Part shown: piece after piece, positions 1 through 64,000 of the stretch
Layout: every line of letters begins with the position of its first letter
Numbering within the stretch: the first letter of the stretch is position 1
Assembly: GCA_048938385.1 (NCBI GenBank)
Contig: JBHLMG010000001.1
Coordinates: 128,001 to 192,000 of the forward strand
DNA length: 64,000 nucleotides
From: Promethearchaeota archaeon
GTDB lineage: Archaea > Asgardarchaeota > Hermodarchaeia > Hermodarchaeales > Hermodarchaeaceae
Direction of reading: 5' to 3'
Position numbers and translations under genes: made by a program
Notes under the pieces: generated by a model
Seen by the model: the letters and a program-made list of their open reading frames with translations, nothing else
Database searches by the model: none
What the model was told of the DNA's origin: nothing

Positions 1-477
1 ATTGAGCAAATCGCTGCGCTTGAAGAAGAAATGAAGGTGGCAGAAGACGCGGCGGCTAAAAAGAAAGAAAGCGCTAAGACCCGAACAGAAATTGAAGATT
101 TTCGCCTCCTTATGAATGCGCATCACAACTCAGTGTTGGAATTCGCACGGCTTTCACAAGAGGAAAACCAGCGTATGATAGAAGCATATGCAGAAGTTGA
201 CTCGTTACGAAAACAAGCAGATGAAGCTCACCGTCATTACCTTGCAACCCGAAAAGAAGCAGATGAAACACATCACCAATTTATTGAAGCTAAACAGGAA
301 AACAACCGACTAAGAAAGGAATTGAGCGAAGTTCGTGTTCGTAGGCGTGTAGAAAAACTTCAAGAGATGGAGGAGCGTCTTGAAGAAAAAACTTCAACCG
401 CCTTGGAGAAGTTTAAGCGTGGAGAGCGATTAACGATGGAAGAGTTTTCGCTCTTAATGAAGCGTGGTTTATTATAG
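1..477 (+). CDS. Archaeal coiled-coil protein (COG1340-like), 5' truncated by window edge
   Basis: Open frame from the window start; heptad-rich; C-terminal 'KFKRGERLTMEEF' typical of this family. Confidence 0.65.
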   Translation: MEQIAALEEEMKVAEDAAAKKKESAKTRTEIEDFRLLMNAHHNSVLEFARLSQEENQRMIEAYAEVDSLRKQADEAHRHYLATRKEADETHHQFIEAKQENNRLRKELSEVRVRRRVEKLQEMEERLEEKTSTALEKFKRGERLTMEEFSLLMKRGLL

Positions 478-485
478 GGCTTGAA

Positions 486-917
486 CTACAAGTCAATTGG
501 CAAAACCAAATCTGCTGATTTTTGGAGACCCTGATTTTGAGGGTTTGATGATAAAAGCAACACAACCTCTTTACCGAGTTCTCTTGCACGGCAAATCAAC
601 GGAATGAACTTTTCATTCTCTGTCACAAGGGCTAATATGTCGATTTTTTCGTTATAAACGAGTTCCATGGCTTCGAGGGCAAAGTGGATGTCAAGGTCAC
701 CATGGACGATGATTGGTGTGAATCCCTCTTTGGAGAGCTTTTTTGAATTTTCTAGTGAGTATTTTTGTAACATCACAATCTTTGCTACTTTAACATCTCC
801 AATTTCTTTTAATAGTGGTCGGATGTGAGTTGCAACTGAAAGGATTGAGGGAGATATATTACTATCAATCAGAAGTGCAAGAGGTTTTCCTTTCTTTCGT
901 CGGACCACCACTCTCAC
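486..917 (-). CDS. NYN/PIN-like domain protein (TIGR00288-like), divergent
   Basis: LLIDSN, GDLDIHFALEAMELVY, DILALVT, GKEVV motif spacing. Confidence 0.7.
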   Translation of the reverse strand: MRVVVRRKKGKPLALLIDSNISPSILSVATHIRPLLKEIGDVKVAKIVMLQKYSLENSKKLSKEGFTPIIVHGDLDIHFALEAMELVYNEKIDILALVTENEKFIPLICRARELGKEVVLLLSSNPQNQGLQKSADLVLPIDL

Positions 918-1709
918 CTAATTTCCAAATCGCCTTTCTCGGCGTTGATAAGTTCTAACTGCACGCCAAAAGTCAATCTTACGAATTTCTGGCCAATATA
1001 CATCAGCAAAATACAATTCAGAGTAAGCTGACTGCCATAATAGAAATCCCGACAATCGTTCTTCACCAGAAGTGCGAATGATTAGTTCTGGATCCGCAGT
1101 ACCTGCAGTGTACAAATGCTGTTCGACTGTCGAATCACTAATAATAGCGGGATCTAATTCTCCAGCTCGAACTTTCTCTGCTATTCTTTTGATCGCGTCC
1201 ACAATTTCGGTTCGACCACCATAGCCTATCGCGACATTTAGTTGAAACTTATTATAGTTGGCTGTGACCTCTTCTGCCTTTTTTATTGCTTTTAACAGCG
1301 ATGAGGGAAGCAGTGAAAACTGACCAATAGCTCTTACTCGAACCTGGTGATGGTGGACCACTTCTGACCGGGCAATGGTTTCAAAACGCTCTTGAGCGAG
1401 GTTCAAGATGTGTTGGACTTCCTTCTTGTTTCGGGAGAAATTCTCAGTCGAAAAGGCGTACACTGTAATTACCTTGATTCCCGCCTCAAAACACCAATCG
1501 AGAACCTCTTCCACGCGTTGAGCACCCATAGAATGACCAAAATCTGTATCTTGACCCTGTTCTTTGGCAAATCGGCGGTTTCCATCAAGAATAATACCGA
1601 TATGGGTTGGCATTGGGTTGTCCTTTATTTGGCGCCAAAGATACCACGAGTACAAATGATAAACCGGACCCATTAAATTAGCCACTGTCTTACCCTCGGT
1701 TAGTCCCAA
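918..1709 (-). CDS. uppS: cis-prenyltransferase (polyprenyl diphosphate synthase)
   Basis: HIGIILDGNRR, YAFSTENFSR, IIRTSGEERLSGFLLWQSAYSEL. Confidence 0.95.
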   Translation of the reverse strand: MGLTEGKTVANLMGPVYHLYSWYLWRQIKDNPMPTHIGIILDGNRRFAKEQGQDTDFGHSMGAQRVEEVLDWCFEAGIKVITVYAFSTENFSRNKKEVQHILNLAQERFETIARSEVVHHHQVRVRAIGQFSLLPSSLLKAIKKAEEVTANYNKFQLNVAIGYGGRTEIVDAIKRIAEKVRAGELDPAIISDSTVEQHLYTAGTADPELIIRTSGEERLSGFLLWQSAYSELYFADVYWPEIRKIDFWRAVRTYQRRERRFGN

Positions 1710-1759
1710 AAGCCTGCGTTATATAACCTTTCGTATTGCAATTATTCTATTTGGGTTAA

Positions 1760-2143
1760 TCATCGGTTGAGTTTTTTAGCGATTTTTTTTGCAGCACGCT
1801 CCATATTGATAAAGACTAGTCCTAGACCCGCAAGGGAAGCCGTGTTCGTGCTCACCATTAAAACGGAATCTGGACCTGCCGCCACCATGATAACGGCTCC
1901 TGTTTTCCCTTGAGCAAAAACCTGGTGTAATGCTCCTTTCCTTAAATCTGACGCCGCCCGTTCACCAATAGTAAGCAGTGCAGCGCTCATCGCAGCTAGA
2001 AGCGTCTCGTCGAATTCTTCCGGAAGATTCGCTGCAATAGGAAGCCCATCGACTCCAACTACAACAGCAGCCTCAATCTCGTCTACTGATTCTGTAAGAC
2101 TCTCCAGGATTTTCTCAATTTCAGGAGAACTCGGAATCATCAA
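1760..2143 (-). CDS. Roadblock/LC7 (MglB-like) protein
   Basis: AAVVVGVDGLPIAA, LAAMSAALLTIGERAA, LGLVF. Confidence 0.9.
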   Translation of the reverse strand: MMIPSSPEIEKILESLTESVDEIEAAVVVGVDGLPIAANLPEEFDETLLAAMSAALLTIGERAASDLRKGALHQVFAQGKTGAVIMVAAGPDSVLMVSTNTASLAGLGLVFINMERAAKKIAKKLNR

Positions 2144-2150
2144 GGTTGGT

Positions 2151-2738
2151 CTAACTCGCTGATGCTTTTGCAGATGTCTTAGGGTACAAATGGTACATCA
2201 AGATATCGCGAGTTACCTGTCGAAACGCGCGTTTAACATTTTCTCCTGTAATAGCACAGGTCGTAAAATTCGGAACATTCCCCAACCCCAACTTTGCCAA
2301 CATGATGGAATTATCCATAGCATTGGACAAATCCTGCTTGTTCAGCATAACAACCAAACTAACCGAATGCCCCAGCTCATCGCTTACAAAGGAACGGAGC
2401 TCAGACATACTTTCGATATTCGCCTCCATCTGATCTGGAGACGAGTCCGCCACGAAAATAATTCCATCTACCCCAGTTAGAATTACCTTTCGTTGTCCTC
2501 GATGTCTGCGTTGACCCGCTACAGTGTATACATCAAAGACTACTTGAGCTGTGGCTTGCATTGGAGTATAGTCAAAAAAAAGAGTCCGACCTGTATGATC
2601 TGCCACCGATGTAAATCCGCCTTTTTCAAGCCCTTCAACATTATCATAAATCCAGCGAAGTGCAGTCGTCTTTCCCGACAGTGATGGTCCCCAGAAGACG
2701 ATTTTGAAATGTATTCGACCTTTCGTGTCTTTCTTCAA
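2151..2738 (-). CDS. MglA-like small GTPase
   Basis: G1 GPSLSGKTT, RTLFFDY, TVAGQ, G4 NKQD, G5 CAITG. Confidence 0.9.
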   Translation of the reverse strand: MKKDTKGRIHFKIVFWGPSLSGKTTALRWIYDNVEGLEKGGFTSVADHTGRTLFFDYTPMQATAQVVFDVYTVAGQRRHRGQRKVILTGVDGIIFVADSSPDQMEANIESMSELRSFVSDELGHSVSLVVMLNKQDLSNAMDNSIMLAKLGLGNVPNFTTCAITGENVKRAFRQVTRDILMYHLYPKTSAKASAS

Positions 2739-2784
2739 AGCAGGACGGCTCCTCCTTATTCACGTTGCGCCTATCCCGTCCCCA

Positions 2785-3284
2785 TTAACCCTTCTCTAAT
2801 TCGCCGAGCGCTGCACGCAGCTCTTCTCGCTCTGCGTCAGTCTTACCTGCCGCTACTGCTGGCTTCTCGGCCATGAATTCATCTAATACTTTCGCAAGCT
2901 CCGCCGCGGCTTTCATCATCGTTAAACGAATCATCCCAATGTTTACTTCCTTATCGGTGATTACGCAGAGTACACCTTTTCCTGCACCAGCAGCGAAAAT
3001 CTTGCCATCACCAAACTCCGAAGTCACGATCGTCAGATCGCCTACATCCAAACTTTTTCCCTGCTCTTCGCTAGCGCAGAACACGGCACTTGCAATCGCG
3101 CCTATCCCGTCTACATTTCCGCGTTGTCTAGGTATTAGAGCAACTCAACGGGGTAGTACGAGAATTTTGAAACATGCGCGATAGTAAGACCGGTTCGGTC
3201 AACGAGGATAGTCTTCTTAATTCCTGGTTCGGATTTAATGACATCGGAGAGGATTTCATCAAATTGTCTCACGGTTATTGACAA
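2785..3284 (-). CDS. Roadblock/LC7 protein, 156 aa, split by a 29-nt BHB intron; join(3146..3284, 2785..3116)
   Basis: N-half (ILVDRTGLTIAHVSKFSYYPV) and C-half (VDGIGAIASAVFCASEEQG) lie in different frames; removing 3117-3145 gives 471 nt and ...YYPVDVDGIGA...; TTG start at 3284 inferred. Confidence 0.85.
3117..3145 (-). other. BHB-type intron in mRNA (roadblock gene)
   Basis: CCGU/GCGG 4-bp helix, bulges UG^A and AA^A, inner stem GUUG(C)UCUA/UAGACAAC, outer CUAC/GUAG. Confidence 0.85.
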
Positions 3285-3411
3285 GGCTAATCCCTTTCCA
3301 CCGAGCTTGCGGGAGTTACCATTTGAGGGGCAGCTTATATCTTTTGTGTGGCAGGAGGTGGATGCCAATTGCGTCGATGATGTTCGAGAGAGAACTGTGA
3401 GAGTTGTCGCA

Positions 3412-3699
3412 TCATCCTCGTAGGACGATGAGGATATAATCTTCTTCAGGCGCAACCATGACTTCTCCCTGTGGAGTTGAGATTGTAAGAAAGTTCATTC
3501 CACCTTCGCCAAGTTCGTCGACTACGCGTTTAGCTTTGCCTACTAGTGATGTAACGAGGGCAGAAATAACCTCAGTTTTCTCTGCGTTTAGGTTGGAGCT
3601 GATTGGTAGGCCTTCCATGTTGGTAATGATAACGCCTCGCACTCCTTCGTGTGCACCGAGGCGTTTGAGTGAGTCTTTCAACGCTTTTCCGCCAATCAT
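3412..3699 (-). CDS. Roadblock/LC7 protein (dynein light chain roadblock-like)
   Basis: [32 protein letters not shown]. Confidence 0.9.
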
Positions 3700-3889
3700 T
3701 GTACTCCACGCTCTCTAGCCACTCACTAGAGGTCCCTCATTGAAGTTATAAAAGTTCCCTCTTGTTCGGGGATAACGAAGACTTTTTGAAAAAATCTATT
3801 GAACGGCGCACAGTTTTTAAACAGGTAGACTAAATCCATGGTAACGCAAAAACTCATGCCATCTTCTTCTGGCGTTGGTTGTGGCTTTT

Positions 3890-4255
3890 ATGCTCGGAAA
3901 AAAAGAGGTCGAAGGGGTACTTGCTGAAGTAATGGACACCATTCCAGAACTCGAAGGTATTATTGCTGCTTCAAATACCGGTAAGGTGGTTGCTGGCCAG
4001 ACTCTTCGAGAAATGAATCATGATGCAATTGTTTCAAGTGTAGTTACCCTTCTAAAGGAATCAAAGGCAGTGAGCCAGTCAGTTGATCAGGGTACAGCTC
4101 AAGTAATCTATCTCGAAACCAACAAAGGCTACACTGTAGCAGTAAACACGGCAAAGGCAATAATCGTTGCAATCGCTGGTAAAGACGCTGCCGCCAGCCT
4201 TGGCCTAATAATCCGGAGCCTTCGAGCCTCAGTAGAGAAAATAACAACTAGTTAG
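3890..4255 (+). CDS. Roadblock/LC7 protein
   Basis: LEGIIAASNTGKVVAG, LGLIIRSLR; size and fold pattern; ATG 3890 preferred over TTG 3875. Confidence 0.75.
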   Translation: MLGKKEVEGVLAEVMDTIPELEGIIAASNTGKVVAGQTLREMNHDAIVSSVVTLLKESKAVSQSVDQGTAQVIYLETNKGYTVAVNTAKAIIVAIAGKDAAASLGLIIRSLRASVEKITTS

Positions 4256-4537
4256 ACTCTTTTTCAAAGGGGTTGTGTCACTCAAAGTCTTAATTGATCT
4301 GACTGTGACCCCTCCAATACGGAAAGTTTACATTTCCTGCTTCATGCCTATGTTTGATATTAACTGATCGACCTACTTTCTGAGGATACGCTTTGAATAG
4401 AGTTGACATCGGAAAGTTCGAAGCATACAAATATGTTGTCTAGGTGGTTATTTGAACTTGAAGAAGATCCTTATCACTTCTAAAGGAAGGGTCTTTTAAG
4501 GTAAATAGATAAAAGCAAGTGAATAGGCGTTGTTTGT

Positions 4538-7500
4538 GTGGCTTTCATTCGGCAAATAACAATTCAAGGGTTCAAAAGCTTTAGTCCCCGAAAAACTACG
4601 ATTAATCTCACCCAAGGGTTTACTGCTATTGTTGGTGAAAACGGCTGCGGGAAAAGCAACATCCTAGATGCGGTTTGCTTTGTTTTGGGTCGACTAAGTA
4701 GTAAATCACTTCGTGCTGAGAATTTTGCTTCATTGTTGTTTAATGGAGGAGCAGGCAATTCTCCAGCCAAGATTTGTCGTGTCAGCTTAGTATTTACTAA
4801 CACGGATCGTCAACTTCCCATTGATGCCGATGAAGTCACCATAAGTCGTGAAGTTGATGAAAGCGGAGTGAGTGCCTATCGAATCGGTGGAAAACGCGTA
4901 ACACGCACTGAAATGTTAGACACTATTTCTGTCGCAGGTTTGCATCCTGAAGGTCACAACATTGTTCTGCAAAACGAATTGGCGAACGTCATCAGCATGT
5001 CACCAACGGACATCCGTCAGGTCGTCGAAGGCGTTGCGGGAATTTCCGTCTTTGACGAAAAGAAACAACAAATTGAAGGTGAATTATCAAAGGTTGATCA
5101 GAACCTCCAAATTGTCCAAATGCGCACAGAGGAAATTAGACAAGAATATTCCCGATTAGAGAAAGACAGGCAGGATGCTCTACGATGGCGTGAAATAACA
5201 GAACAAATAGTCGGTTTTGAACGGGATCTTGTTTTTGCTGAACTCATCCGACTTGAACAAAGACTAAACGAGCTTAAAGAAGAATATGCTACCTATTCAA
5301 AAAACATCAAAGAGTTCGAGGCACAGCGGCAAGCTGCCATGGATCGAAGACTAGAATTAGAAGAGGCTGTTCATAACGACGGCGTTCAAATCAAAACCTT
5401 AGATCAACAGCTGCATAGTAATGAAATTGAAATAACCCGGCTCAGAGAAATACTACGAGGACTCCAACTAACATCTGACAAAATTAATCGTCGAGCAGAG
5501 ACTCTTTCTGCCAGCGTACAACATCTAGAATCTCAGAACATAGAGAAAGAAACAGCCCTTTCTGCGCTAGATGAGAACATAAACGAGTTAAAAGCGGTTG
5601 AAGCCACTCTAAAAGAACAGATTTCTCCCCTTCGTACTCGGTTAACCGAACTCTCTGGACAAATTCCTTCACCTGACGCAGAGTATGTGACCTTGCGTGA
5701 TAGAATTTCATCACTAACCGAGAGGATTGAAACCAAGAAAGGCGAATTGGGTGAGTCTCTTGCTCTACAGCGAATCTCTGATAAAGAGATTACTGAGATA
5801 AAAAAACAAATTGACGAAAGCTACGCGGTGTTACCTGAACAGGAACGCACGCTGCAAGAAGCCAAAACTGAACTCCAAAGCATCGAAAAGGAACTCAAAC
5901 TCATCGAGTCAGAACAGGCAGCACTCCAAGAACAACAAAACAAACTCCAATCTTCTGTGCAAGAAAAACAAAAAACTCAAGATGAACTGACTCTTCTCAT
6001 TCAAGCCGCAAAGGAAGAACTCTTAGAAGCCCAAACACGACTTAAGACTATTCAGGAATTCAAAAAGTACGGTCTTACCCGAAAGGCAGCGATCGAAGCC
6101 GTCCTAAAATTTGCTAAAGAAAATAAAATCCCAGGGGTTTATGGAACTCTTGGAAGCTTAGGACAAACATCAACTAAGCATGCTATTGCCCTTGATGTCG
6201 CAGGCGGTGGACGATTAGACTTCATCGTCGTTGACAATGAAAATACGGCCACGAAATGCATTGACCATCTTAAAAAATCTCGAATAGGGCGGGCTACATT
6301 CATTCCTCTAAACTCGATTAAAGCTGACCCCTTTAGGTACAAAGAGAAGCAAAAAGGAGTCATAGGGAATGCGATGGAATTACTCAACTTCAACGAACAA
6401 TTCCGACCCGCCTTTGAATATGTCTTTGGCAGAACCCTGATCGTTAAGGATTTAGAAACTGCGCGGGAAATTCCAGCTTCGGGTGTTCGAAAAATCACCA
6501 TTGATGGTGATGTTGTAGAGCCTAATCGAACTATAACAGGAGGTTACTACAAAGGCGTTTCTTCCTTAACTCTTGAAGAAGAAGCACGGATTCCTGAATT
6601 ACAGAAGAAACTCAAAGAACTACAAAATTTACAGAAAAAAACAGACCAAGAGTACCGTGAATGGAAGGAGCAATATGAGAATCTAGGTGTACAAATTCGT
6701 GAAAAAGAAACAACAATGGAAAAATTACGAGTTGGTAGAGAGCAAGCCTCTGATGTAGTTACGGAGCAAGAAGAAGCGCTCCAAATCTTCAAAGACAGTA
6801 TTGCTAAACTCCATGCCTCGTTAAAGGGTCAAGACGAAGCGAAGAACCTCTTGGAAAAGAAAATACAATCCATACAAACAGAAATGAATGACCTCACGCA
6901 GCAGCGTGAACGCATACAAAAAGAACTCTCTGACCTTGAACGAAGTAGCCTAGATCCAAACTTAACTAACTTACGATCACAACTGGATGAACTCGAAAAT
7001 CAGTTCCGTGATGTGCAGGTTGAATTAACAGAAAAGAGTGGCGAATCTAAAATTACCACCATCGAATTCAACCGTATATCCAAAGACTTAGAAAACACAA
7101 AGAGCGAATTAGAACAGACACAACAAGAACTTGTCCTTAATCAAAAGGAAATCCAAAGAATTCAATTAGAGCTGGCTTCGCTAGAATCGATCAATAGTGG
7201 TTTAGAAGAAAAAATCCAAAACCTTGAAACTGAAATTTCTTCTAATGAAGCTGAGGCGCAACGCCTCAACACTCAGATTGACGAATTCTTTGATACAATC
7301 AATGAAGAAAAAATGAACCAATCTAGGACAGAAGGCCGTATTGAACACTGGGAAGAACGCATTGCTGCTCAAAAGGAAAAAACCCGCGATTTTGAACCGC
7401 CTCCAATACCGGTTGACCCTGCCATGGTTCATAGCATCCGAAGGCAGTTAGCCGATCTTCAACAAGAACGAGAACAACTTGGGCTGGTGAACCAAAAAGC

Positions 7501-8101
7501 CGTTGAACGATTCGAAGAAATCCGACATGCATACGATGAAATTCTAGAAAAGGAACGCCGAATTCGTGAGGAACGCGAAGCTATCCTTGATGCAATGAGA
7601 CGTGCAGAGGAGGAAAAGTTTCGAGTATTCATGGCTGCGTTTTCCAGCATCTCACATAATTTCTCTGATGTATATCAGAAATTAACACAGGGCGAAGGTC
7701 AACTCGAACTAGAAAATCCCGAGAATCCCTTTTTAGGGGGAATTCGTATGCGAGTTCGACCAGCAGGAAAACGGATTCAATACCTCGACGCTCTATCAGG
7801 CGGAGAAAAGGCACTTACTGCCTTGACATTTATGTTTGCTCTGCAGCTCCATCAACCTGCACCATTCTACTTTCTGGATGAAATTGACGAAGCGCTTGAT
7901 CCAAACAATGCCGATCGCGTTGCGAAACTTATTGAGAATTTATCCCGGAACTCCCAGTTCATTATCATATCCCATAACGAAATCACCATACGGCTTGCTA
8001 ATACCTTGTTAGGAGTGGCTATGGCAGATGGAGTTTCCAGGGTTTTCTCTGTAACCTTTGAGGAAGGCCAACTTCTCATTGATGGTAAGGCTACAGCGTA
8101 A
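4538..8101 (+). CDS. smc: Chromosome segregation protein SMC
   Basis: GFKSF, Walker A GENGCGKSN, hinge GRATFIPL, LSGGEK, FLDEID. Confidence 0.97.
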   Translation: MAFIRQITIQGFKSFSPRKTTINLTQGFTAIVGENGCGKSNILDAVCFVLGRLSSKSLRAENFASLLFNGGAGNSPAKICRVSLVFTNTDRQLPIDADEVTISREVDESGVSAYRIGGKRVTRTEMLDTISVAGLHPEGHNIVLQNELANVISMSPTDIRQVVEGVAGISVFDEKKQQIEGELSKVDQNLQIVQMRTEEIRQEYSRLEKDRQDALRWREITEQIVGFERDLVFAELIRLEQRLNELKEEYATYSKNIKEFEAQRQAAMDRRLELEEAVHNDGVQIKTLDQQLHSNEIEITRLREILRGLQLTSDKINRRAETLSASVQHLESQNIEKETALSALDENINELKAVEATLKEQISPLRTRLTELSGQIPSPDAEYVTLRDRISSLTERIETKKGELGESLALQRISDKEITEIKKQIDESYAVLPEQERTLQEAKTELQSIEKELKLIESEQAALQEQQNKLQSSVQEKQKTQDELTLLIQAAKEELLEAQTRLKTIQEFKKYGLTRKAAIEAVLKFAKENKIPGVYGTLGSLGQTSTKHAIALDVAGGGRLDFIVVDNENTATKCIDHLKKSRIGRATFIPLNSIKADPFRYKEKQKGVIGNAMELLNFNEQFRPAFEYVFGRTLIVKDLETAREIPASGVRKITIDGDVVEPNRTITGGYYKGVSSLTLEEEARIPELQKKLKELQNLQKKTDQEYREWKEQYENLGVQIREKETTMEKLRVGREQASDVVTEQEEALQIFKDSIAKLHASLKGQDEAKNLLEKKIQSIQTEMNDLTQQRERIQKELSDLERSSLDPNLTNLRSQLDELENQFRDVQVELTEKSGESKITTIEFNRISKDLENTKSELEQTQQELVLNQKEIQRIQLELASLESINSGLEEKIQNLETEISSNEAEAQRLNTQIDEFFDTINEEKMNQSRTEGRIEHWEERIAAQKEKTRDFEPPPIPVDPAMVHSIRRQLADLQQEREQLGLVNQKAVERFEEIRHAYDEILEKERRIREEREAILDAMRRAEEEKFRVFMAAFSSISHNFSDVYQKLTQGEGQLELENPENPFLGGIRMRVRPAGKRIQYLDALSGGEKALTALTFMFALQLHQPAPFYFLDEIDEALDPNNADRVAKLIENLSRNSQFIIISHNEITIRLANTLLGVAMADGVSRVFSVTFEEGQLLIDGKATA

Positions 8102-8191
8102 TGAAAAGACAGATAATACATCAGTTTATTTAGGATGCGTTATTCAAGGTATTACATATTTTCTAACTGGACAGCGGAGTACGACGGTGCA

Positions 8192-8881
8192 TTGACGGAA
8201 AGTAGCTCGGAACCATTTTGGTTTCATCAACCATGGCGAGTTCTTACAGATATCCTTGATTTACAAAAAATTAGTCCTTGGGAACTAGACCTAGCTGAAC
8301 TTGTTAACGGCTTCATCGGGCGTTTACTTACGGCTGAATATATTGACTTTCGTATTGCGGGTCGTGCGCTGCTCTCTGCTGCCATACTTCTCCGATTCAA
8401 AACTGAATACCTTCTTGAGTTCGGTCGAGAGGAGGAGGAGCTTATCCGTGTAATTGAAGAAGATATTTTTTTACCCCCAATTCGCCCCCCCTTCAGGAAA
8501 AACATTAGGCCAACAACATCTACAGAATTTATAGAGGCGCTTCGGGAACTTGTTTTTCCACCCAAGAAATATTCACGGAAACGCAACAAACTTGATTTCG
8601 CTCCCCCTGTTATTCCTCTGCTTGATGTCTCCCACATCGAACTCACCAAATCCATGAAGAATGTCTATTCTCGACTTTGCGATGCTAGCATCAACGAGAA
8701 CCCCCTCTCGTTTCGTGCTTTTGTCAAAGGAATGACTCATCTGGAAATAATCCGTGCATTTCTAAGTCTTCTTTATCTTATGAGCGAAGGAAAAATCACA
8801 ATCACCCAAGAGCAACAATTTGGTGACATCTTGATCTGGGTGGAAAGACAACTTATAGAGGAGGAATCAGTGGGTGGATGA
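8192..8881 (+). CDS. scpA: Kleisin ScpA
   Basis: ISPWELDL, GRALLSAAILLRFK, FLSLLYL...ITQEQQFGDI; follows smc; start uncertain (ORF from 8135). Confidence 0.9.
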   Translation: MTESSSEPFWFHQPWRVLTDILDLQKISPWELDLAELVNGFIGRLLTAEYIDFRIAGRALLSAAILLRFKTEYLLEFGREEEELIRVIEEDIFLPPIRPPFRKNIRPTTSTEFIEALRELVFPPKKYSRKRNKLDFAPPVIPLLDVSHIELTKSMKNVYSRLCDASINENPLSFRAFVKGMTHLEIIRAFLSLLYLMSEGKITITQEQQFGDILIWVERQLIEEESVGG

Positions 8882-9422
8882 AGAATCTCGGTTAGTCGAG
8901 GCTGCACTTTACATCTCCGGGCGTCCCCTCTCCATTCACGAAATCCAACAGGCAACCCAATTACCCACATTAAAAACAGCTCGGAAAATAGTTCAAGAGT
9001 TAATGGAAGAATATAGTCGTCGGGCTGGAGCTCTCGAAATAGTCCGACTCCCCCACCAACGTTATGTGCTACAATTAAATCCTCAACTCAGTGAAGAAGT
9101 CGGATCCTTAGCTCCACAAGGACTCTTGTCGTTAGGCGAACTCAAAACACTCATCTACATCGCGCTTTCTCAACCGGTTTTACAATCTAATGTGGTGTTG
9201 TATAGGGGTTCACACAGCTACAAACACATCAAAACCCTTGAATCACATGGGTTCGTCGATGCTAAGAAGTTTGGTCGCACAAAGGAACTTACTACATCAG
9301 AGATGTTTGCAGACTATTTTGGTTTTGATTATGAAGTGGATAAATTAAAGGATCAATTGAAAAGAATGATCCGACAGATTCGTATCGAGCAGTCAGAACT
9401 AGCCAAAGCAGCAGAAGAGTAG
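8874..9422 (+). CDS. scpB: SMC-Scp complex subunit ScpB
   Basis: VEAALYISGRPLS, TLIYIALSQPV, TSEMFADYFG. Confidence 0.92.
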   Translation: MDEESRLVEAALYISGRPLSIHEIQQATQLPTLKTARKIVQELMEEYSRRAGALEIVRLPHQRYVLQLNPQLSEEVGSLAPQGLLSLGELKTLIYIALSQPVLQSNVVLYRGSHSYKHIKTLESHGFVDAKKFGRTKELTTSEMFADYFGFDYEVDKLKDQLKRMIRQIRIEQSELAKAAEE

Positions 9423-9535
9423 TCAAGGCAACTAACGCTCCAATAGGCTAGCTAGAATGTCTTCTTCGACATTTTGGAGTTTATATCATCCATTATCTAC
9501 AAAAGAGAAGTGAAAAGAAAATAGAGGCTCCAAGA

Positions 9536-10012
9536 GTGGCACATTTCACCCAATCTCCCCTTATTCAGCAATGCTCTCAAAGCGAACCATCTAAAATATC
9601 ACCACCCGCTGGGCTCTACTCGTTATTCATCCTTCGGGAATCAGGGTGTCCGTTTTATTACCGTTTTTATGAAAGTGACAAGAACCATCCTGATCCTGCA
9701 ATACTTGGCGGATTCTTCATCGCGCTCTCACTATTCGCAAAAGAGGTAACAACAGGGGAACTGGAGACAATAACAACCGGACCCTGTCGGTATACCTTCC
9801 ATCAGTTACGCCAAGGACTGCTTGTGTTGTGTAGTGCAAAGAATTTCAACACCCTAGTACTCAACAAAATTGCTAAACGCATCGCCCAACTTTTTGTTAC
9901 TAAATTTAATGGACGCTTGCTTCAACCCTATTCCGCGGCATCGTATACCCCGGCTTTAGAAAAGCATCTTGACCAAATATTTAGCGAAATAAAATCAAAA
10001 TTTCACCGATAA
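9536..10012 (+). CDS. Longin-like domain protein
   Basis: LFILRESGCPFYYRFY...DPAILGGFFIALSLFAKEV pattern typical of Asgard longin-like proteins. Confidence 0.6.
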   Translation: MAHFTQSPLIQQCSQSEPSKISPPAGLYSLFILRESGCPFYYRFYESDKNHPDPAILGGFFIALSLFAKEVTTGELETITTGPCRYTFHQLRQGLLVLCSAKNFNTLVLNKIAKRIAQLFVTKFNGRLLQPYSAASYTPALEKHLDQIFSEIKSKFHR

Positions 10013-10032
10013 CTTCTGCATCTCTAATTGTC

Positions 10033-11073
10033 TCAACACACTCTTGGAATGGCTTCAGCCCAAGGATGTTGAATAATTCTCGAGCCTCCAACTTCGGTTT
10101 TCATAACGACTAGTCCGGAGCGTTCTTCCCGTGCTTCTCCAATGATTTGAGCCGATTGTCCATATCGAGTGGCTTTGATAGATTTCAACACAGCTTCGGC
10201 TTTTTCGGCTTCTACCGATATAATCGCTTTACCTTCACATGTAACTTGCAAGGGATCAATACCCAACATTTGACTAGCCGCTAAAACTTCTCTCCGATAG
10301 GGTAATTGTGATTCGTCGATCCACAGACCAACCTTTGATTTATTCGCGAATTCATTCAATGCAGCCGCAAGTCCTCCTCGCGTCGGGTCCTTCATCGCAT
10401 GTATGCCTCCCACCTTCAAAGCAGGATAGATCACTGACCACAACGGTGCCACATCAGAAGTTAGAGTTGTGTCAAAAGCCAATCCTTCACGATTTGCCAA
10501 AAGCGCTATACCATGATCTCCAATTGTTCCAGTAAGTATCAACTTGTCTCCTACTTGCACATTGTTATCCGTAATCACAGCGTCTTTATCGGCTAGACCG
10601 ATTCCTGTCGTACAGATAATCAGCTGATCTAAGCTCCCTTTGGGCATCACCTTAGTATCCCCCGCAATGATACTAACTTGATCTTCCTGAGCTGTGTCAG
10701 CTAATGATTTCAATATCTTTTGAAGCTCAGATATCGGAAATCCTTCTTCAATGACCAAGGCGCTTGTCAATACCACAGGGCGTGCTCCCATCACAGCTAC
10801 ATCATTAATGGTACCAGCAGCGGCAAGTCTTCCAATATCGCCGCCTGGAAAGAACAAAGGGGTAACCGTGTGGCTATCTGTAGAAATTACAACATCATAT
10901 TCTCCAAGGGGCATCGTTGCTCCATCATCCGCTTCGGGTAAGCCCACGCCGTTTTCAAAGCGATTATTTTTGAAATGCGGAAAAACAATATCCCTTAGGA
11001 AGTGAGCCATTGCTCGCCCACCTGCGCCATGAGCCAACTCAACTAATGTTGGGTCCTCTGTCAAAGTAATCAC
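10033..11073 (-). CDS. hypE: Hydrogenase maturation protein HypE
   Basis: LAHGAGG, TDSHTVTPLFFPGGDIG, DPTRGG, C-terminal PRVC. Confidence 0.95.
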   Translation of the reverse strand: MITLTEDPTLVELAHGAGGRAMAHFLRDIVFPHFKNNRFENGVGLPEADDGATMPLGEYDVVISTDSHTVTPLFFPGGDIGRLAAAGTINDVAVMGARPVVLTSALVIEEGFPISELQKILKSLADTAQEDQVSIIAGDTKVMPKGSLDQLIICTTGIGLADKDAVITDNNVQVGDKLILTGTIGDHGIALLANREGLAFDTTLTSDVAPLWSVIYPALKVGGIHAMKDPTRGGLAAALNEFANKSKVGLWIDESQLPYRREVLAASQMLGIDPLQVTCEGKAIISVEAEKAEAVLKSIKATRYGQSAQIIGEAREERSGLVVMKTEVGGSRIIQHPWAEAIPRVC

Positions 11074-11192
11074 AACCGCATTATTGTAAGATGTTCAATT
11101 CCAACGAGCTAAAGACTTTTTCAATAATCGGATATGGCGAAATCTTTATAGCCATTCGTCAAGGTCTCGTCACCAATCCGAGGTTAATCGAA

Positions 11193-11573
11193 ATGCCAGT
11201 TTGGCAAGGTAAATCAAAACGATATCCAAGTGGTTCCCGACGGCGTACCGCTAGGAAACACCGAAAATATGAAAGGGGTAGCCAAGCAACTGAAACCATT
11301 CTAGGGAAGAAAAAACTTCGGAAAAAGCGCACCCTAGGTGGTAACCAAAAACTTCGTTTGTTATCGGTGAATCACGCTAATCTCACTGATAGAGAAGCTG
11401 GAACTTCAGAGAAAGTCCAAATAATCCAAGTGCTAGAAAATCCCTCTGATGTTGATTTCAATCGTCGTGGAATAATAACTAAAGGATCGATTATTGAAAC
11501 AGAAAAGGGGAAAGCAAGGGTAACCAGTCGACCTAGCCAAGATGGCGTGGTTGATGCGGTCAAAATCAAGTAA
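11193..11573 (+). CDS. rps8e: 30S ribosomal protein S8e
   Basis: MPVWQGKSKR..SG, RTLGGNQK, RRGIITKGSIIETEKGKARVTSRPSQDG. Confidence 0.95.
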   Translation: MPVWQGKSKRYPSGSRRRTARKHRKYERGSQATETILGKKKLRKKRTLGGNQKLRLLSVNHANLTDREAGTSEKVQIIQVLENPSDVDFNRRGIITKGSIIETEKGKARVTSRPSQDGVVDAVKIK

Positions 11574-11577
11574 CCAC

Positions 11578-11964
11578 TTAACTAGGGGCCTCTTCACCAA
11601 TCTCTGCTTGGATATCTTTAACGATGCATTCTCGTCCCTGACTTATGTCGACATTTTTCGCACCACACTTGGGGCAAACCAGAGAAGTAAGAATTTCATA
11701 AAACGACCCCTCGTCAGAAACAACTGATTCTACTCCGCACTGCTTACAGCGGGCTTTTGTTGGTAAGGGTTCAACGGAAACGACTGCTCCTTCGGCAACT
11801 GAACCTTTTGCAGCTATTTCCATTCCGAAAAGTAATTGGTCGTGATTAAGCATGGACAATTTTCCGATTTGGAGCGTAATCCTTCGGACTCGAGTTGCTC
11901 CGTGACTCTTTGCCGCTCGCTTTACCGCCTCGATGATATTGACCGCCGTCGAAAACTCGTGCAT
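11578..11964 (-). CDS. hypA: Hydrogenase nickel metallochaperone HypA
   Basis: MHEFS start, two CxxC, GRE motif. Confidence 0.93.
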   Translation of the reverse strand: MHEFSTAVNIIEAVKRAAKSHGATRVRRITLQIGKLSMLNHDQLLFGMEIAAKGSVAEGAVVSVEPLPTKARCKQCGVESVVSDEGSFYEILTSLVCPKCGAKNVDISQGRECIVKDIQAEIGEEAPS

Positions 11965-12064
11965 AACAAGACACTTTGCCACATCCGACGCTTTTCAAAC
12001 TTGTTCCCTTCTCAATAATGCAAACCTTTTTCTCACATAATCAAAGCTAGAAACGCGGTTTAGA

Positions 12065-12367
12065 ATGAGAAAATCAGGAAACTACTACATTTACCCTGCC
12101 TACTTTGAAGTCCACCGAAGTCGACAATCAGGACGACGAGTACCTAAAAAATTAGCGCTTCCCAGCGTCGATTTGAAGCTTATCACCCAAGCCGCTCAAC
12201 GATTGGGGTTGGAATTCACAGTTGACAACCAAGCCCGGTTCCCAGCAAGTTGGTGGAGCACTTCAGGTATCGTAATGATTAAAAAACCACCCGAAGGGAC
12301 GAAAACTCAACTCCTGAAAAAACTCGCAAAGGTTATGCAGACACTCAAGGCCGCTGGAGTAAAATAG
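12065..12367 (+). CDS. srp19: Signal recognition particle 19 kDa protein
   Basis: IYPAYF, SRQSGRRVPKKLA, KTQLLKKLA. Confidence 0.93.
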   Translation: MRKSGNYYIYPAYFEVHRSRQSGRRVPKKLALPSVDLKLITQAAQRLGLEFTVDNQARFPASWWSTSGIVMIKKPPEGTKTQLLKKLAKVMQTLKAAGVK

Positions 12368-12554
12368 TTCAGCAAGATTTCTCCGAGCTCCATGGCTAAG
12401 GAACTTCTATTGTGTCAAGAGAGCGGCTCGATTATCAAAAGATTACAAACGACAAGGGTTTTGCACACAAAAGCAGGATAATGTTTTTAAGTGATGGTCG
12501 GTTTTTCACCCTCTAATCCCCCACGACCCAATTCTAGCCTTCCCAGGAGTCGAT

Positions 12555-12824
12555 CTGCTGCAAGGAATTGGTAAAGTTTTACATTTCTCCGCGCAAGGGC
12601 ACATCATCTTGCGCTTGACTCAAGTCATACGACTAGGGACACGCCTTTTCTCTAATCACTCTAAACCAATTGGTAAAGTGATTGATATCTTTGGACCAAC
12701 GAGTCAACCATACGCTACTTTGAAACCTAACGCAAAAATCACTGATGCTGAAGTTCCTCCTGGGACAACTCTCTTCCTGAAGAAGGCGCCTAAAGGAGGC
12801 GTAGGGAAACGACGAAAGAAGTAA
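12555..12824 (+). CDS. gar1: H/ACA RNP protein Gar1 (probable CTG start)
   Basis: IGKVLH N-terminal motif lies upstream of the called TTG; [13 protein letters not shown]; sits before tfb. Confidence 0.8.
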
Positions 12825-13738
12825 GTACTTCTGCGCTTGCTAACTGTCCTGACTGTGGTACCACCCGTCTAGTGAGAGACTATTCAAGAGCTCAAATTAC
12901 TTGCACAAACTGTGGACTGGTTCTCACCGATCGAATTATCGATGAAGGCCCTGAGTGGCGGGCTTTTGATCAAGAACAGCGTGATAAACGCGCACGCGTC
13001 GGAGCTCCCCTCACCTTTACTATTCACGATAAGGGTCTATCAACGATGATTGACTGGCGAAATCGCGATAGCTATGGTAAGGATTTAGCTCCCAAAAGAC
13101 GCGCTCAGATCTATCGACTACGAAAATGGCAAAGACGTATCCGAGTTTCTGATGCAACCGAACGAAATCTGGCTTATGCGCTCTCTGAGCTGGATCGAAT
13201 GGCTTCAAGCCTTGGACTTCCTCGAAATGTTCGTGAAATCGCGGCGATGCTTTATCGACGAGCTGTAGAACAGCGCTTAATTCGTGGGCGTTCAATCGAA
13301 GGTGTCGCTGCTGCGGCGCTTTATGCAGCTTGCCGTCAATCCCGTATCCCCCGAACTCTTGATGAGGTAGCTGAGGTATCACGCGTTGGTAAAAAAGAGA
13401 TTGGTCGTAGCTACCGATTCATCGCTCGGGAACTTCGACTATCCATACCTCCTACATCACCAATTGACTATGTTCCGCGGTTTATCAGTGAACTCAAACT
13501 TCTCGGCGAAGTACAAGCCCAAGCCATTCAAATCCTGAAAAAAGCTGCTAACAACGGTCTTACAAGCGGTCGAGGACCTACAGGAGTCGCGGCCGCCGCC
13601 ATATATGTTGCAAGTGTACTAGCGAACTCTCGACGAACTCAACGCGAAGTTGCTGCTGTGGCTCGTGTAACGGAAGTGACAGTCCGGAACCGATACAAAG
13701 AATTAGTCGAAAAACTCGACCTTGAAGTCCCCCTCTAA
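12809..13738 (+). CDS. tfb: Transcription initiation factor IIB (start uncertain; zinc ribbon begins upstream of the first GTG)
   Basis: CPDCG...CTNCG ribbon, GPEWRAF B-reader, [20 protein letters not shown]. Confidence 0.95.
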
Positions 13739-13820
13739 CGGGCAATAAAAGGGCGATTCTTCGCCCTTCTTCCTCTATTTTTGGTTATCTGTTGAAAGGT
13801 TTTTTATTTCTCGGTCCCAC

Positions 13821-14171
13821 TTGATAGATGATGTCATGGAATCCTTCGCTAAGGAGCTCGTTAAAGGAGCGGGAAAGCAGGGCATTCTTCTTGCCGACTT
13901 AGTTCAGCAACTGGGCAAGGACGAAACGACGGTTCTTCAACTCATTGATGAAATGAGTCAAAATGGTCAACTGACTAAAGTCGAAGAATCACGCGACGGA
14001 AACACAATTGTCCGCCTTTTTTGGCATGAAACGGATGACTCTGAATGGGATACCCTGCAAGGCTGTCCATGTTTTATTTGTCCCGACATTAACCAATGTG
14101 GTGCTGGACAACCAACGACTCCCTGGATGTGTAAGAAGCTAAACAAATGGATCCAGGACCGCAAAGGATAG
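13821..14171 (+). CDS. RPC34-like / TFE-beta (winged helix + Fe-S cluster)
   Basis: C-terminal CPCFICPDINQC...P..C..L..W; directly downstream of tfb. Confidence 0.8.
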   Translation: MIDDVMESFAKELVKGAGKQGILLADLVQQLGKDETTVLQLIDEMSQNGQLTKVEESRDGNTIVRLFWHETDDSEWDTLQGCPCFICPDINQCGAGQPTTPWMCKKLNKWIQDRKG

Positions 14172-14765
14172 TTACCCCTGAAACCCTTTGGCAATTAGAT
14201 ACATTTCAGGGCTTCGTTGAAAAGACGATTTTGGTTTAAAGGTCTTTACGAACTGGAAGGTATGTTGAACCTTAGAGATGAAATCTTTAGCTTCTCCAGA
14301 TTGGAATATTTTAGTCACAAAATTACCACCCTTAGCTAACAGCTGTGACGCAAGTTGAAGGCTTAGCGTCGCCTGCCAGAGTTGCCTTTCTCGGTCAAGA
14401 CTCTTATTGCCTGAAAGTTTTGGCGAACAATCACTAAGAACGACATGAGCGGGTTGTTCTAACAGACCCAATATTCTTGAGGCAATTTCAGGATCATCAA
14501 TAGAGCCTTGAATGATTTGGGTTCTAGGGATGGGTTGAATGCGAGCAATATCAACTCCAACGATAATACTATCCGGGGACTTGCAAAGTTCTTGAGCTAC
14601 CTGTAACCATGAACCTGGTGCACTACACAAATCCACAATCCGTTTCGCATCAGTGAAAATCCTATACCGGGCTTCAATTTCTAACAACTTAAAGGCAGCC
14701 CGGGACCGATATCCCTCCTTTTTAGCTTGCCTTCGGAACACCTCGTCTTTTTTCCATCTACTCAT
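14172..14765 (-). CDS. rlmE: 23S rRNA 2'-O-methyltransferase RlmE/FtsJ
   Basis: GYRSRAAFKL, DLCSAPGSW, VLSD, KPKSS...EMY. Confidence 0.93.
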   Translation of the reverse strand: MSRWKKDEVFRRQAKKEGYRSRAAFKLLEIEARYRIFTDAKRIVDLCSAPGSWLQVAQELCKSPDSIIVGVDIARIQPIPRTQIIQGSIDDPEIASRILGLLEQPAHVVLSDCSPKLSGNKSLDRERQLWQATLSLQLASQLLAKGGNFVTKIFQSGEAKDFISKVQHTFQFVKTFKPKSSFQRSPEMYLIAKGFQG

Positions 14766-15942
14766 GATTGGCAGCCTCCTTTGAGAGCCGAATTAACAAC
14801 TCAGTAAGCCGTTCACCATTGACGGAGGTGCGAACCGAATGTGCAGAAAAGTGTGTTCGCGAACAGAATTCGCCGGCATTCTGAAGTTCACTTATCACAC
14901 GACGAAAAGGGGGAACTGGAATGTTTGCGCGATCAGCTAGTTGATGAAGATTATAATAAGTGGGAGGGCCGTCAATCTCTTCGCAAATAGTTTTTAACAG
15001 TAATAAAGCGCGACGCGCCGTTCCCAACTCCATATCTTGACTTTGTAGCAATACTTTCTCTATGAAGGCTTTTTCAGCGAACTTGCCAATCCATAGTGGT
15101 CCAATGAATTGACCACTTGTACTCTTACACTCTGGGCAGCAAGGTTGGCTTGGCGCCAAACCCTGAACAATCAAACGATTTTCGCATTCTTCACAGTGAT
15201 AAATAAAACCCATTTGAGAAACGGAGTTCCAAACAGCTTTATCTCCTTCAGAAGACTCACAGAAAACCCGTAAATAGTGGTCAATCGAGAAACCAAGCAA
15301 AGGGCGTAGACTAACACTTTGAGCCGCTGCTTCACGAACCACAGATCCGATTAGTATGCGAAGAGCTAGCTCGTGTGCATATTCAGTTTTTAATGGCACC
15401 GCAGCGTAACGCTTAATGCAGGTTTGGCGACGAATTCCAACTAATGGCGGTAAGTCGGTAGCAGTCAAACACAACAATCCAGGCGTTTTCAACGCACTTA
15501 TTGCTGCAGTGAAAAACTCCCGAGGAGAACCAAAGGGGTCAATGTCAATTATGGTGAACTTGTTCTGAAACGAAAAATACTTGGTGAGGAGTTGATTGGC
15601 TCCACTATGGTGTACCTCTACTAGTTCCGTAACACCATTCAGCTTTCGGTTTTTAGTAATTAATTCCACTGCGTCGGGGTTCGCATCTCCTGCAACTATT
15701 TGCTGAATTCCAGTTACTTCTTTCGCAATTCGAATCGCTCGTACTCCTGTTCCTGCAAGAGGGGTACAGACTCGAACATCTGTGAGGTTCTGTTGATCAA
15801 TGAATGTCTGCAACACGATAACGGTTATGTCTCGATTGAGTTCGGATTTCGGATTGAAAAACACCGGCATATTGGTTGTGGGGACCTTTTGCAATGGAGG
15901 ACGAAGGAAGGACACCTTACCCTCTTGATGCCGTTCGTACAC
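14758..15942 (-). CDS. trm1: tRNA G26 dimethyltransferase
   Basis: PVFFNP..ELNRD, GTGVRAIR, DIDPFGSP, HELALRIL, GPLWIG. Confidence 0.95.
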   Translation of the reverse strand: MYERHQEGKVSFLRPPLQKVPTTNMPVFFNPKSELNRDITVIVLQTFIDQQNLTDVRVCTPLAGTGVRAIRIAKEVTGIQQIVAGDANPDAVELITKNRKLNGVTELVEVHHSGANQLLTKYFSFQNKFTIIDIDPFGSPREFFTAAISALKTPGLLCLTATDLPPLVGIRRQTCIKRYAAVPLKTEYAHELALRILIGSVVREAAAQSVSLRPLLGFSIDHYLRVFCESSEGDKAVWNSVSQMGFIYHCEECENRLIVQGLAPSQPCCPECKSTSGQFIGPLWIGKFAEKAFIEKVLLQSQDMELGTARRALLLLKTICEEIDGPPTYYNLHQLADRANIPVPPFRRVISELQNAGEFCSRTHFSAHSVRTSVNGERLTELLIRLSKEAANHE

Positions 15943-15943
15943 A

Positions 15944-16915
15944 TCAAGCTCCTCGCCGGTTATGTATCAACATGAGCAATTCCTTCGGGTCCTTAATTGA
16001 CAGTAATTCCTCAAGATAGATGACGGGGATACCATCGATAGTTTCAACAGTTGGGGGTTCTGAAGCGATAATCGCTGGTTTTTCATCAAGGACCTTTGCT
16101 AGTCTAGCGAGAAACAGAAGTCGTTCTTCATCAAATTGTTCGAGACGCTGTTTTAGGTAACTCAATAACACATGGCGCTGAAGGGAGGTCAACATATCAA
16201 AGGGTGTTTCCTGAGTGAGAGTTGAAGAAAATCCTAGACGAGAGAATAATTTTACTGCAATTTTGGCTAAATGTGTTGACTTCGTGGGCGTTTTCCGTTC
16301 AATATCTATCGAGTCTACTGTAGCTATAGTTTCTAGCGGGTTGCAGGATCCAATTATTTCCGCATCAAGAAGCTCCTCAAGGCGAAGGGCCACATCAACA
16401 GTGGGATTAATCATTCCCCGTTCATATTCGTATATGGCTCGGCGTGAAAGACCCAATTCATCGGCAATGTCTCCTCGGGAATAATTGCTGGCTTCACGAG
16501 CTTCTCTGAGTTTGTCTCCATTTATGATAACATAAGTTCCGCCCTTTTTTGCTAAAAGTGTAGGAAAGATATTTTCTTCAAACATTCGACGGAGTGTTTC
16601 CAATGTGATGGCGGGAATAGAACCTCGAGTATGAACTACCCCGTCTTGAAGGGGCTGTTTTCGTGTTCGTTCTCCCACAATTAGAGGAGAACACCGTAAA
16701 AACTTACAAACTTTAACGAGTTCCTCTCGCGTATGCACACTAACATTGTCAATGGTTAGACTCACCTTGATAGCAACTCGGGTATCTCCTTCGCCCACGA
16801 CGCTATCAAAGCAGTATTCCTGCTCAAAAGCAGTTGCGTGCTCTCTCGTCGTCGAGTCGACAAACCCACGAACATTTTCTAAATACTTCTGGTGTGAGGA
16901 CACTTTATGTTCCAA
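15944..16915 (-). CDS. Archaeal HTH transcriptional regulator (COG1395-like)
   Basis: PLIVGER...LQDGVVHTR; HTH LGLSRRAIYEYERG; PFD motif. Confidence 0.8.
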   Translation of the reverse strand: MEHKVSSHQKYLENVRGFVDSTTREHATAFEQEYCFDSVVGEGDTRVAIKVSLTIDNVSVHTREELVKVCKFLRCSPLIVGERTRKQPLQDGVVHTRGSIPAITLETLRRMFEENIFPTLLAKKGGTYVIINGDKLREAREASNYSRGDIADELGLSRRAIYEYERGMINPTVDVALRLEELLDAEIIGSCNPLETIATVDSIDIERKTPTKSTHLAKIAVKLFSRLGFSSTLTQETPFDMLTSLQRHVLLSYLKQRLEQFDEERLLFLARLAKVLDEKPAIIASEPPTVETIDGIPVIYLEELLSIKDPKELLMLIHNRRGA

Positions 16916-17339
16916 ATCCTATTGTCAATGTTGTCGGTAATTTCCGTCTTAAAATGGCTACTTCGGGTGAATAAATAATTCTCGGTAAATTACATTCACG
17001 CCACATTGAATAAGACTTCTCAATTTTTCCTAAGATCTTAAAGACCGTAAATTGGTCTAGCTTCGAACCTCCTACAACATGTGCTCCCGGTCCCAAAGAG
17101 GTTCGTCGTAGCACCGTGAAGGGTAACTGGATTTGCTCATGAAGTTCCTGAGGGATTTGCGCGGCGAGAGTTTCGATTTCTTCACGACGAACGGCACTTC
17201 GTTGCCCATCCCTGGTTGTGAATGCTGGGGCTTTTTCGGAGAGAAGTTGGGATAGGGTCTTCTTAGACCGCGGCATATGCTCATTTAACTGAGCAATTTC
17301 TTTTTCCAAGGCTGATAAAAAACCAGTATATTTTTTCAT
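16905..17339 (-). CDS. DUF61 family protein
   Basis: LNEHMPRSKKTLSQLL, TRDG, LRRKLPT. Confidence 0.75.
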   Translation of the reverse strand: MKKYTGFLSALEKEIAQLNEHMPRSKKTLSQLLSEKAPAFTTRDGQRSAVRREEIETLAAQIPQELHEQIQLPFTVLRRTSLGPGAHVVGGSKLDQFTVFKILGKIEKSYSMWRECNLPRIIYSPEVAILRRKLPTTLTIGFGT

Positions 17340-17342
17340 AGT

Positions 17343-18038
17343 TCAACCTTCACCGTAAATGGCGCTTATGAAGATATGATCAGCTGAGTACGGGTTCAGG
17401 GTAATACGATCGACGATGGTGAATCCTGACTGGGTGAGAATTTTCTCTTCGCGTTGGAAAATTTGTTTTGGTTTGGCCGCAACATCTATGCTTCGCGCTT
17501 TAATGGCAAGATAGATCGCACCACCCGGCTTGAGATACCGTTGTGCGTTTTTTACCAGTATTTTGGCTTGGTGTGGCTGTGCTACATCTTGGTATATGAC
17601 ATCTACGAGCTGAGGGATGATCAAATACGATTCAGGATACCGGGCATCTGCGAGAATAGGAATCATATTGTGCCGAGAAATACAGACTTGAACTAGATCT
17701 CTCAGTACGCGGGGTGCAAATTCAACGCAATATAGCATTCCTTTCGGGCCAATCAAGTCCGACACATGGCTGGCCGTTGTTCCAGACGAAGCGCCAAGGT
17801 ATAGCACAGAAATTCCGGGTGTAATAGCAAACGCCGCTAAGCCTCGGAGTAAGGCCGCTGAGAATTTACTCCGGTAAGGATCCCACACCCTAAATTCTTG
17901 CTCCTTTTGCTGAATTACTCGCTCACCATATACCGTAGCACCCATGGCTAGATTTCTAGTGGCAGGGCGTTTAGAGCCTTCATCCAACTTCGCCCAATAG
18001 AGGCCGGGTCGTTTCTCATCTTCAATGATTCTTACCAT
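17343..18038 (-). CDS. flpA: Fibrillarin-like 2'-O-methyltransferase
   Basis: VYGE, WDPYRSK, VLYLGASSGTTASHVSD, DVAQP, KARSID. Confidence 0.97.
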   Translation of the reverse strand: MVRIIEDEKRPGLYWAKLDEGSKRPATRNLAMGATVYGERVIQQKEQEFRVWDPYRSKFSAALLRGLAAFAITPGISVLYLGASSGTTASHVSDLIGPKGMLYCVEFAPRVLRDLVQVCISRHNMIPILADARYPESYLIIPQLVDVIYQDVAQPHQAKILVKNAQRYLKPGGAIYLAIKARSIDVAAKPKQIFQREEKILTQSGFTIVDRITLNPYSADHIFISAIYGEG

Positions 18039-18043
18039 GTTTG

Positions 18044-19276
18044 TTACCGCCTTTTGCTTCTGGATGTTTTTGGTGAATGAGATTTTCGATGCTTCTTACC
18101 TGGTTTTCGGTGTGAAGTTTTCTTTGGGGGTTTCGAAACGGTCTTTGGCGCTGTGGGGTATTTGCGTTTTACTTCACCAATTCGTAATTGTACATTCTGC
18201 TTGAGTTGTTCTGCAACATATTCACCAGAGTACAAATCAATCCTTGCGGCAATAGCAATTTTACCAGCAAGGATTCGCGCAATTTTTCCACGTTGCCACC
18301 ACGGAGCAGAGTGGATTGGAGTATATTGGAAAATAATTCCATGTTTTGGCGGCTTAGCTCCGGTTTTCAAGGCTCGAAAGAGGGCTTGCTCAGCTCCAAG
18401 GACTTGAACAGTGCTTGCAGGAAGCCGTGCTAGTTTATCTAATCCCCCTGCAAGTGCAATGAGCCTTGCCCCAATCATTGGACCAATTAGTCCGCGTAAG
18501 TTCGGAGCTATTTCCCGCATCACTTCATCTAGGTATTTTTCTAGATGATCTCGAAATACCTGCAATTCAAGATACTGGCGTGCTAACCCCTGAATCATCA
18601 TCATATCTTGATCAGGGAGATCAGCTCCCATCGACTTGTCTAATAGTTCAGGATTCACATGAGATTCGAGTAGTACCTTTCGAAGATCCTCGTCTTTGCC
18701 AATATCCTCTCGATGACCCCCCTCGGCAACAATTCGAGCCAGAGACTGGGCGTTTTCAATTTTATGCGAAGCTTCGGGAAAGTGTAATCCATACCATTCG
18801 CGCAGTCGAGAGACCATTAGGTTTTGAACTTTTTCTACATCATCAAGTGAACTCATTGCCTGGATTACTAATTGGTCGCCTTTTTGAGACACTTCGCGAA
18901 TCGCTCGGCGAGATAGTTCTACTGCAACTTCATGAAGCTCTCGCTGTTTCTCCGGGGTTAAATTGATGCCAGTAAATTCTTGGCGAATTCGCCGCCAAAC
19001 TGCCACATCTTCGTAATGGAGCGCCTTTACACCATAGATGCTGGTAATGTCATCCGCTAGCGATTTCGCTTCTACAAAGAACTTCTCCAGACCTTTTTCG
19101 TTCAGCTGTTGTATAAATTCCGCAATTGCTTGATCTTTAGTACCTTGACGAATCCGATTAAGGGTGAGAGTTATTTCTTCAATAGTCTCACCCAAGGGAA
19201 GCCTCGCAATAATGGAAAAGCGTTCGTCGAGGCAGTATAGTTCAGAGGTACCCCAAACCAGAAATCCATTCATCAA
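18044..19276 (-). CDS. nop5: Box C/D RNP protein Nop5 (Nop56/58)
   Basis: RLREWYGLHFPE, PASTVQVLGAEQALFR, PPKHGIIFQ. Confidence 0.97.
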   Translation of the reverse strand: MMNGFLVWGTSELYCLDERFSIIARLPLGETIEEITLTLNRIRQGTKDQAIAEFIQQLNEKGLEKFFVEAKSLADDITSIYGVKALHYEDVAVWRRIRQEFTGINLTPEKQRELHEVAVELSRRAIREVSQKGDQLVIQAMSSLDDVEKVQNLMVSRLREWYGLHFPEASHKIENAQSLARIVAEGGHREDIGKDEDLRKVLLESHVNPELLDKSMGADLPDQDMMMIQGLARQYLELQVFRDHLEKYLDEVMREIAPNLRGLIGPMIGARLIALAGGLDKLARLPASTVQVLGAEQALFRALKTGAKPPKHGIIFQYTPIHSAPWWQRGKIARILAGKIAIAARIDLYSGEYVAEQLKQNVQLRIGEVKRKYPTAPKTVSKPPKKTSHRKPGKKHRKSHSPKTSRSKRR

Positions 19277-19422
19277 TTTTCACCTACATGGATACTGCCT
19301 ACCAGGCTAAACAGGTGGTAAAAAGATTCCTAATTGCAGAGGCGTATTCAACGCCTTCTCAAGGTCTTATCAGATGGAAATCCTTAAAGGTTAAGATGCA
19401 AACAGCCAGGCAGTGAAAGTAA

Positions 19423-19596
19423 ATGCCAGGGTCACACGGATCACTTACCAAAGCCGGCAAAGTCCGAAGCCAAACACCTAAAGTACAGGGTAGAGTTCGT
19501 GAAACTCCAATCCCCAGAATACGCAACCGCCGGAATTATGCAAAACGCATTCTTAAAGGAACACCTGCTGGACAGCCAAAAGCTGTTCGAAGGTAA
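19423..19596 (+). CDS. rps30e: 30S ribosomal protein S30e (57 aa, absent from the ORF track)
   Basis: Hand translation MPGSHGSLTKAGKVRSQTPKV...PRIRNRRNYAKR. Confidence 0.93.
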   Translation: MPGSHGSLTKAGKVRSQTPKVQGRVRETPIPRIRNRRNYAKRILKGTPAGQPKAVRR

Positions 19597-19674
19597 TCAA
19601 CTAGCCTCGGTTAGAGGTTGGTTATCAAGATAACACTTTTCACACCCTAATAATTTGGAATAGGTGGATGTAGG

Positions 19675-21258
19675 GTGCGCCGAGTTTCACAGGAAATCCT
19701 TCAAGCAGTATTAGCAGGTCAAATTCGTAGCAAAGATGATCTCCAACGCATGAAACGAAAACTCTGCCGAAAGTACAAGTTGTCACGCTTTCCCTCTGAT
19801 GTTGAAATTCTTGGATACGCCAGCGAGGACGAAAAACAAAAGGTTAACGCACTTCTACGGAAGAAACCAACCCGCAGTCTCTCTGGCGTAGTCATTGTGG
19901 CTGTAATGACCGAACCCATGAAGTGCCCTGGCCAATGCATCTATTGCCCAACAAACTTACCCACCGCGCCTAAGGCATATGTTGGCGAAGAACCTGCGAC
20001 TCTTCGTGCACAACAAAACCAATATGATCCCTATCTTCAAGTAAAAAGCCGATTAGAACAGCTGCAAGCCATGGGTCATAGTACGGAGAAAGTCGAGCTT
20101 ATCGTGATGGGTGGAACTTTTCTCTCTGCACCTCCAGACTATCAAATTAACTTTGTTAAAAGAAGCCTTGATGCGATGATTGGGTCCGATACCAAAACTC
20201 TCACGGAGGCAATACAATTAGCTGAAAGGAGCGTAACACGACCTGTCGGGATAACAATTGAAACACGACCCGATTACTGCCAGAGAGAGCACATTGATTC
20301 AATGCTTGCGTTCGGTACCACACGCGTTGAACTAGGAGTCCAAACGATTTACGATGATATTTATTCCAAGGTCTCTCGAGGCCATAAGGTATCTGATGTT
20401 ATCGCTGCGACTCAAGCCGCGAAAGATGCTGGATTGAAAGTATGTTATCATGTAATGCCTGGATTACCTGGTTCTACACCGAAACGGGATAAACAAGTTT
20501 TCAAAGATCTTTTTCAGCGAAGTGAATTTTGCCCGGATATGCTCAAAATCTATCCTTGCCTTGTGCTTAGAGGCAGCGATCTCTTCGATATGTGGAGAAA
20601 GGGTGAATATGAACCCTATACTACAGAAGAAATTGTAGACCTGCTCGCTGATATTACGCCTTTTCTTCCTCCTTGGGTACGAATCCAGCGTATGCAACGA
20701 GACATACCCAAACACCTCATCGTTGCAGGGCCCAACGCAGGAAACTTAACGCAATTAGTCTTTCAACAAGCAGAAGAAAAGGGGTATGAACTACAAACCA
20801 TCCGGCGCCGAGAAGTAGGATACAAACAACGGTCTAGTCAAGAAATATTACACGACGCTCCCAACATCAAAAACCTTGAACTTCAAGTAACAGAATATTC
20901 GGCTTCAAACGGCACAGAACTCTTCATTGCTTTTGATGACATCGAATCAGACACTCTAATCGGTTATCTACGCCTACGGCTTCCCAGTAACGATGCTCAC
21001 CGTTCAGAAATAAATTCATACGACTCAGCGCTCATTCGAGAATTACATGTGTATGGATTATCAGTGGATCTTGGAAAACTTCAAGATGAAGCCTGGCAAC
21101 ATCGAGGCGTAGGTTCCAAACTCCTATCCATTGCTGAAAATCTTGCCCTCGAAAAGGGGCGGAATCATATGGTGTGTACCAGTGGCATCGGAGTTCGGCA
21201 ATACTATAAACGCCATGGGTACCAACATGATGGACCCTATATGGCAAAGCAGCTTTAG
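19675..21258 (+). CDS. elp3: tRNA U34 acetyltransferase Elp3 (radical SAM + KAT)
   Basis: CPGQCIYCP, MGGTF, ETRPD, RELHVYG, QHRGVG, SGIGVRQYY. Confidence 0.96.
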   Translation: MRRVSQEILQAVLAGQIRSKDDLQRMKRKLCRKYKLSRFPSDVEILGYASEDEKQKVNALLRKKPTRSLSGVVIVAVMTEPMKCPGQCIYCPTNLPTAPKAYVGEEPATLRAQQNQYDPYLQVKSRLEQLQAMGHSTEKVELIVMGGTFLSAPPDYQINFVKRSLDAMIGSDTKTLTEAIQLAERSVTRPVGITIETRPDYCQREHIDSMLAFGTTRVELGVQTIYDDIYSKVSRGHKVSDVIAATQAAKDAGLKVCYHVMPGLPGSTPKRDKQVFKDLFQRSEFCPDMLKIYPCLVLRGSDLFDMWRKGEYEPYTTEEIVDLLADITPFLPPWVRIQRMQRDIPKHLIVAGPNAGNLTQLVFQQAEEKGYELQTIRRREVGYKQRSSQEILHDAPNIKNLELQVTEYSASNGTELFIAFDDIESDTLIGYLRLRLPSNDAHRSEINSYDSALIRELHVYGLSVDLGKLQDEAWQHRGVGSKLLSIAENLALEKGRNHMVCTSGIGVRQYYKRHGYQHDGPYMAKQL

Positions 21259-21318
21259 AGGTCCATAACAAGAAAGTTTAAGCAATCACGAACCACTTCA
21301 TCTGAGGGGCTTATACTC

Positions 21319-23151
21319 GTGTGCGGAATCACAGGGGCCATTCACATTACAAGAACCGTCGCACCTTTTCTACGAGAGTCCCTAAAACGATTAGAATATC
21401 GAGGTTATGACTCAAGCGGGATCGCAACAGCATCGAAAGGCATGCTTTTCATTAAGAAAGATAAAGGCAAAATCGATGAGATTCATCAACGATTGAATTT
21501 TGACAACCTTCCAGGAGTAATTGGCATAGGTCATACGCGTTGGGCAACACATGGTGCCCCCTCCAAGGACAATGCCCACCCTCATACAGATTGCCATAAC
21601 CAAATTGCAGTGGTTCATAACGGAATTATTGAGAACTATCAAGAGCTCCGTGAGCAACTAACCGACAATGGACATCACTTCATCTCTCAAACTGATACAG
21701 AAGTCGTTCCACATCTAATCGAAGATGCACTCACTGATTCTCCCCACCTTGATCAAGCCGTAGCCCAGGTATTACCGAAATTAGAAGGCAGCTATGCTCT
21801 TGTAGTGCTGAAAGCCCAAGGGAATGAACTAGTATGCGCCCGAAAAGAAAGCCCCCTTGTGATTGGACTAGGTAACAATGGTATTTACTGCGCTTCTGAT
21901 GTTCCTGCTTTCTTACCCAAGACTCGAAAAACCCTAATCCTCGAAGACAACGAACTAGCTCATCTAACTATCCAAGGAGCTCTTCTCAGCCGGTTCACTG
22001 ACACCGGTACACTCTCTCAGGTACCCTTGCGTTCACCGATCGAAGTTCAATGGACTATTGAAATGGCCCAAAAAGGTGGCTACCCACACTTTATGCTGAA
22101 GGAAATCCATGAGCAACCTCGTGCACTCCGTGACACGCTCCGAATTCGCTCCAGTGCTTTCGAAAACTTTGCAGAAATCTTACATAACCACAGGAACATC
22201 TTACTAATAGCAGCAGGCACATCCTATCACGCCACCCTTGCCGCCAAATACATGTTCTCACAGATATCTAATCGTCTAGTCCACAGTGTCATCGCTTCTG
22301 AAGGAACCGCTACAACTGCCACTAGCCTTGGAGAGGACACAGCGGTCCTAGCTGTGACGCAATCAGGAGAAACAATCGATACGCTTCATGCAGTTAAACA
22401 CCTCAAACAACAAGGTAGCACCATATTAGCACTCACAAACACCGTTGGAAGCTCAATTACACGACTTGCAGATAATGTTCTCTATACTCAAGCAGGACCT
22501 GAAATAGGCGTTGCGGCAACTAAAACCTTCGCGACCCAACTGGCTTCTATCTCCTCCCTTTCCATTCATCTAGGTGCTCTTGCAGGAATTCAAAAGAAAT
22601 CAGAACAAAAACAATTGCAGGATGCCTTGAATCAATTTCCAGCACTAATTGAGTCAGTTATCCGTAATCAAGAAAGTATGATTAAAGCAGTTGCGCAACA
22701 ATACATCACGAAATCCAATTTCTTCTTCCTAGGCAGGGGAATTAGCACAGCAACAGCATTAGAAGGCGCCTTGAAGATCAAAGAAATCGCTTATGTGCAC
22801 GCAGAGGGATATCCTGCTGGCGAATCCAAACACGGCCCCATCGCCCTCGTAGAACCAGGCTTCCCCGTAATTTTTATTGCACCTCATGATACTACTCGTC
22901 AACACCTTGAAGGAAACATCATGGAAATGAAGGCCCGTGGTGCTCAAATCATATCACTGTGTTCTACTGAAGACAAAGCCATCCTTGCCCTCAGCGATCA
23001 AGCAATCCCGCTCCCTTCCCTACCATCCCATTACTTTTCACCCATTTGCTATGTAGTCCCTCTCCAACTCCTAGCATACTATGCTGCAATTTTGCGTGGG
23101 CACAACCCCGATCAGCCACGGAATCTAGCAAAGGCTGTTACAGTCCTTTAA
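21319..23151 (+). CDS. glmS: Glutamine-fructose-6-phosphate aminotransferase
   Basis: MCGI, GHTRWATHG, EGALKIKE, PRNLAKAVTV. Confidence 0.97.
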   Translation: MCGITGAIHITRTVAPFLRESLKRLEYRGYDSSGIATASKGMLFIKKDKGKIDEIHQRLNFDNLPGVIGIGHTRWATHGAPSKDNAHPHTDCHNQIAVVHNGIIENYQELREQLTDNGHHFISQTDTEVVPHLIEDALTDSPHLDQAVAQVLPKLEGSYALVVLKAQGNELVCARKESPLVIGLGNNGIYCASDVPAFLPKTRKTLILEDNELAHLTIQGALLSRFTDTGTLSQVPLRSPIEVQWTIEMAQKGGYPHFMLKEIHEQPRALRDTLRIRSSAFENFAEILHNHRNILLIAAGTSYHATLAAKYMFSQISNRLVHSVIASEGTATTATSLGEDTAVLAVTQSGETIDTLHAVKHLKQQGSTILALTNTVGSSITRLADNVLYTQAGPEIGVAATKTFATQLASISSLSIHLGALAGIQKKSEQKQLQDALNQFPALIESVIRNQESMIKAVAQQYITKSNFFFLGRGISTATALEGALKIKEIAYVHAEGYPAGESKHGPIALVEPGFPVIFIAPHDTTRQHLEGNIMEMKARGAQIISLCSTEDKAILALSDQAIPLPSLPSHYFSPICYVVPLQLLAYYAAILRGHNPDQPRNLAKAVTVL

Positions 23152-23211
23152 GCCGAAAATTTAAAGCATCCGGTGGTTACATCCCAATCAGGAACACGCC
23201 CCTGGTGAACA

Positions 23212-23445
23212 ATGGTGGCTCGCTGCCCAGAATGCGCAGGAACAATGCGCTTCGATCCGAAATCCAATCGTCAAGTATGTCAACGTTGTGGGCTCGCCGT
23301 TTCCCGAGCCGAGCTCGACCGATTATGGGACGAACAACGCTCTTCTTATCGTCAAGAAGACGAAGAGCGGGAGAAGTCTCAGCGACGCCGTGACTACCTT
23401 GACTGGTGGTTAGGAAAGAAAGAGAAAGATAAACGAAAACGCTAG
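23212..23445 (+). CDS. Small zinc-ribbon protein
   Basis: CPEC...CQRCG followed by a charged helix and YLDWWL. Confidence 0.7.
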   Translation: MVARCPECAGTMRFDPKSNRQVCQRCGLAVSRAELDRLWDEQRSSYRQEDEEREKSQRRRDYLDWWLGKKEKDKRKR

Positions 23446-23574
23446 CGGACTCCCAAGTCCATTCAACGCTAGTAACTTTTACGCTAGAGTGGAAAATCCT
23501 TTTATGGGCGGCAACTTCTGTTCGTGCAGTGAAGCGGCTAGCCTTCTCAGAATCAATCCTTTGAGGGTGTACAC

Positions 23575-24783
23575 TTGGGCGAGAATATCATCGAAAAGGC
23601 GTTATTGGGCGCGTCGGTCTTCAAAAACGAAGAGACCCTTCATCCTGCCTTTATACCTCCTGAACTACCCAACCGTCAAGACCAGTTAGTTCGGTTAGGA
23701 CACGATTTCAAACCCTTACTGAATACAGAGGGAGCATACGCGGTTAATGTTGCAGTAGTCGGGAAGCCAGGAACCGGAAAAACTGTGTCTATTCGCTACT
23801 TTGGACGCGGATTAGAAAAAGCCGCTGCAAAACGCGGTATCAAAGTACGATTTGAATACTACGACTGCTTCATGTTCCGAACAAAAAGTGCAATTTTAAG
23901 AGATCTACTCACTGAACGCTTCAAAGTTACTAGTCGTGGATTCTCGGATGAAGAAATCACAACTATGATCCACCGGCGTCTATCTCGAGAAAACATCCGA
24001 CTTGTACTATGCCTCGATGAAGCCTATATTTTGGGGCAAGATCTCCTCAGCATCATTCACGCAAGCGAAGTAGCAAAACATGGTCAAGCGTACATTTCTA
24101 CGCTGATCGCTTGCCGTGTCGTCGATTGGCAAAACACGCTGAGTTTTCCTCTTTCAGGTCGTTTGCATGACCGCGTCGATATGCCTTCCTACACAGAAGA
24201 GGAACTTTTCGAAATCATGAAGTACCGTTCAGATCTTGCCTTCCACAAGGGCGTCGTCACGGACGAAATCCTGAAAATGGTGTCAAGCATTTCGGCTTCC
24301 ACACAAAATGCCAGGCACGGCATTGAAATGTTATATCTGGCTGGAAAAGCCGCAGACAGGACCGGTATTCGCCCCCTGGTCCCTGATTTGATACGAAGAG
24401 CAAAACAAGAAGTCTATTCTGAACTACGCTCAGATGTGCTCTATGGGCTACGAGATCAAGAAATCCTTGTTCTCGCCGCCATCTCCCGGAAACTTAAGCT
24501 GGAGAAATCCAGTTCAACTACTATTGCCAAGGTCTATGAGAACTACCAATTAATCTGTGAAGAATTAGGTGTGAAAAAGCAAGCCCTACCCACTTTTCGA
24601 AAGACAATCGATGCCTTAGTGTCACTCGGTATTCTCGGCAAAGTCGTTGAATCAATAAGCGACGGACGGCGCGGCCGGCGTGCACGCCTAACCCTGATGG
24701 ACATCCCGGTAGAAGTCTTTGATGAAAGAGTGAATGAAATATTACAGCGTCGTCGCTCAAAAGAAGAAGGCTACGATTTTTGA
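23575..24783 (+). CDS. cdc6: Orc1/Cdc6 replication initiator
   Basis: FIPPELPNR, GKPGTGKT, LDEA, C-terminal winged helix with GRRGR. Confidence 0.9.
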   Translation: MGENIIEKALLGASVFKNEETLHPAFIPPELPNRQDQLVRLGHDFKPLLNTEGAYAVNVAVVGKPGTGKTVSIRYFGRGLEKAAAKRGIKVRFEYYDCFMFRTKSAILRDLLTERFKVTSRGFSDEEITTMIHRRLSRENIRLVLCLDEAYILGQDLLSIIHASEVAKHGQAYISTLIACRVVDWQNTLSFPLSGRLHDRVDMPSYTEEELFEIMKYRSDLAFHKGVVTDEILKMVSSISASTQNARHGIEMLYLAGKAADRTGIRPLVPDLIRRAKQEVYSELRSDVLYGLRDQEILVLAAISRKLKLEKSSSTTIAKVYENYQLICEELGVKKQALPTFRKTIDALVSLGILGKVVESISDGRRGRRARLTLMDIPVEVFDERVNEILQRRRSKEEGYDF

Positions 24784-24804
24784 AAAAACGCAGGAGTTTG
24801 AAAA

Positions 24805-25362
24805 ATGGCAACCCAAAGTCTGAAAGAAGCGTTACGATTCCACTACAACAACTCATCGGTGACCGTTATCGCCCTAAAAGCCATTGACGAATTCACCATC
24901 CACGATACTAAATACGGCCCTATCGAAAAGGGGCGGGAATTTACAATTCCTCAGTGGGCGGCACATGAGTTACTTACAGCCAATCTGGTTCAACTCAAAG
25001 ACCCGTACATCAAAGTACCCCTACTTCAAAAAACACTCTGGCAGGAAACCGAGGATACTGCCCTTCAATCACTGACCCCTGATTTTTATCACCGCGTAAG
25101 AAGTTCAATTGAACAACTGGGGCAGTTGAACCAAAAGGAACCCAACGAAGTTCGGTTAGCAGCACAAACACGAATGGAGCAACTTTTCCGTGACTTAATA
25201 GCCAACCGGCTCCTTAAGCTTATGAAGATATCACTACGTGAAGAACGCCTACGCGAAACCAAGAAGAAAATGACCGGTGAGGAAAAGTGGCTCTTCGATC
25301 GGTTAGTCAACCTGTTACGAAATTGGCAAACGCAAGTGTTGGAGATTGAAGAAGGTGGCTGA
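24805..25362 (+). CDS. GINS subunit (Gins23/Psf2-like)
   Basis: IPQWAA, LTPDFY, RLLKLMK, MTGEEKWLF; directly upstream of mcm. Confidence 0.8.
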   Translation: MATQSLKEALRFHYNNSSVTVIALKAIDEFTIHDTKYGPIEKGREFTIPQWAAHELLTANLVQLKDPYIKVPLLQKTLWQETEDTALQSLTPDFYHRVRSSIEQLGQLNQKEPNEVRLAAQTRMEQLFRDLIANRLLKLMKISLREERLRETKKKMTGEEKWLFDRLVNLLRNWQTQVLEIEEGG

Positions 25363-28300
25363 AGAACTCGATTTAATCACACGATTTGAGGAATTCCTCA
25401 AAACCTACAAAACAGAAGAAGGAGACACCCCATACAACGACGCGATCGCGCGTTTAAGCCTCGAAGAAGCCATCTCCGTCCCCATCGACTTCAACCACCT
25501 CGTAACCTTTGACCCCGACCTCGCATCGGCCACACGAAGCCACCCCCAACAGGCCATCGACGCGGCATCAGCCGCCATTCGACGCATCCTTCAAGTCGTC
25601 GACCCCGATTACTACCAGACGATTGAAAAACCCCACGCCCGGTTCAAAGAAATTCCTGACCGCGTTTCAGTGCGTCTCATTCGCGCCGAACACATCGGAC
25701 AACTCATCATGGTCGACGCCCTCGTCACCCGGGTAAGCGACGTCAAACCCCTCCTGGTGGAAGGCGTCTTCCAATGCCGTCAATGCCAAGAAATCATCTA
25801 TGTCCAACAAACCCACCAATTCGTCCCTCCCCCCCTGTGCACCAACGAAGCCTGCCGCAGCAAAGGCCCCTTCGACCTCATCCCCGAACGATCGAAGTTC
25901 GTCGACTGGCAAAAAATCCGCCTCCAAGAAAAACCCGAAGAACTCCCCCCCGGCGCCCTCCCCCGCGCCCTCGACTGCATCCTCCAAGAAGACCTCGTCG
26001 ACATCGCCCGCCCCGGCGACCCCTGCCGCATCGTCGGCATCCTCCGCTCCACCCAAGACACCACCGCCCGCACCCGCCGCAAAGCCCCCACCTTCACCAG
26101 CTTCCTCGCCACCAACTACGTCGCCGTCTCCGAACGCGAAGCCGACCGCGTCGAAATCACCCCCAAAGAAGAAGAAACCATCCACGACCTCGCCCAAGAC
26201 CCCCTCATCCACCGCAAACTCGTCAACTCCATCGCCCCCTCCATCTACGGCCTCACCGACGAAAAAGAAGCCGTCAGCCTCCTCCTCTTCGGCGGCGTCC
26301 CCAAAACCCTCGCCGACGGCGTCAAAATCCGCGGCGACTCCAACATCCTCCTCGTAGGGGATCCCGGAACTGCTAAATCGCAGCTCCTTAAGTATGTAGC
26401 CCAGATTGCCCCCCGTGGACTGTACACCTCGGGAAAGGGTTCCACCGCCGCTGGCCTAACGGCGGCAGTGCTCCGAGATCCTGACACCGAGGGCTTCGCC
26501 CTCGAAGCGGGCGCCCTCGTCCTCGCCGATCGAGGAACAGCGTGTCTTCATCCAAGTTCTCGAGTCTTAGCGGACAACAAGCTATCTACAATAGAAGCGC
26601 TTTTTTCACAAACCACTCCAGCTACTGCAGTTTCTAATGGAGAAACAGTGATGGTTGGGCGGCTGGATGTTAAGGTTCCGTCGCTCACCAAGGATTTGGA
26701 TATGATCGAGTGTAAATCAACTTACATTCGGAAAAAGGCTGGTCCGAGTTCTTTACTTAAAATTTCAACTGAAACCGGGTTTTCTACGATAGTAACTCCT
26801 GACCACATGTTACTGGATGGAGCGTCATTAGAATGGAAGAAGGCTCAGGACTTTACAAAGGGGGAAAGTCTTGTTGCGCCCCTCAAGGTACCTGGATACA
26901 ATGACCCAGTCTATATCTTTGATTTAATCCCAGCTGACTGGATTGTTTGTCTTAATCAAGATGAGAAGACAGAATTACGGACTGAACTTTTCAAGCACTT
27001 CTCATCTCTCGCGAGCATAAATCGTTTCTTTGGACTACGAAGGGATGTCTTATCCGGACGATCGCAGATGAAAGTTGGGACCTTACACCGAATTCTCTCC
27101 CATCTTGGAATTTTCAACGAATGGAGGAAGCGAAAACTATCATTTGGACGAAAACAATCTGGTGAAAGACTCAAAGTCTCTGAAATCACGCCGGAATTAG
27201 CATACTTCCTCGGGTTTGTCTATGGAGATGGCTGGGACAGAATAAACAAGCGGCGGTCGTCTTTATCCGTTCACCAATCCTGGGTTAATCAGGAGCAAAT
27301 TCACCGTCTAATAGAATGCTATTCAACATTTTCCCGACGGTCACTTCGTAATTACCCTAGAACTTGTGAATCTGAAATTCGAGGGTCTGAAGTTCTCTGT
27401 CAATCAACTATCTTTACTGCGAATTCAAATCTTTTAGCACAAATTTACAATTACTTGTTAGCCAATGATCTATCAAATCTTCTTCAACTTCCTAATGACT
27501 CTTTAGCAGCTTTCATTGGAGGTATTATAGATTCTGATGGCTGCATCTCAATAAAATGTGATAGAAGAAGCGATTCTGATTACTACACTGCGCACATAGA
27601 TATTCAGTGTTCAAATAACTGGATTGAAAACCAATCTCTACTACTTTCGCTTAGACGATTTGATTGCTATGGTCGGCTCAAACCAGGTCGTGGAGTAATC
27701 CATGTCCAAATCACAGCAAGAGTTGATGTTGAAGCTCTACTGCACGCAATTAAGCCTTACAGTGTAAAAATAAAATTGCTTCCTAAATCTATTCGCACTA
27801 TTTCCAGTCTAAGTGATAGACTCCCGAGTAAGCCAATTGCTCAACTCGCTGAGCAAATCTCAACGATTAATACTGCCATGTTGGTTGAGAAAGGACTTTG
27901 GAGTACCATTTACAGTTACAAACATGAACGCTACGCGCCCAGCAGAGGGCAAGTAAAGAAAATCCAAACAATGCTAGACGACCATCTTTCCCCTGCTCAA
28001 CATGAACTAATCGACAACCTCCTGAAACGCGATTACTTCTTAGATCCTATTTCTTCTATAGAAGAAATCCCATATGATGGACCCGTTTACGACCTTCATG
28101 TTCCACAAACACACAACTTCACAGCAGACGGACTCATAACTCACAACTGCATTGATGAATTTGACAAGATGCGACCGCAAGATCGAACCGCGATACATGA
28201 GACGATGGAGCAGCATACTGTAAGTATAGCCAAGGCGGGGATTGTGGCGACGTTGAATGCGCGGACGGCGATTTTGGCCGCGGCGAATCCGAATTTGGGG

Positions 28301-29026
28301 CGGTATGTGCCGGAGCGGTCGTTTGCGGAGAATGTGAATTTGCCGGTGACGTTGTTGTCGCGGTTTGATTTGATTTTTACGTTGACGGATTTGCCGGAGT
28401 CGGAGCGGGATGAGCGGACGGCGGATCATATTCTGGCGTTGCATAAGCGGCGGGAGGCGTCGAAGGAGCCGCCGATTCCGGCGGAGTTGTTGCGGAAGTA
28501 CATTGCGTATGCGCGGCGGAACGTGTCGCCAGTGCTCACCGACGAGGCGTTGAATGTGGTGAAGGAGTTCTATCTGAGTATGCGGAAGTCGGGTGAGCGG
28601 GAGAATGCGCCAGTGCCGATTACGGCGCGGCAGCTTGAATCCATGATTCGGTTGGCGGAAGCGCATGCCAAGATGGCGTTGCGGGAAAAGGTCGTTGCAG
28701 AAGATGCGCAGGCGGCGGTTCGGCTGGTGCAGGTGTCGCTTCAGCAGGTGGGGTTTGACCGGGAAACGGGGCAGTATGATGTGGATAACATCATGATTGG
28801 GCGGTCGAAGTCTCAGCGTGAGCGGCTGCAGTCGATCCTCGTGTTGCTGCGGGATCTCGAAAAGGAGTCGCCGGGTGGGGTGTCGGTTGACAAACTCATC
28901 GAGCGCGCGGGGTTGGAAGGCATTTCTGAGCAGTTTGTACGCCAAGCTGTGAACCAACTGCGGGATAAGGATGGATTGATCTATGAACCTCGCCCGGGGC
29001 TGCTCAAGTACATTAAGGGTGCCTAG
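25346..29026 (+). CDS. mcm: MCM replicative helicase with one intein (start possibly GTG 25355)
   Basis: GDPGTAKSQ, CIDEFDKM, MEQHTVSIAKAG, LLSRFDL, ITARQLES. Confidence 0.97.
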   Translation: MKKVAEELDLITRFEEFLKTYKTEEGDTPYNDAIARLSLEEAISVPIDFNHLVTFDPDLASATRSHPQQAIDAASAAIRRILQVVDPDYYQTIEKPHARFKEIPDRVSVRLIRAEHIGQLIMVDALVTRVSDVKPLLVEGVFQCRQCQEIIYVQQTHQFVPPPLCTNEACRSKGPFDLIPERSKFVDWQKIRLQEKPEELPPGALPRALDCILQEDLVDIARPGDPCRIVGILRSTQDTTARTRRKAPTFTSFLATNYVAVSEREADRVEITPKEEETIHDLAQDPLIHRKLVNSIAPSIYGLTDEKEAVSLLLFGGVPKTLADGVKIRGDSNILLVGDPGTAKSQLLKYVAQIAPRGLYTSGKGSTAAGLTAAVLRDPDTEGFALEAGALVLADRGTACLHPSSRVLADNKLSTIEALFSQTTPATAVSNGETVMVGRLDVKVPSLTKDLDMIECKSTYIRKKAGPSSLLKISTETGFSTIVTPDHMLLDGASLEWKKAQDFTKGESLVAPLKVPGYNDPVYIFDLIPADWIVCLNQDEKTELRTELFKHFSSLASINRFFGLRRDVLSGRSQMKVGTLHRILSHLGIFNEWRKRKLSFGRKQSGERLKVSEITPELAYFLGFVYGDGWDRINKRRSSLSVHQSWVNQEQIHRLIECYSTFSRRSLRNYPRTCESEIRGSEVLCQSTIFTANSNLLAQIYNYLLANDLSNLLQLPNDSLAAFIGGIIDSDGCISIKCDRRSDSDYYTAHIDIQCSNNWIENQSLLLSLRRFDCYGRLKPGRGVIHVQITARVDVEALLHAIKPYSVKIKLLPKSIRTISSLSDRLPSKPIAQLAEQISTINTAMLVEKGLWSTIYSYKHERYAPSRGQVKKIQTMLDDHLSPAQHELIDNLLKRDYFLDPISSIEEIPYDGPVYDLHVPQTHNFTADGLITHNCIDEFDKMRPQDRTAIHETMEQHTVSIAKAGIVATLNARTAILAAANPNLGRYVPERSFAENVNLPVTLLSRFDLIFTLTDLPESERDERTADHILALHKRREASKEPPIPAELLRKYIAYARRNVSPVLTDEALNVVKEFYLSMRKSGERENAPVPITARQLESMIRLAEAHAKMALREKVVAEDAQAAVRLVQVSLQQVGFDRETGQYDVDNIMIGRSKSQRERLQSILVLLRDLEKESPGGVSVDKLIERAGLEGISEQFVRQAVNQLRDKDGLIYEPRPGLLKYIKGA
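26543..28147 (+). mobile_element. Intein (535 aa) with LAGLIDADG homing endonuclease in mcm
   Basis: ADRGTA|CLHP...TPDH...VYDLHV..THNFTADGLITHN|CIDEFDKM; FLGFVYGDG and FIGGIIDSDG motifs. Confidence 0.95.
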
Positions 29027-29046
29027 CCTGTAGGTGGGATTGTCCG

Positions 29047-31278
29047 ATTAAACAGATTGCCAAACTACCCTTAGACCCCCGAATCAAGGACTATTTCTTA
29101 CACAAAGGCTTCTCGACGCTATACCCTCCCCAAGTCAAAGCCATCAAAGCCGGCGCCCTCGAGGGCGCGAACACCGTCTTGGCTATTCCCACCGCGTCGG
29201 GCAAAACGCTGATCGCTGAGTTCTGCATGCTCAAGTCTATACTTGAACAAGGTGGGAAGGCCCTCTATTTGACGCCCTTACGGGCCTTAGCGTCTGAGAA
29301 GTTTGAAGAATTCCAACCCTACGCTCAGCTTGGTGTAAATGTGGGAATCACCACCGGGGATTATGACACTGCGGATGAAAAGTATGGCGCTTATGATCTC
29401 CTTATCTGTACGAATGAACGCGCCGACTCCCTCCTGCGCCATCGCGCCAAATGGCTCTCCGACATTGCTATCGTTATCGCTGATGAAGTCCACCTCATCA
29501 ACGACCCAAGCCGCGGACCCACCCTCGAAGTGGTACTAGCCCGCCTTCGCCAAATTGCTCCACATGCCCAAATCCTCGCCTTAAGCGCCACCGTCAATAA
29601 CGCGCAAGAACTCGCCGATTGGCTCAAAGGCAAAGCCGTAATTAGCGATTGGCGTCCTGTGACTCTTCGTGAAGGTGTCTACCTCGAAGGAAAGGTCCTT
29701 TTCGGTGATGACAGCGAGGAAAACTACGCACCTGCTACTGCTTTTCCAATTGGCGACATCGTCCGTCGCGTGCTCAGACAAAAAGGACAGCTTCTTGCCT
29801 TTCTGAACACTCGTCGTTCCGCAGTTAGAACAGCGCAGAAACTAAGTTCAATCGTCGCACCACGCTTGAATCAATCCGAACAAAAGGAACTACAACGCCT
29901 CGCTGAGACGATCCTCCATTTAGGCGAAGTCACCCAGGTCACAGACACTCTTGCCCGACTCATCCGCGCCGGCGTAGCATTCCACCATGCTGGGCTCCGT
30001 TACGCCGAACGCAAACACATCGAAGACGCCTTCCGCAACAACCTCATCAAAGCCATCTGCGCCACACCGACCCTTTCGGCTGGCCTGAACCTTCCCGCCC
30101 GCGTCGTGGTCATTCAAGAATATCGGCGATTTGATCGAGTTGAAGGGTATCAACCGATTCCGGTGTTAGAATACAAGCAAATGGCCGGGCGGGCAGGACG
30201 ACCGAAATACGATAAGACGGGCACGGCGATTCTGCTGTCACGGAATGATGGGGAGCGCGACTTTTTGCTGGACTATTACATAATGGGAAGTCCGGAAAGC
30301 ATTATTTCCAAACTGGCGAGCGAATCAGCACTCCGTAGCCACGTCCTGTCCACCATTGCCATGCGGTACGCCTCGGATAAAGAAGGCATCATGGAGTTCA
30401 TTCGACAAACCTTCTTCGGGCATCAGCGCGATCCTGATGAAGTTGAATACATGATTGACCTCATCGTGAAATTTCTCAAAGACGAAAAACTCCTCGAACA
30501 ACGCGGGCGTCGCCTTGCGGCGACGAATTTTGGAAGACGCACTTCTCAACTGTACATCGATCCTAAATCCGCTGTCATTCTCCGTGATGGACTTGCTAAG
30601 GCTGCCAGCCATCAGGATCAAACATCCGATATTTCTTTCCTCCACCTTATCAGCCATACACCTGATATGACCTCACTCTATCTCCGACGGGGTGAGGATG
30701 AGCGCTTCCATGATTATGTTATCGAACACATCGACGAGTTTCTAACCCCTGTGCCCGATCCACGGTATCATCGGGATCGCTACGAGTTCTTTCTTGCAGA
30801 AGTGAAAACGGCGCTCTTAGCGAAGGCCTGGGTGGAAGAACTCCCCGAAGATCAACTCATTACCCAATTCAAAATTGGATCCGGTGATCTTTTACGACTC
30901 GTGGATACCCAAGCCTGGCTCCTTTACGCTTGCCGAGAAATTGCTCCTCTCTTTGGACACAAAGGTCTGGTTCCTGAGCTGGATGAACTCGAACTTCGCG
31001 TCCGATATGGAGTGAAACGGGAGCTAGCCGATCTGGTTGAACTTCAAGGCATCGGTCGAGTTCGAGCCCGGTTTCTCTTTCGCGCCGGCTTTATCTCGAA
31101 GCCGCGTATTCGTGAAGCTCCGATTTCAGAACTTGCATCGGTACCTGCAATCGGATTACAGATCGCTAAATCAATCAAGCAGCAATGTGGCGGTATCATT
31201 GACTCATCAGAAGAAGAACAAGCGTTAAAGGGAACACGCCGGTCTTCTACACGACACACTCAGCTCACTTTAGATTAA
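29047..31278 (+). CDS. hel308: Ski2-like DNA helicase Hel308/Hjm (probable ATT start)
   Basis: LYPPQ Q-motif upstream of the called TTG; PTASGKT, DEVH, FHHAGL, QMAGRAGRP, GIGRVRAR. Confidence 0.93.
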   Translation: MKQIAKLPLDPRIKDYFLHKGFSTLYPPQVKAIKAGALEGANTVLAIPTASGKTLIAEFCMLKSILEQGGKALYLTPLRALASEKFEEFQPYAQLGVNVGITTGDYDTADEKYGAYDLLICTNERADSLLRHRAKWLSDIAIVIADEVHLINDPSRGPTLEVVLARLRQIAPHAQILALSATVNNAQELADWLKGKAVISDWRPVTLREGVYLEGKVLFGDDSEENYAPATAFPIGDIVRRVLRQKGQLLAFLNTRRSAVRTAQKLSSIVAPRLNQSEQKELQRLAETILHLGEVTQVTDTLARLIRAGVAFHHAGLRYAERKHIEDAFRNNLIKAICATPTLSAGLNLPARVVVIQEYRRFDRVEGYQPIPVLEYKQMAGRAGRPKYDKTGTAILLSRNDGERDFLLDYYIMGSPESIISKLASESALRSHVLSTIAMRYASDKEGIMEFIRQTFFGHQRDPDEVEYMIDLIVKFLKDEKLLEQRGRRLAATNFGRRTSQLYIDPKSAVILRDGLAKAASHQDQTSDISFLHLISHTPDMTSLYLRRGEDERFHDYVIEHIDEFLTPVPDPRYHRDRYEFFLAEVKTALLAKAWVEELPEDQLITQFKIGSGDLLRLVDTQAWLLYACREIAPLFGHKGLVPELDELELRVRYGVKRELADLVELQGIGRVRARFLFRAGFISKPRIREAPISELASVPAIGLQIAKSIKQQCGGIIDSSEEEQALKGTRRSSTRHTQLTLD

Positions 31279-31298
31279 CCCATCATGAGGAGACGGTT

Positions 31299-32369
31299 AT
31301 GCCAACGGGGCTCTTCTATCACCCTGAAATGTTAAAACACGATATGGGCTTCGGACACCCAGAAAGCCCAGAACGACTCTCCGCAGTCATGGAGTATTTA
31401 CAAAAACAAAAGGCCATTGATGATAAGCACCTGATCTTGCTTAAACCCCCTGCGGTGGAGCTTTCTGATTTGGAACGCGTCCACCCGAAACACTACATCG
31501 ACTATGTACACACTTCCTCAGATCGTGGAGGTCGGTTTGATAATGACACAAGCGCGTCAAAGGGGTCATACAATGCCGCTCTGTTAGCTGCTGGTGCAGG
31601 CATCAGGGCATGGCGTGAAATTGAAGCAGGAAACATCGATAACGCATTCGCCCTCGTACGCCCTCCCGGACACCATGCGAATAGTCAGGCTGCACGCGGC
31701 TTTTGTTTGTTTAACAACATCTCAGTGCTAGCAAGGTACATAACCGCCACTCTCCCTGAAAGTCGCGTGTTCATCTTGGATATTGATGCTCACCATGGAA
31801 ATGGCACTCAGGAAATCCATTATGCTGAACCTGATGTTTTCTATCTTGGATTTCATCAAGATGGGCGAACATTATATCCTGGGTACTCAGGGTATTCCAA
31901 CGAAGTAGGAGAAGGTCCGGGTAAGGGCATGAATGTAAACCTTCCTCTCCCCCCTGGAACAACTGATCACACATTTCTCCGTGGGCTCTCAACACTCTTC
32001 CCTCCCCTCGTGAAGCAATACCAACCTACCGTGATTCTCGTGTCTGCTGGATTTGATGCCCACTTTCGAGATTACAACACAGATCTTCAGTTCACCACGA
32101 CGGGTTACCTCAAAGCTGCACAACTTGTTATGGAAATTGCCCAAAAACACTGTGATGGAAGGGTAGTCATGTTCTTAGAAGGAGGATACGATCTTCGGGC
32201 CCTCGCCGAGTCGATTTTCAACACTCTCACGGTTATGAGCGGTCATGGAAAACCCGTCCTTGAAAAGGCGCCTTATGAGGATCCCCGCATAGAGAAATAT
32301 GTCACCATGCTTCTGACCGAAACCAAGAAAATTCTCAGATCATGGTGGACTATAAACCTCTCACCCTGA
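31299..32369 (+). CDS. Histone deacetylase family protein
   Basis: HPESPERL, RPPGHHA, GFCLFNN, DAHHGNGTQ, EGGY. Confidence 0.93.
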   Translation: MPTGLFYHPEMLKHDMGFGHPESPERLSAVMEYLQKQKAIDDKHLILLKPPAVELSDLERVHPKHYIDYVHTSSDRGGRFDNDTSASKGSYNAALLAAGAGIRAWREIEAGNIDNAFALVRPPGHHANSQAARGFCLFNNISVLARYITATLPESRVFILDIDAHHGNGTQEIHYAEPDVFYLGFHQDGRTLYPGYSGYSNEVGEGPGKGMNVNLPLPPGTTDHTFLRGLSTLFPPLVKQYQPTVILVSAGFDAHFRDYNTDLQFTTTGYLKAAQLVMEIAQKHCDGRVVMFLEGGYDLRALAESIFNTLTVMSGHGKPVLEKAPYEDPRIEKYVTMLLTETKKILRSWWTINLSP

Positions 32370-32382
32370 ATCAAAAAGCGAA

Positions 32383-32515
32383 TGGTGGGCCGGCCGCGAT
32401 TTGAACGCGGGATCACCTGTTAAAGGGTTTGTTCGGTTAACAAACCACGCCCCAGGCAGGCATCATACCAATCTAGCCAAAGGCATCTGCCGGGTGGGAT
32501 CTAGACCACCGGCCC
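32383..32515 (-). tRNA. tRNA-Pro(GGG) with two 28-nt BHB introns (D-loop 32471-32498; 39/40 32420-32447)
   Basis: Removing both at the bulge cut sites gives a 77-nt cloverleaf with CCA. Confidence 0.9.
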
Positions 32516-32594
32516 ACGGGCTGCTCTCATAATTTCACATCCCCTTTTAACTTCTTTTCTTGCAACCCTCTCCCTAAACACCTTTCAGTTCAGT

Positions 32595-33596
32595 CTAGTC
32601 TTGGTGCTTGTCCTCAAGATAGCCTTCCTGATAATACCAGTTAATTGCTCGGGCAATTCCCTCACGCATAGTGATTTGAGGTGACCAATTCAGGAGGCGT
32701 TTCGCAGTCTCATTCGAAAACCACCGGTCTTCATCCATAGCTTGGATGGTTTTCACATGCCAGAGAAAAGTGGTTTTCCTTCGGTTTTTGTAAGGGCTTA
32801 AAAGACCAATACCCAGTTTTGCTAGGAATGTCGGTATTTTCCGGCGGGGCGGCTTCACTCCCAGCGTTTCGCCAAGGAATTCAAATAATTCATTATAAGT
32901 CATCGGGTCATCAACGCAGAGTATTATCGTTTGGTTTACCGGCGCATCCAAATCCACTGCAGCAAGGATGGCACGAACAACATCATCGATATGAACATAC
33001 ATGAGGTGCTTCTCTCCATCTCCGGGGAGTATGGGAATCTCTCTTTTGTTAACAGCTTCGATAGCTTCAAACGCTGTGTAAAGATCTCCTTCACCCATTA
33101 TACCCGTGGAACGGAGAATTACATGCTCAAGACCAGTATCACTCGAAACTTCTCGGACCATCTCTTCAGCACGCATCTTACTTTTTGAATAGTGAAATTG
33201 AGGTCGGAGCTCAGTTTCTTCAGTTCCCGGAGGATTTTTCACAGGACCGATGACCTCTGTCGTAGAAAGGTAAATGAACCGTCTAACCGAAGCTTCAACG
33301 CAAGCATTGAGAAGGTGTTGGGTGCCATCCACATTCACGCGATAAAGTAATTTTTTATCGCGAGGGTAAAAATCAAAATAAGCCGCTAGATGAATCACTA
33401 CTTCTTGCCCTTGAACCGCAGCGTGTAATGTTGGCTCATCGAGCATGTCCCCTTCGAACAAGTGAAGTTCTTTTGGAAGTCCTTCGAGATTACTCGTGGT
33501 ACGAACAAGCGCTGAAACATCGTGACCCGCTGAAATTAAACTCGAAACAAGTTTTCGTCCGACAAACCCCGTAGCACCCGTAACAAGAATTTTCAT
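32595..33596 (-). CDS. Extended SDR, NAD-dependent epimerase/dehydratase
   Basis: VTGATGFVG, HLAA, YSKSK. Confidence 0.9.
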   Translation of the reverse strand: MKILVTGATGFVGRKLVSSLISAGHDVSALVRTTSNLEGLPKELHLFEGDMLDEPTLHAAVQGQEVVIHLAAYFDFYPRDKKLLYRVNVDGTQHLLNACVEASVRRFIYLSTTEVIGPVKNPPGTEETELRPQFHYSKSKMRAEEMVREVSSDTGLEHVILRSTGIMGEGDLYTAFEAIEAVNKREIPILPGDGEKHLMYVHIDDVVRAILAAVDLDAPVNQTIILCVDDPMTYNELFEFLGETLGVKPPRRKIPTFLAKLGIGLLSPYKNRRKTTFLWHVKTIQAMDEDRWFSNETAKRLLNWSPQITMREGIARAINWYYQEGYLEDKHQD

Positions 33597-33639
33597 CGGT
33601 AATCCTTCCGGTTTTGTCCAAATTCATTTACATTTCAGC

Positions 33640-34203
33640 TTAGACATTCAGCTCTTTCACTGCTAAATCTTCGTAAATCGGTCCCCTTGGCGTTAAAGTG
33701 CTCTTTTTCAACTTTATATGTGTAACCTGGAATTTCCCGAAATCGTAATTCGCATGGTCTTGTACAACTTTCATAAGTTGTTCTCGATTTTCACCACTTT
33801 TCACTCGTGCAATGGTTAGGTGGGGGGAATATCTTCGAGACTCGACGGAAAATCCATTTCTTCTGAGCTGGTTGCCCAAAAATTTCTGATGCTGAACTAA
33901 GTGATCAGCTCCGATGCCACAACCAATCCAAACTACTCGTGGGCGTTGAGGGCGAAACGAACCCAAACCAACAAGTTCTACATCAAAAGGCTCACCCCTT
34001 ATTCCTTGTAGGATTTCTTCGAGCAGAGCGATTCTATCAGAGTCAACATTCCCCAGAAAGTGCAGGGTGAAATGCAGGTTCTCAGGTTCAACGAGTTTTA
34101 ACCTCGCACGGCTAGACGCTAGCTCGCGCTGTTTCTTCTGAATATTTCTCAACACATCAGGGTCATCCACTTCAACTGCGACGAATGCCCGGAGTTCAGG
34201 CAT
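33640..34203 (-). CDS. thpR: RNA 2',3'-cyclic phosphodiesterase (2H family)
   Basis: HFTL and PHLTIAR motifs; STLTPRGPIY. Confidence 0.93.
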   Translation of the reverse strand: MPELRAFVAVEVDDPDVLRNIQKKQRELASSRARLKLVEPENLHFTLHFLGNVDSDRIALLEEILQGIRGEPFDVELVGLGSFRPQRPRVVWIGCGIGADHLVQHQKFLGNQLRRNGFSVESRRYSPHLTIARVKSGENREQLMKVVQDHANYDFGKFQVTHIKLKKSTLTPRGPIYEDLAVKELNV

Positions 34204-34305
34204 CTCACATCATCTCCTGTATTATCTGCGTAAAGATATGGGATAACTTTATATCATTCTCCTTGCCCAAAACTCAAATGCTCGCTTTTGGGAGGCTCTG
34301 GTTAG

Positions 34306-35424
34306 TTGAAGACAAAGAAATCATCACGCTCACGTAAACCGCTGGCTGAAATTGCTCGAACCCCAAGTGATTCGCTAACCCAACAGATAGTCCCTGCTAA
34401 AGAAGTGGTTTTACGTCCAGCAGGTTATCCTCTTGAAGTTAACAACGCATCAGTAAACCCGCTACTCCGGATACGCGATGAGAAGCTCTTTAGTGCTTAT
34501 GCGGTTGATCAATGGCAGGGTATCAAAGTCAAAGTTGATGATTATCTCTTCGACCAACTACTGCTTCCTGATTTCGCCTTTGAAGTTGTGTCAGTAATTC
34601 CGGATGAAGCCCACATCGTTGCCGATACGCATATCCGTTTAATTGAACCTCCACAAGTTGCACCCAGTAAGGGGAAGGAAATCGGGTTTGATGATGTTAT
34701 TGGACACGACGATGCAAAAGCGAAATGCCTCATTATTCAGAAATACATGGCTGATCCCCTAAGGTTTGCAGATTGGGCTCCACGCCGTGTACTTTTCTAT
34801 GGACCACCAGGAACAGGCAAAACTATGCTAGCTCGTGCGTTGGCTTGGGAAACGCAAATCAAATTCTACTATGTTAAAGCCACTTCACTAATCGGACAAC
34901 ATGTGGGTGCAGGCGCCGATAAAGTCAACAAGCTATTCGAAAACTCCATTCAGAAAAAACCCTGCATTATCTTCATCGACGAAATCGACTCCATCGGCCT
35001 CGATCGTGGATTTCAATCGGTTCGCGGTGATGTCACAGAGGTTGTAAATTCCCTCATCTCCCAATTTGACCTCATTGAAGAACAAGAAGGCGTCGTCGTC
35101 ATCGCAGCAACGAATACTCGCGATTTCTTGGACCCCGCCCTACGAAGCCGCTTTGAAGAAGAAATTAATTTCCCACTTCCTGATTTCGACGAACGGCTTC
35201 AAATCTTGGAAAAATACAGCGCGACTCTACCAATGCCTGTAAAAACTGATTTAGAATCACTAGCACGGCAAACAGAAGGCTATTCGGGTCGTGATCTAAA
35301 AGATCGTGTACTGAAGGGAGCGCTACATCACGCTCTGGCGAAAGGGCTTGGAGCGTTGGACGAATCAACCTTTAAACACATCAAAGTCATCCGAACATCA
35401 AAGGAAAAGGGCTTGTACAAGTAG
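34306..35424 (+). CDS. Archaeal AAA+ ATPase (COG1223-like)
   Basis: LRPAGYP, WAPRRVLFYGPPGTGKT, RSRFEEEINF. Confidence 0.85.
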   Translation: MKTKKSSRSRKPLAEIARTPSDSLTQQIVPAKEVVLRPAGYPLEVNNASVNPLLRIRDEKLFSAYAVDQWQGIKVKVDDYLFDQLLLPDFAFEVVSVIPDEAHIVADTHIRLIEPPQVAPSKGKEIGFDDVIGHDDAKAKCLIIQKYMADPLRFADWAPRRVLFYGPPGTGKTMLARALAWETQIKFYYVKATSLIGQHVGAGADKVNKLFENSIQKKPCIIFIDEIDSIGLDRGFQSVRGDVTEVVNSLISQFDLIEEQEGVVVIAATNTRDFLDPALRSRFEEEINFPLPDFDERLQILEKYSATLPMPVKTDLESLARQTEGYSGRDLKDRVLKGALHHALAKGLGALDESTFKHIKVIRTSKEKGLYK

Positions 35425-35438
35425 TTCACCATCGTCTG

Positions 35439-36005
35439 GTGGTTATATTGCATGAAAAGAGTACCACCATCTTTTGTGGGATGCCAGGATCGGGAAAATC
35501 CATCGGAGCCACTGTGGCTCGAGAGTTACAAATTCCTGTTTTTGTAATGGGTGATGTGGTTCGCGAAGAAGTGACACGCCAAAAACTTCCGCATTCACCC
35601 CAAACGCTTGGTAGAATGATGCTCAAATTACGAGAAGAGTATGGACCAGCGGTGATAGCTCTAAGATGTATTGAAAAAATACTCCAAGAGCCAAGCCCTT
35701 GTGTGGTTGTAGATGGTGCAAGGAGTGAAGCAGAAATCAACGCTTTTAAAAAGATGTTAACTCCGGTCAAGGTTATAGCTGTTCACGCTTCTCCCCAAAT
35801 CCGGTTTGAACGGCTGCGAAAACGAGGTCGTGCAGACGATGCAATTACAAGAGAGCAATTCCTCGAAAGAGATGCTCGAGAACTCGATGTAGGATTAGGG
35901 CGTGTTATCGCACAAGCCGATGTTATGCTCATAAACGAAGGCGACTTGGACGCACTACAAGCACAAGTAAGACAAATTCTCAAATCTGACTTCGGTCTTG
36001 ACTAG
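35439..36005 (+). CDS. P-loop kinase, dephospho-CoA kinase-like (UPF0200)
   Basis: GMPGSGKS, MGDVVREE, RGRADD, RDAREL. Confidence 0.8.
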   Translation: MVILHEKSTTIFCGMPGSGKSIGATVARELQIPVFVMGDVVREEVTRQKLPHSPQTLGRMMLKLREEYGPAVIALRCIEKILQEPSPCVVVDGARSEAEINAFKKMLTPVKVIAVHASPQIRFERLRKRGRADDAITREQFLERDARELDVGLGRVIAQADVMLINEGDLDALQAQVRQILKSDFGLD

Positions 36006-36462
36006 CCAACTGGGGGAACAAGTAATAATCTCAGTTAATTTGTGGGCGAAGGTAAAACCGACAGAAGACATCGAAAAAGTCAAGCAAGCCTTTCTAAACC
36101 TCTGCCCTCCAGCAACTATCAAAGTTATTCAAAATAGCCACCAGGGCACGGTACTCGAAGGTCATGCAACCGGTGTTGAATCCATTTCTCAACTAGCGAA
36201 AAAATTTCGTGAACAACGAATCCTTCAGGCAGTTCGAAATCAGTTACTAGCAGCAGTGCAAGAAAACTCAATCATGTTTGGTATGCAACGCCAAGCCGCG
36301 TTCGCAAATCGCTTTCATCTCTGTGATTTAGACGATTACTCTGCGATGGGACCAATCCATGTGAAAATATCCGCTGACCACATAAGGGATGTCATTGACT
36401 ATATCAGTCCCCCAACAATGAAAGGAAAACCTCAATTCCAGAAAGGGCTTAAACTCGAATGA
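35998..36462 (+). CDS. UPF0201 RNA-binding protein
   Basis: PTEDIEKVKQA, QRILQAVR, QAAF, GPI. Confidence 0.8.
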   Translation: MTSQLGEQVIISVNLWAKVKPTEDIEKVKQAFLNLCPPATIKVIQNSHQGTVLEGHATGVESISQLAKKFREQRILQAVRNQLLAAVQENSIMFGMQRQAAFANRFHLCDLDDYSAMGPIHVKISADHIRDVIDYISPPTMKGKPQFQKGLKLE

Positions 36463-36508
36463 GCACACCTTCGATTTGGCTCTTTCTCAACCATAAACTG
36501 TTAGTGAG

Positions 36509-37414
36509 TTATTTACTAAATTGGTGTACTTCTAAATCCTTGGGAGCAAAGGTTCGAGGGAACACGCTTTGTGCTTCCTGAAGATGCAATTCAGGTGAAG
36601 CATATCGTGGACTAATGTGGACTAGAGCAAGCTGTTTTGCTTGAAGTTGAAGGGCAATTTGCGCTGCTTGTAGAGCGGTTGAGTGCAGAAATTCTGTGGC
36701 CCTCTCTTTATGCATCTCTATAAAGGTCGCATCATGAATCAGCAAATCAACCTTGTTAACAGACGAGGCTAACTTCGAATTTGGCGCTGTATCGCCTGTA
36801 TACACAACGATGAGACCTTTCCGAGAGGGTCCCACGACTTCCTTCGGAGTTACCCGTCTCCCCTCGGGAGTGATCACTGCTCGACCTTGTTGTAGGTCTT
36901 TACGAAGTGTCCCTGGTGGTACGCCTAAGTGGTTAGCTTTAGTCGGATAGAACCTTCCTGGAGTGTCAGCCATACGAAGAATGAAGGAAAGCGCAGGAAC
37001 GCTGTGTACGGCTGGGAGACATTCTACCGTATATTCTTCTTGTTCAGTGATTATACCGTTTCCAACTTCTCGAACTGTCAATTTAAATTCAATTTGTGCT
37101 TGGGTCAGCTCAAGAGAGTTCTCAATGAATTTGCTGATACCGGTTGGACCGAAAACAGACAGGGGCTTAGCTCGTTTTTGCATAGCCATTGTCGATACCA
37201 ACCCGGGAAGCCCTAGGACATGGTCGCCATGAAGGTGTGAAATGAAGATTTGAGTAATTCGCTGTGGACTTAACTTAGCTCGTTGTAGTTGAAGTTGGGT
37301 GCCTTCTCCGCAATCAAAAAGTAGAATTCTCCTTTTCAGATAGATAGCCACAGCTGGGAGTGTTCGTTCTAGTGAAGGAATTCCTCCACCTACGCCAAGG
37401 AAATAAACTTTCAT
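36509..37414 (-). CDS. rnz: Ribonuclease Z
   Basis: DCGEGTQ, SHLHGDH, exosite GVPPG, HST, HISPRY. Confidence 0.95.
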   Translation of the reverse strand: MKVYFLGVGGGIPSLERTLPAVAIYLKRRILLFDCGEGTQLQLQRAKLSPQRITQIFISHLHGDHVLGLPGLVSTMAMQKRAKPLSVFGPTGISKFIENSLELTQAQIEFKLTVREVGNGIITEQEEYTVECLPAVHSVPALSFILRMADTPGRFYPTKANHLGVPPGTLRKDLQQGRAVITPEGRRVTPKEVVGPSRKGLIVVYTGDTAPNSKLASSVNKVDLLIHDATFIEMHKERATEFLHSTALQAAQIALQLQAKQLALVHISPRYASPELHLQEAQSVFPRTFAPKDLEVHQFSK

Positions 37415-37418
37415 GGTC

Positions 37419-38477
37419 TTACTTCCGCTGCAATACTATGATGAAGCGTTTTAGACTTCGATGAATTCGCATCGAGTGCGTTTCCCTAATTCGAAATGCG
37501 TCTGAAGGTATAATTTCTTCTGTGAAATACTTGAAAGGCAACGCCACGCACAGGTACTTATTTGGTTTCAACACATCTGCAAGCGAGGTAAGGCTTGATT
37601 GAACGAGGCTCACAACCTTTGATCCCTTCGTCGAACTAGACCGTCCATAAGGCGGATCCGTTGCAATAGCGTCGACGAATCGATCTCTCAAGGGAGGGGC
37701 TCGGGCATCACCTAGCATTCCGTTAAATGTGAAATGGTAATGCTGCATATTTTGACCACAACCTGTAAGAATAGCTGGATCAATGTCTAGCCCAATAGGA
37801 ACACACCCTATATCTGCGGCTTCTAGCAGCAATCCTCCTGTCCCACAGAAGGGATCAAGAAATCGGCTTCCTGATGTAGCGTGGCTTAAATTTACCATCA
37901 CCCGAGCAATTTTCGGGTTGATTGCACTTGGAACGAAAAAGGGTCGAAGGGGGCTCCGTCGTTGAAATAATCCTACTCGATCGCGAAACGCTAGATGTGG
38001 ACCGAAATAAAAGCGGTCCCCCAAAATCACTCCCATGAAGAGAATGTCCGGGCTAGTGAGGTCAACTTTGACTTTTCCATTCAGAGCTTGCCAAATCGCT
38101 GAACCTATTACACTTTGAAGGGCATCAACATCAATTGGAGTTGATTCGCGTTCTACTCTCGTCACCTTAACACCGAAACGCGCACCGGGATGTAGCCATT
38201 GCGAAAAATCGACATCCTTCAGCGAACGAAGAATCTCCGATTCCTCTGTTGTTGACTCCATCACTACTATGCTAGCTTGGTTTACCAATCCGGCGCGTTC
38301 AACTGCGATTTTCGCTCCTCCTGGATCAACCTTTAGTAGCGCGCAGGGCTGTCTGTGCCACATAAATGTGAACGAAAAACCTTCGGACTCTAAAATTGCA
38401 GAAAGTTCAGCTTGAGGCAGAGTATCATGTTCCCCTGACAATATGAACAAACATGAATAAAGGGCCGTTTGCGTCAA
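37419..38477 (-). CDS. tRNA G10 methyltransferase (THUMP + SAM domain, Trm11/TrmG10)
   Basis: LSGEH, RPFF, DPFCGTGG, TDPPYGRSS, HRSL. Confidence 0.88.
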   Translation of the reverse strand: MTQTALYSCLFILSGEHDTLPQAELSAILESEGFSFTFMWHRQPCALLKVDPGGAKIAVERAGLVNQASIVVMESTTEESEILRSLKDVDFSQWLHPGARFGVKVTRVERESTPIDVDALQSVIGSAIWQALNGKVKVDLTSPDILFMGVILGDRFYFGPHLAFRDRVGLFQRRSPLRPFFVPSAINPKIARVMVNLSHATSGSRFLDPFCGTGGLLLEAADIGCVPIGLDIDPAILTGCGQNMQHYHFTFNGMLGDARAPPLRDRFVDAIATDPPYGRSSSTKGSKVVSLVQSSLTSLADVLKPNKYLCVALPFKYFTEEIIPSDAFRIRETHSMRIHRSLKRFIIVLQRK

Positions 38478-38932
38478 AGGTCCCCCTCCAGGTTCTTCAC
38501 CATAACAAACCCGTCTTCTCCCTCATAGAACCTATTTAGACGGCTTTTCACTTGGAAACCAAAACTTCGATACAACTGTTGAGCTGCTTGATTTGAAACT
38601 CTTACAACTAGAAGCGCTTCCTGACACCCTTTCTCTTCGAACGCTCTGAAAATCCGCATCATTAACTGTCGTCCTATACTTTGCCTTCGATACGGCTGAG
38701 CTACAGCAATTGAGTCTAAATGCCCTATTCGACGATTATTGGCTTCTTGATGAATAGATGCAATAATGTATCCGACAGTAGTTCCATCTTTACTAGCAAT
38801 AAAAAACAAGTCTGGGAAGAACTGAAAATAGATTTGGAAGGCTGCTTCATTCCAAGGAGCAGGAAAGGAATGAGTTTCGATTTGTAAGATCGCCTCTAAA
38901 TCCTCTTCAGTGGCAGCCCTAATGGTAACCAT
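38474..38932 (-). CDS. N-terminal acetyltransferase (Ard1/RimI-like GNAT)
   Basis: HLDSIAV..YRRQSIG, VRVSN..AQQLY, EDGFVM. Confidence 0.88.
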   Translation of the reverse strand: MVTIRAATEEDLEAILQIETHSFPAPWNEAAFQIYFQFFPDLFFIASKDGTTVGYIIASIHQEANNRRIGHLDSIAVAQPYRRQSIGRQLMMRIFRAFEEKGCQEALLVVRVSNQAAQQLYRSFGFQVKSRLNRFYEGEDGFVMVKNLEGDL

Positions 38933-38996
38933 TTGGCTATTCCTTCAAGGCAATACAAATATGAGTGTGTCTATTCGTAGAAGAGGGAGAAACTCC

Positions 38997-40100
38997 GTGA
39001 AAATTGTCACTAAAAAGCTACGCATAGGTCTAGTCGTGGTAGTTCCTGAAGATATGGATGACCTGTGGCACCTTTACAACATCATCCTACCAGGTGACCA
39101 AGTAGCCGCACGGACAGTTCGGCGAGTTCGACGGGATTCAGACGACAGCTCTAGGCCTGACAAGGGCGAACGGCGACCTATGTTCATTCGCCTAACAGTA
39201 GAAGAGGTGGCTTTGCATAAATACTCGAATCGCTTACGGGTTAAAGGGCGTATTTTAGAAGGTCCAGAAGACTTCGTCTCTACTGGAACCTATCACACCA
39301 TCAATGTAGAACCAGGAGTAAAGGTGGAAATTACAAAAGAATCTTGGCCGCGCCCTTTACTCCGTCGAATCGAAGATGCAACCAAAAGGAGGGGACAGCG
39401 GCTCATCGTTATCGCAGTTGAAGAGGATCAAGCCTCGATCGGCATCATAGATGATTCAGGTGTTGATGTCCGTGTGGAAGTTCATGGCACTGCCCGGGGG
39501 AAATATGGCAAATATATCCAATCTGCTGATGCATTTAGCCAAATGTTCGCCAGCATCGCGACCCAACTTCGGGAATTACTGACTTCCTTAACAGAGGTTC
39601 TTCATATCGTAATTGTAGGACCAGGTTCTACAAAAGAAAAACTCAGTGATTATCTTCAAAACCATGTTCCTGCGAGTAAAGGTCGAGTTGTTTTGGAACA
39701 TACAAGTACCGGCACAGTTGGGGGGATTTACGAAGCTCTTAATCGGGGAATAATTGAACGCCTTGCGGGAGAAATCCGACTAAATCGCGAAATACAACTC
39801 ATAGACGAAGTTCTACAGCATTTAGGTAAAGGCACGGGAAAAACCGCTTATGGGTGGCAAGAAATCCGTCGAGCTGTTCAATTTGGTGCTATTGAAACAC
39901 TCCTAATCCTTGATAAACTCTTCAGGGAGGCTCCTCCAGAACAACGCCGCGAGCTCGAATCAATCATGAGACAAGTTGAAGATCAAGCAGGGACAATTGA
40001 ACTGTTTAGCGCTGAACATCACGCCGGAAAACAGCTTCAAGGCTTGGGAGGACTAGCAGCGCTCCTCCGGTTTTCCCTGCCTTTTACTAAAGAGGATTAA
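38997..40100 (+). CDS. pelA: mRNA surveillance protein Pelota
   Basis: DDLWHLYNII, RLRVKG, YHT, GPG, LGGLAALLRF; GTG 38997 preferred. Confidence 0.93.
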   Translation: MKIVTKKLRIGLVVVVPEDMDDLWHLYNIILPGDQVAARTVRRVRRDSDDSSRPDKGERRPMFIRLTVEEVALHKYSNRLRVKGRILEGPEDFVSTGTYHTINVEPGVKVEITKESWPRPLLRRIEDATKRRGQRLIVIAVEEDQASIGIIDDSGVDVRVEVHGTARGKYGKYIQSADAFSQMFASIATQLRELLTSLTEVLHIVIVGPGSTKEKLSDYLQNHVPASKGRVVLEHTSTGTVGGIYEALNRGIIERLAGEIRLNREIQLIDEVLQHLGKGTGKTAYGWQEIRRAVQFGAIETLLILDKLFREAPPEQRRELESIMRQVEDQAGTIELFSAEHHAGKQLQGLGGLAALLRFSLPFTKED

Positions 40101-41181
40101 AAGATACTTGAAACCGGCTTGCAATTGGGTATTCTTCTGCAACTCCCACTTGAAATCCTTGGGCTTTCAATCTGCTAGCTAGCTGATAAACCAAAGCAAT
40201 CGAGGTTTCAATTTGACCACGACTCTCATTAATCCAAAAGTCTTCCTTCGAAAGGTTAGGACCTTTCAGTAACATCGCAAGAGTCTCTGCCATAGACATC
40301 CCTGGAGGGGGTTTGATTATCCCTTTAACAATCAACCCTTCCTCAGTTATCTCTTCAAAGGATTTGGCTACTTTTTTCGCTCTCCGTCGGAAACGGTTAC
40401 GGAGTTGAGTTCCGTCTTTGAGTGTGAGTGGACAATAATGGAGGTTCAAAGAGGTTTCTGCTGCTGCCCACTCTAGCAATTCGAGGGCTTCCTCTTCACT
40501 TCCCTGTACGGAGGCAATAGAGTCCAAATCTAACTGTAAACCGCGTTTTTTTAGCTCATTTGCATTCAATGCGGTATATTCTAACTCATTGAGGTTCACA
40601 AAGTCAATCCCAATAGCTTCTAATTGGCGTAAAAAGTCCTTTAGCTGCTCCCGCATACCAGGAATGACTGGAATTTCGATGCCAAGTTTTGCCCTTCCTT
40701 TAGTGAGTGCTCGAAGCCGAGGAATGTCAGGTCCTAACGAAAAACGATGAAGCCTTAGCTCGTCAAGCCCGGCATTTAGTAATTTCTCAACAATATCAAG
40801 TGGAACCGGTTCTAGACCCGTATATAGGTGGATATGGAACTGCGAACCAAATTCTTCTTTAAAGAGACGGATGAACTGTAGAGTCCTCTCTACTTCATGG
40901 AGTGGCTCGCCACCTGTGATTCCCATACCTGTGGCTTCTATCATGTGGGCTTCTGCGATGGCTTGCTCAGGTTGCTCAACCACAACCTCATTAGCAAAGA
41001 TCGTGTCTTGGTTTCGACGCATTTCAGAAATAGGGCAGTAGAAACAAGATTTAGCACATTTCCCTGTGATGAACAAAACAAGCTTCGCTCCTTTGATGCA
41101 TTCCCTACATCCTTCAACCAAAATCCCTGTATGGGGGGAATTACCAAGCGATAACCGGATTTTTCGCACCACTTCTATCAC
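40087..41181 (-). CDS. Radical SAM protein (COG2108-like)
   Basis: GAKLVLFITGKCAKSCFYCP, ITGGEP, NLNELE. Confidence 0.85.
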   Translation of the reverse strand: MIEVVRKIRLSLGNSPHTGILVEGCRECIKGAKLVLFITGKCAKSCFYCPISEMRRNQDTIFANEVVVEQPEQAIAEAHMIEATGMGITGGEPLHEVERTLQFIRLFKEEFGSQFHIHLYTGLEPVPLDIVEKLLNAGLDELRLHRFSLGPDIPRLRALTKGRAKLGIEIPVIPGMREQLKDFLRQLEAIGIDFVNLNELEYTALNANELKKRGLQLDLDSIASVQGSEEEALELLEWAAAETSLNLHYCPLTLKDGTQLRNRFRRRAKKVAKSFEEITEEGLIVKGIIKPPPGMSMAETLAMLLKGPNLSKEDFWINESRGQIETSIALVYQLASRLKAQGFQVGVAEEYPIASRFQVSFNPL

Positions 41182-41900
41182 CCTTTCTGAACTCGACGAC
41201 GAACCACTGGGTCTCGATCTGAAACATGTTTCAAAACCGCCTCAAAAGTATCCTCAGGGGCCAGTGGTCGTTTGAGGTAAACACCTGTCCTCCCGACCGA
41301 GTCACGACGCATTAACACTTTTACTCGTTCTTCGACGATTTTAAGGCTCACGCCCACCTTCTTCGCGACCAATTCTTCATTACCCACAACGGCAGTCGAA
41401 ATATGGCCGGTCTTGGTTGGCTCTATTAGGATCAGTCGCTTATCTACACCTGGTACGCGCCTTTCTGTTTGCAGCTCTTCTCTTCGAAGGCATCCTCCAA
41501 ACCGATAGAACTCCAGTTCAATTGGCGAGGGACTGGTTAAGGGGAAAGTGACAACGGTATTATTAGGTAAATAGATGTGAGCCTTAATGGCATGGAATGG
41601 TGTAGCGTGTACTAATTCACGGTGAATAATCTGACGACCTGCTTGATTCAACGCAAATTCCACTGTAAATGAAGGAATCACCCGCGGAATATACACATCG
41701 ATGTCACTACTCTCAGACACATCACCACGACACAGACTCCCATGAACTAAAGTCTCGGCTCCACTTGGTTCTAACACCGTCATCAGGGCAATCGCTCGTT
41801 GACGAAGGCTGGCAAGTAAGACCCAATGGCTATCACTGTAAATGACTTCTTGGCTTCCAGTGTCTCGACGCACGGGCTTTTTTCGCGGCATGAACTTCAA
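41178..41900 (-). CDS. Nucleotidyltransferase-domain protein (COG2413-like)
   Basis: HGSLCRGDV...SDID, EFYRFGG, RVPGVDKRL, GRTGV. Confidence 0.8.
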   Translation of the reverse strand: MKFMPRKKPVRRDTGSQEVIYSDSHWVLLASLRQRAIALMTVLEPSGAETLVHGSLCRGDVSESSDIDVYIPRVIPSFTVEFALNQAGRQIIHRELVHATPFHAIKAHIYLPNNTVVTFPLTSPSPIELEFYRFGGCLRREELQTERRVPGVDKRLILIEPTKTGHISTAVVGNEELVAKKVGVSLKIVEERVKVLMRRDSVGRTGVYLKRPLAPEDTFEAVLKHVSDRDPVVRRRVQKG

Positions 41901-41919
41901 TCCAACAGAAAATGCTGTT

Positions 41920-42240
41920 CTACTTACCTACAGTGGCAGCTATCCACTCAAGATAGGCTCCGTATCCGTCTTGTATTGGGGCGCTAATAATTTCCGGTAC
42001 TTCGTAACTGTGGAGGGATAATACCCGCTCTCTAAGAGACGCAAATCGATCCTGCTGAGTTTTAATAATCAACAGGCTTTCCTTGTCTTCAATTATTTCT
42101 CCTTTCCATCGGTAGATGGATTTTTGCTGAACCATTCCAACGCAAGCAGCGAGCGCTTCCTCAACTAGTGTTCGTGCAATTAATTTTGCCTCTTTTTCAT
42201 TACCTACTGTTACAAACGCAATGATGAAACCTGAAGGCAT
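41920..42240 (-). CDS. cutA: Divalent cation tolerance protein CutA
   Basis: LAACV, SIYRWKG, LHSYEVPEII, YLEWI. Confidence 0.92.
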   Translation of the reverse strand: MPSGFIIAFVTVGNEKEAKLIARTLVEEALAACVGMVQQKSIYRWKGEIIEDKESLLIIKTQQDRFASLRERVLSLHSYEVPEIISAPIQDGYGAYLEWIAATVGK

Positions 42241-42357
42241 CTCTTCACACCCACCAAGAGGGGCTCCAACCGGATTAATTAAAAGCTTCGCTCTCATCGG
42301 TGCAGCACACATTTATACCGAATGTATAATGTGGAAAAACCCTGAGGCGTATATTGA

Positions 42358-43548
42358 ATGCTTCAACTCGAATTCCTTCTTCCTTGGCTTCCTTGGATCT
42401 TAATCCTATTAGTTTGGGTAATTATTCTCAGTCTCGCCTCAATGTTTAACCTTGAGAAGTATCGTCTTGAAGTTGGTCCATTCATGCTCTTTTGGAGAAC
42501 CGAACGATTCAATAACCTCTTAGATCGAATTGGCCGATGGAACCCCCGGGCCTGGCGATATATCTGGTCTGGATTTATTGGATTTGCCTTCTTCTTCTCG
42601 CTCTATGGCTTTTATTTTCTTTTCCTAAATGTTTGGGAGTTTGTCAAAGGACTGCTGGGTATACCCGGTGGAACCCCTGGTGCTGTTGCTCCACTGATCC
42701 CTGGCGTCACAATGCCCTACCAGACCTTTCTCATGATTCTCATCCCACTGATTGTAGCAATTCTATTTCACGAACTCGCTCATGGCATTGCAGCACGAGC
42801 TGACGATATCCCTGTGAAGAGCTCAGGAATTTTTGCGTTCCTTATCTTCTTTGGGGCTTTTGTTGAACCAGACGAGGAATATGTGAAGATCAAAACAACT
42901 CACCGCCAACGAGCACGGCTATACGCATCAGGCTCTGGCGTCAACATCGCCGTAGCCCTTGCTGCTATCGCTTTAATGACCCTAATGATCATCCCTGCCC
43001 CAAGCGGCGTACTCATTCAGAATGTAGTTCCTGGAAGTGCAGCTGATGGGGCGTTAGCTCCAGGAATGGTAATCACGGGAATGAATGGAACTGCTGTTCA
43101 AACTTCGGAAGATCTCGGGCTCTTCATGGACAACACCGAGCCTGGGGATTTAGTGGTTTTCACTGTCAACGGCGATTCAATACCCATAGTCGTTGGGACT
43201 AACCCCTCTAACGCATCGCAAGCCTACATAGGAATCTATCTGAGTACTTATTTTCCACTTCACTTCCCCTTTAGCTTGCTTGGTCCTATTGGAGGAATTG
43301 AGTTTCAGCGTGGCTTGTTGTGGTTTATCATGATCACTTTCAGTCTTGGAGTTATCAACTTGTTACCAATTCCACCTCTAGATGGTGACAGGCTGTGGAA
43401 AGAACTCATTGATGTAACCATCTCCTTAGAACGGAAAAGTGGTCGCGCATTGTTATGGGGGCTCCGAATAGCAGCATTAGGCACCTTGATTGCTAACATC
43501 GTCTTTACAATCATGAATCCCGCTTTGTTGCTCATGTTCTTTGGTTAA
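42358..43548 (+). CDS. Site-2 protease (M50) with PDZ domain
   Basis: HELAHG, GAFVEPD, NLLPIPPLDG. Confidence 0.92.
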   Translation: MLQLEFLLPWLPWILILLVWVIILSLASMFNLEKYRLEVGPFMLFWRTERFNNLLDRIGRWNPRAWRYIWSGFIGFAFFFSLYGFYFLFLNVWEFVKGLLGIPGGTPGAVAPLIPGVTMPYQTFLMILIPLIVAILFHELAHGIAARADDIPVKSSGIFAFLIFFGAFVEPDEEYVKIKTTHRQRARLYASGSGVNIAVALAAIALMTLMIIPAPSGVLIQNVVPGSAADGALAPGMVITGMNGTAVQTSEDLGLFMDNTEPGDLVVFTVNGDSIPIVVGTNPSNASQAYIGIYLSTYFPLHFPFSLLGPIGGIEFQRGLLWFIMITFSLGVINLLPIPPLDGDRLWKELIDVTISLERKSGRALLWGLRIAALGTLIANIVFTIMNPALLLMFFG

Positions 43549-43593
43549 TCCATGGAAATTTATGTGAGCAAGTACTTGCCATTAAGGACATAA

Positions 43594-44535
43594 ATGACAG
43601 ACAAGTGTTACATGTGCAACGGCACTACCATTTTCTTTCGCCCCTACTCAGGAGAAGCTTTGTGTGAGAAGTGCTTCAAGGAATCCCTCATCACCTCAGT
43701 TCGTGCAGCCGTTTCCAAGTTTACAATGCTGCATCATACAGACCGAATTGCTGTGGCCTACTCAGGCGGCAAGGATAGTCTAGTCCTGCTTTCTACACTC
43801 ATAGACATTCAACGCCGCTTTCCCCATTCAGAAGTCATCGCAGTTACTCTCTTGGAAGGAAGTCAACACGATCAACAACGATTGAAAACTCAAACTGAAG
43901 TTACTCACCATCTAAAAGTTGAACATGTGACATCTACCTACCAGGAACTGTTTTCCCTAACCCTTGAAGACATTGTGGAACGCGCAAATATCTTACAGTC
44001 ACCCTTATCCGCGTGTGCATATTGTGGAACGCTCCGCAGACAAGGTTTGAACATACTAGCACGAAAGATTAACGCAGATAAACTAGCCCTAGGACACAAC
44101 CTCGATGATGAAGTACAATCCATGTTGATGAACCTGATTCGCGGCGACATTCAACGCCTCAGCCGAATCACTCCATTTCTTAAAGGAGTTCCTGGATGGC
44201 TTGTGCCTCGGATTAAACCTCTTTACCATCTTCTCGAAGACGAGATAGCCCTCTACGCCCAACTGCTTAAACTCCCCATTTACCATCCCCCATGTCCCTA
44301 CAAAGAAACATCAATGCGTTCAGAAATTCGTGAATGGCTCAATTCATTTGAAGCGCGACATCCTGGATCAAAATACAATCTCTACGCGACATTCTCAAAA
44401 ATCATTCAGGCTCTGGATTCGGGTGAAAAACCTCCATTTCAAAAATGTCGAACCTGTGGCGAAATCACATCACAAGAGATTTGTGCTGTGTGTTTACATC
44501 GAAAAAACCTCACAGAAGATTTTAGAAAAAGGTAA
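43594..44535 (+). CDS. tRNA 2-thiolation enzyme (TtuA/Ncs6 family)
   Basis: SGGKDS PP-loop, CAYCG, GHNLDD, PRIKPL, terminal zinc fingers. Confidence 0.9.
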   Translation: MTDKCYMCNGTTIFFRPYSGEALCEKCFKESLITSVRAAVSKFTMLHHTDRIAVAYSGGKDSLVLLSTLIDIQRRFPHSEVIAVTLLEGSQHDQQRLKTQTEVTHHLKVEHVTSTYQELFSLTLEDIVERANILQSPLSACAYCGTLRRQGLNILARKINADKLALGHNLDDEVQSMLMNLIRGDIQRLSRITPFLKGVPGWLVPRIKPLYHLLEDEIALYAQLLKLPIYHPPCPYKETSMRSEIREWLNSFEARHPGSKYNLYATFSKIIQALDSGEKPPFQKCRTCGEITSQEICAVCLHRKNLTEDFRKR

Positions 44536-44541
44536 AAAGGC

Positions 44542-44887
44542 GGACGGGAGCCCCGACGGTTGACAACCCTTCCTGACGCCGTGCTCACAGCCAGGTCTCG
44601 GACCCGGATCTCAGAAGCATCTACAGTACAGGCTTACGCTGCTCCCTCCCGGGTCTCGCTGGGTTCACCTGTTTAAGGCGATTCAGCCCTTCCTACGAAA
44701 AGCCTACCGCCACCAGCGATCCTCTGAGGCGGATCGTCACAGCCACGAACAGCGAGTCGTACACCAGGTCAGAAAGCCTAACATCGGCATTCAGCCTGCC
44801 TTATAGAGCATTTGCAGAACAGGGGAGCCTTAGCCAGCCCGTAGCGGTGCTGCGGGGCTTCTAGCCCCCCGCCTAGGCTCACCGTCC
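44542..44887 (-). ncRNA. ffs: SRP (7S) RNA with a candidate 29-nt BHB intron
   Basis: Terminal helix GGACGG.GAGCC/GGCTCCCGTCC; helix 6 GUAG tetraloop; helix 8 GAGACCC-GGGA-GGGAGCAG; Alu-like CUAGGCGGGGGG...CCCCUGU. Confidence 0.88.
44831..44859 (-). other. BHB-type intron in SRP RNA Alu domain
   Basis: GCUA/UGGC helix, bulges GA^A and UA^A, inner stem with ACC loop. Confidence 0.75.
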
Positions 44888-44913
44888 AACCTGCTTCCAC
44901 AACCTGGCGCTAT

Positions 44914-45414
44914 TTAACCATTTCTTTGTACACGATTTACTCGCCACACTTGAAATATGAACACAGGAAGAGCTAGAATAAAACAGACCCCACAAAACAG
45001 AAGCACCGTAGATGAAGAAGCAAGATAAAGGAAAGGATTACCCAACAACGGCCAAAAGGGTTGCATTTCTGGATAGAGGAAGGCATCTAAGATTACATGG
45101 GAGTAGGTTCCAAGCAAGGTCGCCAAAGTGAGTTTTGCCCGGGTAGTCGGTTGAGGAAGACGAAATATCTTCATGAGGTCTCCTAATATTCCTCGAAATG
45201 GGAAGAGAAGGAGGGAACCTAAGAGTGCAGCAATCGTCGCTCCAGCGAATGTGTGAAAAAATGTATGCCGCACGGGTAACCCGAGAAGGAGGAACACCAG
45301 CGGCTCAACATCAACGATAACGCTGCCGAGCAAGAATGCAGGGATATACAACAAGGGAAAAACCAGTAACCCGACTAGTAGGCTTGGACCAAAGTGAAAA
45401 GGAGTGAATGGCAA
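44914..45414 (-). CDS. Membrane protein, DUF4184 / metal-dependent hydrolase-like
   Basis: MPFTPFH start (TTG 45414), HTFFHT, SHVILD, PFWP. Confidence 0.75.
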   Translation of the reverse strand: MPFTPFHFGPSLLVGLLVFPLLYIPAFLLGSVIVDVEPLVFLLLGLPVRHTFFHTFAGATIAALLGSLLLFPFRGILGDLMKIFRLPQPTTRAKLTLATLLGTYSHVILDAFLYPEMQPFWPLLGNPFLYLASSSTVLLFCGVCFILALPVFIFQVWRVNRVQRNG

Positions 45415-45455
45415 AATGAAAGTCCCCTGCGTTGTTGTAGAGTTCAAATGAAATT

Positions 45456-45541
45456 TGGCGCCGGGGACGGGATTCGAACCCGTGAGTCCAATGGACACAG
45501 ACTTAGCAGGCCTGCTCCCTACCAGGCTAGGATACCCCGGC
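45456..45541 (-). tRNA. tRNA-Ser(GCT), no intron
   Basis: Cloverleaf with long variable arm and CCA. Confidence 0.95.
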
Positions 45542-45581
45542 AAAGGTTTGTTGCTGGTACAAATCGCGGGCTTTTATAAGT

Positions 45582-45992
45582 TTATGTTCTTGGTTTTGGT
45601 AAAATCGCGCGAAAGCCGTAGTCCTTTATGGCTAGAGTGAATGCCAAGAAAAGGATTCCAATAATTGCATCAATTACTCCGAATACCAGTAGGAGCACTG
45701 GCAGGCTCCAAATGATGATATAGTAGAGTAGAATAACGAAGAACAGTAGACGCAGAATGCTATTCACAACCGGTATTACTAGTAATTGATCTAGATTACG
45801 GGAAGCTACCACGAGAGCTAAACCAAAGGCGAAAAGAAACGCGCCACATATCTGTAATAGCGCCGCAGAAAGAGGGCTAATAGGATAAGCCAAAAGAATC
45901 GAAACGAATGGTGAAGCGAATAGAAAAAGCGCTGCTAACATGAGATCATAGATGCCTGCCAATAACACAAGATAGGCAAACCATTTCTTCAT
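45582..45992 (-). CDS. Hypothetical 4-TM membrane protein
   Basis: Four hydrophobic segments. Confidence 0.7.
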   Translation of the reverse strand: MKKWFAYLVLLAGIYDLMLAALFLFASPFVSILLAYPISPLSAALLQICGAFLFAFGLALVVASRNLDQLLVIPVVNSILRLLFFVILLYYIIIWSLPVLLLVFGVIDAIIGILFLAFTLAIKDYGFRAILPKPRT

Positions 45993-46065
45993 CGAGCCGT
46001 CACCAAAGGACAAGTTCCTGCTCCTTATCCGCACGGGGTATAAAATAATCTACAGCTCGTTTCAT

Positions 46066-46174
46066 TGGTGGGCCGAGGGGGACTCGAACCCCCGACCATC
46101 GCGGTGTAAGCGCGATATCATAGCCTTCTAGTCTGCAAGGATGTATTCCTTCGAGATAACTAGACTATCGGCCC
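46066..46174 (-). tRNA. tRNA-Val(TAC) with 32-nt D-loop BHB intron (46126-46157)
   Basis: CUAG/CUAG helix, UU^A and AA^G bulges; mature 77 nt. Confidence 0.92.
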
Positions 46175-46245
46175 AACTAGTAAATTGTAATTTCGAGCCG
46201 TCCTAAAAAAGTCTCCCTAAAACTAAGTATAAGTCGAAGTATGGC

Positions 46246-46755
46246 CTAATTAGGCTTAACATCCTCATCTAGAATGGCTATTTGTTTTTTTAACATTTCA
46301 ATAATCTGTGTGTTATCGACATGAACCAGTTTATTACTACAAATGGGACATTTGAAGGCATTCGCCATCGCTTCTTCGAAAGTATGCCTTGGGCAACCAT
46401 CGTGATTGCAATGATAAAAGGTGTTTTCAGTCTCATAATCGAAGCGCTGTCTTAGGCGTTCTAACACTTTTACTTTCTTTTCATAGAGAAGATCGTGAAT
46501 GCGCTCAGGTTCTAATTTCCAATAATAGACAAACCATCCGGTATCCTTATTGCGCGTACGGCGATAGGACGCTAAATGAAGGTCATAGAGTTTATAGAGA
46601 ATTTTTCGAACGACATTGAGACGCATTCCCGTCCCATCTCGAATTTCTTCATCTGTCGTTTCTTCATCCTCTTTTAACTGTGTAACTACTTCATACGCGT
46701 CTTCACCGGCAAATTCAATGACAACTTGCTTGAGTAGCATCTCGCGTCTGGACAT
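46246..46755 (-). CDS. tfe: Transcription factor E (alpha)
   Basis: TDEEI, VRKILYKLYD, GWFVYYW, F.CPIC. Confidence 0.95.
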   Translation of the reverse strand: MSRREMLLKQVVIEFAGEDAYEVVTQLKEDEETTDEEIRDGTGMRLNVVRKILYKLYDLHLASYRRTRNKDTGWFVYYWKLEPERIHDLLYEKKVKVLERLRQRFDYETENTFYHCNHDGCPRHTFEEAMANAFKCPICSNKLVHVDNTQIIEMLKKQIAILDEDVKPN

Positions 46756-46842
46756 AGATTAACCTATAATTTACATTTCGAAGGAATAAAGACCTTTTTG
46801 TTTAGCAAGTAACGCGTTATCGGCAAAAAGCCGACAAAAAGG

Positions 46843-47421
46843 CTAATCAGATTCCTTCACTTGTTTTCCATGACTAGAAGGCACAATTTCAATTCGAGCG
46901 TCAGAGTATTTGTGGTGAAGGGCACTTCCCTGAAAGAGACGATCTAAGAAAATTGATAGCGCGGCTACTTCACTATGGGGTTGATGTCCCACAGCTACAT
47001 TATAATTTGCAGCCTTGTACATCTCTGCAGGAACTTTGGGACCACCCACTGCAATGAGCTTTTGGCGAGAAGAGCCCCGAATCTCTCCGATTACATCATC
47101 CACATGAAATCCATACATAGTAAGGTGTATCACTTCTCCCCCCTCCTCTTTCCAAGTCTTAATAGAATGTCGCCAATTAACCCCTGTCATCACCCGAAAG
47201 GCTTGATTCCCCCACTGGGAATTGACTTCGTGAATCTTAGAAGCGATTTTTTCGTCTTTGATGCCTGAAATCCAAAATTCGTCTGCGCCAAAGGCTCGCG
47301 CTGTCAACCCTACATGCGTCGTCAGTCGTTTGTCGCGTTCTGGGCGATGATTAATTTTGAGTACCACAATACGCCATTTGGAGTGGTTCATGTACACATA
47401 TCGCTCTCCTAGTTTTAACAC
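46843..47421 (-). CDS. trm56: tRNA C56 2'-O-methyltransferase (start possibly 47391)
   Basis: HRPERDKRLTTHVGLTARAFGA, HLTMYG, QPHSEVAAL. Confidence 0.95.
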   Translation of the reverse strand: MLKLGERYVYMNHSKWRIVVLKINHRPERDKRLTTHVGLTARAFGADEFWISGIKDEKIASKIHEVNSQWGNQAFRVMTGVNWRHSIKTWKEEGGEVIHLTMYGFHVDDVIGEIRGSSRQKLIAVGGPKVPAEMYKAANYNVAVGHQPHSEVAALSIFLDRLFQGSALHHKYSDARIEIVPSSHGKQVKESD

Positions 47422-47438
47422 CTTTAACTAGGTGGGAA

Positions 47439-47939
47439 TTATGAGGGGGGCTTTTTTCGTCTAATTTCAACTACATCTCCCAAAGTCGTGCTGCTTTGAG
47501 ATGTAACGGGGGAAAGATCAAGGGATTCAGCTTCTTCGAGAAGAGTTAGCTTGAACAACCTTTCTAGTTTGCGAGCTAGGCTGATTGTAGGGGTAAGCTT
47601 ACCACTTTCCAACTTTGCGATGATGGAAGTTCTTTCATGAAGCTTCCCTGCAACATCTTTCTGTGACATTCCTTGTTGTTCACGCGCTTTCCGAATCAAT
47701 TGAGAAAAGTTGTCTACTGCCACGAGTTCACGGCTTTGTGGTCGGGGACGATGAGACGGGCGTAGGGCTGAGGTTGGACGAGTTTTAAGGACGGTAGATG
47801 GGGGTCCTACAGCAGGTTTCGGTCTATGTACCGGTTCACCCAATTCTGCGCATCGATTACACGCAAAAAGCTCAGCTCCCTCAAGGGAGATCTCTCTAGT
47901 CGAACGACACTCGCGTCCACAAATTTCGCAGGTTGGCAT
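47439..47939 (-). CDS. mbf1: Multiprotein bridging factor aMBF1
   Basis: CEICG zinc ribbon + HTH, TLGD. Confidence 0.92.
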   Translation of the reverse strand: MPTCEICGRECRSTREISLEGAELFACNRCAELGEPVHRPKPAVGPPSTVLKTRPTSALRPSHRPRPQSRELVAVDNFSQLIRKAREQQGMSQKDVAGKLHERTSIIAKLESGKLTPTISLARKLERLFKLTLLEEAESLDLSPVTSQSSTTLGDVVEIRRKKPPS

Positions 47940-48079
47940 GTTTTATTTTCGCCACCAATTTACTTTTTCCCGCCATTATCTATAAGTTGTTATCCTTTTA
48001 ACGGAGCTAAAGCTAACTTTCATTGGTGCAAGTAACTAATAAAAAAACCTTTTAGCGTGTGTAACTCAGAGAACATGCA

Positions 48080-49285
48080 ATGACCGATTCAACTGATATC
48101 CGTAAGAAGTCGGTCTCTTCAGAAGATTACATTACCTTAGCTGAACGGACCTACCAATTGGAACAACGAGTTCGTGAACTTGAAATAGAACGAGAGCAAA
48201 TCGTAGCTGAACGAACGCGTCTTGAAAATGAAGTTCGGATACTACAAGCGGAACTTAATAAATTACGACAGCCCCCCTTGGTATCTGCCACCGTCGTCGA
48301 TGTCCTTGATGACGGACGCGTTATCGTAAAAAGTTCCACTGGTCCGCAATTTGTCGTTAATTATCCTGAATCAATTATTGGGAACAAACTGGAATCTGGT
48401 GCAAAAGTTGCGCTAAACCAACGCACCCTCGCTGTCGTTGATATTTTACCCATTTCAATCGATCCCTTCGTTCAAGCCATGAATGTTGAAGAAAGCCCTA
48501 ATGTCACTTATGATGACATTGGGGGGTTGGAAGATCAAATTGCTGAAATTCGAGAAACAGTAGAGCTTCCCCTCCTTCACCCTGAATTATTCGAAAAAGT
48601 CGGAATTGAACCGCCTAAAGGAGTTCTCCTCTCTGGCCCCCCTGGCACCGGAAAAACACTTCTCGCTCGTGCAGTTGCACATGAAACGAAAGCCACATTC
48701 ATTCGCGTTATCGGTTCCGAATTGGTCCAAAAATTCATCGGAGAAGGGGCACGCATCGTGCGAGAAATCTTTTACATGGCACGCAAACGCGCACCCAGCA
48801 TCGTCTTCATTGATGAACTCGACGCTGTAGCCAGTCGACGACTGGACATCGCTACCAGTGGAGACCGCGAGGTACAACGAACTCTTATGCAGCTTCTTAG
48901 CATGCTCGATGGTTTTGACCCGCGTGGCGATGTACGAATCCTTGCAGCAACTAATCGTCCTGATATCCTTGACGGGGCTCTTACACGACCAGGACGATTC
49001 GATCGAATTATTGAGTTTCCATTTCCTGACAAGGAGGCAAGAATACAGATTCTTCATATCCACATGCGTAACATGAATGTCGATTCGGATGTCGATGTTG
49101 GCTTACTAGCTACAAAAACACCTGGGGCATCAGGAGCAGATCTCAAAGCAATTTGCACAGAAGCAGGGATGTTTGCCATCAGGGAGCTCCGTGATGTGGT
49201 GAGACAAGCTGATTTCACCAAGGGGATTAAGAAAGTCTTAGGCAGTCTCATTGATAGGGGAGATGTAACAGACATTTATGGCTAG
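48080..49285 (+). CDS. pan: Proteasome-activating nucleotidase
   Basis: Coiled coil, KSSTGP, GPPGTGKT, DREVQRT, C-terminal HbYX (IYG). Confidence 0.96.
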   Translation: MTDSTDIRKKSVSSEDYITLAERTYQLEQRVRELEIEREQIVAERTRLENEVRILQAELNKLRQPPLVSATVVDVLDDGRVIVKSSTGPQFVVNYPESIIGNKLESGAKVALNQRTLAVVDILPISIDPFVQAMNVEESPNVTYDDIGGLEDQIAEIRETVELPLLHPELFEKVGIEPPKGVLLSGPPGTGKTLLARAVAHETKATFIRVIGSELVQKFIGEGARIVREIFYMARKRAPSIVFIDELDAVASRRLDIATSGDREVQRTLMQLLSMLDGFDPRGDVRILAATNRPDILDGALTRPGRFDRIIEFPFPDKEARIQILHIHMRNMNVDSDVDVGLLATKTPGASGADLKAICTEAGMFAIRELRDVVRQADFTKGIKKVLGSLIDRGDVTDIYG

Positions 49286-49291
49286 GGAAAA

Positions 49292-49810
49292 GTGAGGCGA
49301 TTCAAAACGCAAATGGCAGATCTTTTACACAGAGCAAGGGCTATCGCTAATTACCAATTTAATTCACCCATAGGTCACCTACTATTCCCTGCCGAATGTA
49401 CGGTTGAGGTGTCGAAGAAAACTGGAAATCTTCGTCGAATTCTCTCCGGTCCTGTTGTTTTAGCAACAATTCGTGCATACGATGGGCGTATCGTGCTTAC
49501 CTTCGCGGGGGCTCAACGGCTCCATCAGCTCTGTCCATTCCCCCAGCATCGAGTGGTTGTGGATTCGGATGTTGCCGCTTTTATTAAGGAAGGTCGTACT
49601 GTGTTTGCCAAACATGTGAAAGAAGTGGATTCTCAGCTTCGCGCAGGGGATGAAGTACTCGTTGTGGACGAAAAGGATGCCCTTTTAGCGGTGGGCAAAG
49701 CTCATTTAAGTCCACGGGAAATGCTTGAAATTTCAAGGGGTGTTGCTGTGAAAACACGCCATTCGAAAGGATCACAGAAAACACAGCAACAAGAAACCGC
49801 TCTATCCTAA
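49292..49810 (+). CDS. PUA-domain protein (TGT C-terminal-like)
   Basis: IANYQF, GRTVFAKHV, GDEVLVV, GVAVKTR. Confidence 0.85.
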   Translation: MRRFKTQMADLLHRARAIANYQFNSPIGHLLFPAECTVEVSKKTGNLRRILSGPVVLATIRAYDGRIVLTFAGAQRLHQLCPFPQHRVVVDSDVAAFIKEGRTVFAKHVKEVDSQLRAGDEVLVVDEKDALLAVGKAHLSPREMLEISRGVAVKTRHSKGSQKTQQQETALS

Positions 49811-49901
49811 GAATGTCCCTTACACGAAAGAAACTTTATACGAGCTTTTTCACTCAATCCTAAGTATCCTTGAGTCTTATCGCTCCTTTGAGGGATATGT
49901 T

Positions 49902-50288
49902 TTGGTAAAGGTAAAGAAAGTCAAATCCAAAAAACGAGCAATGGAACGGCAGATGCGTCGTATGGGTGTAGATGTTAAGCAATTAGATGATGTTACTGAA
50001 GTGATCATCCGGTTTCCGGATCGGGAACTCGTCCTCTTAGAACCTCAAGTCGTTACGATGCAATCCCAAGAGGAAAATGTCTATCAAATAATTGGACAAC
50101 AAGAGGAAAGGAGTCTCACCGTTTCTACAGAGGCTGCAACCCCTGCAGTTACCGTTCAGACTTTTTCCGAAGAGGATGTTCAGCTGGTTGCAAGTCAAGC
50201 GAATGTTTCAGAAGATGAGGCGCGAGAAGCTTTACGAAACGCAGAAGGAAACCTTGCCAAGGCAATAATAGCGTTAACAGAAAGTTAA
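49902..50288 (+). CDS. nac: Nascent polypeptide-associated complex protein
   Basis: MRRMG, EVII, C-terminal UBA EEDVQLVASQA...GNLAKAI. Confidence 0.93.
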   Translation: MVKVKKVKSKKRAMERQMRRMGVDVKQLDDVTEVIIRFPDRELVLLEPQVVTMQSQEENVYQIIGQQEERSLTVSTEAATPAVTVQTFSEEDVQLVASQANVSEDEAREALRNAEGNLAKAIIALTES

Positions 50289-50292
50289 TCAA

Positions 50293-50943
50293 TTATTGAT
50301 TTGCCTTGCGTTCTAACATAGCCTTAACGCGTTTCATTCGAAAGAGATCCTCTCGTTCTTGCTCTTCAAGCATTAATTCAATATAACGAATCGTATTGTT
50401 AATCCTTGGAAGGACTATGTAATTTAGAGCGTTTACACGCCGTTTGGTTTTTTCGATTTCTGCGGCTAATCGCTTGACCGTCGCTTCAATCTCGGCTAGT
50501 CTGACAACCTTATCCAAAGCTAAGCGTGAGCTTTGAGCAGCTTTGTCAATCGCAGCGGAAGTCCCTGCAAGGCTATAATGAATGGAAACCTCTTCCTCTC
50601 GCGTAACTCGAAAGATAGGTACTGAAACCCCCATCATGTTCCGGGTTTCAACATCAAAATCCAGTGGGCTCTTGGCTCCTAAGGAGAGTTCTTCGAGCTT
50701 GGCACCACCTTCGACGAGTTTTGCTTCCATGATTGCTGTAAAGGCATTGGCAAGAGTTGTTTCCATTTCTTCCCTGTACTTCCTGGCTTCCGAGAGGATA
50801 GCAAAAAATTCTCGAACTAGGGCGTCTTGCTTCTCTCTAAGTAGTTCATATCCTCGTGCGGCTAATTCTCGGCGTTCTTTCAGTGCTATTAGTTCCATGC
50901 GTGTTGGCCGAATTCCTGCGATGATGCCTGCTGATTCAGACAT
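50293..50943 (-). CDS. atpD: A/V-type ATP synthase subunit D
   Basis: PTRMEL, GYELL, NMMGV, KTKRRVNAL. Confidence 0.93.
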   Translation of the reverse strand: MSESAGIIAGIRPTRMELIALKERRELAARGYELLREKQDALVREFFAILSEARKYREEMETTLANAFTAIMEAKLVEGGAKLEELSLGAKSPLDFDVETRNMMGVSVPIFRVTREEEVSIHYSLAGTSAAIDKAAQSSRLALDKVVRLAEIEATVKRLAAEIEKTKRRVNALNYIVLPRINNTIRYIELMLEEQEREDLFRMKRVKAMLERKANQ

Positions 50944-50948
50944 GGTGA

Positions 50949-51239
50949 TCACCCTTGTAGCTGAGCGTACACCCAAATTACCCAGATTAGAATTGCACCA
51001 ACTACAATTAACCATTCAACAAACAGTTTCTTAGCTCTCTCAGGATTTTCTGCCATAAGCCCGGCTATCCCAAAGCACAAACCACACACGAGCAATAAGG
51101 GGATAAAAATAATAGATGATGTAAGGTTCCAGTCTAAGTTGAAGGCTAAATCCGTAACTGGAATAATGGCTGCTACTATCAGAAAGAGAATACCCAGGAT
51201 TCGAAGGATTGGAATTAGCTTCGTATTTGGTTCGGCCAC
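50949..51239 (-). CDS. Small hypothetical membrane protein (3 TM)
   Basis: Hydrophobic segments; tight spacing to atpD. Confidence 0.6.
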   Translation of the reverse strand: MAEPNTKLIPILRILGILFLIVAAIIPVTDLAFNLDWNLTSSIIFIPLLLVCGLCFGIAGLMAENPERAKKLFVEWLIVVGAILIWVIWVYAQLQG

Positions 51240-51328
51240 ATATACACGCTCGAAGAGATGATAGGGTCGAGGCGAAACTGAGGTTGCTCAATATTTAAGC
51301 CTTGCTCCCTTTACAAAAGGGCTTCTTG

Positions 51329-52652
51329 TTATCCTAGCTCGTCAAATGTGTGAATTCGTAGTTTCACAGGTTTTTTGACGATATTGCCAATGCGTACACC
51401 AATGATTAGTCCGACTCCTCGCTCTTCTGCAATATCGATGAGTCGTTGGGTGACAACGCCATCTAACAGAAGCGTACTAGCCTTCTTTAGATTCTGAAAT
51501 TCGTTGGCAATTTCGCCAACATGCGTTTCTTTTATCGGTTTGAATTTCTCGTCGAGAATTACTGCCGTCATGGTTTGTTGAATTTTTCGGGCTTGCTCTA
51601 AGACTGAGTCAGGGATTCCTAAATCCCGAGGTTTTGGTACCGTGGAGGGCACTTTAGCTCGAGAGCTCCTTGCGGTGCTTCGCTTCGTGTCTCTTGTCGT
51701 GCTTCGGCGTACTGTTTTTACTTTCTGCGTTGTTGTGCGACTACGCCGTTTGGTTTTAACGGCTACCTTTGGTGGAGCACTTTTCCGTTTTATTTTCCCA
51801 AGGACTTCTTCAGCAGAAACTCTATTTCGAAGTGCTTTGGTCACTTCCTTATGAGTAAGCTCTTCAACTTCTCTTCCTGTCGGCGCTCTGGCCACATAAT
51901 CCACTTTTGTAACTTGAGCGAGTTCTTTTAGAATCAGATCTCCACCGCGGTCGCCATCAAGAAAAGCAGTAACAGTTTTACCTTTAGAAAGGTCGACGAT
52001 GAACTTCGGAATTGAGGTTCCTTCAACAGCTATTGCGTTCTTGACGCCAGATCGAAGTAGGGCTAATACATCTGCACGCCCTTCAACGATGATTATCGAA
52101 TCTGAGGATTCAACTTCCGGACCCGCTGGTAGTGCTTCTTTGCCTAGTTTGATGATATCAGCGGTTCGCGATTCTTTCTGAACGGTATCGGTCATTTCCT
52201 GTGAATCAGGTGAAACTTCACCTTCCCAATCGCGTAACAGGTGCACTGCTCGATCGATGATTCGGCGGCGTTTTGCTTCACGGACATCTTCGAGCTTTTC
52301 AAGAGTGATTTTTGCTGCACATGGACCTACACGGTCGACAGTCTCCATAGCAGCAGCGAGTATCGCAGTTTCAGTACGATCAAGGCTACAAGGAATAGTA
52401 ATTGTTCCTTGGGATTTACCGCCTTCAGATTTTAATTCAACTTTTATGCGACCGATGCGTCCCGATTGCTGTAGTTCTCTTAGGTCCAAATCTTCGCCGA
52501 TTGCCCCTTCACATCGGTGATATGAAGTGTAGGCCCTCTGTTTGACCAAAGAGTGCGCCTACAACATCGGGTTTTTCAACAACTCCATCTATTTCGATTT
52601 TTCCACGAATACAATACTTAGTAGTACCAGTGCTTTCTGCATTTGCTCCCAT
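51329..52652 (-). CDS. dnaG: Archaeal DnaG (exosome-associated TOPRIM protein), 431 aa, split by a 28-nt BHB intron; join(52529..52652, 51329..52500)
   Basis: Exon 1 [30 protein letters not shown]; exon 2 [18 protein letters not shown]; spliced length 1296 nt; VEGRADV, DGDRGG. Confidence 0.93.
52501..52528 (-). other. BHB-type intron in mRNA (dnaG)
   Basis: GCCU/GGGC helix, bulges AC^A and AA^U, 9-bp inner stem CUUCAUAUC/GAUGUGAAG with ACC loop. Confidence 0.9.
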
Positions 52653-52800
52653 AATAGTCACCGAGTAAGAGTGATTTGTGATGATGTTTGTAAGCGGCGC
52701 ATAATGCTCGATTGCGCCAGGGGGTTCATTTACATGATTGTGTAATTGTGATTAGGTAATACGGTAATCATGAGGCAACTAGTTCCTCGAATAGACCGCA

Positions 52801-53220
52801 TTAAAACTTTGTGCCTTTCGAAGAATTATCAAATTGTTTGAGTCCTTCAATCACTCGAACATGCCAACAAAAAGCTCGACGTAACTGGTTTCGTTCATCC
52901 TGCAACAGGGTGACTCCTCTGCCCTGTAGTTGGGTGGATAGTTGGCGTGCTAGTTGTTCTCCACGGCGATCAAAATCGAAAAGAATCAATAAGGCTTCAC
53001 ATGAGGCTAGCTCATCAGCTAAACTCACAATACTATGACTCGCTAATAGGTGAATTGGACCTGTTAAGCCAAGTCCCCGAAGCGCTGTGATATCTTTAAC
53101 ACCTTCAACGACGACGGCTATTCCTTGGTTTGAGATTTTGCGCAAAAGGTCAATACCTTTTGTAAACTGGTCTTCTAACTGATCTTGACGAGATTGAGTG
53201 GTTTTTTTGCGCGTCTTCAT
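52801..53220 (-). CDS. Small TOPRIM-domain protein
   Basis: VVVEGVKD..AL, DFDRRGE, IEGL. Confidence 0.85.
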   Translation of the reverse strand: MKTRKKTTQSRQDQLEDQFTKGIDLLRKISNQGIAVVVEGVKDITALRGLGLTGPIHLLASHSIVSLADELASCEALLILFDFDRRGEQLARQLSTQLQGRGVTLLQDERNQLRRAFCWHVRVIEGLKQFDNSSKGTKF

Positions 53221-53341
53221 GTGGGCGCTGCACCTTATCTAACCTTACATTTAGTCCTAGCATTTTAAATTCCTCTCATTAGGCACACCCCTGTATCGGT
53301 GTCTTTTTATAGAACACAAAACAAGCCGAGGACAAAACGAA

Positions 53342-54448
53342 GTGTTGCCTGTGGAGAGCCTTCCCCCTGATATCGAAATAGCCACCAAGCATGCTCAGGA
53401 AATACTGACACTTGAGGACCTCGTCACAGTATTTTCCCGAAAGGAAAAACCTCGTGGCTATGTCGGCGTTGAACCAAGTGGACTCTTCCATATTGGTTGG
53501 GTCGTCTGGGTACAGAAACTAAACCAACTTGTCGACCTTGGGGTACGAATGGAAATATTACTGGCAACTTGGCACGCACAGATTAATGACAAGTTAGGTG
53601 GAAACATCGAACGAATTCGCCAATGTGCGGAATACCTTCGTCATTGTTTCACTGCCCTGAACATCGATCTTCGGAAGGTACATGTAATTACAGCTGAGGA
53701 TTTGATGCGAAGACTGGAGTATTGGGAACGGGTTCTCCGCGTTGCAAAAAGCTTAACATTAGCACGAGTTCGTCGCTCTACGGATATCATGGGACGATCT
53801 GAGGAAGAGGCTTCCTTAGATTTTTCAAAACTCATCTACCCTTGCTTGCAAGTTACTGACATTATTGACCAAAAGTACGAGATCTGCCTTTCAGGGATGG
53901 ATCAACGCCGAGCACATGTTCTAGCGCGCGAAGTAGCCGATAAGATGAAATTGGACTGGAAACCCGTTGGCATTCATGTGCCTCTTTTGCCCGGTCTAAG
54001 CGGCGATTCACGAATGGATGTGGCCACCGATTTTTCTCCCCAAGACTTAGCCATTGCTTCGAAAATGTCAAAATCAAAACCTGGAGATGCTATTCTCATA
54101 CACGACGCACCACGCGAGATTATGAAAAAAATCCGCAACGCCTACTGCCCTGCTGAAACAGTTGAAGGGAACCCAATACTCAGTTATATCCGGCACTTAC
54201 TCTTCACTCGGGATGGATTCACGCTCCATATCGAACGAGCTGAGAAATACGGTGGATCATTGAGCGTGACGAGCGCTGATGAACTTGACGCCCTGTATGC
54301 TAAGGGCGCGGTGCATCCTCTCGATTTGAAACAAGCTGCCGCCCAAGCATTAACTGAATTTCTCCAACCAGTACGAAAATACTTTGAAGAAAACACTGAC
54401 GCTGCAAAGTGTCGGCAAGCTATCTCTGAGTATCAAATTACCCGATAA
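53342..54448 (+). CDS. tyrS: Tyrosine-tRNA ligase
   Basis: GVEPSGLFHIG, YPCLQVTD, GMDQRRAH, KMSKS, HPLDLK. Confidence 0.95.
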   Translation: MLPVESLPPDIEIATKHAQEILTLEDLVTVFSRKEKPRGYVGVEPSGLFHIGWVVWVQKLNQLVDLGVRMEILLATWHAQINDKLGGNIERIRQCAEYLRHCFTALNIDLRKVHVITAEDLMRRLEYWERVLRVAKSLTLARVRRSTDIMGRSEEEASLDFSKLIYPCLQVTDIIDQKYEICLSGMDQRRAHVLAREVADKMKLDWKPVGIHVPLLPGLSGDSRMDVATDFSPQDLAIASKMSKSKPGDAILIHDAPREIMKKIRNAYCPAETVEGNPILSYIRHLLFTRDGFTLHIERAEKYGGSLSVTSADELDALYAKGAVHPLDLKQAAAQALTEFLQPVRKYFEENTDAAKCRQAISEYQITR

Positions 54449-54460
54449 CCTCGCCAACTT

Positions 54461-55378
54461 CTAATTCACTTGGACATCGAGAACGAAATGCGTTAACTTG
54501 GGGTTGTAAGTCTTAATTGCACGGGTCTGTAGAAGTTCTACATGCCTGCTCATTGAATGGGCGATATCCTGTAACATTGAAAAAACTTCAAAACCTCTAT
54601 CTTGTTTTGAACTGATCTCATGGATGTGCAAGATACCAGTAGGAGACACACACGAAAGTCCCTGTTTGAGGTAGCGAGTAGTGCCTTGAATCAATCCCAT
54701 TAATACACGGTTCGCTTGTCCTTGCGCAATTTTTGGTGCTAACTGGCTGGTATCACCAAAATGAGGCTTAACAAAATCGGTTACTTTGTTTGCATCAATG
54801 TTCATGCAAAGATAACGATATGCGTCTGGATTCCATTCTATCGCATGAATTATCTTTGGTCGTGCATGAACCGCTATGGGTAAGGCAAATTGCCCTATCC
54901 CTGCAAACATATCCACTACGAATTCCCCTGCTCCAAGTTTACTCATCCGAAGCCGTTCCGCCTTATTTCCAACAGAGAACATGACTTTCATCGGGTCTAG
55001 ATGAAAAACCACCTTATTCTCTCTAAATACCGTATTCGTATTTTCAGAACCAGCAATTAGTTCCAGGGCGGGTCGGCGGTAGGGACCTGATATCGCATCA
55101 GTCCTTTTCAAAACTGATTGAATTCTTGAGTCGTACTTTAACACTGCTTGTCCAATTTGGCTTTGGAAACTGACAATGGAAGGGTGCAACCAGAGAATTG
55201 CGACTGTTCCAAGCCTTCTCAATCGCCGAGGTAGTAACCTCGGGTCAATTTGCTTTTGCAACTCCTCCTGAAGGAACTGATGAAATGGTAAACGTTTAGG
55301 ATTTGTGATAGTCGTCACCTGAACGGAACCAATGGAAGAGAAAGGGTGGGGTCGTGCATGCTCTGCAGATCGATACAC
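54461..55378 (-). CDS. Trm5/TYW2 (Met-10+) family tRNA-modifying SAM-dependent enzyme; start probably downstream
   Basis: KVMFSVGN..ERLR, DMFAGIGQF, EWNPDAY. Confidence 0.85.
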   Translation of the reverse strand: MYRSAEHARPHPFSSIGSVQVTTITNPKRLPFHQFLQEELQKQIDPRLLPRRLRRLGTVAILWLHPSIVSFQSQIGQAVLKYDSRIQSVLKRTDAISGPYRRPALELIAGSENTNTVFRENKVVFHLDPMKVMFSVGNKAERLRMSKLGAGEFVVDMFAGIGQFALPIAVHARPKIIHAIEWNPDAYRYLCMNIDANKVTDFVKPHFGDTSQLAPKIAQGQANRVLMGLIQGTTRYLKQGLSCVSPTGILHIHEISSKQDRGFEVFSMLQDIAHSMSRHVELLQTRAIKTYNPKLTHFVLDVQVN

Positions 55379-55646
55379 TAACGCCCCATCATCATTGGTA
55401 GGCGTAACGCCGTTGTTCCTCCGACAGGTCCTCTCTTAATATGTCGAGCGATGTGAACATTACACGACCCAGCGCTGAAGTGTGGACATCGTGGGTTGCC
55501 CCCACAATCACTTCTTGACGACTCGTCATAGATCAAGCAGGAGCCTGTCACATGCCGCGTAGCCTTCAACGCTGCTCAAGTGTGCCTGTTATTTTGCACG
55601 AATCTTCATAAGACGGGTCTTCAGATTCGTCCTCGATCACAGCCAT
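55378..55646 (-). CDS. Small Cys-rich protein, apparently frameshifted; candidate 29- or 32-nt intron at ~55547-55578
   Basis: ATG 55646 after a TTTTAAG TATA-like box; the frame stops within a hairpin; downstream frame carries four Cys and abuts the next gene. Confidence 0.45.
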
Positions 55647-55699
55647 TATCCTTTCATTGCAAAACTCAAATCAGCAATGGTGGTTCTTAAAACCTTCCA

Positions 55700-56245
55700 C
55701 TACGGGCTAGTTACTTCGTGATAGGTGACCCGTCCATCCCGGTCAATTAATCCTGCTCGAATTCGGGTTGACGATATTGAAATATGGTCCTCTGCCATTA
55801 CCATAGTCAATACAGCGATATGGAGGAGTGGAAGTCCCTTATCTTTTCGAATTTCGTTGATTTCCTTTGCGACGGGACAAGTTTCTTCACTCACTACAAT
55901 GAGTTGAAGTTCTGGCATAATGATGGCAGGTCCGTGTGGATCATATAAGGGTTGAATGGTGTATCGTCCCTTGTAGCTTTCAGAATCGAGCCATCGTTTG
56001 AGTTCAGATTCTCGTTCCTCGTAACTGGCTATTTTTTCCCAGTCCGGTTTGTGTTTAATCATTTCTTGGGTTGTTAAACCAATAAGCACTCTTTTTCCCA
56101 ATTCAAACGCTCGACGGAGGAGTGTTTTGTGTCCTTTATGTAGTTGGTCAAAAGTGCCTCCGATGGCGACCCAATTGTAGTGCTTTTTGGACACGACGCA
56201 GTCCTCATGCCATGCTCTAATCTTCTGTTGAAAAAGCTTTACCAC
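55700..56245 (-). CDS. coaD: Phosphopantetheine adenylyltransferase (archaeal type)
   Basis: GGTFDQLHKGH, VSEET, ISSTRIRAG. Confidence 0.9.
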   Translation of the reverse strand: MVKLFQQKIRAWHEDCVVSKKHYNWVAIGGTFDQLHKGHKTLLRRAFELGKRVLIGLTTQEMIKHKPDWEKIASYEERESELKRWLDSESYKGRYTIQPLYDPHGPAIIMPELQLIVVSEETCPVAKEINEIRKDKGLPLLHIAVLTMVMAEDHISISSTRIRAGLIDRDGRVTYHEVTSP

Positions 56246-56273
56246 GAGCCAAGTAAGAGCGAATATTCGCGGT

Positions 56274-57380
56274 TTAGGCTATGCCGATAGTATTTCCGAT
56301 GCCTGCGACAATGAGGGTATCGCCTTTTTCCGAATTTTTTAAGATTCCATCTTTGAGTTTTTCAATGACCTTTGGAACGGCATCTACTAGAGCTTTTTTC
56401 ATGGGACTTAGCGCGTCTTCAATTGATTCCTTGATGACGATGGCGTCAAGAGGTATGTTGTGTTTCACACCAGAGTCTTCCATCTCGAATTTCTCCGGTC
56501 CGGGGTCTCCAATCGCTGCACCGACTCCGATAATCACATGACCTGTATCTTCGCCTTCAAGTTTCAAACCTGCGTCCACAGTGATAATGCGAGCGATTTG
56601 ACCCTTATTTCGTTCAACGATTTTTCTAATTCCTATTCCTGGTTCTCCAACATGTCCGCCATGCCCTTTAGCGCGTACAAACCATAACGTGCGACCCTCA
56701 AAATTACCAGAAAACGCTATTGTGTGCTTGGCGATCTCCTCTGGGTCACCGGCTTGAATTTCCCGGGCAAAGTGAGCGATTGCTAAAGGCCCCATCCCAT
56801 CACCAATGGGTTTTCCTTCTGAAAATGCTCGCACCGCTTCAAAATACGCCTTAGCCAACTGAATAATTTCAGGTAACTGCATCTGCAATTGAATTACATA
56901 ATAGATGCTCTTAGTTTTCTTTCCGAGAAGCAAGAAGTGCCGAACAACGCGATAAACATAATGCAACGCCATGGCTCCTGATAACACATTTTGTGCATTC
57001 GCTGCTTGCACCGGGGTTGCGCTAGGAGCAATACGATTCACATGCGCCTCATATCGGTTTTCTCGCACATCAAGAAGGTGCTTGATTCGCTGTAGTACTC
57101 CGGCTGGATCTACATTCACCGGTTCGATTAAGAAGAATTCTAAGAAGTCATCAAGAGTTGATTTTACATCTTCCTCTTTGACTTTCAAGTCCTTTAACGC
57201 CCGATGTGCAATCTGTTTACCCTGTTTTGCTAAAACTTCTATTTGGCGTAATCCGGATTCTACTTGTTTTGTCCAAATATAGGTCTGTAGGCGTTGCCCG
57301 TACAGATAGATGAACATGAACATGACAATGAAAATTAAGTTGACAATCCAATTGAATTCGGAACCTGGAATTTGCAACAT
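56274..57380 (-). CDS. DUF1512 family protein
   Basis: PIGDGMGPL, VDAGLKLEGE, GIGNTIGIA. Confidence 0.8.
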   Translation of the reverse strand: MLQIPGSEFNWIVNLIFIVMFMFIYLYGQRLQTYIWTKQVESGLRQIEVLAKQGKQIAHRALKDLKVKEEDVKSTLDDFLEFFLIEPVNVDPAGVLQRIKHLLDVRENRYEAHVNRIAPSATPVQAANAQNVLSGAMALHYVYRVVRHFLLLGKKTKSIYYVIQLQMQLPEIIQLAKAYFEAVRAFSEGKPIGDGMGPLAIAHFAREIQAGDPEEIAKHTIAFSGNFEGRTLWFVRAKGHGGHVGEPGIGIRKIVERNKGQIARIITVDAGLKLEGEDTGHVIIGVGAAIGDPGPEKFEMEDSGVKHNIPLDAIVIKESIEDALSPMKKALVDAVPKVIEKLKDGILKNSEKGDTLIVAGIGNTIGIA

Positions 57381-57484
57381 CTTGCGTCACTAATAATATG
57401 GTACTGCCGGAACGGAACAAGTATGGAATAAAAACCTTTGCGTATGGTTAATCCCGCTCACGCATAGAAGACAAGGAAAAAGAA

Positions 57485-57604
57485 GTGGCGCAGTTCACAC
57501 TTTTCCCGACACCTCTCGGACATCAGTACTCAGGGCGACGAAGCCGGCTTAACTTCCGGGATCTGACGAGACCGGGTGTGACCCAGCTTCTATGACCGCG
57601 CCAA
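57485..57604 (-). rRNA. rrf: 5S rRNA
   Basis: GGTCATAG...CACCCGGTCTCGT...CCCGGAAGTTAAGCC...AGTACT; terminal helix TGGCGCGG/CTGCGCCA; 120 nt. Confidence 0.93.
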
Positions 57605-57659
57605 CCAGCAGGATTCGTCCCCGGTATAAAAGTGTTGTGAAATCTTAGATGCCAAAAAA

Positions 57660-57736
57660 TGGTGGGCCGGCCGAGATTCGAACTCGGGACCACGAGGTCC
57701 CAAACCTCGCATCATACCGAACTAGACTACCGGCCC
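57660..57736 (-). tRNA. tRNA-Pro(TGG), no intron
   Basis: 77-nt cloverleaf with CCA. Confidence 0.95.
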
Positions 57737-57800
57737 AGACTCTGCTAGTGGTAACAGATGGAGTTGAAAAACCTTTGTCCAATTTAGCTGTTCCGATACG

Positions 57801-58448
57801 CTATGCCGTTCCCACTCCTTCGATCAGGAACCTGATGTAATAGTAGGGCTTTCCGTTCGTATAGTTAACTTTGGGAGGGGATGATACGATGCCAAAATGG
57901 GTCTTCAACAGGTGCACGAGTTCTTTCAGAAAACCTCTGTCCCGCTGCTTCAATTGCACTCGATTCTTCGACACTGAACCATCAGTATGTATTAAACCAC
58001 GCATATAATGCTGGAAGAGCGATGCGTTTTCCGCAATCAACGAGGGAACCCTCAAACGATCTTTCTTCCCAGATTGAAATCCTAGTTGAATAAAAAAGAA
58101 ATACACTGCCGCACAATTGATGTTAATGGCGTAGCAGTTCTTCTTTCGTTTATCTCTTTGAATACGAGGTTGATAGCGAAAGAGCTCTCTAATTAGAACT
58201 GGTAACTGCTCAATGTAGTCTTTGCGCCCCACAACATTTACTCGATAATAGTAACCCCCTCCCTTCCGTTTACACTTGTTTAGGTTACCATCACCCGCAA
58301 CAACGCCAGCGAAGTATGCAACTTTTTCGTTAATTTTTGGAATTTTTATCCGAGTTTTTTTGGTGCAGATAAAGCCATCTTCAATTTTATGCCATACACC
58401 AGCCTCATGCAAAATCTGCGAAATTGCATACACATCAACGCCATTCAT
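57801..58448 (-). CDS. Free-standing two-motif LAGLIDADG endonuclease
   Basis: AYFAGVVAGDG and YMRGLIHTDGS; no intein splicing blocks. Confidence 0.85.
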   Translation of the reverse strand: MNGVDVYAISQILHEAGVWHKIEDGFICTKKTRIKIPKINEKVAYFAGVVAGDGNLNKCKRKGGGYYYRVNVVGRKDYIEQLPVLIRELFRYQPRIQRDKRKKNCYAININCAAVYFFFIQLGFQSGKKDRLRVPSLIAENASLFQHYMRGLIHTDGSVSKNRVQLKQRDRGFLKELVHLLKTHFGIVSSPPKVNYTNGKPYYYIRFLIEGVGTA

Positions 58449-58494
58449 TCTAAAGATGATTCCACTAAGAACTCTAAAAACTCATTAACAGAAT

Positions 58495-58569
58495 TGGAGC
58501 CTCCGCCGGGACTTGAACCCGGGACTGGTGGCTTACAAGGCCACTGCCCTACCGCTAGGCCACGGAGGC
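58495..58569 (-). tRNA. tRNA-Thr(TGT), no intron
   Basis: 75-nt cloverleaf with CCA. Confidence 0.95.
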
Positions 58570-58661
58570 TCGTTTGAGGTTACACAAGCACATCTGATTA
58601 ATGATTCGGAATGAATCGGTGCATCGTGGGTTGCTAACGGGAATTGCACAAAAATGTTTTT

Positions 58662-58711
58662 CTGGCTAGGGTGGCTGCTGGTCGTGGCTTCAAGTCCCGC
58701 CTGAGGCTCCA
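58662..58711 (+). pseudogene. Degenerate partial copy of tRNA-Thr(GGT)
   Basis: TCCCGCCTGAGGCTCCA (58695-58711) is identical to 61379-61395; upstream CTGGCTAG and GGTCG also match; anticodon arm missing. Confidence 0.7.
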
Positions 58712-58796
58712 TTTCACTTGTAGCTGTTCATCGTAAGGACGGGTTGGGGTGGATTTGGGTGTGGTTCAAGGTGGTGGGATCGTACGCTTTCAGGTC

Positions 58797-59285
58797 TCAT
58801 GGGGGTGGGGGTGCAAGTGCACCTTCGTGAATGCACAGGTGGGTGGGGTTCGCGGGGGGTGATTGGAGGGCGTTCCGTAAGAAGGTGGGGTAGAGGGGGC
58901 ATGTTTCGAGTGTGGTAACGGGATACCACTTGAAGATGAGGGTGTGCCCGTTTTCTTCGCCGAGGAATGTGTCCTGTTCGTAAAGCGGTGAGTGTTGGGG
59001 GAATTGGAACAGGTAGTAGAACCCAATCTCATGAGAGGGTGTTAGGAATATCGGGTGGGTTGGGCCGGATCCTTCTTCATGCTGGAAGAAGTTTTCTACA
59101 ACCCAGAGGAGCCGTTCAATCTGGACGGGGGTCTCAGTCTCCTCGAGCATCTCGCGTTTCAAAGCCTGCTCTGTAGTTTCCAGATGTCGTACCCGCCCTC
59201 CAGGGAGCGCCCAGAAGTCCCATCCTTCCACCTGGTGGAGTAACACGCGATGATCCTGAAAAACCACACCGGCGGTGCGTAACAT
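58797..59285 (-). CDS. NUDIX hydrolase
   Basis: WALPGGRV...ETTEQALKREMLEE, ENFF, HEIGFYY. Confidence 0.88.
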   Translation of the reverse strand: MLRTAGVVFQDHRVLLHQVEGWDFWALPGGRVRHLETTEQALKREMLEETETPVQIERLLWVVENFFQHEEGSGPTHPIFLTPSHEIGFYYLFQFPQHSPLYEQDTFLGEENGHTLIFKWYPVTTLETCPLYPTFLRNALQSPPANPTHLCIHEGALAPPPP

Positions 59286-59436
59286 GAACCGCCCCGTTCC
59301 AACTGGAAAGAAAAGCATGGCGTCTAAGAACCGCTGTCATCTCATATTTCTTTTACCATTAACCGGGTATGGGAATAACCCTATGCGTTCAAACTTGGGA
59401 AATTGGCAAGGAAGTTGGTCAAGAAATCGGGAAAAA

Positions 59437-59546
59437 GGTGCGGGGGCCGGGCTTCGAACCCGGGAACTCCTACGAGACAGGATCTTAAGTCCTGCGCCTT
59501 TGACCAAGCTTGGCTTTGAGGTCTCCATTAATGGAGAAACCCCCGC
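59437..59546 (-). tRNA. tRNA-Leu(TAA) with 23-nt BHB intron at position 8/9 (59516-59538)
   Basis: GGGG/CCUC helix, GU^U and AA^A bulges, outer GGC/GCC; spliced 5' end GCGGGGGUAGCCAAG. Confidence 0.88.
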
Positions 59547-59688
59547 CGCTCAGTCATTGCGGGCGCTACCCTTGGACACGCCCCCGCACAGTTGATGGCG
59601 TGACAAAGTTATTTCGGTGCTTAAAATTGCTTCGCGTTGGTGGCGCATACCGAAAATTAGCGCTATATTGGTGTGGTGAGAATAACGC

Positions 59689-61013
59689 ATGAACTACTCC
59701 TGAATAATTCCAGGAGTTCCCATCGAGTCCACTCCCCGAGGAATGTGGGGGAGGGCTGTGTGTCGATGCAAGCCATGCAAGAACGCTTGCAGTGGCTCCC
59801 TGTTCACAGGGGATTGCTGCAATAGGAACCGCACCATGATGTTGACTGCCGCGTTTTTATCTCGATCCAATGTGGTTCCACAATTGCATTGAATAACGCG
59901 CTCGGATAATAACCGATCATTGATTTGACCGCAGACACAACAGGTCTTCGTAGTATACGATTCGTCAATTCTTGCCACTCTCTTCCCTACTTTTTCAGCT
60001 TTGTAGGTCAAGAATTCGGCGAACCTACCTAACGCTCCTGTATTATATACTGAATAATTCAAGGTCCGCGCAGCTTGAGCTCTTAGGGAATTACCCTTCA
60101 GCTGTTGCTTCCGAGCCATGGTTTTGACCTTGAGGGCACCTAAGACAAGTGTATTGGCCTGTGTATTTTCGACAACATTTTTTGACACTTTGTGTTGATA
60201 ATCGCGTAGCTGGTTGGCTAGCTTCTGTTGCATTTTTTGGAGTTTTTTGCGATAGAAGTGCCACCTGTGACTGCCTTTTTTGCAATGGTCGCGCCGGGAT
60301 TGCACCTCCTGGATTTTCTTTCTCCAGTACAGGTCGGGACGACGGTTCTGAATCTGGATAAATTTTCCATGCATGTTGACCGCGGTGACTAAATTCGTAA
60401 TGCCCAGGTCAATGGCTTGGTATAGCATATTATCCACAAATGGAGAAACCTTCGCAGAACGCACAATTGCCACAAACCACCTATGACGCGCATCCTGAAA
60501 GATTTCTACTTGCTTAACCTCTCCTTCAAGTCGTGACAGCCAAGGCAAATTAAAAAGTAGTGCCACTCCCGAAGGATGCTTGTGAGAAAATTGTATAGTC
60601 TTTCTCTCGGTATCGATGCTAAATCCTGATTGATTGTAGCACAGTGTCGTGAAGAAATTCTTACCTTTGAACCTGGGCGGTCGTGCTTGCTTGTCACCTG
60701 TTTTCCATCGGGCAAAGAAAGACTTGTAGTCAGCATCCAACTTCCGAAGTGTCATTTGGAGAACCTTCGAATAGACCCAGAAATATTCAGGAAATTGGCG
60801 TTTGAGGGCAGGTAGGTTGTTCTGTTGTGTTGTGTAGGTGATATAGTTTCGCTCTGTCTCCGGTTTCGTGCGATTTGATTCCCAGTTTTGACGGCGTTCG
60901 TTCAGGGCGAAGTTGTAGAGGAGCCGACATTTCTCAGACAAGATCCATAATATCTGCTCTTGTTTTGGTGTGGGTTTTATGCAAATTTTATGTGTCAGCA
61001 TCTTGTGGCTCAT
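59689..61013 (-). mobile_element. tnpB: IS200/IS605-family (IS1341-like) element encoding TnpB only; CDS 59694..~61001-61013; left end not defined
   Basis: LYNFAL, PPRFK, RuvC-I AIDLG, zinc finger CCVCG...CNCG, DRDKNAAVNI; 3' hairpin ACTCCTG..CAGGAGT followed by TTCAT end. Confidence 0.88.
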
Positions 61014-61152
61014 GCTACAGATATGGTGCGCGTTCGGATTTTTCAGTCTAGAGGGAGGGGGACTGATAACTATCTGGTCAATTCTTCCCGGGAATGCTAA
61101 AACAGAGATTTTCTGCAAAATAGTTAAAAGGTACGAGCTGGGGTTAAGTGCT

Positions 61153-61304
61153 GCCGAGGTAGCTTAGCCTGGTTGAGCGCCAGACTCATAGGGCACTGCC
61201 CCAGGGTCAAGATTTGATGATTGCTGGCGCACCGGAGACATCTGGAGGTCGCGGGTTCGAACCGATGTCCTCGGGACTTCGCGGAACGCCCGCCCTCGGC
61301 ACCA
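61153..61304 (+). tRNA. tRNA-Met(CAT), elongator-type, introns at 37/38 (61191-61239) and 59/60 (61262-61287)
   Basis: BHB at both sites; mature 77 nt with CCA. Confidence 0.9.
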
Positions 61305-61317
61305 ATTGAAGAGTTGA

Positions 61318-61395
61318 GCCTCAGTGGCATAGCCTGGCTAGCGCACCGCCTTGGTAAGGCGGGGGTCGCGGGTTCGAATCCCGCCTGAGGCTCCA
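61318..61395 (+). tRNA. tRNA-Thr(GGT), no intron
   Basis: Cloverleaf with CCA. Confidence 0.95.
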
Positions 61396-61489
61396 CAATT
61401 TTTGTGTTTTCAAGGGAAGATGTGAGATTTTTAAAGAGAAAGCGAATGAATCCCTATGCTGGCAACTGTAATGCGAGGTGAATTTCGCC

Positions 61490-62176
61490 ATGACGGTGGA
61501 TGAAGAAAAACGCTTAGCGGCAGAAGCTGCGATCAATCATGTGTCTGATGGGATGTGTTTAGGTGTTGGTACAGGTTCGACGGTGGAAGTGTTCATTGAG
61601 TTACTAGTTGAGAAAATTGCGGCAGAAAACATCACCATCACAGCAGTTCCCACCTCGTGTGCCACTCAACTACGGTTACATGATGTTGGAATCACCACCA
61701 TTCCTTTGGGGTGCGTCACGAGTTTACCTTGCGCTGTGGATGGTGCTGACGAAGTAGATTCCACCATGGCCCTCATTAAAGGGGGAGGAGCTGCGCTTCT
61801 TCGAGAAAAAATCTTAGCTGAAGCAGCTCAGCAATTGGTCATCATTGTTGACAGTGGTAAATTAGTTAAACGATTAGGGGCTCGAACACCCATTCCGGTA
61901 GAGGTTCTTCCTGAAGCTCTCGCACTGACCATGGATCGAATTCAACAACTCGGTGGTTCACCCATGCTACGACAAGCCAAACGAAAAGCAGGTCCTATCA
62001 TCACCGATAACGGAAATTTCATCCTAGATGTAACATTTCCCAAAATCACCAATATCGCAGCCTTAGATACAAAACTCAACGCGATTCCTGGAGTTATTGA
62101 AAACGGGCTTTTTCCAGATCAAGCTGATGTTGTGTATGTTGGTCAAAAGAAGACTGTGAAAATCTTACAACGATAA
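61490..62176 (+). CDS. rpiA: Ribose-5-phosphate isomerase A
   Basis: GVGTGST, DGADEVD, IKGGGAALLREK, TDNGN. Confidence 0.96.
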   Translation: MTVDEEKRLAAEAAINHVSDGMCLGVGTGSTVEVFIELLVEKIAAENITITAVPTSCATQLRLHDVGITTIPLGCVTSLPCAVDGADEVDSTMALIKGGGAALLREKILAEAAQQLVIIVDSGKLVKRLGARTPIPVEVLPEALALTMDRIQQLGGSPMLRQAKRKAGPIITDNGNFILDVTFPKITNIAALDTKLNAIPGVIENGLFPDQADVVYVGQKKTVKILQR

Positions 62177-62223
62177 AACACAACATCCATAAAGTACTAG
62201 CTCTTCTTCGCTAGCCAATACGA

Positions 62224-62346
62224 GGGCCCGTGGCCAAGTCGGATAGGATGAAAATCTCCGCAGAAGGCGCCGGCCTCCTAAGCCGGTAATCCCGGGTTCG
62301 AAAGCGTCCATCCTGATTGGCGTCGAGATTCCCGGCGGGCCCGCCA
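62224..62346 (+). tRNA. tRNA-Arg(CCT), introns in D-loop (62245-62263) and at 59/60 (62303-62329)
   Basis: BHB-like at both sites; mature 77 nt with CCA. Confidence 0.9.
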
Positions 62347-62367
62347 TTTTCTTAATGATGTTGAGTT

Positions 62368-62964
62368 TCAGCTTCCGGCTACAATATCTGCAGGCGCGAC
62401 TAGATAGTAGGTGGGTTCACCTTGACGGTCTAACACTGCAAGCATCAATTTCTTGCGATTGCGTTTTGCCTGTTTGGTGAAAACATCAAGTTCTGTTACT
62501 TTGAGAGGAGAACCTTCCGAAATAGTACAGACGAAATACTTAGCTGTTGCTTCATTAAGTTTGGCACCACGAGGATAAACCCGAAATAACAACCCTTTCC
62601 CATACCCAGTACGGACAACATAGCCCCTACTCCGTAAATCGCTGTACACAAGAAAGCGTGTCCATAGCCCCAATTGCTTCTCTGCGAGTCGTTCAAGGAG
62701 AACCGAAAATTCCAGCGTGTTCTTCTTTAAATCCTTCACCGAGATACGTTGCCGTCTCAGTAGCAATAATGCCTCTTCGGGTTCAAGGATAAGCGTTTGC
62801 GAGTCTTTCAAAGTTCCGTAATACCCGGCTTCAAACAATAGTTTCGCATGTTGCCCTGTGATTACCACGCGACCACGGGTTAGCTTTGCTTGAATGGGTT
62901 CATCGGGGAGTTGAGATCGTTCATCGCTGGGCGTATCATCCTCAATGGTTTTTTCCTTGGTCAT
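62368..62964 (-). CDS. endA: tRNA splicing endonuclease subunit, probably the structural (beta) type
   Basis: GYYG, EEALLLL, FLVYSDLRSRGYVV, FRVYPRG, RKKLMLAVLD; no His at the expected catalytic position. Confidence 0.85.
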   Translation of the reverse strand: MTKEKTIEDDTPSDERSQLPDEPIQAKLTRGRVVITGQHAKLLFEAGYYGTLKDSQTLILEPEEALLLLRRQRISVKDLKKNTLEFSVLLERLAEKQLGLWTRFLVYSDLRSRGYVVRTGYGKGLLFRVYPRGAKLNEATAKYFVCTISEGSPLKVTELDVFTKQAKRNRKKLMLAVLDRQGEPTYYLVAPADIVAGS

Positions 62965-63030
62965 CCTTGAACACCATCTCAAGCGAAAAGAGGCGAAGCT
63001 ATATAACCTCTTCCCGTCACCCCCAATTTA

Positions 63031-63519
63031 ATGAAATCCTGGCAACAACGACTCGAAGCAGTTTTTTTTAAATCTAATAAAACTGCCATTATCGGCATCG
63101 GTAATGACCTTAAAGCAGACGATGGCGTTGGACCCTACATCATCGACAAACTTCAAACTCAAGTCCCACCACACATCGAACTTATCAACGCCAGCACAGT
63201 TCCCGAGAATTTCATTAACCACCTTATTGAAACTACCCCTTCTCTGATCCTCCTAATCGATGCCGCATTAATGAACTCCAAACCCGGAACTATTCGTCTC
63301 ATCGACAAATCCAACATTGGAGGCGTGGCATTCTCAACCCATCAACTCCCCCTCACCTTCTTCATCGAATACATCGAAAACAACATCAAGACGACCATTC
63401 TCATCCTTGGAATTCAACCTCTCACCGACGAGTTTACCCTCCCCCTCTCTCAACCCGTCCAAACCGCCGCTCAACAAATTATCAAAACCCTAACCCAGCT
63501 TTTCCAACAAAGCGTTTGA
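63031..63519 (+). CDS. hycI: Hydrogenase maturation endopeptidase (HycI-like)
   Basis: GIGNDLKADDGVG, VPEN, IDAA, STHQLPL, GIQP. Confidence 0.9.
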   Translation: MKSWQQRLEAVFFKSNKTAIIGIGNDLKADDGVGPYIIDKLQTQVPPHIELINASTVPENFINHLIETTPSLILLIDAALMNSKPGTIRLIDKSNIGGVAFSTHQLPLTFFIEYIENNIKTTILILGIQPLTDEFTLPLSQPVQTAAQQIIKTLTQLFQQSV

Positions 63520-63562
63520 AAACTCTTATAAGCAATTCAGTAAAACCTACTTCTTCGCTAAT

Positions 63563-63695
63563 CCCGGCGTAGCTCAACCTGGTAGAGCGTCTGGCTGTAG
63601 GTTAACACCGCACCCTGAGCCATCTTGGCAATGATTCGGTGCCAACCAACGCAGATACCAGATGGTTCCTGGTTCAAATCCGGGCGCCGGGACCA
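63563..63695 (+). tRNA. tRNA-Tyr(GTA) with 56-nt intron at 37/38 (63601-63656)
   Basis: C1-G72, CUGU/GCAG helix; mature 77 nt. Confidence 0.92.
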
Positions 63696-63746
63696 AATCA
63701 CAGAGTAACCTTTATATCACTCCTGACCTTGCAAAACTGAGGCTGC

Positions 63747-63854
63747 GCCCGTTTAGTGTAGCCAGGTCTATCATCTGGGACTGTCAATGGTCTATACTCG
63801 ATATAGGCCAATGGATCTCCTAGGACTCGGGTTCAAATCCCGGAACGGGCGCCA
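63747..63854 (+). tRNA. tRNA-Asp(GTC) with 30-nt intron at 37/38 (63787-63816)
   Basis: CUGU/AUGG helix, CA^A and AU^C bulges. Confidence 0.92.
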
Positions 63855-64000
63855 TTTCTTCTCTTCGTCGGTCTTTTGCGCGATTTTGAGGTTTAAGCCT
63901 AGGACATCTGGCGGTTTAATCGAAAGCTTAAAAAGGCGTTTGTACATTGTCGCCGTAGTTCCGCAGACGGTCTGCTTCGCTGGAGCGACGGCTGGTTTGG

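Follow-up and report, generated by a model that had tools for sequence, protein, structure and literature searches.

Three short inserts in a 64,000-nt stretch of an Asgard archaeal contig (hereafter the window), of 28 nt in dnaG, 29 nt in a roadblock gene and about 31 nt in the SRP RNA gene, are, on comparison of their sequences with those of relatives, very probably splicing-endonuclease introns with a relaxed BHB motif. That the genome is an Asgard one was borne out, its nearest named relatives being Hermodarchaeota MAGs. All three combine a central helix of 4 bp with bulges of 3 nt and a hairpin on the inner side (Table 1), and their helix and bulges place all three among BHB elements. Since the outer exon-exon helix h measures only 0-1 bp in dnaG, the roadblock gene and the SRP insert of this family, we class the motifs as relaxed, of HBh' type; a strict hBHBh' is formed by the tRNA-Asp intron (h of 7 bp) and by an SRP insert of another Asgard genome, G029 (h of 8 bp). 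The view that the dnaG and roadblock inserts behave as splicing-endonuclease introns is supported, and the SRP insert probably behaves likewise. Established for the inserts are their positions, lengths and fold, the exact restoration of orthologous sequence, conservation with covariation, purifying selection on exons and the presence of the enzymes.

The evidence for mRNA introns is comparative, and the motif by itself proves nothing. Relaxed matches number about 7000 in the window, and across the genome they are as common as in a mirror decoy (269,038 real and 269,766 decoy), so the fold alone carries no weight. Cutting after the second bulge nucleotide, the rule that the first-pass annotation had cited, reproduced the uninterrupted orthologous sequence to the nucleotide, and the product equals the sequence of intron-less orthologues for dnaG, the roadblock gene, SRP RNA and cbf5. 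The elements of BHB geometry, of 28-29 nt, that had been proposed in dnaG and in the roadblock gene were both located as inserts (28 nt and 29 nt, respectively), and the comparison with orthologues agrees.

Table 1. Insert-bearing genes, inserts and the EndA structural subunit in the window (positions are those of the window).
Feature	Position	Strand	Details
Roadblock/MAPKK1_Int-like gene, exon 2	2785..3116	-	includes stop
Roadblock mRNA intron, 29 nt	3117..3145	-	central helix CCGU/GCGG, bulges UGA + AAA
Roadblock gene, exon 1	3146..3455	-	ends ...YYPV + G; start codon not fixed
tRNA-Pro(GGG) intron at 37/38, 28 nt	32420..32447	-	
tRNA-Pro(GGG) second insert, D-arm	~32469-32504	-	register ambiguous
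SRP (7S) RNA gene	44545..44884	-	Rfam RF01857, 117.7 bits
SRP RNA insert, best register 31 nt	44830..44860	-	central helix GGCU/GGCU, bulges AGA + AAG, 5-bp inner stem
tRNA-Val(UAC) D-loop intron, 30-32 nt	46126..46157	-	register ambiguous
dnaG exon 2	51329..52500	-	Toprim domain; includes stop
dnaG mRNA intron, 28 nt	52501..52528	-	central helix GCCU/GGGC, bulges ACA + AAU
dnaG exon 1	52529..52652	-	ATG at 52652; 3' end ...GAG GGC CUA C
tRNA-Leu(UAA) intron after nucleotide 7/8, 23 nt	59516..59538	-	
tRNA-Met(CAU) insert at 37/38, 49 nt	61191..61239	+	hand-parsed; may be composite
tRNA-Met(CAU) T-loop intron, 26 nt	61262..61287	+	
tRNA-Arg(CCU) D-arm intron, 17 nt	62246..62262	+	
tRNA-Arg(CCU) T-arm intron, 27 nt	62303..62329	+	contains strain indels
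EndA structural (beta-like) subunit	62368..62982	-	catalytic His not conserved
tRNA-Tyr(GUA) intron, 56 nt, at 37/38	63601..63656	+	
tRNA-Asp(GUC) canonical intron, 30 nt	63787..63816	+	strict hBHBh', outer helix 7 bp, inner 9 bp

Excision of the dnaG intron, whose inner hairpin has 9 bp and a 3-nt loop, yields GQTEGLLGEDLDL, and the spliced product reads GQTEG-LL-GEDLDL, the sequence of intron-less orthologues. Every one of the 18 family genomes has an insert at this single site: it is 28 nt long in all 14 other genomes of the genus and 29, 31 and 29 nt long in three genomes of the sister genus, where the frame offset follows the length. Among these family genomes the frame is restored only if exactly the insert is removed, and the strict cut rule gave the restored 22-letter protein stretch in every dnaG case. 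In eight other Asgard families dnaG is without the insert and runs in a single frame (GQTEG-LL-GE.., with a 6-nt gap). The 15 distinct dnaG intron sequences keep their stems and are hypervariable in the 3-nt loop, and stem positions covary by compensatory substitution (as in the paired changes C>U and G>A of L014), the structure being kept while the sequence drifts. Both dnaG exons are under purifying selection: codon differences are predominantly synonymous (synonymous to non-synonymous, 1303:220 in exon 1 and 7860:2493 over the first 120 codons of exon 2), and stops are absent from both. A second dnaG site lies 11 nt upstream (GGCC AA|) and carries inserts of 32, 34 and 40 nt in three further families; their removal restores GQ(T/L)EGLL, the 34-nt case having been parsed by hand.

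Under a conventional reading both dnaG and the roadblock gene are frameshifted, and they could be taken for pseudogenes without a functional protein, or their inserts for insertion or assembly artefacts. We consider this very unlikely. The dnaG insert recurs in independent MAGs, which come from several studies and represent 18 species; its length varies (28, 29 or 31 nt) and yet the frame is always restored, and the exons around it are intact and under purifying selection. A single full-length dnaG was found, the second Toprim match being a short ORF of 139 aa. Assembly error, which the first-pass annotation had named as a threat to its reading, is contradicted for dnaG by a metagenome contig that spans the insert with zero mismatches. 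The roadblock insert is confined to one MAG (this genome), which would suit an artefact: 26 orthologues, 13 of them from the same genus at 96-100% amino-acid identity, are all uninterrupted (YYPV DV DGIG) and have GAT or GAC at the insert point. However, the gene shows no further lesion and the insert is nucleotide-precise. Removal of the 29 nt by the cut rule gives GTT GAT GTA GAC, the codons of the orthologues, and exactly the product (YYPV-DV-DGIG) of intron-less orthologues; the inner hairpin is GUUG..CAAC. The chance that a given insert makes the motif in the right register is about 1e-3 (from 269,038 matches in about 2.3e8 combinations of position and length).

The inserts might instead stay in the mRNA and be skipped by the ribosome, through programmed frameshifting or through translational bypassing as in T4 gene 60 and the mitochondrial byp elements. 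Typical bypass elements are short, hairpin-forming inserts, 27-55 nt in length, that have a stop close by. Crenarchaeal cbf5 introns, moreover, were formerly taken for frameshift sites (PMC2738675). We nevertheless regard skipping as extremely improbable, given that matching take-off and landing codons are absent at both junctions: in dnaG, CUA stands before the gap and no counterpart before the resume point, and the roadblock gene has neither. Frameshifting could not delete 9-10 codons, and the inserts begin and end at the places expected from the endonuclease rule, not at codon boundaries. Untranslated RNAs (SRP RNA and tRNAs) also obey the same geometry and cut rule.

For the SRP RNA gene, a BHB element of 28-29 nt had been proposed. 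A helix-3 loop insert does exist, appearing as 33 extra nt in the Rfam alignment, while the size did not hold: the insert folds in three sliding registers, of 27, 29 (44831-44859) and 31 nt, and only the last, which is the best, leaves the helix-3 hairpin seen in intron-less relatives. The product of the 31-nt register is GGGGGGCUAG|GGCUCCCC. The insert is common to both genera of the family and, unlike the variable dnaG and cbf5 introns, is nearly invariant in sequence across them, too conserved for a test by compensatory change. This invariance would suit a lineage-specific extension of helix 3 that is retained in the mature RNA and is no intron, as would the equally good folding of the three registers and the other extra hairpins found nearby in the SRP RNAs of G024 and G027. 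In addition, in an RNA library from a relative of about 96% identity, one contig (44695-44876) retains the SRP insert and continues into the 3' exon. The same library, however, also contains a tRNA-Val gene (46066-46175, with foreign flanks) whose bona fide intron is unspliced, so the unspliced SRP contig may derive from DNA or from precursors and does not decide between the two readings. A search with an 8.9-kb stretch found no RNA library, and one with a 1.7-kb stretch found two, with small shares of matching sequence; these gave no splice joints, only the unspliced SRP and tRNA-Val contigs, which come from relatives. Against a retained extension stand the exact match of the 31-nt product to the intron-less hairpin and U-to-C changes in the final nucleotide of the 3' strand of the central helix, which turn a G-U into a G-C pair. 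Further support for an intron is provided by G029, in which an unrelated 30-nt insert occupies the same loop within a strict hBHBh', with 8 bp in the outer and 7 bp in the inner helix; its excision leaves a product identical to that of the 31-nt register. Overall, we think a retained extension unlikely and favor the intron.

Among the tRNA genes of the window, the reported 10 BHB introns in seven genes were recovered as about 10 inserts in seven genes, a count that combines computed calls with hand parsing of some genes. Pro-GGG, Met-CAU and Arg-CCU carry two inserts each, and Val-UAC, Leu-UAA, Tyr-GUA and Asp-GUC one each. Four of the seven intron-bearing tRNA genes are missed by ARAGORN and Rfam alone.

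Five mRNA introns of the endonuclease type have been checked in the 2.48 Mb of the genome, in dnaG, the roadblock gene, cbf5, an EF-2 paralogue and a CoA-transferase gene. The cbf5 intron, of 41 nt, interrupts motif I (at NLD|KPP) rather than the codon for the catalytic Asp. Among genomes with a recovered junction it measures 40, 41, 42 or 43 nt in the genus (11 other genomes) and is absent from the sister genus and from 10 genomes of other families; its stems show compensatory change (AGCTTG/CAAGC, AGTTTG/CAAAC, AGCCTG/CAGGC). The classical cbf5 site carries an insert in G024 and G029, two further Asgard genomes. Excision of the 31-nt intron of the EF-2 paralogue restores RG|ITI, and the CoA-transferase intron is 35 nt long; these two products were judged by the open frame only, with the conserved RG|ITI motif as a further guide for EF-2.

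The first-pass annotation had extrapolated to many mRNA introns genome-wide and to a general mRNA splicing system. The former is overstated and the latter is not shown, as mRNA introns affect a handful of genes (roughly 0.3%) and are no general property of the mRNAs. Relaxed motifs are not enriched over the mirror decoy overall, among ORF-bridging matches (1020 real, 1038 decoy) or among matches with a 3' bulge starting AA, so a genome-wide count of mRNA introns cannot be made from the fold. The most stable ORF-bridging folds number 22 real and 10 decoy, and those with a 3' bulge starting AA 11 and 5. A blastn-short search for mobile copies, with six introns and their flanks against the genome, returned zero related copies. 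Within the window, the top hit of mirror topology, at 52902-52927(+) in the small Toprim ORF, is at chance level, shuffles doing equally well or better, and ORF-bridging hits such as 15896-15947, 38457-38512 and 41924-41948 link adjacent genes that are separately complete. The candidate in a Cys-rich gene (55547-55578) fell away altogether, as the region is a conserved structured non-coding RNA and no protein gene: in relatives it has in-frame stops and indels whose lengths do not divide by three, and compensatory changes occur in 16 base pairs. This RNA has no Rfam match; it is not RNase P RNA, which sits on contig C18.

The genome encodes catalytic and non-catalytic EndA subunits alongside RtcB and archease. 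The alpha subunit matches the catalytic subunit of A. pernix (3P1Z_B, 6e-46), has the Y/H/K motifs and includes a stretch, aligned to A. pernix without gaps, that we read as the crenarchaeal specific loop (L1). An Asgard (alpha-beta)2 EndA with an L1 loop has been published, as has the cleavage of relaxed motifs by enzymes of this type (PMC5829648). As far as sequence can tell, then, the host has both an EndA suited to relaxed motifs and an RNA ligase. A point against splicing is that, with an outer helix h of only 0-1 bp, recognition would require an EndA of broad specificity, which is putative for this lineage. We propose that the four exon nucleotides just 5' of the 5' cut would pair with the four intron nucleotides just 5' of the 3' cut, and that heterotetrameric EndA would cut each 3-nt bulge behind its second nucleotide; the alpha subunit is encoded some 133 kb downstream of the window on this contig (C23, about 325.0-325.6 kb) and the beta subunit at 62368-62982. 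RtcB with archease (about 13 kb beyond the window end) would then ligate the exons and probably circularise the intron. Full-length DnaG and roadblock protein would be translatable only after splicing, and helix 3 of the SRP RNA would reach its normal size. We infer that cleavage and ligation of this kind occur on the dnaG, roadblock and SRP transcripts.

For more than 20 years, a need for tRNA-type splicing has been shown for a single archaeal protein gene, cbf5. Its crenarchaeal pre-mRNA intron was reportedly described by Watanabe in 2002 and Yoshinari in 2006. The intron is documented in Desulfurococcales and Sulfolobales of the Crenarchaeota (Yokobori 2009, PMC2738675), and among the papers searched cbf5 was indeed the only confirmed archaeal mRNA case (PMC2738675, PMC5829648, PMC12397907). 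The introns described here resemble it, as it often breaks the reading frame, serves as substrate of a hetero-oligomeric EndA and has been gained and lost by lineage. They differ in their phylum, in their genes (dnaG, roadblock, EF-2 paralogue and CoA-transferase) and in affecting several genes per genome instead of one; the mRNA introns of the window are neither in cbf5 nor at its catalytic Asp codon. The relaxed-BHB tRNA introns (HBh', hBH) of Thermoproteales and Asgard archaea share the geometry and the cut rule (PMC5829648; PMC11291895; bioRxiv 10.64898/2026.10.13.758758), and tRNA introns are the only ones described for Asgard archaea in these papers. Likewise similar are the sizes (17-56 nt in the window), the (alpha-beta)2 enzyme with its L1 loop and the repeated lineage-specific gains. 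In contrast, the hosts here are mRNAs and SRP RNA, with no tRNA body and no outer exon helix.

The permuted SRP RNA of Thermoproteus is also processed through a BHB. BHB processing of rRNA precursors and rRNA introns has been described as well (cited in PMC5829648). As in these systems, EndA and ligase would act on a non-tRNA structural RNA, but the insert here is a simple internal one in the helix-3 loop, with no circular permutation and no processing stem. In the HAC1/XBP1 splicing of eukaryotes (Ire1 with RtcB or Trl1), a small frame-changing mRNA intron is removed by protein catalysis, independently of the spliceosome, with RtcB-type ligation. Nuclease and recognition motif differ from those considered here, and HAC1/XBP1 splicing is stress-regulated, while nothing here suggests regulation. 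The role of RtcB in such splicing is cited in the references of PMC5829648. There is no mechanistic link between the inserts and the spliceosome.

The introns fall into three tiers, with the roadblock intron specific to the species, that of cbf5 to the genus and those of dnaG and SRP RNA to the family. Such dated gains offer material on how introns arise, a matter left open by a recent census of tRNAs only, and recurrence is evident, since different families have inserts in one and the same short stretch of a gene. The same mechanism would be required for several unrelated genes in this Asgard lineage and very likely for its SRP RNA. In MAGs of Hermodarchaeota and other Asgard archaea, gene callers will treat dnaG, cbf5, the EF-2 paralogue and further genes as broken, and intron-bearing genes miscalled in this way distort completeness and metabolic inferences. 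We put forward, tentatively and at slightly less than even confidence, that endonuclease-type micro-introns are a class actively spreading in Asgard archaea, entering transcripts wherever four exon nucleotides can pair with the insert. Their targets would be housekeeping and eukaryote-signature mRNAs, SRP RNA and perhaps RNase P RNA, with gains recent enough to be species-specific (the roadblock gene) and independent repeat hits at two dnaG sites, at two cbf5 sites and as two inserts in one SRP loop. If this is true, Asgard annotations systematically miscall intron-bearing genes as frameshifted, and routine protein-catalysed mRNA splicing would have existed in archaeal relatives of eukaryotes.

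The minus-strand dnaG gene is split, with its conserved N-terminus ending in one frame and the protein resuming in another. In junctions extracted from a search of 30 related genomes, eight other Asgard families have six nucleotides (LL) in one frame and no insert, 14 other congeneric genomes carry 28 additional nucleotides at that position, and three genomes of the sister genus have 29, 31 and 29; the frame offset of the exons tracks insert length exactly. Applying the cut rule of the splicing endonuclease EndA to the motif known as bulge-helix-bulge (BHB), with cleavage after the second nucleotide of each 3-nt bulge, yields ..GQTEGLLGEDLDL.. in all insert-bearing junctions. The 18 sequences contain 15 distinct introns, with a freely varying 3-nt loop and compensated changes in the stem. 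Purifying selection acts on both exons (synonymous to non-synonymous codon differences of 1303:220 and 7860:2493, with 0 stops), and a metagenome contig matches the insert with 0 mismatches. Neither a pseudogene nor an assembly error nor frameshifting by the ribosome can account for this pattern of lengths, frames and selection together with the metagenome contig. Removal at the RNA level can account for it, suggesting that the dnaG insert is an intron, as the first-pass annotation had proposed. Three other families (genomes G020, G024 and G026; loci L023, L021 and L031) carry inserts of 32, 34 and 40 nt at a second, independent site, which lies 11 nt upstream of the first, after GGCC AA within the Gln codon of GQTEG. 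These also follow the cut rule (hand-parsed for the 34-nt insert).

The case for introns rests on such cross-genome comparison because the motif is no commoner than a decoy. The topology (outer helix, 4-nt exon strand, 3-nt bulge, intron hairpin, 4-nt intron strand, 3-nt bulge, outer helix), searched with the outer helix optional, gave ~7000 matches in the window and 269,038 genome-wide, versus 269,766 for its mirror image. By itself, a BHB motif carries no evidential weight. The genome scan at frame breaks, which had been proposed as a check, showed no bulk excess, with 1020 matches that would join two long open frames versus 1038 for the decoy. A small excess was confined to the most stable folds (22 versus 10 at <= -14 kcal/mol); matches with a 3' bulge starting AA and a fold <= -10 kcal/mol numbered 11 versus 5.

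The roadblock gene is broken after ..FSYYPV. Its 26 orthologues are uninterrupted (YYPV-DV-DGIG), 13 of them congeneric with protein identities of 96-100%, and compared with these only the source genome, G000, has 29 extra nucleotides. The cut rule excises the insert to leave GTT GAT GTA GAC, the orthologue codons; judging from genome-wide match counts, a given insert would form the motif in the register needed about once in a thousand by chance. The insert looks like a very recent intron gain. This is the weakest case among dnaG, roadblock and SRP RNA, and rests on one MAG.

Three more mRNA inserts in G000 were checked with the same script. The cbf5 gene has a 41-nt insert whose removal restores NLD joined to KPPGPTSH. 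The 11 other genus genomes with a recovered junction have 40, 41, 42 or 43 nt at the same site, with rich covariation, and the insert is absent from the sister genus and from 10 other-family genomes with a recovered junction. In two same-genus genomes (L226/L227; G011:C9, G006:C30) cbf5 is a single open frame of 836 aa, the protein's halves lying ~1.6 kb apart, which suggests an intein-like in-frame insertion besides the mini-intron. An EF-2 paralogue carries a 31-nt insert, whose removal restores RG joined to ITI, and a CoA-transferase gene a 35-nt insert.

The SRP RNA gene (Rfam, 117.7 bits) has 33 additional nucleotides in the loop of helix 3 in the alignment, an insert present in both genera of the family and absent in nine other families. 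The insert folds in three sliding registers of 27, 29 and 31 nt. The element itself was borne out but the 29-nt register first chosen was not, as only the 31-nt register leaves GGGGGGCUAG joined to GGCUCCCC, the hairpin of intron-less relatives (e.g. GGGGAGCUAGGGCUUCCC). In the related genome G029 that loop of the SRP RNA carries a 30-nt insert unrelated to this one, with a strict motif (outer helix 8 bp, inner 7 bp), and its excision gives a product identical to that from the 31-nt register. The insert might instead be part of the mature RNA, since its sequence is almost invariant and an RNA-library contig of a ~96%-identical relative passes through it unspliced. A tRNA-Val gene flanked by foreign sequence is likewise unspliced in that library, which makes it uninformative on splicing, and we regard the SRP insert as probably an intron. 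The SRP RNAs of G027 and G024 (L070, L071) have an extra hairpin of ~14-20 nt just after helix 3, absent in other relatives.

Locations of the features discussed (window numbering unless a contig is given)
Feature	Location	Strand	Insert length (nt)
Window	G000:C23:128001-192000	+	
Roadblock gene	2785-3455	-	
Roadblock insert	3117-3145	-	29
SRP RNA insert	44830-44860	-	31
dnaG insert	52501-52528	-	28
"Cys-rich gene"	55378-55646	-	
Structured RNA	55378-55690	-	
LAGLIDADG endonuclease-like ORF	57801-58448	-	
IS605 OrfB/TnpB-type transposase	59694-61118	-	
Strain-variant indels	55615; 59431; 61268-61273; 62308-62314; 63799-63802		
RNase P RNA	G000:C18:5252-5631 (L195:1501-1880)		
cbf5 Asp-codon intron, L223	G024:C1 ~835.85-835.96 kb		29
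cbf5 Asp-codon intron, L225	G029:C1 ~383.76-383.90 kb		41

A fourth proposed intron, in a Cys-rich gene, was not upheld: across 17 relatives the region has non-multiple-of-three length differences and in-frame stops, and RNAalifold gives 69 pairs, 16 with compensatory changes. Rather than a protein gene, the region is a structured RNA of ~300 nt, conserved in 17 of 18 other family genomes and flanked by a cytidylyltransferase-like and a Trm5/TYW2-like gene. This RNA has no Rfam match and is distinct from the RNase P RNA of G000; RNA-library contigs of relatives overlap part of it. The RNase P RNA is 380 nt long, compared with 288 positions in the model. One insert, of 25 nt, separates the P2 3' strand from the ACAGAA region, and larger ones occur elsewhere.

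ARAGORN and Rfam detected four uninterrupted and three interrupted tRNAs in the window. Renewed ARAGORN runs after removal of candidate motifs, plus hand parsing, brought the interrupted genes to seven with ~10 inserts of 17-56 nt each, in agreement with the earlier count: two each in Pro-GGG, Met-CAU and Arg-CCU, and one each in Val-UAC, Leu-UAA, Tyr-GUA and Asp-GUC. Many are at non-canonical positions (after nucleotide 7/8, D-arm, T-loop). Such heavy interruption matches published Asgard reports, neither of which mentions mRNA or SRP RNA (PMC11291895; bioRxiv 10.64898/2026.10.13.758758). Small indels between co-occurring strain variants (best DNA run) lie within the introns predicted in tRNA-Met (T-loop), tRNA-Arg (T-arm) and tRNA-Asp, and in the variable loop of the structured RNA described above, as expected of unconstrained intron loops. 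The transposase adjoins tRNA-Leu, and the free-standing LAGLIDADG ORF lies between a tRNA-Pro/5S rRNA pair and tRNA-Thr.

The MAG (2.48 Mb, 51 contigs, 90% complete) is confirmed as Asgard by its DnaG, whose closest named relatives are "Candidatus Hermodarchaeum/Hermodarchaeota" MAGs (81-89% identity), and by a roadblock and Arf-like GTPase cluster in the window. It encodes two EndA paralogues. One, encoded on C23 near 325 kb, aligns along its whole length with the Aeropyrum pernix heterotetramer's catalytic subunit (6e-46), including the broad-specificity loop region, and retains the Tyr/His/Lys motifs; the window copy has lost the His and is predicted to be its structural partner. This EndA type, with the L1 loop, is reported for Asgard archaea, and such enzymes are reported to cleave relaxed motifs (PMC5829648). 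RtcB and archease genes lie side by side ~13 kb beyond the window.

In the literature searched, cbf5 is the sole archaeal mRNA case to have been confirmed (PMC2738675; also stated in PMC5829648, PMC12397907), as the first-pass annotation had stated. Three of its four non-tRNA elements are confirmed, and its proposed mechanism and lineage are supported by the sequence comparisons. Its claim of many introns genome-wide, in a general splicing system, was overstated: five mRNA introns were checked in G000, and the scan against the decoy would allow for perhaps ten others. None of the introns has a related copy in G000, which therefore gives no indication of a mobile intron family. Two other Asgard families have a cbf5 intron within the catalytic Asp codon (GTL-D-P), like the crenarchaeal cbf5 intron, whose classical site this is (PMC2738675); the common position could be ancient or convergent. 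Judged by comparison across genomes, BHB-type mRNA introns in Asgard archaea are real and recurrent.

What the first reader, a model, noticed from the sequence alone, without database searches (positions are those of the whole stretch)
3117..3145. 29-nt BHB intron in a roadblock/LC7 gene of the MglA-like GTPase operon
Minus strand reads CUAC-C-CCGU-UG^A-GUUGCUCUAAUACCUAGACAAC-GCGG-AA^A-U-GUAG. The insert holds an in-frame UAA and shifts the frame. Cutting at the two canonical bulge positions gives CCC GUU G|AU GUA GAC (P-V-D-V-D) and one uninterrupted 156-aa roadblock ORF. Structure and frame restoration are independent and agree. Inference: splicing could gate a GAP/adaptor component of a eukaryote-like signalling module.
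Basis: partly seen in the sequence, partly recalled or inferred. Interest (0 to 1): 0.9.

Follow-up and report, generated by a model that had tools for sequence, protein, structure and literature searches.

The report
tRNA-type intron in Asgard roadblock gene
A 29-base insert shaped like a tRNA intron breaks a highly conserved roadblock (MglB/LAMTOR-like) gene in one Hermodarchaeota (Asgard) species only. Cutting it out at the predicted sites restores the exact protein of its relatives, so the mRNA is very probably spliced by the tRNA-splicing enzyme, which the papers searched confirm in archaea only for cbf5.

Summary
Window 3117-3145 (minus strand) is a 29-nt insert with an in-frame UAA that splits a roadblock/LC7 gene into two frames.

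- **Orthologues:** fourteen from the same genus and family lack exactly these 29 nt. All 80 Asgard loci examined are gap-free across the junction.
- **Product:** removing the insert gives a 156-aa protein identical to the orthologues' protein.
- **Structure:** the minimum-energy fold is a bulge-helix-bulge whose canonical cuts coincide with the insert borders. Random inserts achieve this in 0.03-0.1% of trials.
- **Not an artefact:** contigs from four independent sediment and mangrove studies carry the insert.
- **Still under selection:** a strain variant differs at 7 coding sites, all synonymous and each in its own exon's frame (P about 3e-4). This argues against a pseudogene.
- **Machinery:** the genome encodes two EndA paralogues and RtcB.
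- **Genus context:** frame-breaking inserts of the same geometry in dnaG, cbf5 and an EF-2 paralogue are conserved across the genus, with compensatory changes.

Best reading: a recently gained endonuclease-type pre-mRNA intron (confidence 0.87). No RNA data exist, so splicing itself is inferred. The "gating" idea is untested. Unchecked notes from this scan report similar mRNA introns in other Asgard genomes. Among the papers searched, only crenarchaeal cbf5 is confirmed.

The parts
3146..3284 (-). Exon 1 of the roadblock/MglB-like gene (TTG start 3284-3282; 46 codons plus the first base, G, of the split Asp codon)
   Evidence: Matches Robl_LC7 profile positions 3-32. The translation is identical to residues 1-46 of the orthologues.
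3117..3145 (-). 29-nt BHB intron (A-GUUG-CUCUAAUACCUAGA-CAAC-GCGG-AA) with an in-frame UAA at 3137-3135
   Evidence: Absent from 14 genus and family orthologues with exact borders. Present in contigs of 4 studies. Unique in the genome.
3108..3160 (-). Full hBHBh' motif. Outer helix CGU.CUAC (3160-3153) pairs with GUAG-ACG (3114-3108). Central helix CCGU (3151-3148) pairs with GCGG (3122-3119). Bulge UG^A is 3147-3145 and bulge AA^A is 3118-3116. Intron stem GUUG (3144-3141) pairs with CAAC (3126-3123).
   Evidence: MFE equals centroid structure. Exact-border randomisation test.
2785..3116 (-). Exon 2 (last two bases, AU, of the Asp codon; 109 codons; stop at 2787-2785)
   Evidence: Matches Robl_LC7 40-91 and MAPKK1_Int 50-115. 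Identical to orthologue residues 48-156. The 6 strain differences here are all synonymous.
2151..2738 (-). Small GTPase (195 aa) directly downstream, partner gene of the cluster
   Evidence: Pfam Arf 5.9e-15, Ras, Gtr1_RagA.
1760..2143 (-). Roadblock/LC7 gene (127 aa) downstream of the GTPase
   Evidence: Robl_LC7 1.1e-15.
3412..3699 (-). Roadblock/LC7 gene (95 aa) upstream
   Evidence: Robl_LC7 2.8e-19.
62368..62982 (-). One of two EndA (tRNA-splicing endonuclease) paralogues, the presumed cutting enzyme
   Evidence: PF01974 67 bits. ORF of 204 aa. Best PDB match 1a79 tRNA endonuclease, 2e-21.

Best explanation
The 29 nt at 3117-3145 are an archaeal bulge-helix-bulge (endonuclease-type) intron in the pre-mRNA of a 156-aa roadblock/MglB-like protein of a Hermodarchaeota (Asgard) archaeon. 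The intron was gained recently in this species lineage. The transcript folds so that exon 1 (CCGU) pairs with the 3' end of the intron (GCGG) to form the 4-bp central helix, flanked by the bulges UG^A and AA^A. The two-paralogue EndA cuts after the second base of each bulge. RtcB joins ...CCC GUU G to AU GUA GAC..., recreating the Asp47 codon and the full reading frame. The excised 29-mer is probably circularised. Shown: the insert, its exact borders, the fold, the restored protein, its presence in DNA from several studies, continued purifying selection, and the presence of the enzymes. Inferred: the cutting and joining of the RNA itself.
For: (1) Fourteen orthologues in the same genus and family lack exactly these 29 nt, with the gap at G|A. 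All 80 Asgard loci are gap-free across residues 38-56. A pattern allowing any 12-60-nt insert at this site matched only this genome among 400 Asgard genomes. (2) The spliced product is 156/156 identical to the orthologues' protein although the DNA is only 74-79% identical. The intact orthologue matches Robl_LC7 3-91/91 in one stretch. (3) The MFE fold is the BHB. Cuts at the canonical bulge positions coincide with the indel borders, which happens with probability 3e-4 to 1e-3 for random inserts. (4) Contigs from four studies bridge the insert without gaps. The roughly 98%-identical strain variant has 7 coding differences, all synonymous third-position changes read in each exon's own frame, 6 of them downstream of the frame break. 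The probability of this under neutrality is 2.6e-4. (5) The genome has two EndA paralogues and RtcB. (6) The same genus keeps frame-breaking inserts of the same geometry (H 4 bp, bulge NN^A, intron stem, H', bulge AA^N). These are in dnaG (13 of 13 species, 98.7% of cells paired, one compensatory pair), in cbf5 and in an EF-2 paralogue (central helix GGGG/CCCC in some species, GAGG/CCTC in others). mRNA splicing of this type therefore evidently operates in this lineage.
Against: There is no RNA evidence, because no RNA run holds the locus. The motif is slightly relaxed (a C.U mismatch next to the 3' bulge), and the fold's z-score alone is modest (-1.75). The intron occurs in one species only, so the element itself offers no covariation. 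The synonymous-only pattern rests on 7 sites and would also fit a protein made as two pieces.
Confidence: 0.87

Rival explanations
1. A recent 29-nt insertion has killed the gene, which is now a young pseudogene. The BHB-like fold is coincidence.
For: The insert is confined to one species. It breaks the frame and carries a stop.
Against: All 7 substitutions that separate insert-bearing strains are synonymous in the exon frames. A BHB at the exact borders is expected in no more than 0.1% of random inserts. The protein is invariant across the genus, so its loss would be surprising. Conserved introns of the same geometry exist in the genus.
Confidence: 0.05
2. The gene works as two separately translated polypeptides, a 49-aa N-piece and a 99-aa C-piece from GTG 3084, that assemble into one roadblock fold without splicing.
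For: Purifying selection on both halves is compatible with this reading. A GTG lies in frame at 3084.
Against: The first possible start of the C-piece (3084) lies 10 codons after the junction. It would drop VDGIGAIASA, which is invariant in Asgard. Two of the synonymous strain changes (3085, 3103) lie in that stretch, consistent with it being translated. This reading does not explain the BHB at the exact borders.
Confidence: 0.04
3. Translational recoding: ribosomes shift frame or hop across the insert, giving a protein with a small insertion or deletion at residue 47.
For: Frame 1 stays open for 3 more codons after the 5' border. The exon-2 frame is open from the UGA at the 5' border (3146-3144) onward, leaving a short window in which a -1 shift could occur.
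Against: No slippery heptamer, and no matching take-off and landing codons, are visible in CCC GUU GAG UUG CUC UAA (read directly). A shifted product would carry about 10 foreign residues in a segment that is gap-free in 80 of 80 homologues. The BHB explains the borders exactly.
Confidence: 0.02
4. Assembly or binning artefact: the insert does not exist in the organism's DNA.
For: The genome is a 51-contig MAG.
Against: Contigs from four separate studies (sediment and mangrove) bridge 3117-3145 with zero gaps. Three of them come from strain variants that differ at nearby sites.
Confidence: 0.01

Closest known systems
cbf5 pre-mRNA BHB introns of Crenarchaeota (Aeropyrum, Sulfolobus, Desulfurococcales; Watanabe 2002, Yoshinari 2006, Yokobori 2009 = PMC2738675)
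   Same: A short BHB intron sits inside a protein-coding sequence and is presumably removed by a hetero-oligomeric EndA. Gain and loss are lineage-specific, and gene callers split the gene.
   Different: Different gene (a roadblock/MglB-like signalling protein, not an RNA-modification enzyme) and different phylum (Asgard, Hermodarchaeota). It is species-specific, so very young. Splicing is not yet shown experimentally. PMC2738675 states that archaeal pre-mRNA splicing was confirmed for no gene other than cbf5.
[quoted passage not shown]
   Same: Same motif (4-bp helix and two 3-nt bulges, half built from exon sequence), same size range and same enzymes. Gains are repeated and mostly on terminal branches, at sites whose exon sequence can pair.
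   Different: The host here is an mRNA, so excision must also restore a reading frame. That preprint does not mention mRNA or protein-gene introns.
Conserved mRNA inserts of the same genus: dnaG (window 52501-52528), cbf5 (C4:12651-12691), EF-2 paralogue (contig C23, about 40.35-40.38 kb)
   Same: Same geometry: H(4 bp) - bulge NN^A - intron stem - H' - bulge AA^N. Each intron starts with A and ends with AA, is 28-41 nt long and breaks the frame.
   Different: Those three are old: they are shared by 13 or more species and show compensatory changes. The roadblock intron is confined to one species.
Ire1/HAC1-XBP1 unconventional mRNA splicing in eukaryotes
   Same: A protein endonuclease cuts twice in stem-loops of an mRNA, RtcB-type ligation follows, and the frame changes.
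   Different: Different nuclease (Ire1, not EndA/TSEN) and stress-regulated. There is no evidence of regulation here.

Membership tests
Archaeal BHB (splicing-endonuclease) intron | [quoted passage not shown] | tested here: met
   The MFE and centroid fold gives CCGU/GCGG flanked by UGA and AAA, an intron stem GUUG/CAAC and an outer helix CUAC/GUAG. It is relaxed by one C.U mismatch beside the 3' bulge. The genus-conserved dnaG intron has an even weaker outer helix.
Archaeal BHB (splicing-endonuclease) intron | Cuts after the 2nd bulge nucleotide yield the functional mature product | tested here: met
   The cuts coincide with the indel borders seen in 14 orthologues. The product is 156/156 identical to the orthologues. 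Probability by chance is 3e-4 to 1e-3.
Archaeal BHB (splicing-endonuclease) intron | Host encodes EndA able to cut relaxed or non-canonical sites, and the RtcB ligase | tested here: met
   Two single-unit EndA paralogues (204 and 186 aa), consistent with an (alpha-beta)2 enzyme, and RtcB of 487 aa. Subunit roles and the specificity loop were not examined.
Archaeal BHB (splicing-endonuclease) intron | Excision and exon ligation observed in RNA | not testable with these tools
   No RNA run is listed for this locus. The laid runs are DNA contigs.
Roadblock/LC7 (Robl_LC7, PF03259) protein | Single contiguous match to the domain above Pfam's cut-off | tested here: met
   An orthologue identical to the spliced product matches 3-91/91 at 40.9 bits (cut-off 23), and MAPKK1_Int at 29.6 bits (cut-off 25). 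The two exons alone match 3-32 and 40-91.
MglB GTPase-activating protein (NCBIfam NF052242 equivalog) | Score above the equivalog cut-off | tested here: not met
   29 bits against a cut-off of 200, E 9e-7 over 129 residues. The protein is MglB-like in fold and in gene neighbourhood, but it is not a member of that equivalog. GAP activity was not tested.
Pseudogene | Relaxed selection after the disrupting event | tested here: not met
   7 of 7 differences between insert-bearing strains are synonymous, P = 2.6e-4.

The most novel reading that the evidence does not exclude
Hermodarchaeota carry an active process that plants endonuclease-type introns into protein-coding genes at sites whose exon sequence can already form half a BHB. 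The roadblock intron would be a very young product of that process. Its splicing efficiency could set the level of an MglB/LAMTOR-like regulator of the neighbouring small GTPase, which would be a regulated mRNA-splicing switch in a close archaeal relative of eukaryotes.
Probability: 0.1. Interest if true: 0.85.

Novelty: new member of a known kind. Interest (0 to 1): 0.62.

Why it matters
In the papers searched, endonuclease-dependent splicing of an archaeal coding sequence is confirmed only for crenarchaeal cbf5. Here the same mechanism is very probably needed to make a eukaryote-signature roadblock protein in an Asgard archaeon. Together with the conserved dnaG, cbf5 and EF-2-paralogue inserts, it indicates that one Asgard genus carries both old and newly gained protein-gene introns. 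That gives a dated, species-level example of intron gain in an mRNA, with the intron-less state preserved in all relatives. It is useful for studying how such introns arrive. It also matters for annotation, because gene callers will split or drop these genes.

Tried and rejected
- **RNA evidence.** Two run searches listed no RNA holder, so expression and splicing could not be examined.
- **JGI metagenome contigs.** I scanned once for any 15-45-nt insert at this site and once for the intron core. Both gave 0 hits.
- **Exact-product look-ups.** The split ORFs of 99, 49 and 106 aa are not on record.
- **Genome-wide census.** I combined a relaxed BHB motif with an ORF-fusion test, with and without a codon-usage score. 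It gave 5,620 and 153 hits, no more than controls with shifted cut sites, because ordinary neighbouring gene pairs dominate the hits. It is not usable as a census. Only its structural hit rate is informative: 216,575 hits in about 5.3e8 position-by-length trials, roughly 4e-4.
- **Origin of the insert.** BLAST of the insert against the genome found no second copy or tRNA-intron relative, only chance matches of 16 nt or fewer, so the origin is unknown.
- **Aragorn tRNA count.** It called 31 tRNA genes, 18 with introns. This is rough and includes implausible calls.
- **Frameshift or hopping signals.** I looked for them by eye and found none.

Full report
**The observation.** On the minus strand the region reads CGUA-CUAC-C-CCGU-UGA-GUUG-CUCUAAUACCUAGA-CAAC-GCGG-AAA-U-GUAG-ACG (3160-3108). 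The upstream reading frame starts at TTG 3284. It runs into UAA at 3137-3135, inside the 29 nt at 3117-3145. The downstream frame is open from the UGA at the 5' border (3146-3144) to the stop at 2785-2787. Deleting 3117-3145 joins ...CCC GUU G to AU GUA GAC... and gives one 156-codon ORF. Exon 1 alone matches Robl_LC7 profile positions 3-32, and exon 2 alone matches positions 40-91. RNAfold's minimum-energy and centroid structure of 3105-3160 is the proposed motif. It has a 4-bp central helix CCGU/GCGG, bulges UGA and AAA, an intron stem GUUG/CAAC extended by UCUA/UAGA, and an outer helix CUAC/GUAG plus CGU/ACG, with one C.U mismatch next to the 3' bulge. The energy is -15 kcal/mol, z = -1.75, and 13 of 200 shuffles fold as well.

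**Comparison with relatives.** The window is contig C23:128001-192000 of a 2.48-Mb, 51-contig MAG. Record titles of orthologous loci place the genus in Candidatus Hermodarchaeota, an Asgard lineage. Blastn against 40 relatives found the gene in 12 congeners and in the sister genus. In every full-length alignment the subject was exactly 29 nt shorter. MAFFT puts the gap at ...CC(N)GT(N)G|A(T/C)GT..., the borders predicted from the bulges. One equivalent placement is shifted by 1 nt, because the intron starts with A and the base after it is also A. The congeners' proteins are 156 aa. They are identical to one another apart from the start-codon residue and three substitutions near the C-terminus, although the DNA is only 74-79% identical. 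The spliced product of this genome is identical to them. An intact orthologue matches Robl_LC7 3-91/91 in a single stretch (40.9 bits) and MAPKK1_Int/LAMTOR3 (29.6 bits), both above cut-off. It matches MglB only weakly, at 29 bits against a cut-off of 200. Across 80 Asgard loci (Hermod-, Heimdall-, Hod-, Loki-, Hel-, Odin-, Frey-, Jord-, Borr- and others) a single tblastn HSP crosses residues 38-56 with no gap or stop, in forms such as VSKFSYYPVDVDGIGAIAS. A pattern that allows any 12-60-nt insert at this site matched only this genome among 400 Asgard genomes; the pattern covers only the AAA-TTY codon variants. The intron-less state is therefore ancestral and the insert is a gain in this species lineage.

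**Is the structure more than chance?** I kept the real exon flanks and replaced the insert. A BHB (relaxed definition, either orientation) whose cuts fall on any equivalent placement of the indel borders occurred in 86 of 300,000 shuffles of the insert. It occurred in 304 of 300,000 random genomic 29-mers. The genome-wide hit rate of the same motif is about 4e-4 per position and length. Structure and comparative borders are independent lines of evidence, and they agree.

**Is it real DNA, and is the gene still in use?** Logan contigs from four different studies (three sediment, one mangrove) bridge 3117-3145 with no gap. One is identical to the window and is possibly the source sample. The other three belong to a roughly 98%-identical strain. 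That strain differs at 8 positions in 448 nt. One lies upstream of the start codon. The other 7 are all third-position synonymous changes when each exon is read in its own frame. Six of them lie downstream of the frame break, including two (3085, 3103) between the junction and the first possible internal start codon. Given 6 transitions and 1 transversion, the neutral probability of 7 out of 7 synonymous changes is 2.6e-4. No difference falls within 3104-3188, though with so few sites that is not significant. Other contigs in the same samples come from intron-less relatives. One aligns up to 3116 and stops there, and where these contigs leave the reference they continue directly with exon-1-like sequence (loose ends). 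An assembly artefact is excluded, and a decaying pseudogene is unlikely.

**Machinery and context.** The genome has two single-unit EndA paralogues, of 204 aa (in this window at 62368-62982) and 186 aa. [quoted passage not shown] It also has RtcB. Following leads from earlier notes of this scan, I tested three other split genes.

- **dnaG (window 52501-52528).** The 28-nt insert is present in all 13 species of the genus that were aligned, without length change. 98.7% of cells are paired in the proposed structure, against 38-53% when partners are slid. There is one fully compensatory pair, several one-sided changes, and a variable loop.
- **cbf5 (C4:12651-12691).** The 41-nt insert is kept in 14 species with lengths of about 39-43 nt and many compensatory changes. 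It splices GIINLD|KPPGPTSH.
- **EF-2 paralogue.** The 31-nt insert is kept across the genus and in one genome of the sister genus. Its central helix switches between GGGG/CCCC and GAGG/CCTC. It splices EEQRRG|ITIKSANISL.

All four share one geometry: H(4 bp) - bulge NN^A - intron stem - H' - bulge AA^N. Endonuclease-type mRNA introns are thus an established, selected feature of this genus. The roadblock intron is a new, species-specific addition to that set.

**Mechanism.** The most likely path is as follows. The gene is transcribed, the BHB folds, EndA cuts after UG and after AA, and RtcB ligates the exons. Asp47 (G|AU) and the frame are restored, and the 156-aa roadblock protein is translated. 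In this cluster (roadblock - roadblock - Arf/Rag-like GTPase - roadblock) that protein probably acts as an MglB/LAMTOR-like partner of the GTPase. The folding, cutting and joining steps are inferred. Rivals are a young pseudogene (0.05), two separately translated pieces (0.04), recoding (0.02) and an artefact (0.01).

**Literature and novelty.** Yokobori et al. 2009 (PMC2738675) state that archaeal pre-mRNA splicing was confirmed for no gene other than cbf5. A 2026 preprint on heavily interrupted Asgard tRNA genes reports repeated, mostly terminal-branch gains at BHB-competent sites and two-paralogue EndA in most genomes, but it does not mention mRNA. Two further full-text searches found no report of BHB introns in Asgard protein genes. 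Earlier unchecked notes of this scan describe similar mRNA introns in other Asgard genomes, two of them with RNA-derived contigs that lack the intron. I did not test those notes. I class this finding as a new member of a known kind. The regulatory "gating" idea remains pure speculation.

Noticed in passing
window 52501-52528 (-): A 28-nt frame-breaking BHB-type insert in dnaG (splices ...TEGL|LGEDLD...). It is conserved in all 13 species of the genus that were aligned, with 98.7% of cells paired and one compensatory pair. Its outer helix is nearly absent (HBh' type).
   Followed up: yes
G000 contig C4:12651-12691 (+) = L120:302-342: A 41-nt BHB-type insert in cbf5 between GIINLD and KPPGPTSH. 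It is kept in 14 species with length variation and many compensatory changes.
   Followed up: partly
G000 contig C23, about 40352-40382 (-), within L121: A 31-nt BHB-type insert in an EF-2 paralogue between EEQRRG and ITIKSANISL. It is conserved across the genus and in one sister-genus genome. The central helix covaries between GGGG/CCCC and GAGG/CCTC.
   Followed up: partly
window about 44828-44860 (-), inside SRP RNA 44545-44884: The Rfam alignment of the archaeal SRP RNA shows a 33-nt insertion where the model has 2 nt, in the 5' hairpin. This is a possible BHB intron in SRP RNA.
   Followed up: partly
window 63563-63692 (+) and 63747-63851 (+): Two tRNA genes of 130 and 105 nt, far longer than 75 nt, so each carries one or more introns. 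Aragorn calls introns in 18 of the 31 tRNA genes it finds in the genome, and it clearly misses many genes.
   Followed up: no
window 2785-3284 (-) and loci L002-L013: The 156-aa roadblock protein is almost invariant in amino-acid sequence across 13 congeneric species whose DNA differs by 21-26%. It is 60-75% identical across Asgard classes, an unusually strong constraint for a small regulatory protein.
   Followed up: partly
window 62368-62982 (-): One of the two EndA paralogues lies in the same window, about 600 bases from the intron-bearing tRNA genes at 63563 and 63747.
   Followed up: partly

Follow-up and report, generated by a model that had tools for sequence, protein, structure and literature searches.

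A candidate BHB intron in the helix-3 loop of the SRP RNA of Hermodarchaeia

The DNA analyzed in this work (hereinafter, the window) is a stretch of 64,000 nt from a Promethearchaeota archaeon of the class Hermodarchaeia (GenBank assembly GCA_048938385.1, contig JBHLMG010000001.1, positions 128,001-192,000). An Rfam scan of the whole window revealed a match to the Archaea_SRP family (RF01857) on the minus strand with a score of 117.7 bits and an E-value of 4.4e-26, spanning model positions 1-317 of 317. The gathering score of this family is 96.5 bits, and the match was thus classified as a full-length archaeal SRP (7S) RNA gene. No second SRP RNA match was found in the 2.48-Mb assembly. The features of the gene and of the other loci considered below are listed in Table 1. 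Note that the putative TATA-like box lies at a distance from the RNA start that is typical for archaeal promoters.

Table 1. Features of the window that are discussed in the text. Positions are those of the window; RNA is written 5' to 3' on the strand given, and a caret marks a predicted cut site or, in spliced products, the exon junction.
Feature	Position	Strand	Remarks
SRP (7S) RNA gene	44545-44884	-	340 nt encoded; Rfam RF01857 match
TATA-like box (putative)	44911-44917	-	TTAAATA; the conserved GGACGG start region follows after ~27 nt; read by eye
Terminator (inferred)	44525-44541	-	Two T-runs just 3' of the RNA; read by eye
Proposed BHB-type intron	44830-44860	-	31 nt; between G44861 (last base of the 5' exon) and G44829 (first base of the 3' exon); placed by covariation and likeness to uninterrupted relatives
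Central helix H, exon strand	44863-44866	-	GGCU; pairs with 44832-44835 in 23/23 sequences
5' bulge	44860-44862	-	AG^A; 3 nt between H and h', no variation among 23 sequences; predicted cut after G44861
Inner helix h', 5' strand	44855-44859	-	AGCCC; 5 bp with 44836-44840
Inner helix h', 3' strand	44836-44840	-	GGGCU; pairs with 44855-44859
Central helix H, intron strand	44832-44835	-	GGCU (GGCC in 8 relatives); U/C is the sole variation and pairs with G44866 either way
3' bulge	44829-44831	-	AA^G; predicted cut after A44830; no adjacent closing exon helix
Helix 4 hairpin, Alu domain	44796-44817	-	Stem CUGC/GCAG; Rfam match and covariation
Helix-4 loop motif	44804-44809	-	GCUCUA; partner of the spliced helix-3 loop UAG^GGC
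tRNA-Val(UAC)	46066-46174	-	CCA encoded; missed by ARAGORN, below the Rfam cut-off
D-loop intron of tRNA-Val	46126-46157	-	32 nt; strict BHB, CUAG-UU^A ... CUAG-AA^G; H 4, h 5, h' 3
5S rRNA gene	57485-57603	-	Between tRNA-Pro and tRNA-Thr genes; ordinary appearance
EndA paralogue, beta-like subunit	62368-62982	-	PF01974, 67.3 bits; Thr at the position of the catalytic His
tRNA-Tyr(GUA)	63563-63692	+	56-nt intron at position 37/38, hBH form without inner helix; no ARAGORN call
tRNA-Asp(GUC)	63747-63851	+	30-nt intron at position 37/38, strict BHB with two G.U central pairs; no ARAGORN call

The alignment to RF01857 contains a 33-nt insertion in the loop of helix 3, for which the consensus of the family has 2 nt. 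Direct reading of the minus strand from 44870 to 44819 gives GGGGGG CUAG AAG CCCCGCAGC ACC GCUACGGG CUGG CUAAGG CUCCCC UGU, which is exactly the sequence quoted in the original prediction, where a BHB intron in the Alu domain of the SRP RNA was proposed at this place. The unusual insertion alone could suggest that the gene is a decaying or non-functional copy and that the insert is junk. This explanation is exceedingly improbable, since no other SRP RNA gene is present in the assembly, the match lies above the Rfam cut-off, the interrupted gene is conserved across two genera, helix 4 has undergone compensatory changes and the SRP RNA of relatives is present in RNA libraries. As for helix 4, its stem is CUGC/GCAG in the window and CCGC/GCGG in relatives, with pair 66-85 being CG in 22 sequences and UA in one; this compensatory change in the window indicates that the gene is under structural selection. 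The RNA libraries are four metatranscriptomes, each from a different study and represented by its Logan contigs, in which RNA contigs of close relatives cover positions 44551-44811 only and leave 44812-44884 without cover; neither joints nor loose ends were seen at the insert. These contigs end at 44551-44554, near the T-runs of the inferred terminator. In one of them (run X3), an Illumina adapter abuts position 44554, which hints that this is where the cDNA of the SRP RNA of this relative terminates, close to the predicted 3' end.

The distribution of the insert was evaluated among the Asgard archaea. SRP RNAs of 338-342 nt with the same insert were found in 15 of 18 genomes of the same family, and all 23 distinct Hermodarchaeia sequences from genomes and metagenome contigs contained it. 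In a set of 151 Asgard genomes, most SRP RNAs were 307-319 nt long with an ordinary helix 3, and an insert within the helix-3 loop was restricted to the Hermodarchaeia and Atabeyarchaeia groups. The other long Asgard SRP RNAs carry an extra hairpin between helices 3 and 4 or differ elsewhere. The extra hairpin, of 16-25 nt, occupies the usual site of the UGUNR linker between the two Alu helices and was seen at loci L008, L009, L054 and L055 (family f7), L063-L065 (f18), L058-L062 (f19), L007 (f10), L038 and L075. These hairpins look like true structural expansions, since no BHB was recognized in them by eye, and expansions of the Alu domain are, judging from the sequences, tolerated in Asgard archaea.

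An intron-less allele with the same exon sequences was found neither in the JGI metagenome contigs (0 records, compared with 15 that contain the interrupted form or sequences related to its helix 3) nor in the genomes of families f1 and f12 among the 400 Asgard genomes searched. The sole match to the spliced form among these 400 genomes belongs to an unrelated family with an ordinary helix 3, so it does not represent a precise intron loss.

The comparison with uninterrupted relatives was used to place the exon junction. In uninterrupted Asgard SRP RNAs, the helix-3 loop consists of 8 nt, the six central bases of which are complementary to the helix-4 loop, and the two loops change together from one uninterrupted family to another (UAGGGG/CCCCUA, UAGCGG/CCGCUG, UAGGCC/GGUCUA, UCGGGC/GCUCGA and UAGGGC/GCUCUA). 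Excision of 44830-44860 from the window RNA leads to GGGGGGCUAGGGCUCCCC, in which the loop CUAG^GGCU has the same architecture as in these relatives; the conserved mature structure of the host RNA is thus restored, including the covarying loop-loop pairs. The six loop-loop pairs are standard in 99% of cases across the 23 Hermodarchaeia sequences. G44829 and position 3 of the helix-4 loop motif form GU in 18, GC in three and AU in two sequences, C44827 and position 1 of the motif form CG in 22 and UA in one, and not a single unpaired cell was found at either pair. It is because of this covariation between the helix-3 and helix-4 loops, which is based on about four independent changes among close relatives, that the junction was set at G44861^G44829.

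It had been expected that A44860, the base that follows the 5' exon, takes part in the loop-loop interaction. Pairing through the upstream bases A44860, G44858 and C44857 (UAGA(A)GC with a bulged A) can form in the window, and in the relatives it gives four mismatched cells at two pairs. A44860 itself faces position 3 of the motif as A-U in 20 of the 23 sequences and as an A.C mismatch in three, so that the place of the pairing nucleotide belongs to G44829 of the 3' exon instead. As a separate observation, loci L019 and L023 and their relatives (A1 column 78; two of the 23 distinct Hermodarchaeia sequences) have the helix-4 loop GCUCUC-UA instead of GCUCUA-UA, which breaks the first loop-loop pair while CUCUA persists two bases further on; the pairing register may have slipped in these RNAs.

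The covariation described above fits equally well another explanation, namely that the 31 nt are a lineage-specific expansion of helix 3 kept in the mature SRP RNA, with the hairpin protruding between G44861 and G44829 and its flanks still pairing with the helix-4 loop. The extra hairpins without an obvious BHB in families f7, f10, f18 and f19 can be regarded as a precedent for such an expansion. To weigh the two explanations, the geometry of the insert has to be considered.

With the junction fixed, the positions of all BHB elements are also fixed: each strand has to contain a 4-nt central helix and then a 3-nt bulge cut after the second base, as is the rule for archaeal BHB motifs. At the junction in question, the central helix forms four of four pairs, two of which are G.U; one of them, pair 16-50, is GU in 15 sequences and GC in eight. 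The 3-nt 5' bulge AGA is flanked by this helix and by the 5-bp inner helix, in which only two substitutions were found, both C to U with pairing kept as U.G. A44831 and A44830 of the 3' bulge are invariant in the 23 sequences. Taken together, the segment GGCY and the following AA are invariant or change from U to C only, and the apical loop of the insert varies freely. The outer helix h has zero pairs in the window, since G44867 faces G44828, and the effective 3' bulge amounts to 4-6 nt. A strict hBHBh' motif, as drawn in the original prediction, is therefore absent, and the motif has to be described as relaxed (HBh'), with a 3' bulge that no exon helix closes.

The same two helices can be drawn in three nested registers that remove 27, 29 or 31 nt. 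One of them contains the central helix GCUA/UGGC, the bulges GAA and UAA and the inner helix described previously, all of which do exist, and corresponds to an intron cut as 44831-44859 (29 nt, with GA^A and UA^A). This register has four of four central pairs and a 4-bp inner helix, and UAGA can pair with UCUA in the window. It was nevertheless judged very unlikely, since A44860 meets a C in 3 of 23 sequences where G44829 pairs in all of them, and since the G44866-U44832 pair, which is G-C in eight sequences, must be open. In addition, its product would have not the UAGA loop that had been expected but a 6-nt UAGAAG, i.e., two loop bases more than in the uninterrupted relatives. A 27-nt cut, with the central helix CUAG/CUGG as in Atabeyarchaeia, was rejected due to the wrong loop size and poorer loop-loop pairing. 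Both of these registers require one or more basal pairs of the outer helix to open, and their products fit the relatives less well. On comparative grounds, the intron in the Alu domain remains the best-supported reading, with cut sites that are likelier 44830-44860 than 44831-44859. The encoded RNA of 340 nt would then be shortened to 309 nt by excision of 31 nt, in place of the step from ~346 to ~317 nt that had been calculated.

The shape of the motif should be read with caution. In the 95-nt G/C-rich stretch, 22 of ~2,350 junction pairs (~1%) have a full 4-bp central helix and one flanking helix; a BHB-like shape alone is thus weak evidence, because about 1% of junction pairs reach it by chance. 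The coincidence of BHB geometry with a junction that was fixed independently can be considered, as far as sequence comparison goes, meaningful but not overwhelming. The retained expansion receives support from the nearest-neighbour model: at the energy minimum (-27.8 kcal/mol), helix 3 forms an extended hairpin with a 3x2 internal loop, the bulges of which have a handedness that is wrong for EndA, and the BHB conformer (-21.8 kcal/mol) lies 6 kcal/mol higher. It is also in line with the missing outer helix of the full BHB. The hairpin is no more stable than shuffled sequences (z = -0.72), a single-sequence fold value that is uninformative. On the other hand, an expansion gives no reason for a 4-bp helix and a 3-nt bulge that place both cuts at the junction, nor for the conservation of the would-be linker GGCY-AA next to a variable apical loop. 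Moreover, the change from U to C at 44832 in 8 of 23 sequences breaks an A-U pair of the minimum-energy fold and strengthens the central helix of the BHB.

An insert in the same loop was revealed in the SRP RNAs of Atabeyarchaeia (seven distinct sequences at loci L011, L012, L036, L073, L076, L084 and L086, two complete genomes included). It is 30-31 nt long, and its inner sequence is unrelated to that of the Hermodarchaeia insert. The Atabeyarchaeia motif is a strict hBHBh', GGGGGG-CUAG-GG^A-h'-CUAG-AA^C-UCCCC, in which all outer and central pairs are invariant (7/7), two pairs of the inner helix show compensatory changes on both sides, and the BHB is part of the minimum-energy fold in each of the seven sequences. 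Excision according to the BHB rule leads to UAGGG^C, a perfect complement of the helix-4 loop GCCCUA. Thus, the inserts of the two groups are alike in the loop and RNA that they interrupt, in length class and in the predicted mature loop CUAGGGCU, and they differ in the motif, which is strict with CUAG/CUAG in Atabeyarchaeia and relaxed in Hermodarchaeia. The junction in Atabeyarchaeia lies 2 nt 3' of that in Hermodarchaeia (UAGGG^C and UAG^GGC, respectively).

The strongest argument for introns rather than expansions is that the different inserts of two lineages display splice geometry, each at its own junction, and restore the same mature loop; an expansion kept in the mature RNA would provide no reason for a strict hBHBh' at the neighbouring Atabeyarchaeia site. 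All these characteristics allow us to assume, with a probability of about 0.8, that the 31-nt insert in the helix-3 loop is a tRNA-type (BHB) intron, whose removal the Alu domain would need in order to fold. That its cuts fall exactly after G44861 and A44830 is likewise probable from the comparison of sequences, and an expansion retained in the mature SRP RNA appears unlikely. A common origin of the Hermodarchaeia and Atabeyarchaeia inserts is not supported by sequence identity: over the whole RNA, the window SRP RNA is ~54% identical to those of Atabeyarchaeia, compared with 57-62% for several intron-less families. The similarity of the 3' ends of both inserts (GGCUA) is explicable by the requirement that each of them pair with the same exon.

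The genome was also found to encode the enzymes that the splicing of such an intron would require, namely an EndA presumably of the type linked to broad specificity and the RtcB ligase. The EndA alpha subunit (contig C23; locus L071, 1474-2034, minus strand) gave an E-value of 6e-46 with chain 3P1Z_B of A. pernix and was aligned through the conserved YR, DH and RK motifs. The paralogue found in the window showed similarity to the M. jannaschii EndA (1A79, 2.2e-21), with Thr at the position of the catalytic His, and also matched the non-catalytic chain 3P1Z_A of A. pernix; by its sequence, it is probably a structural beta subunit. Its gene is separated from the SRP RNA gene by 17 kb and lies immediately upstream of two intron-bearing tRNA genes. 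Asgard EndA was previously assigned to the (alpha-beta)2 type with an L1 insert that is linked to a broad substrate range (PMC5829648).

A search for tRNA genes revealed only 23 matches in the genome, which is ~90% complete, and about ten of them were long (95-139 nt). Two long matches (C35:23852-23955 and C4:13566-13678) could not be resolved by script as genes with a single BHB intron, and a large number of tRNA genes may be interrupted to a great extent or may have escaped assembly. The tRNA-Ala gene has an intron of the hBH form. The central helix of the tRNA-Asp intron includes two G.U pairs, as does that of the SRP RNA insert. Relaxed HBh' and hBH motifs at non-canonical positions are reported among the BHB introns of archaeal pre-tRNAs (Marck and Grosjean 2003). 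The tRNA-Val gene, 1.2 kb from the SRP RNA gene, contains a D-loop intron in which CUAG/CUAG and AA^G form a frame similar to that of the SRP RNA inserts.

According to the proposed mechanism, GGCU of the exon (44863-44866) would pair in the precursor with GGCU of the intron (44832-44835) to form the 4-bp central helix. AG^A would then constitute the 3-nt 5' bulge, followed by the 5-bp intron helix, and AA^G would follow the central helix on the other strand, which gives the relaxed HBh' form. The heteromeric (alpha-beta)2 splicing endonuclease would cut after G44861 and after A44830, and RtcB would ligate the exons at the predicted junction GGGGGGCUAG^GGCUCCCC. The product would be a 309-nt SRP RNA with the helix-3 loop CUAG^GGCU, whose UAGGGC would pair with GCUCUA of the helix-4 loop and so provide the tertiary contact that folds the Alu domain. 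That cleavage and ligation take place in vivo is what we infer from these features.

Introns of the BHB type are also documented experimentally in rRNA genes of Crenarchaeota and in the cbf5 pre-mRNA. These represent non-tRNA substrates of the same endonuclease, as the SRP RNA would be, and differ from the present case in the host RNA. To our knowledge, the hosts of BHB introns are limited to tRNAs, rRNAs and one mRNA. Full-text literature searches revealed no published example of an internal SRP RNA intron, in agreement with what had been stated when the intron was first proposed. Neither the Atabeyarchaeia genome paper nor the census of Asgard tRNA introns (bioRxiv 10.64898/2026.10.13.758758) mentions SRP RNA.

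The BHB introns of archaeal pre-tRNAs, those of the census (bioRxiv 10.64898/2026.10.13.758758) among them, resemble the proposed intron in their short length (31 nt here), the 4-bp central helix, the 3-nt bulge cut after the second base and the inner helix; the same EndA/RtcB machinery is encoded, and the host lineage is rich in introns. The differences are that the host here is the SRP RNA, that the exon half of the motif comes from Alu helix 3 and that the outer helix leaves the 3' bulge unclosed.

The closest case among SRP RNAs is the permuted and circularised SRP RNA of Thermoproteus tenax and T. uzoniensis, for which an ancestral gene 'with simple BHB introns' was proposed in the original study (Plagens et al. 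2015, eLife, PMC4731332). Its maturation depends on BHB recognition by a heteromeric splicing endonuclease and on ligation, which is also what is predicted here. However, in Thermoproteus the ends of the RNA undergo processing and are joined into a circle, whereas in the present case an internal piece would be removed from the transcript of a collinear gene. Moreover, the site is located near the S-domain loop in those Thermoproteales and in the Alu domain in the Asgard archaea. On sequence grounds, a known type of intron most probably occurs here in a host RNA that is new to it.

A broader and rather doubtful reading can also be put forward, namely that in two Asgard classes the Alu domain needs the tRNA-splicing machinery in order to fold and that mobile BHB introns, exchanged with the D-loops of tRNAs, land repeatedly at CUAG of the helix-3 loop. 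It is raised because the D-loop intron of tRNA-Val has the same CUAG/CUAG and AA^G frame and because the introns of Hermodarchaeia and Atabeyarchaeia are located 2 nt apart with unrelated interiors. If this were true, BHB introns would be passed among unrelated RNA genes in those archaea that are most closely related to eukaryotes.

As regards annotation, covariance models lose ~30 nt of alignment at this locus, and similar cases may score below the threshold. If the intron, located in the loop that nucleates folding of the Alu domain, is real, it would provide a clean natural substrate for studies of relaxed-motif recognition, and the intron-rich RNA biology of Asgard archaea would reach beyond tRNAs. 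Co-translational protein targeting in these organisms would then depend on EndA and RtcB.

Follow-up and report, generated by a model that had tools for sequence, protein, structure and literature searches.

The dnaG gene of a Hermodarchaeaceae archaeon is broken by 28 nt that very probably are a bulge-helix-bulge (BHB) intron, spliced out of the pre-mRNA by EndA and RtcB. The DNA comes from Promethearchaeota archaeon (Hermodarchaeaceae; assembly GCA_048938385.1, contig JBHLMG010000001.1, positions 128,001-192,000), and all coordinates refer to this whole stretch of 64,000 nt, here called the window. The gene lies on the minus strand and the interruption (52528..52501) falls within the FGQTEGLLG motif, where the minus strand reads GGU CAA ACA GAG GGC CUA C / ACUUCAUAUCACCGAUGUGAAGGGGCAA / UC GGC GAA GAU UUG GAC. 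Exon 1 (52529..52652, minus strand) starts at ATG 52652 and holds 41 codons and the first base of a split Leu codon. Exon 2 (51329..52500, minus strand) supplies the last two bases of this codon, 389 further codons and the stop, and contains the TOPRIM domain. The intron between them (52501..52528, minus strand) is assigned on its sequence, its fold and its conserved junction. When positions 52501-52528 are left out, one continuous frame of 432 codons (431 aa and the stop) extends from ATG 52652 to the stop at 51329-51331, and the predicted peptide spanning the junction is TEGLLGEDLDLR. In the unspliced gene, the exon-1 frame closes at a UGA within the insert and the remainder of the gene stands in a different frame, the length of 28 nt not being a multiple of three. 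Judged from its sequence, the dnaG message almost certainly has to be spliced.

Both exons belong to a genuine DnaG. Together they give a full-length match to the NCBIfam DnaG model NF003108, N-terminal domain and TOPRIM included. Exon 1 corresponds to model positions 1-30 and exon 2 to positions 26-419 (E 5e-140, 467 bits, cut-off 300), and Pfam Toprim_4 and Toprim both match exon 2.

The minimum free energy (MFE) fold of 52550..52485 reached -18.9 kcal/mol with z = -2.46, which is modest for a fold computed from a single sequence. The exon strand GCCU (52531..52534, minus strand) pairs in this fold with the intron strand GGGC (52503..52506, minus strand; fold and alignment) to form a central 4-bp helix, which is paired in 100% of the cells in the 16 distinct sequences of our alignment. 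Two 3-nt bulges flank it. The 5' bulge ACA (52528..52530, minus strand) is invariant in the 18-sequence alignment, and the 3' bulge AAU (52500..52502, minus strand) is closed on its outside only by G52535-C52499. The inner hairpin (52507..52527, minus strand), recovered by fold and covariation, has a 9-bp stem, CUUCAUAUC/GAUGUGAAG, and the loop ACC. If each bulge is cut behind its second base (AC^A, predicted at 52529|52528, and AA^U, predicted at 52501|52500), the joined exons read CUA C|UC and E-G-L-L-G is restored. Because the bases flanking the two cuts differ, this junction is unique, and a single cut pair alone gives CUA-CUC. The cut rule derived from the structure and the deletion that repairs the protein thus choose, to the very base, the same junction independently, which is more than chance, and they agree in each of the 18 genomes. 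At the 3' site, the outer helix consists of a single invariant G-C pair or, alternatively, of a 2-bp helix next to a 2x2 loop. This makes the motif relaxed and not fully canonical, and in the predicted fold it would fit the HBh' class instead of the strict hBHBh' class.

A preliminary description of this DNA had already proposed such an element, and most of it stood up to re-reading. The insert at 52501-52528, its sequence and the 432-codon ORF from ATG 52652 all matched the sequence as we read it. The proposed BHB with GCCU/GGGC, the ACA bulge and the hairpin consists of the same elements that the MFE fold returned. One correction concerns the 3' site, a bulge or small internal loop that only the one G-C pair or the alternative 2-bp helix closes. 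Furthermore, canonical cuts were said to restore the DnaG signature, and deletion indeed gives EGLLG at the sole matching junction. A comparison of the insert with Rfam returned SorX at 15.9 bits against a gathering score of 46.6 (E 0.27), which we took as a chance match.

In the mechanism we propose, the exon GCCU of the pre-mRNA would pair with the intron GGGC into a central helix of 4 bp. The 9-bp hairpin of the intron would stack on one side of this helix, and the splice sites would lie in the 3-nt bulges ACA and AAU on opposite strands. An alpha-beta EndA would then cut behind the second base of either bulge, leaving 2',3'-cyclic-phosphate and 5'-OH ends for RtcB to join. This ligation would create the codon C|UC, and translation of the ligated mRNA would give full-length DnaG of 431 aa. 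That EndA cuts, RtcB ligates and the product is translated is our inference. The anatomy of the insert, together with the presence of genes for EndA alpha, EndA beta and RtcB, suggests that dnaG expression depends on the tRNA-splicing machinery.

Two EndA paralogues, one catalytic and one non-catalytic, are encoded in the source genome. The alpha protein (186 aa), encoded at G000:C23:325025-325582, matched the catalytic subunit of Aeropyrum pernix (3P1Z_B) with E 6e-46. The alignment is ungapped through the N-terminal loop region, and the Tyr, His and Lys residues (Y/H/K) are kept. The other paralogue is located within the window (62371..62982, minus strand). It matches PF01974 and PF02778, and compared to M. 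jannaschii EndA its His position is replaced. This protein is presumed to be the structural beta subunit and would be a trans-acting factor encoded within the window itself. An RtcB gene is also present at G000:C23:204997-206307, so that, as a matter of gene presence, EndA alpha, a His-less beta paralogue and RtcB are all encoded. Asgard archaea have an (alpha-beta)2 EndA with an L1 loop that gives broad specificity (PMC5829648), and the predicted EndA set of the source genome agrees with this published enzyme. Cleavage of the relaxed dnaG motif would depend on such a broad-specificity EndA. In the 2.48-Mb genome, ARAGORN found no more than 15 tRNA genes without interruption, and 31 calls, some of them spurious, when introns at the canonical position were allowed. 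Evidently, most tRNA genes are interrupted, some at positions that ARAGORN cannot model. The low count of uninterrupted genes fits reports that Asgard tRNA genes are heavily interrupted (PMC11291895; bioRxiv 10.64898/2026.10.13.758758).

The dnaG insert is conserved among relatives. A pattern scan of species-representative genomes recovered the insert with its flanks in 16 MAGs, mostly named Hermodarchaeota or Hermodarchaeum, with a few labelled Promethearchaeota, Thor- or Odinarchaeota. The source genome, which comprises 2.48 Mb in 51 contigs at about 90% completeness, carries one dnaG, and among 40 relatives there was one per genome where the gene was found. All 14 same-genus genomes with a dnaG match have the insert at the identical exon junction CTAC|TCGG. 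The same holds for the sister genus of the family, which comprises four genomes, three with a dnaG match (3/3 carrying the insert) and a fourth without match. The insert measures 28 nt in the source genus, and the three sister-genus copies have 29, 29 and 31 nt. At a fixed junction, its length hence drifts free of any reading-frame constraint. Fixation of the intron predates the divergence of the two genera of the family.

Covariation was analyzed in an 18-sequence alignment (16 distinct sequences), using pairing partners slid by 1-3 columns and 500 shuffles as controls. The proposed structure had 96.9% of cells paired, compared to 39-54% with slid partners. Three pairs of the inner hairpin showed compensatory double changes (C-G to U-A, A-U to G-C and U-A to A-U), and none of the 500 shuffles reached the observed pairing or covariation score. 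Within Hermodarchaeaceae the central helix changes on one side only, and its covariation support therefore comes from other Asgard families, as described below. An unconstrained RNAalifold consensus recovered the inner hairpin and not the central helix, since GGYC paired with the exon-1 GGCC instead. This predicted competing pairing within the exon is a real caveat for the central helix within this family.

Sequence divergence across the 18 genomes corroborated this picture. Exon 1 has a pN/pS of 0.076 (0.43 synonymous and 0.03 non-synonymous differences per site) and exon 2 a pN/pS of 0.12 (0.69 and 0.08), which argues that each exon is translated in its own frame. In the intron, the p-distance was 0.04-0.08 in the stems and 0.63 in the 3-nt loop. 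Since the stems are far less diverged than the loop, the hairpin itself must be conserved. The earlier statement that both exons are intact and no pseudogene is at hand is in line with these values and with the lack of further stops or frameshifts in the exons. An intact second dnaG, which had been named as an observation that would speak against splicing, was found neither in the source genome nor in the 17 relatives of the family. At the DNA level, a 5964-nt contig from an independent assembly of run X1 spans the insert with 0 differences, and contigs of relatives from a second study cross it without gaps. Contigs of four runs (DNA or of unrecorded kind, and silent on expression) contained the insert, and none showed a joint across the 28 nt.

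We surveyed dnaG in 400 Asgard genomes and retrieved the sequences. Four other Asgard families, with 38 genomes between them, proved to have a second BHB intron in dnaG (loci L021, L025, L027, L028 and L049-L082). It is inserted 13 nt upstream of the Hermodarchaeaceae site, in phase 0 between Gln and Thr (FGQ|TEGLLG), and measures 29-43 nt. The cut rule at this Q-site is the same as at the Hermodarchaeaceae site (GGNC-AA^A ... NNNN-AA^A). Here covariation links the wobble position of the Gly codon to the helix strand in the intron, giving the combinations GGCC/GGCU, GGGC/GCCU, GGAC/GUCU and GGUC/GACC, and the central helix is fully paired in 36 of the 38 genomes. Presence of the Q-site intron varies among species within two genera. 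Most other surveyed Asgard families have an unsplit dnaG whose sequence equals the predicted spliced junctions, with an uninterrupted FGQTEGLLG[DE][DE]LDLRELQ in the protein. The two introns share the gene, the motif, the BHB geometry and the use of a GGNC exon tetramer as helix strand. Their sequences are unrelated, however, and while the Q-site intron occurs in some species per genus, the Hermodarchaeaceae intron is present in every dnaG-positive genome of the family.

Similar inserts interrupt other genes of the source genome. Its cbf5 contains a 41-nt BHB insert (G000:C4:12651-12691, equivalent to L085:1463-1503) with the motif CUGG-AU^A ... CCAG-AA^A in motif I, and removal restores INLD|KPPGPTSH. 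At this site, cbf5 is split or reads through stops in most of the source genus and is unsplit in all four sister-genus genomes. A separate feature of cbf5 was noticed in two relatives (G006:C30:47437-50070 and G011:C9:50012-52648), where the match is broken at about model position 170 by about 1.6 kb within open frames of 836-902 aa. In sequence, this interruption looks like an intein or another large insertion. Within the window, a roadblock/LC7 gene (2785-3455, minus strand) carries a 29-nt BHB insert at 3117-3145 with the motif CCGU-UG^A ... GCGG-AA^A. In thirteen relatives precisely this 29-nt stretch is missing, and their sequence agrees at every base with the predicted spliced junction. 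The intron-less roadblock alleles would thus provide a natural control of the cut rule within this lineage, and the comparison points to a species-specific, recent intron gain. We also screened the whole genome for mRNA introns, asking for a 4-bp helix, 3-nt bulges, four or more base pairs in the inner stem and a fusion of ORFs. The inserts in dnaG, cbf5 and roadblock were all among the matches. In total there were 2415 matches, compared to 2342-2385 with decoy cut rules; with no excess over decoys, such a screen is uninformative without homology filtering. A blastn-short search of the genome with the dnaG, roadblock, cbf5 and candidate SRP inserts, aimed at a mobile repeat family, found no further copies. 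For the candidate 29-nt insert in SRP RNA (44831-44859, minus strand), the MFE fold of 44880..44815 took a structure other than the proposed BHB.

Could ribosomes simply pass over the dnaG insert? Bypassing or frameshifting across the 28 nt, with the hairpin as bypass signal, would require no splicing. Phage T4 gene 60 is a translational bypassing system, and the dnaG insert resembles it superficially in having a stable hairpin right after the take-off region and a stop codon shortly downstream. We nevertheless regard this reading as most unlikely. The matching pair of take-off and landing codons is absent, and the second conserved Leu exists only as the joined C|UC, so that a hop from CUA would drop an invariant residue of EGLLG. 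Inserts of 28, 29 and 31 nt all occur at one exon junction. The 4-bp helix and the two 3-nt bulges are conserved, although bypassing needs no such geometry. Moreover, this geometry recurs with helix covariation at another dnaG site in 38 genomes and is found again in the cbf5 and roadblock genes of the source genome.

The strong purifying selection on the exon-1 frame (pN/pS 0.076), and the correspondence of this exon to the beginning of the DnaG family model, speak against the idea that a truncated DnaG is made from an internal start, or that two polypeptides are produced with the hairpin as a regulatory or terminator-like element between them. This idea draws on a 406-codon ORF that begins at TTG 52549, upstream of the insert, in the source genome. 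The TTG is not conserved, however, being TTC in two relatives, and there is no conserved upstream start. In many relatives, the exon-2 frame has a stop within the insert. Since a truncated product would also leave the conserved bulge geometry and the exact junction unexplained, we consider it very unlikely. Finally, a frame-breaking insert in a MAG of about 90% completeness might raise the suspicion of a pseudogene or of an assembly or sequencing artefact. The chance of this is close to nil, because 18 species-level genomes obtained in several studies share the insert, independent DNA contigs contain it as well, no other dnaG exists in the source genome or its relatives, and the exons are under purifying selection without further stops or frameshifts. 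We rejected this explanation on the combined grounds of conserved junction, single copy, purifying selection and contigs from two studies. An intron removed by EndA and RtcB remains our reading of the insert.

The closest precedent is the BHB intron in the cbf5 pre-mRNA of Crenarchaeota, which encodes a pseudouridine synthase (Watanabe 2002; Yoshinari 2006; Yokobori 2009, PMC2738675). According to the latter study, cbf5 is the only archaeal gene with confirmed splicing, other cases being predicted (PMC2738675). In crenarchaeal cbf5 and in Hermodarchaeaceae dnaG alike, a short intron of the endonuclease type lies in coding sequence and its excision restores a conserved motif. The hosts have a hetero-oligomeric EndA in both cases, and gain and loss are patchy among relatives. 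They differ in gene and phylum, and cbf5 splicing is proven at the RNA level, whereas that of dnaG is predicted. The dnaG insert also has the geometry and the cut rule of tRNA and rRNA BHB introns processed by an (alpha-beta)2 EndA with the Crenarchaea-specific L1 loop (PMC5829648, PMC3241643). Such enzymes accept relaxed motifs with a weak outer helix, and the dnaG motif is of that kind. In contrast to these introns, dnaG would be an mRNA substrate without a tRNA body, and half of its central helix consists of Gly-Leu codons. Coding and structural constraints hence overlap in this strand. In a full-text literature search, we found neither a dnaG intron described nor any BHB intron reported from protein-coding genes of Asgard archaea. 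We conclude that this is a known mechanism in a new gene, dnaG, and in a new phylum, the Asgard archaea.

In eukaryotes, HAC1/XBP1 mRNA is spliced in the cytoplasm by Ire1 and tRNA ligase or RtcB. As an analogy, the dnaG insert would share with it a small coding intron defined by structure, the combination of an endonuclease with a tRNA-type ligase, and a change of reading frame upon removal. On the other hand, Ire1 recognizes paired stem-loops and not a BHB, and HAC1/XBP1 splicing is stress-regulated, whereas the present data give no sign of such regulation for dnaG.

Most simply, the dnaG intron is a neutral or selfish insertion, which is tolerated since half of the recognition helix is contributed by the exon. 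A regulatory role is conceivable, though unsupported. The coupling of RNA decay to RNA processing through the intron, as suggested in the preliminary description, is speculative. DnaG is termed an exosome subunit from work in other archaea, and to our knowledge no DnaG-exosome association has been described from Asgard archaea. This association was described in Sulfolobus and other archaea (e.g., PMC5570065), and the source genome contains two adjacent RNase PH genes that are Rrp41/Rrp42-like. The occurrence of like inserts in cbf5 and roadblock argues for intron spread and not for a regulatory design specific to dnaG.

The introns of the source genome differ in their distribution. The dnaG intron is family-wide where the gene was found, the cbf5 intron is confined to one genus and the roadblock intron to this species only. 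We think it somewhat probable that endonuclease-type micro-introns are actively colonizing Asgard protein genes, and that their gain is ongoing and can be dated on the tree. If this is true, the prokaryotes most closely related to eukaryotes would routinely need mRNA splicing by the tRNA-splicing machinery to express core genes. A second split gene family, interrupted in every examined member of one Asgard family and at another site in further Asgard families, would show that such splicing is no one-off. The lineage closest to eukaryotes would then tolerate introns in coding sequences and keep gaining them, with the species-specific insert in roadblock, a eukaryotic-signature gene, as a dated example of gain. 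There would also be a practical consequence, as gene callers truncate or split such genes and DnaG, Cbf5 and others would be mis-annotated in Asgard genomes.

Directly upstream of dnaG we noticed an ORF of 139 aa (52801-53220, minus strand) with a TOPRIM-like motif pattern, VVVEG...FDFDRRGE. Judging by this pattern, it may encode a small stand-alone Toprim or RNase M5-like protein beside the Toprim protein DnaG.
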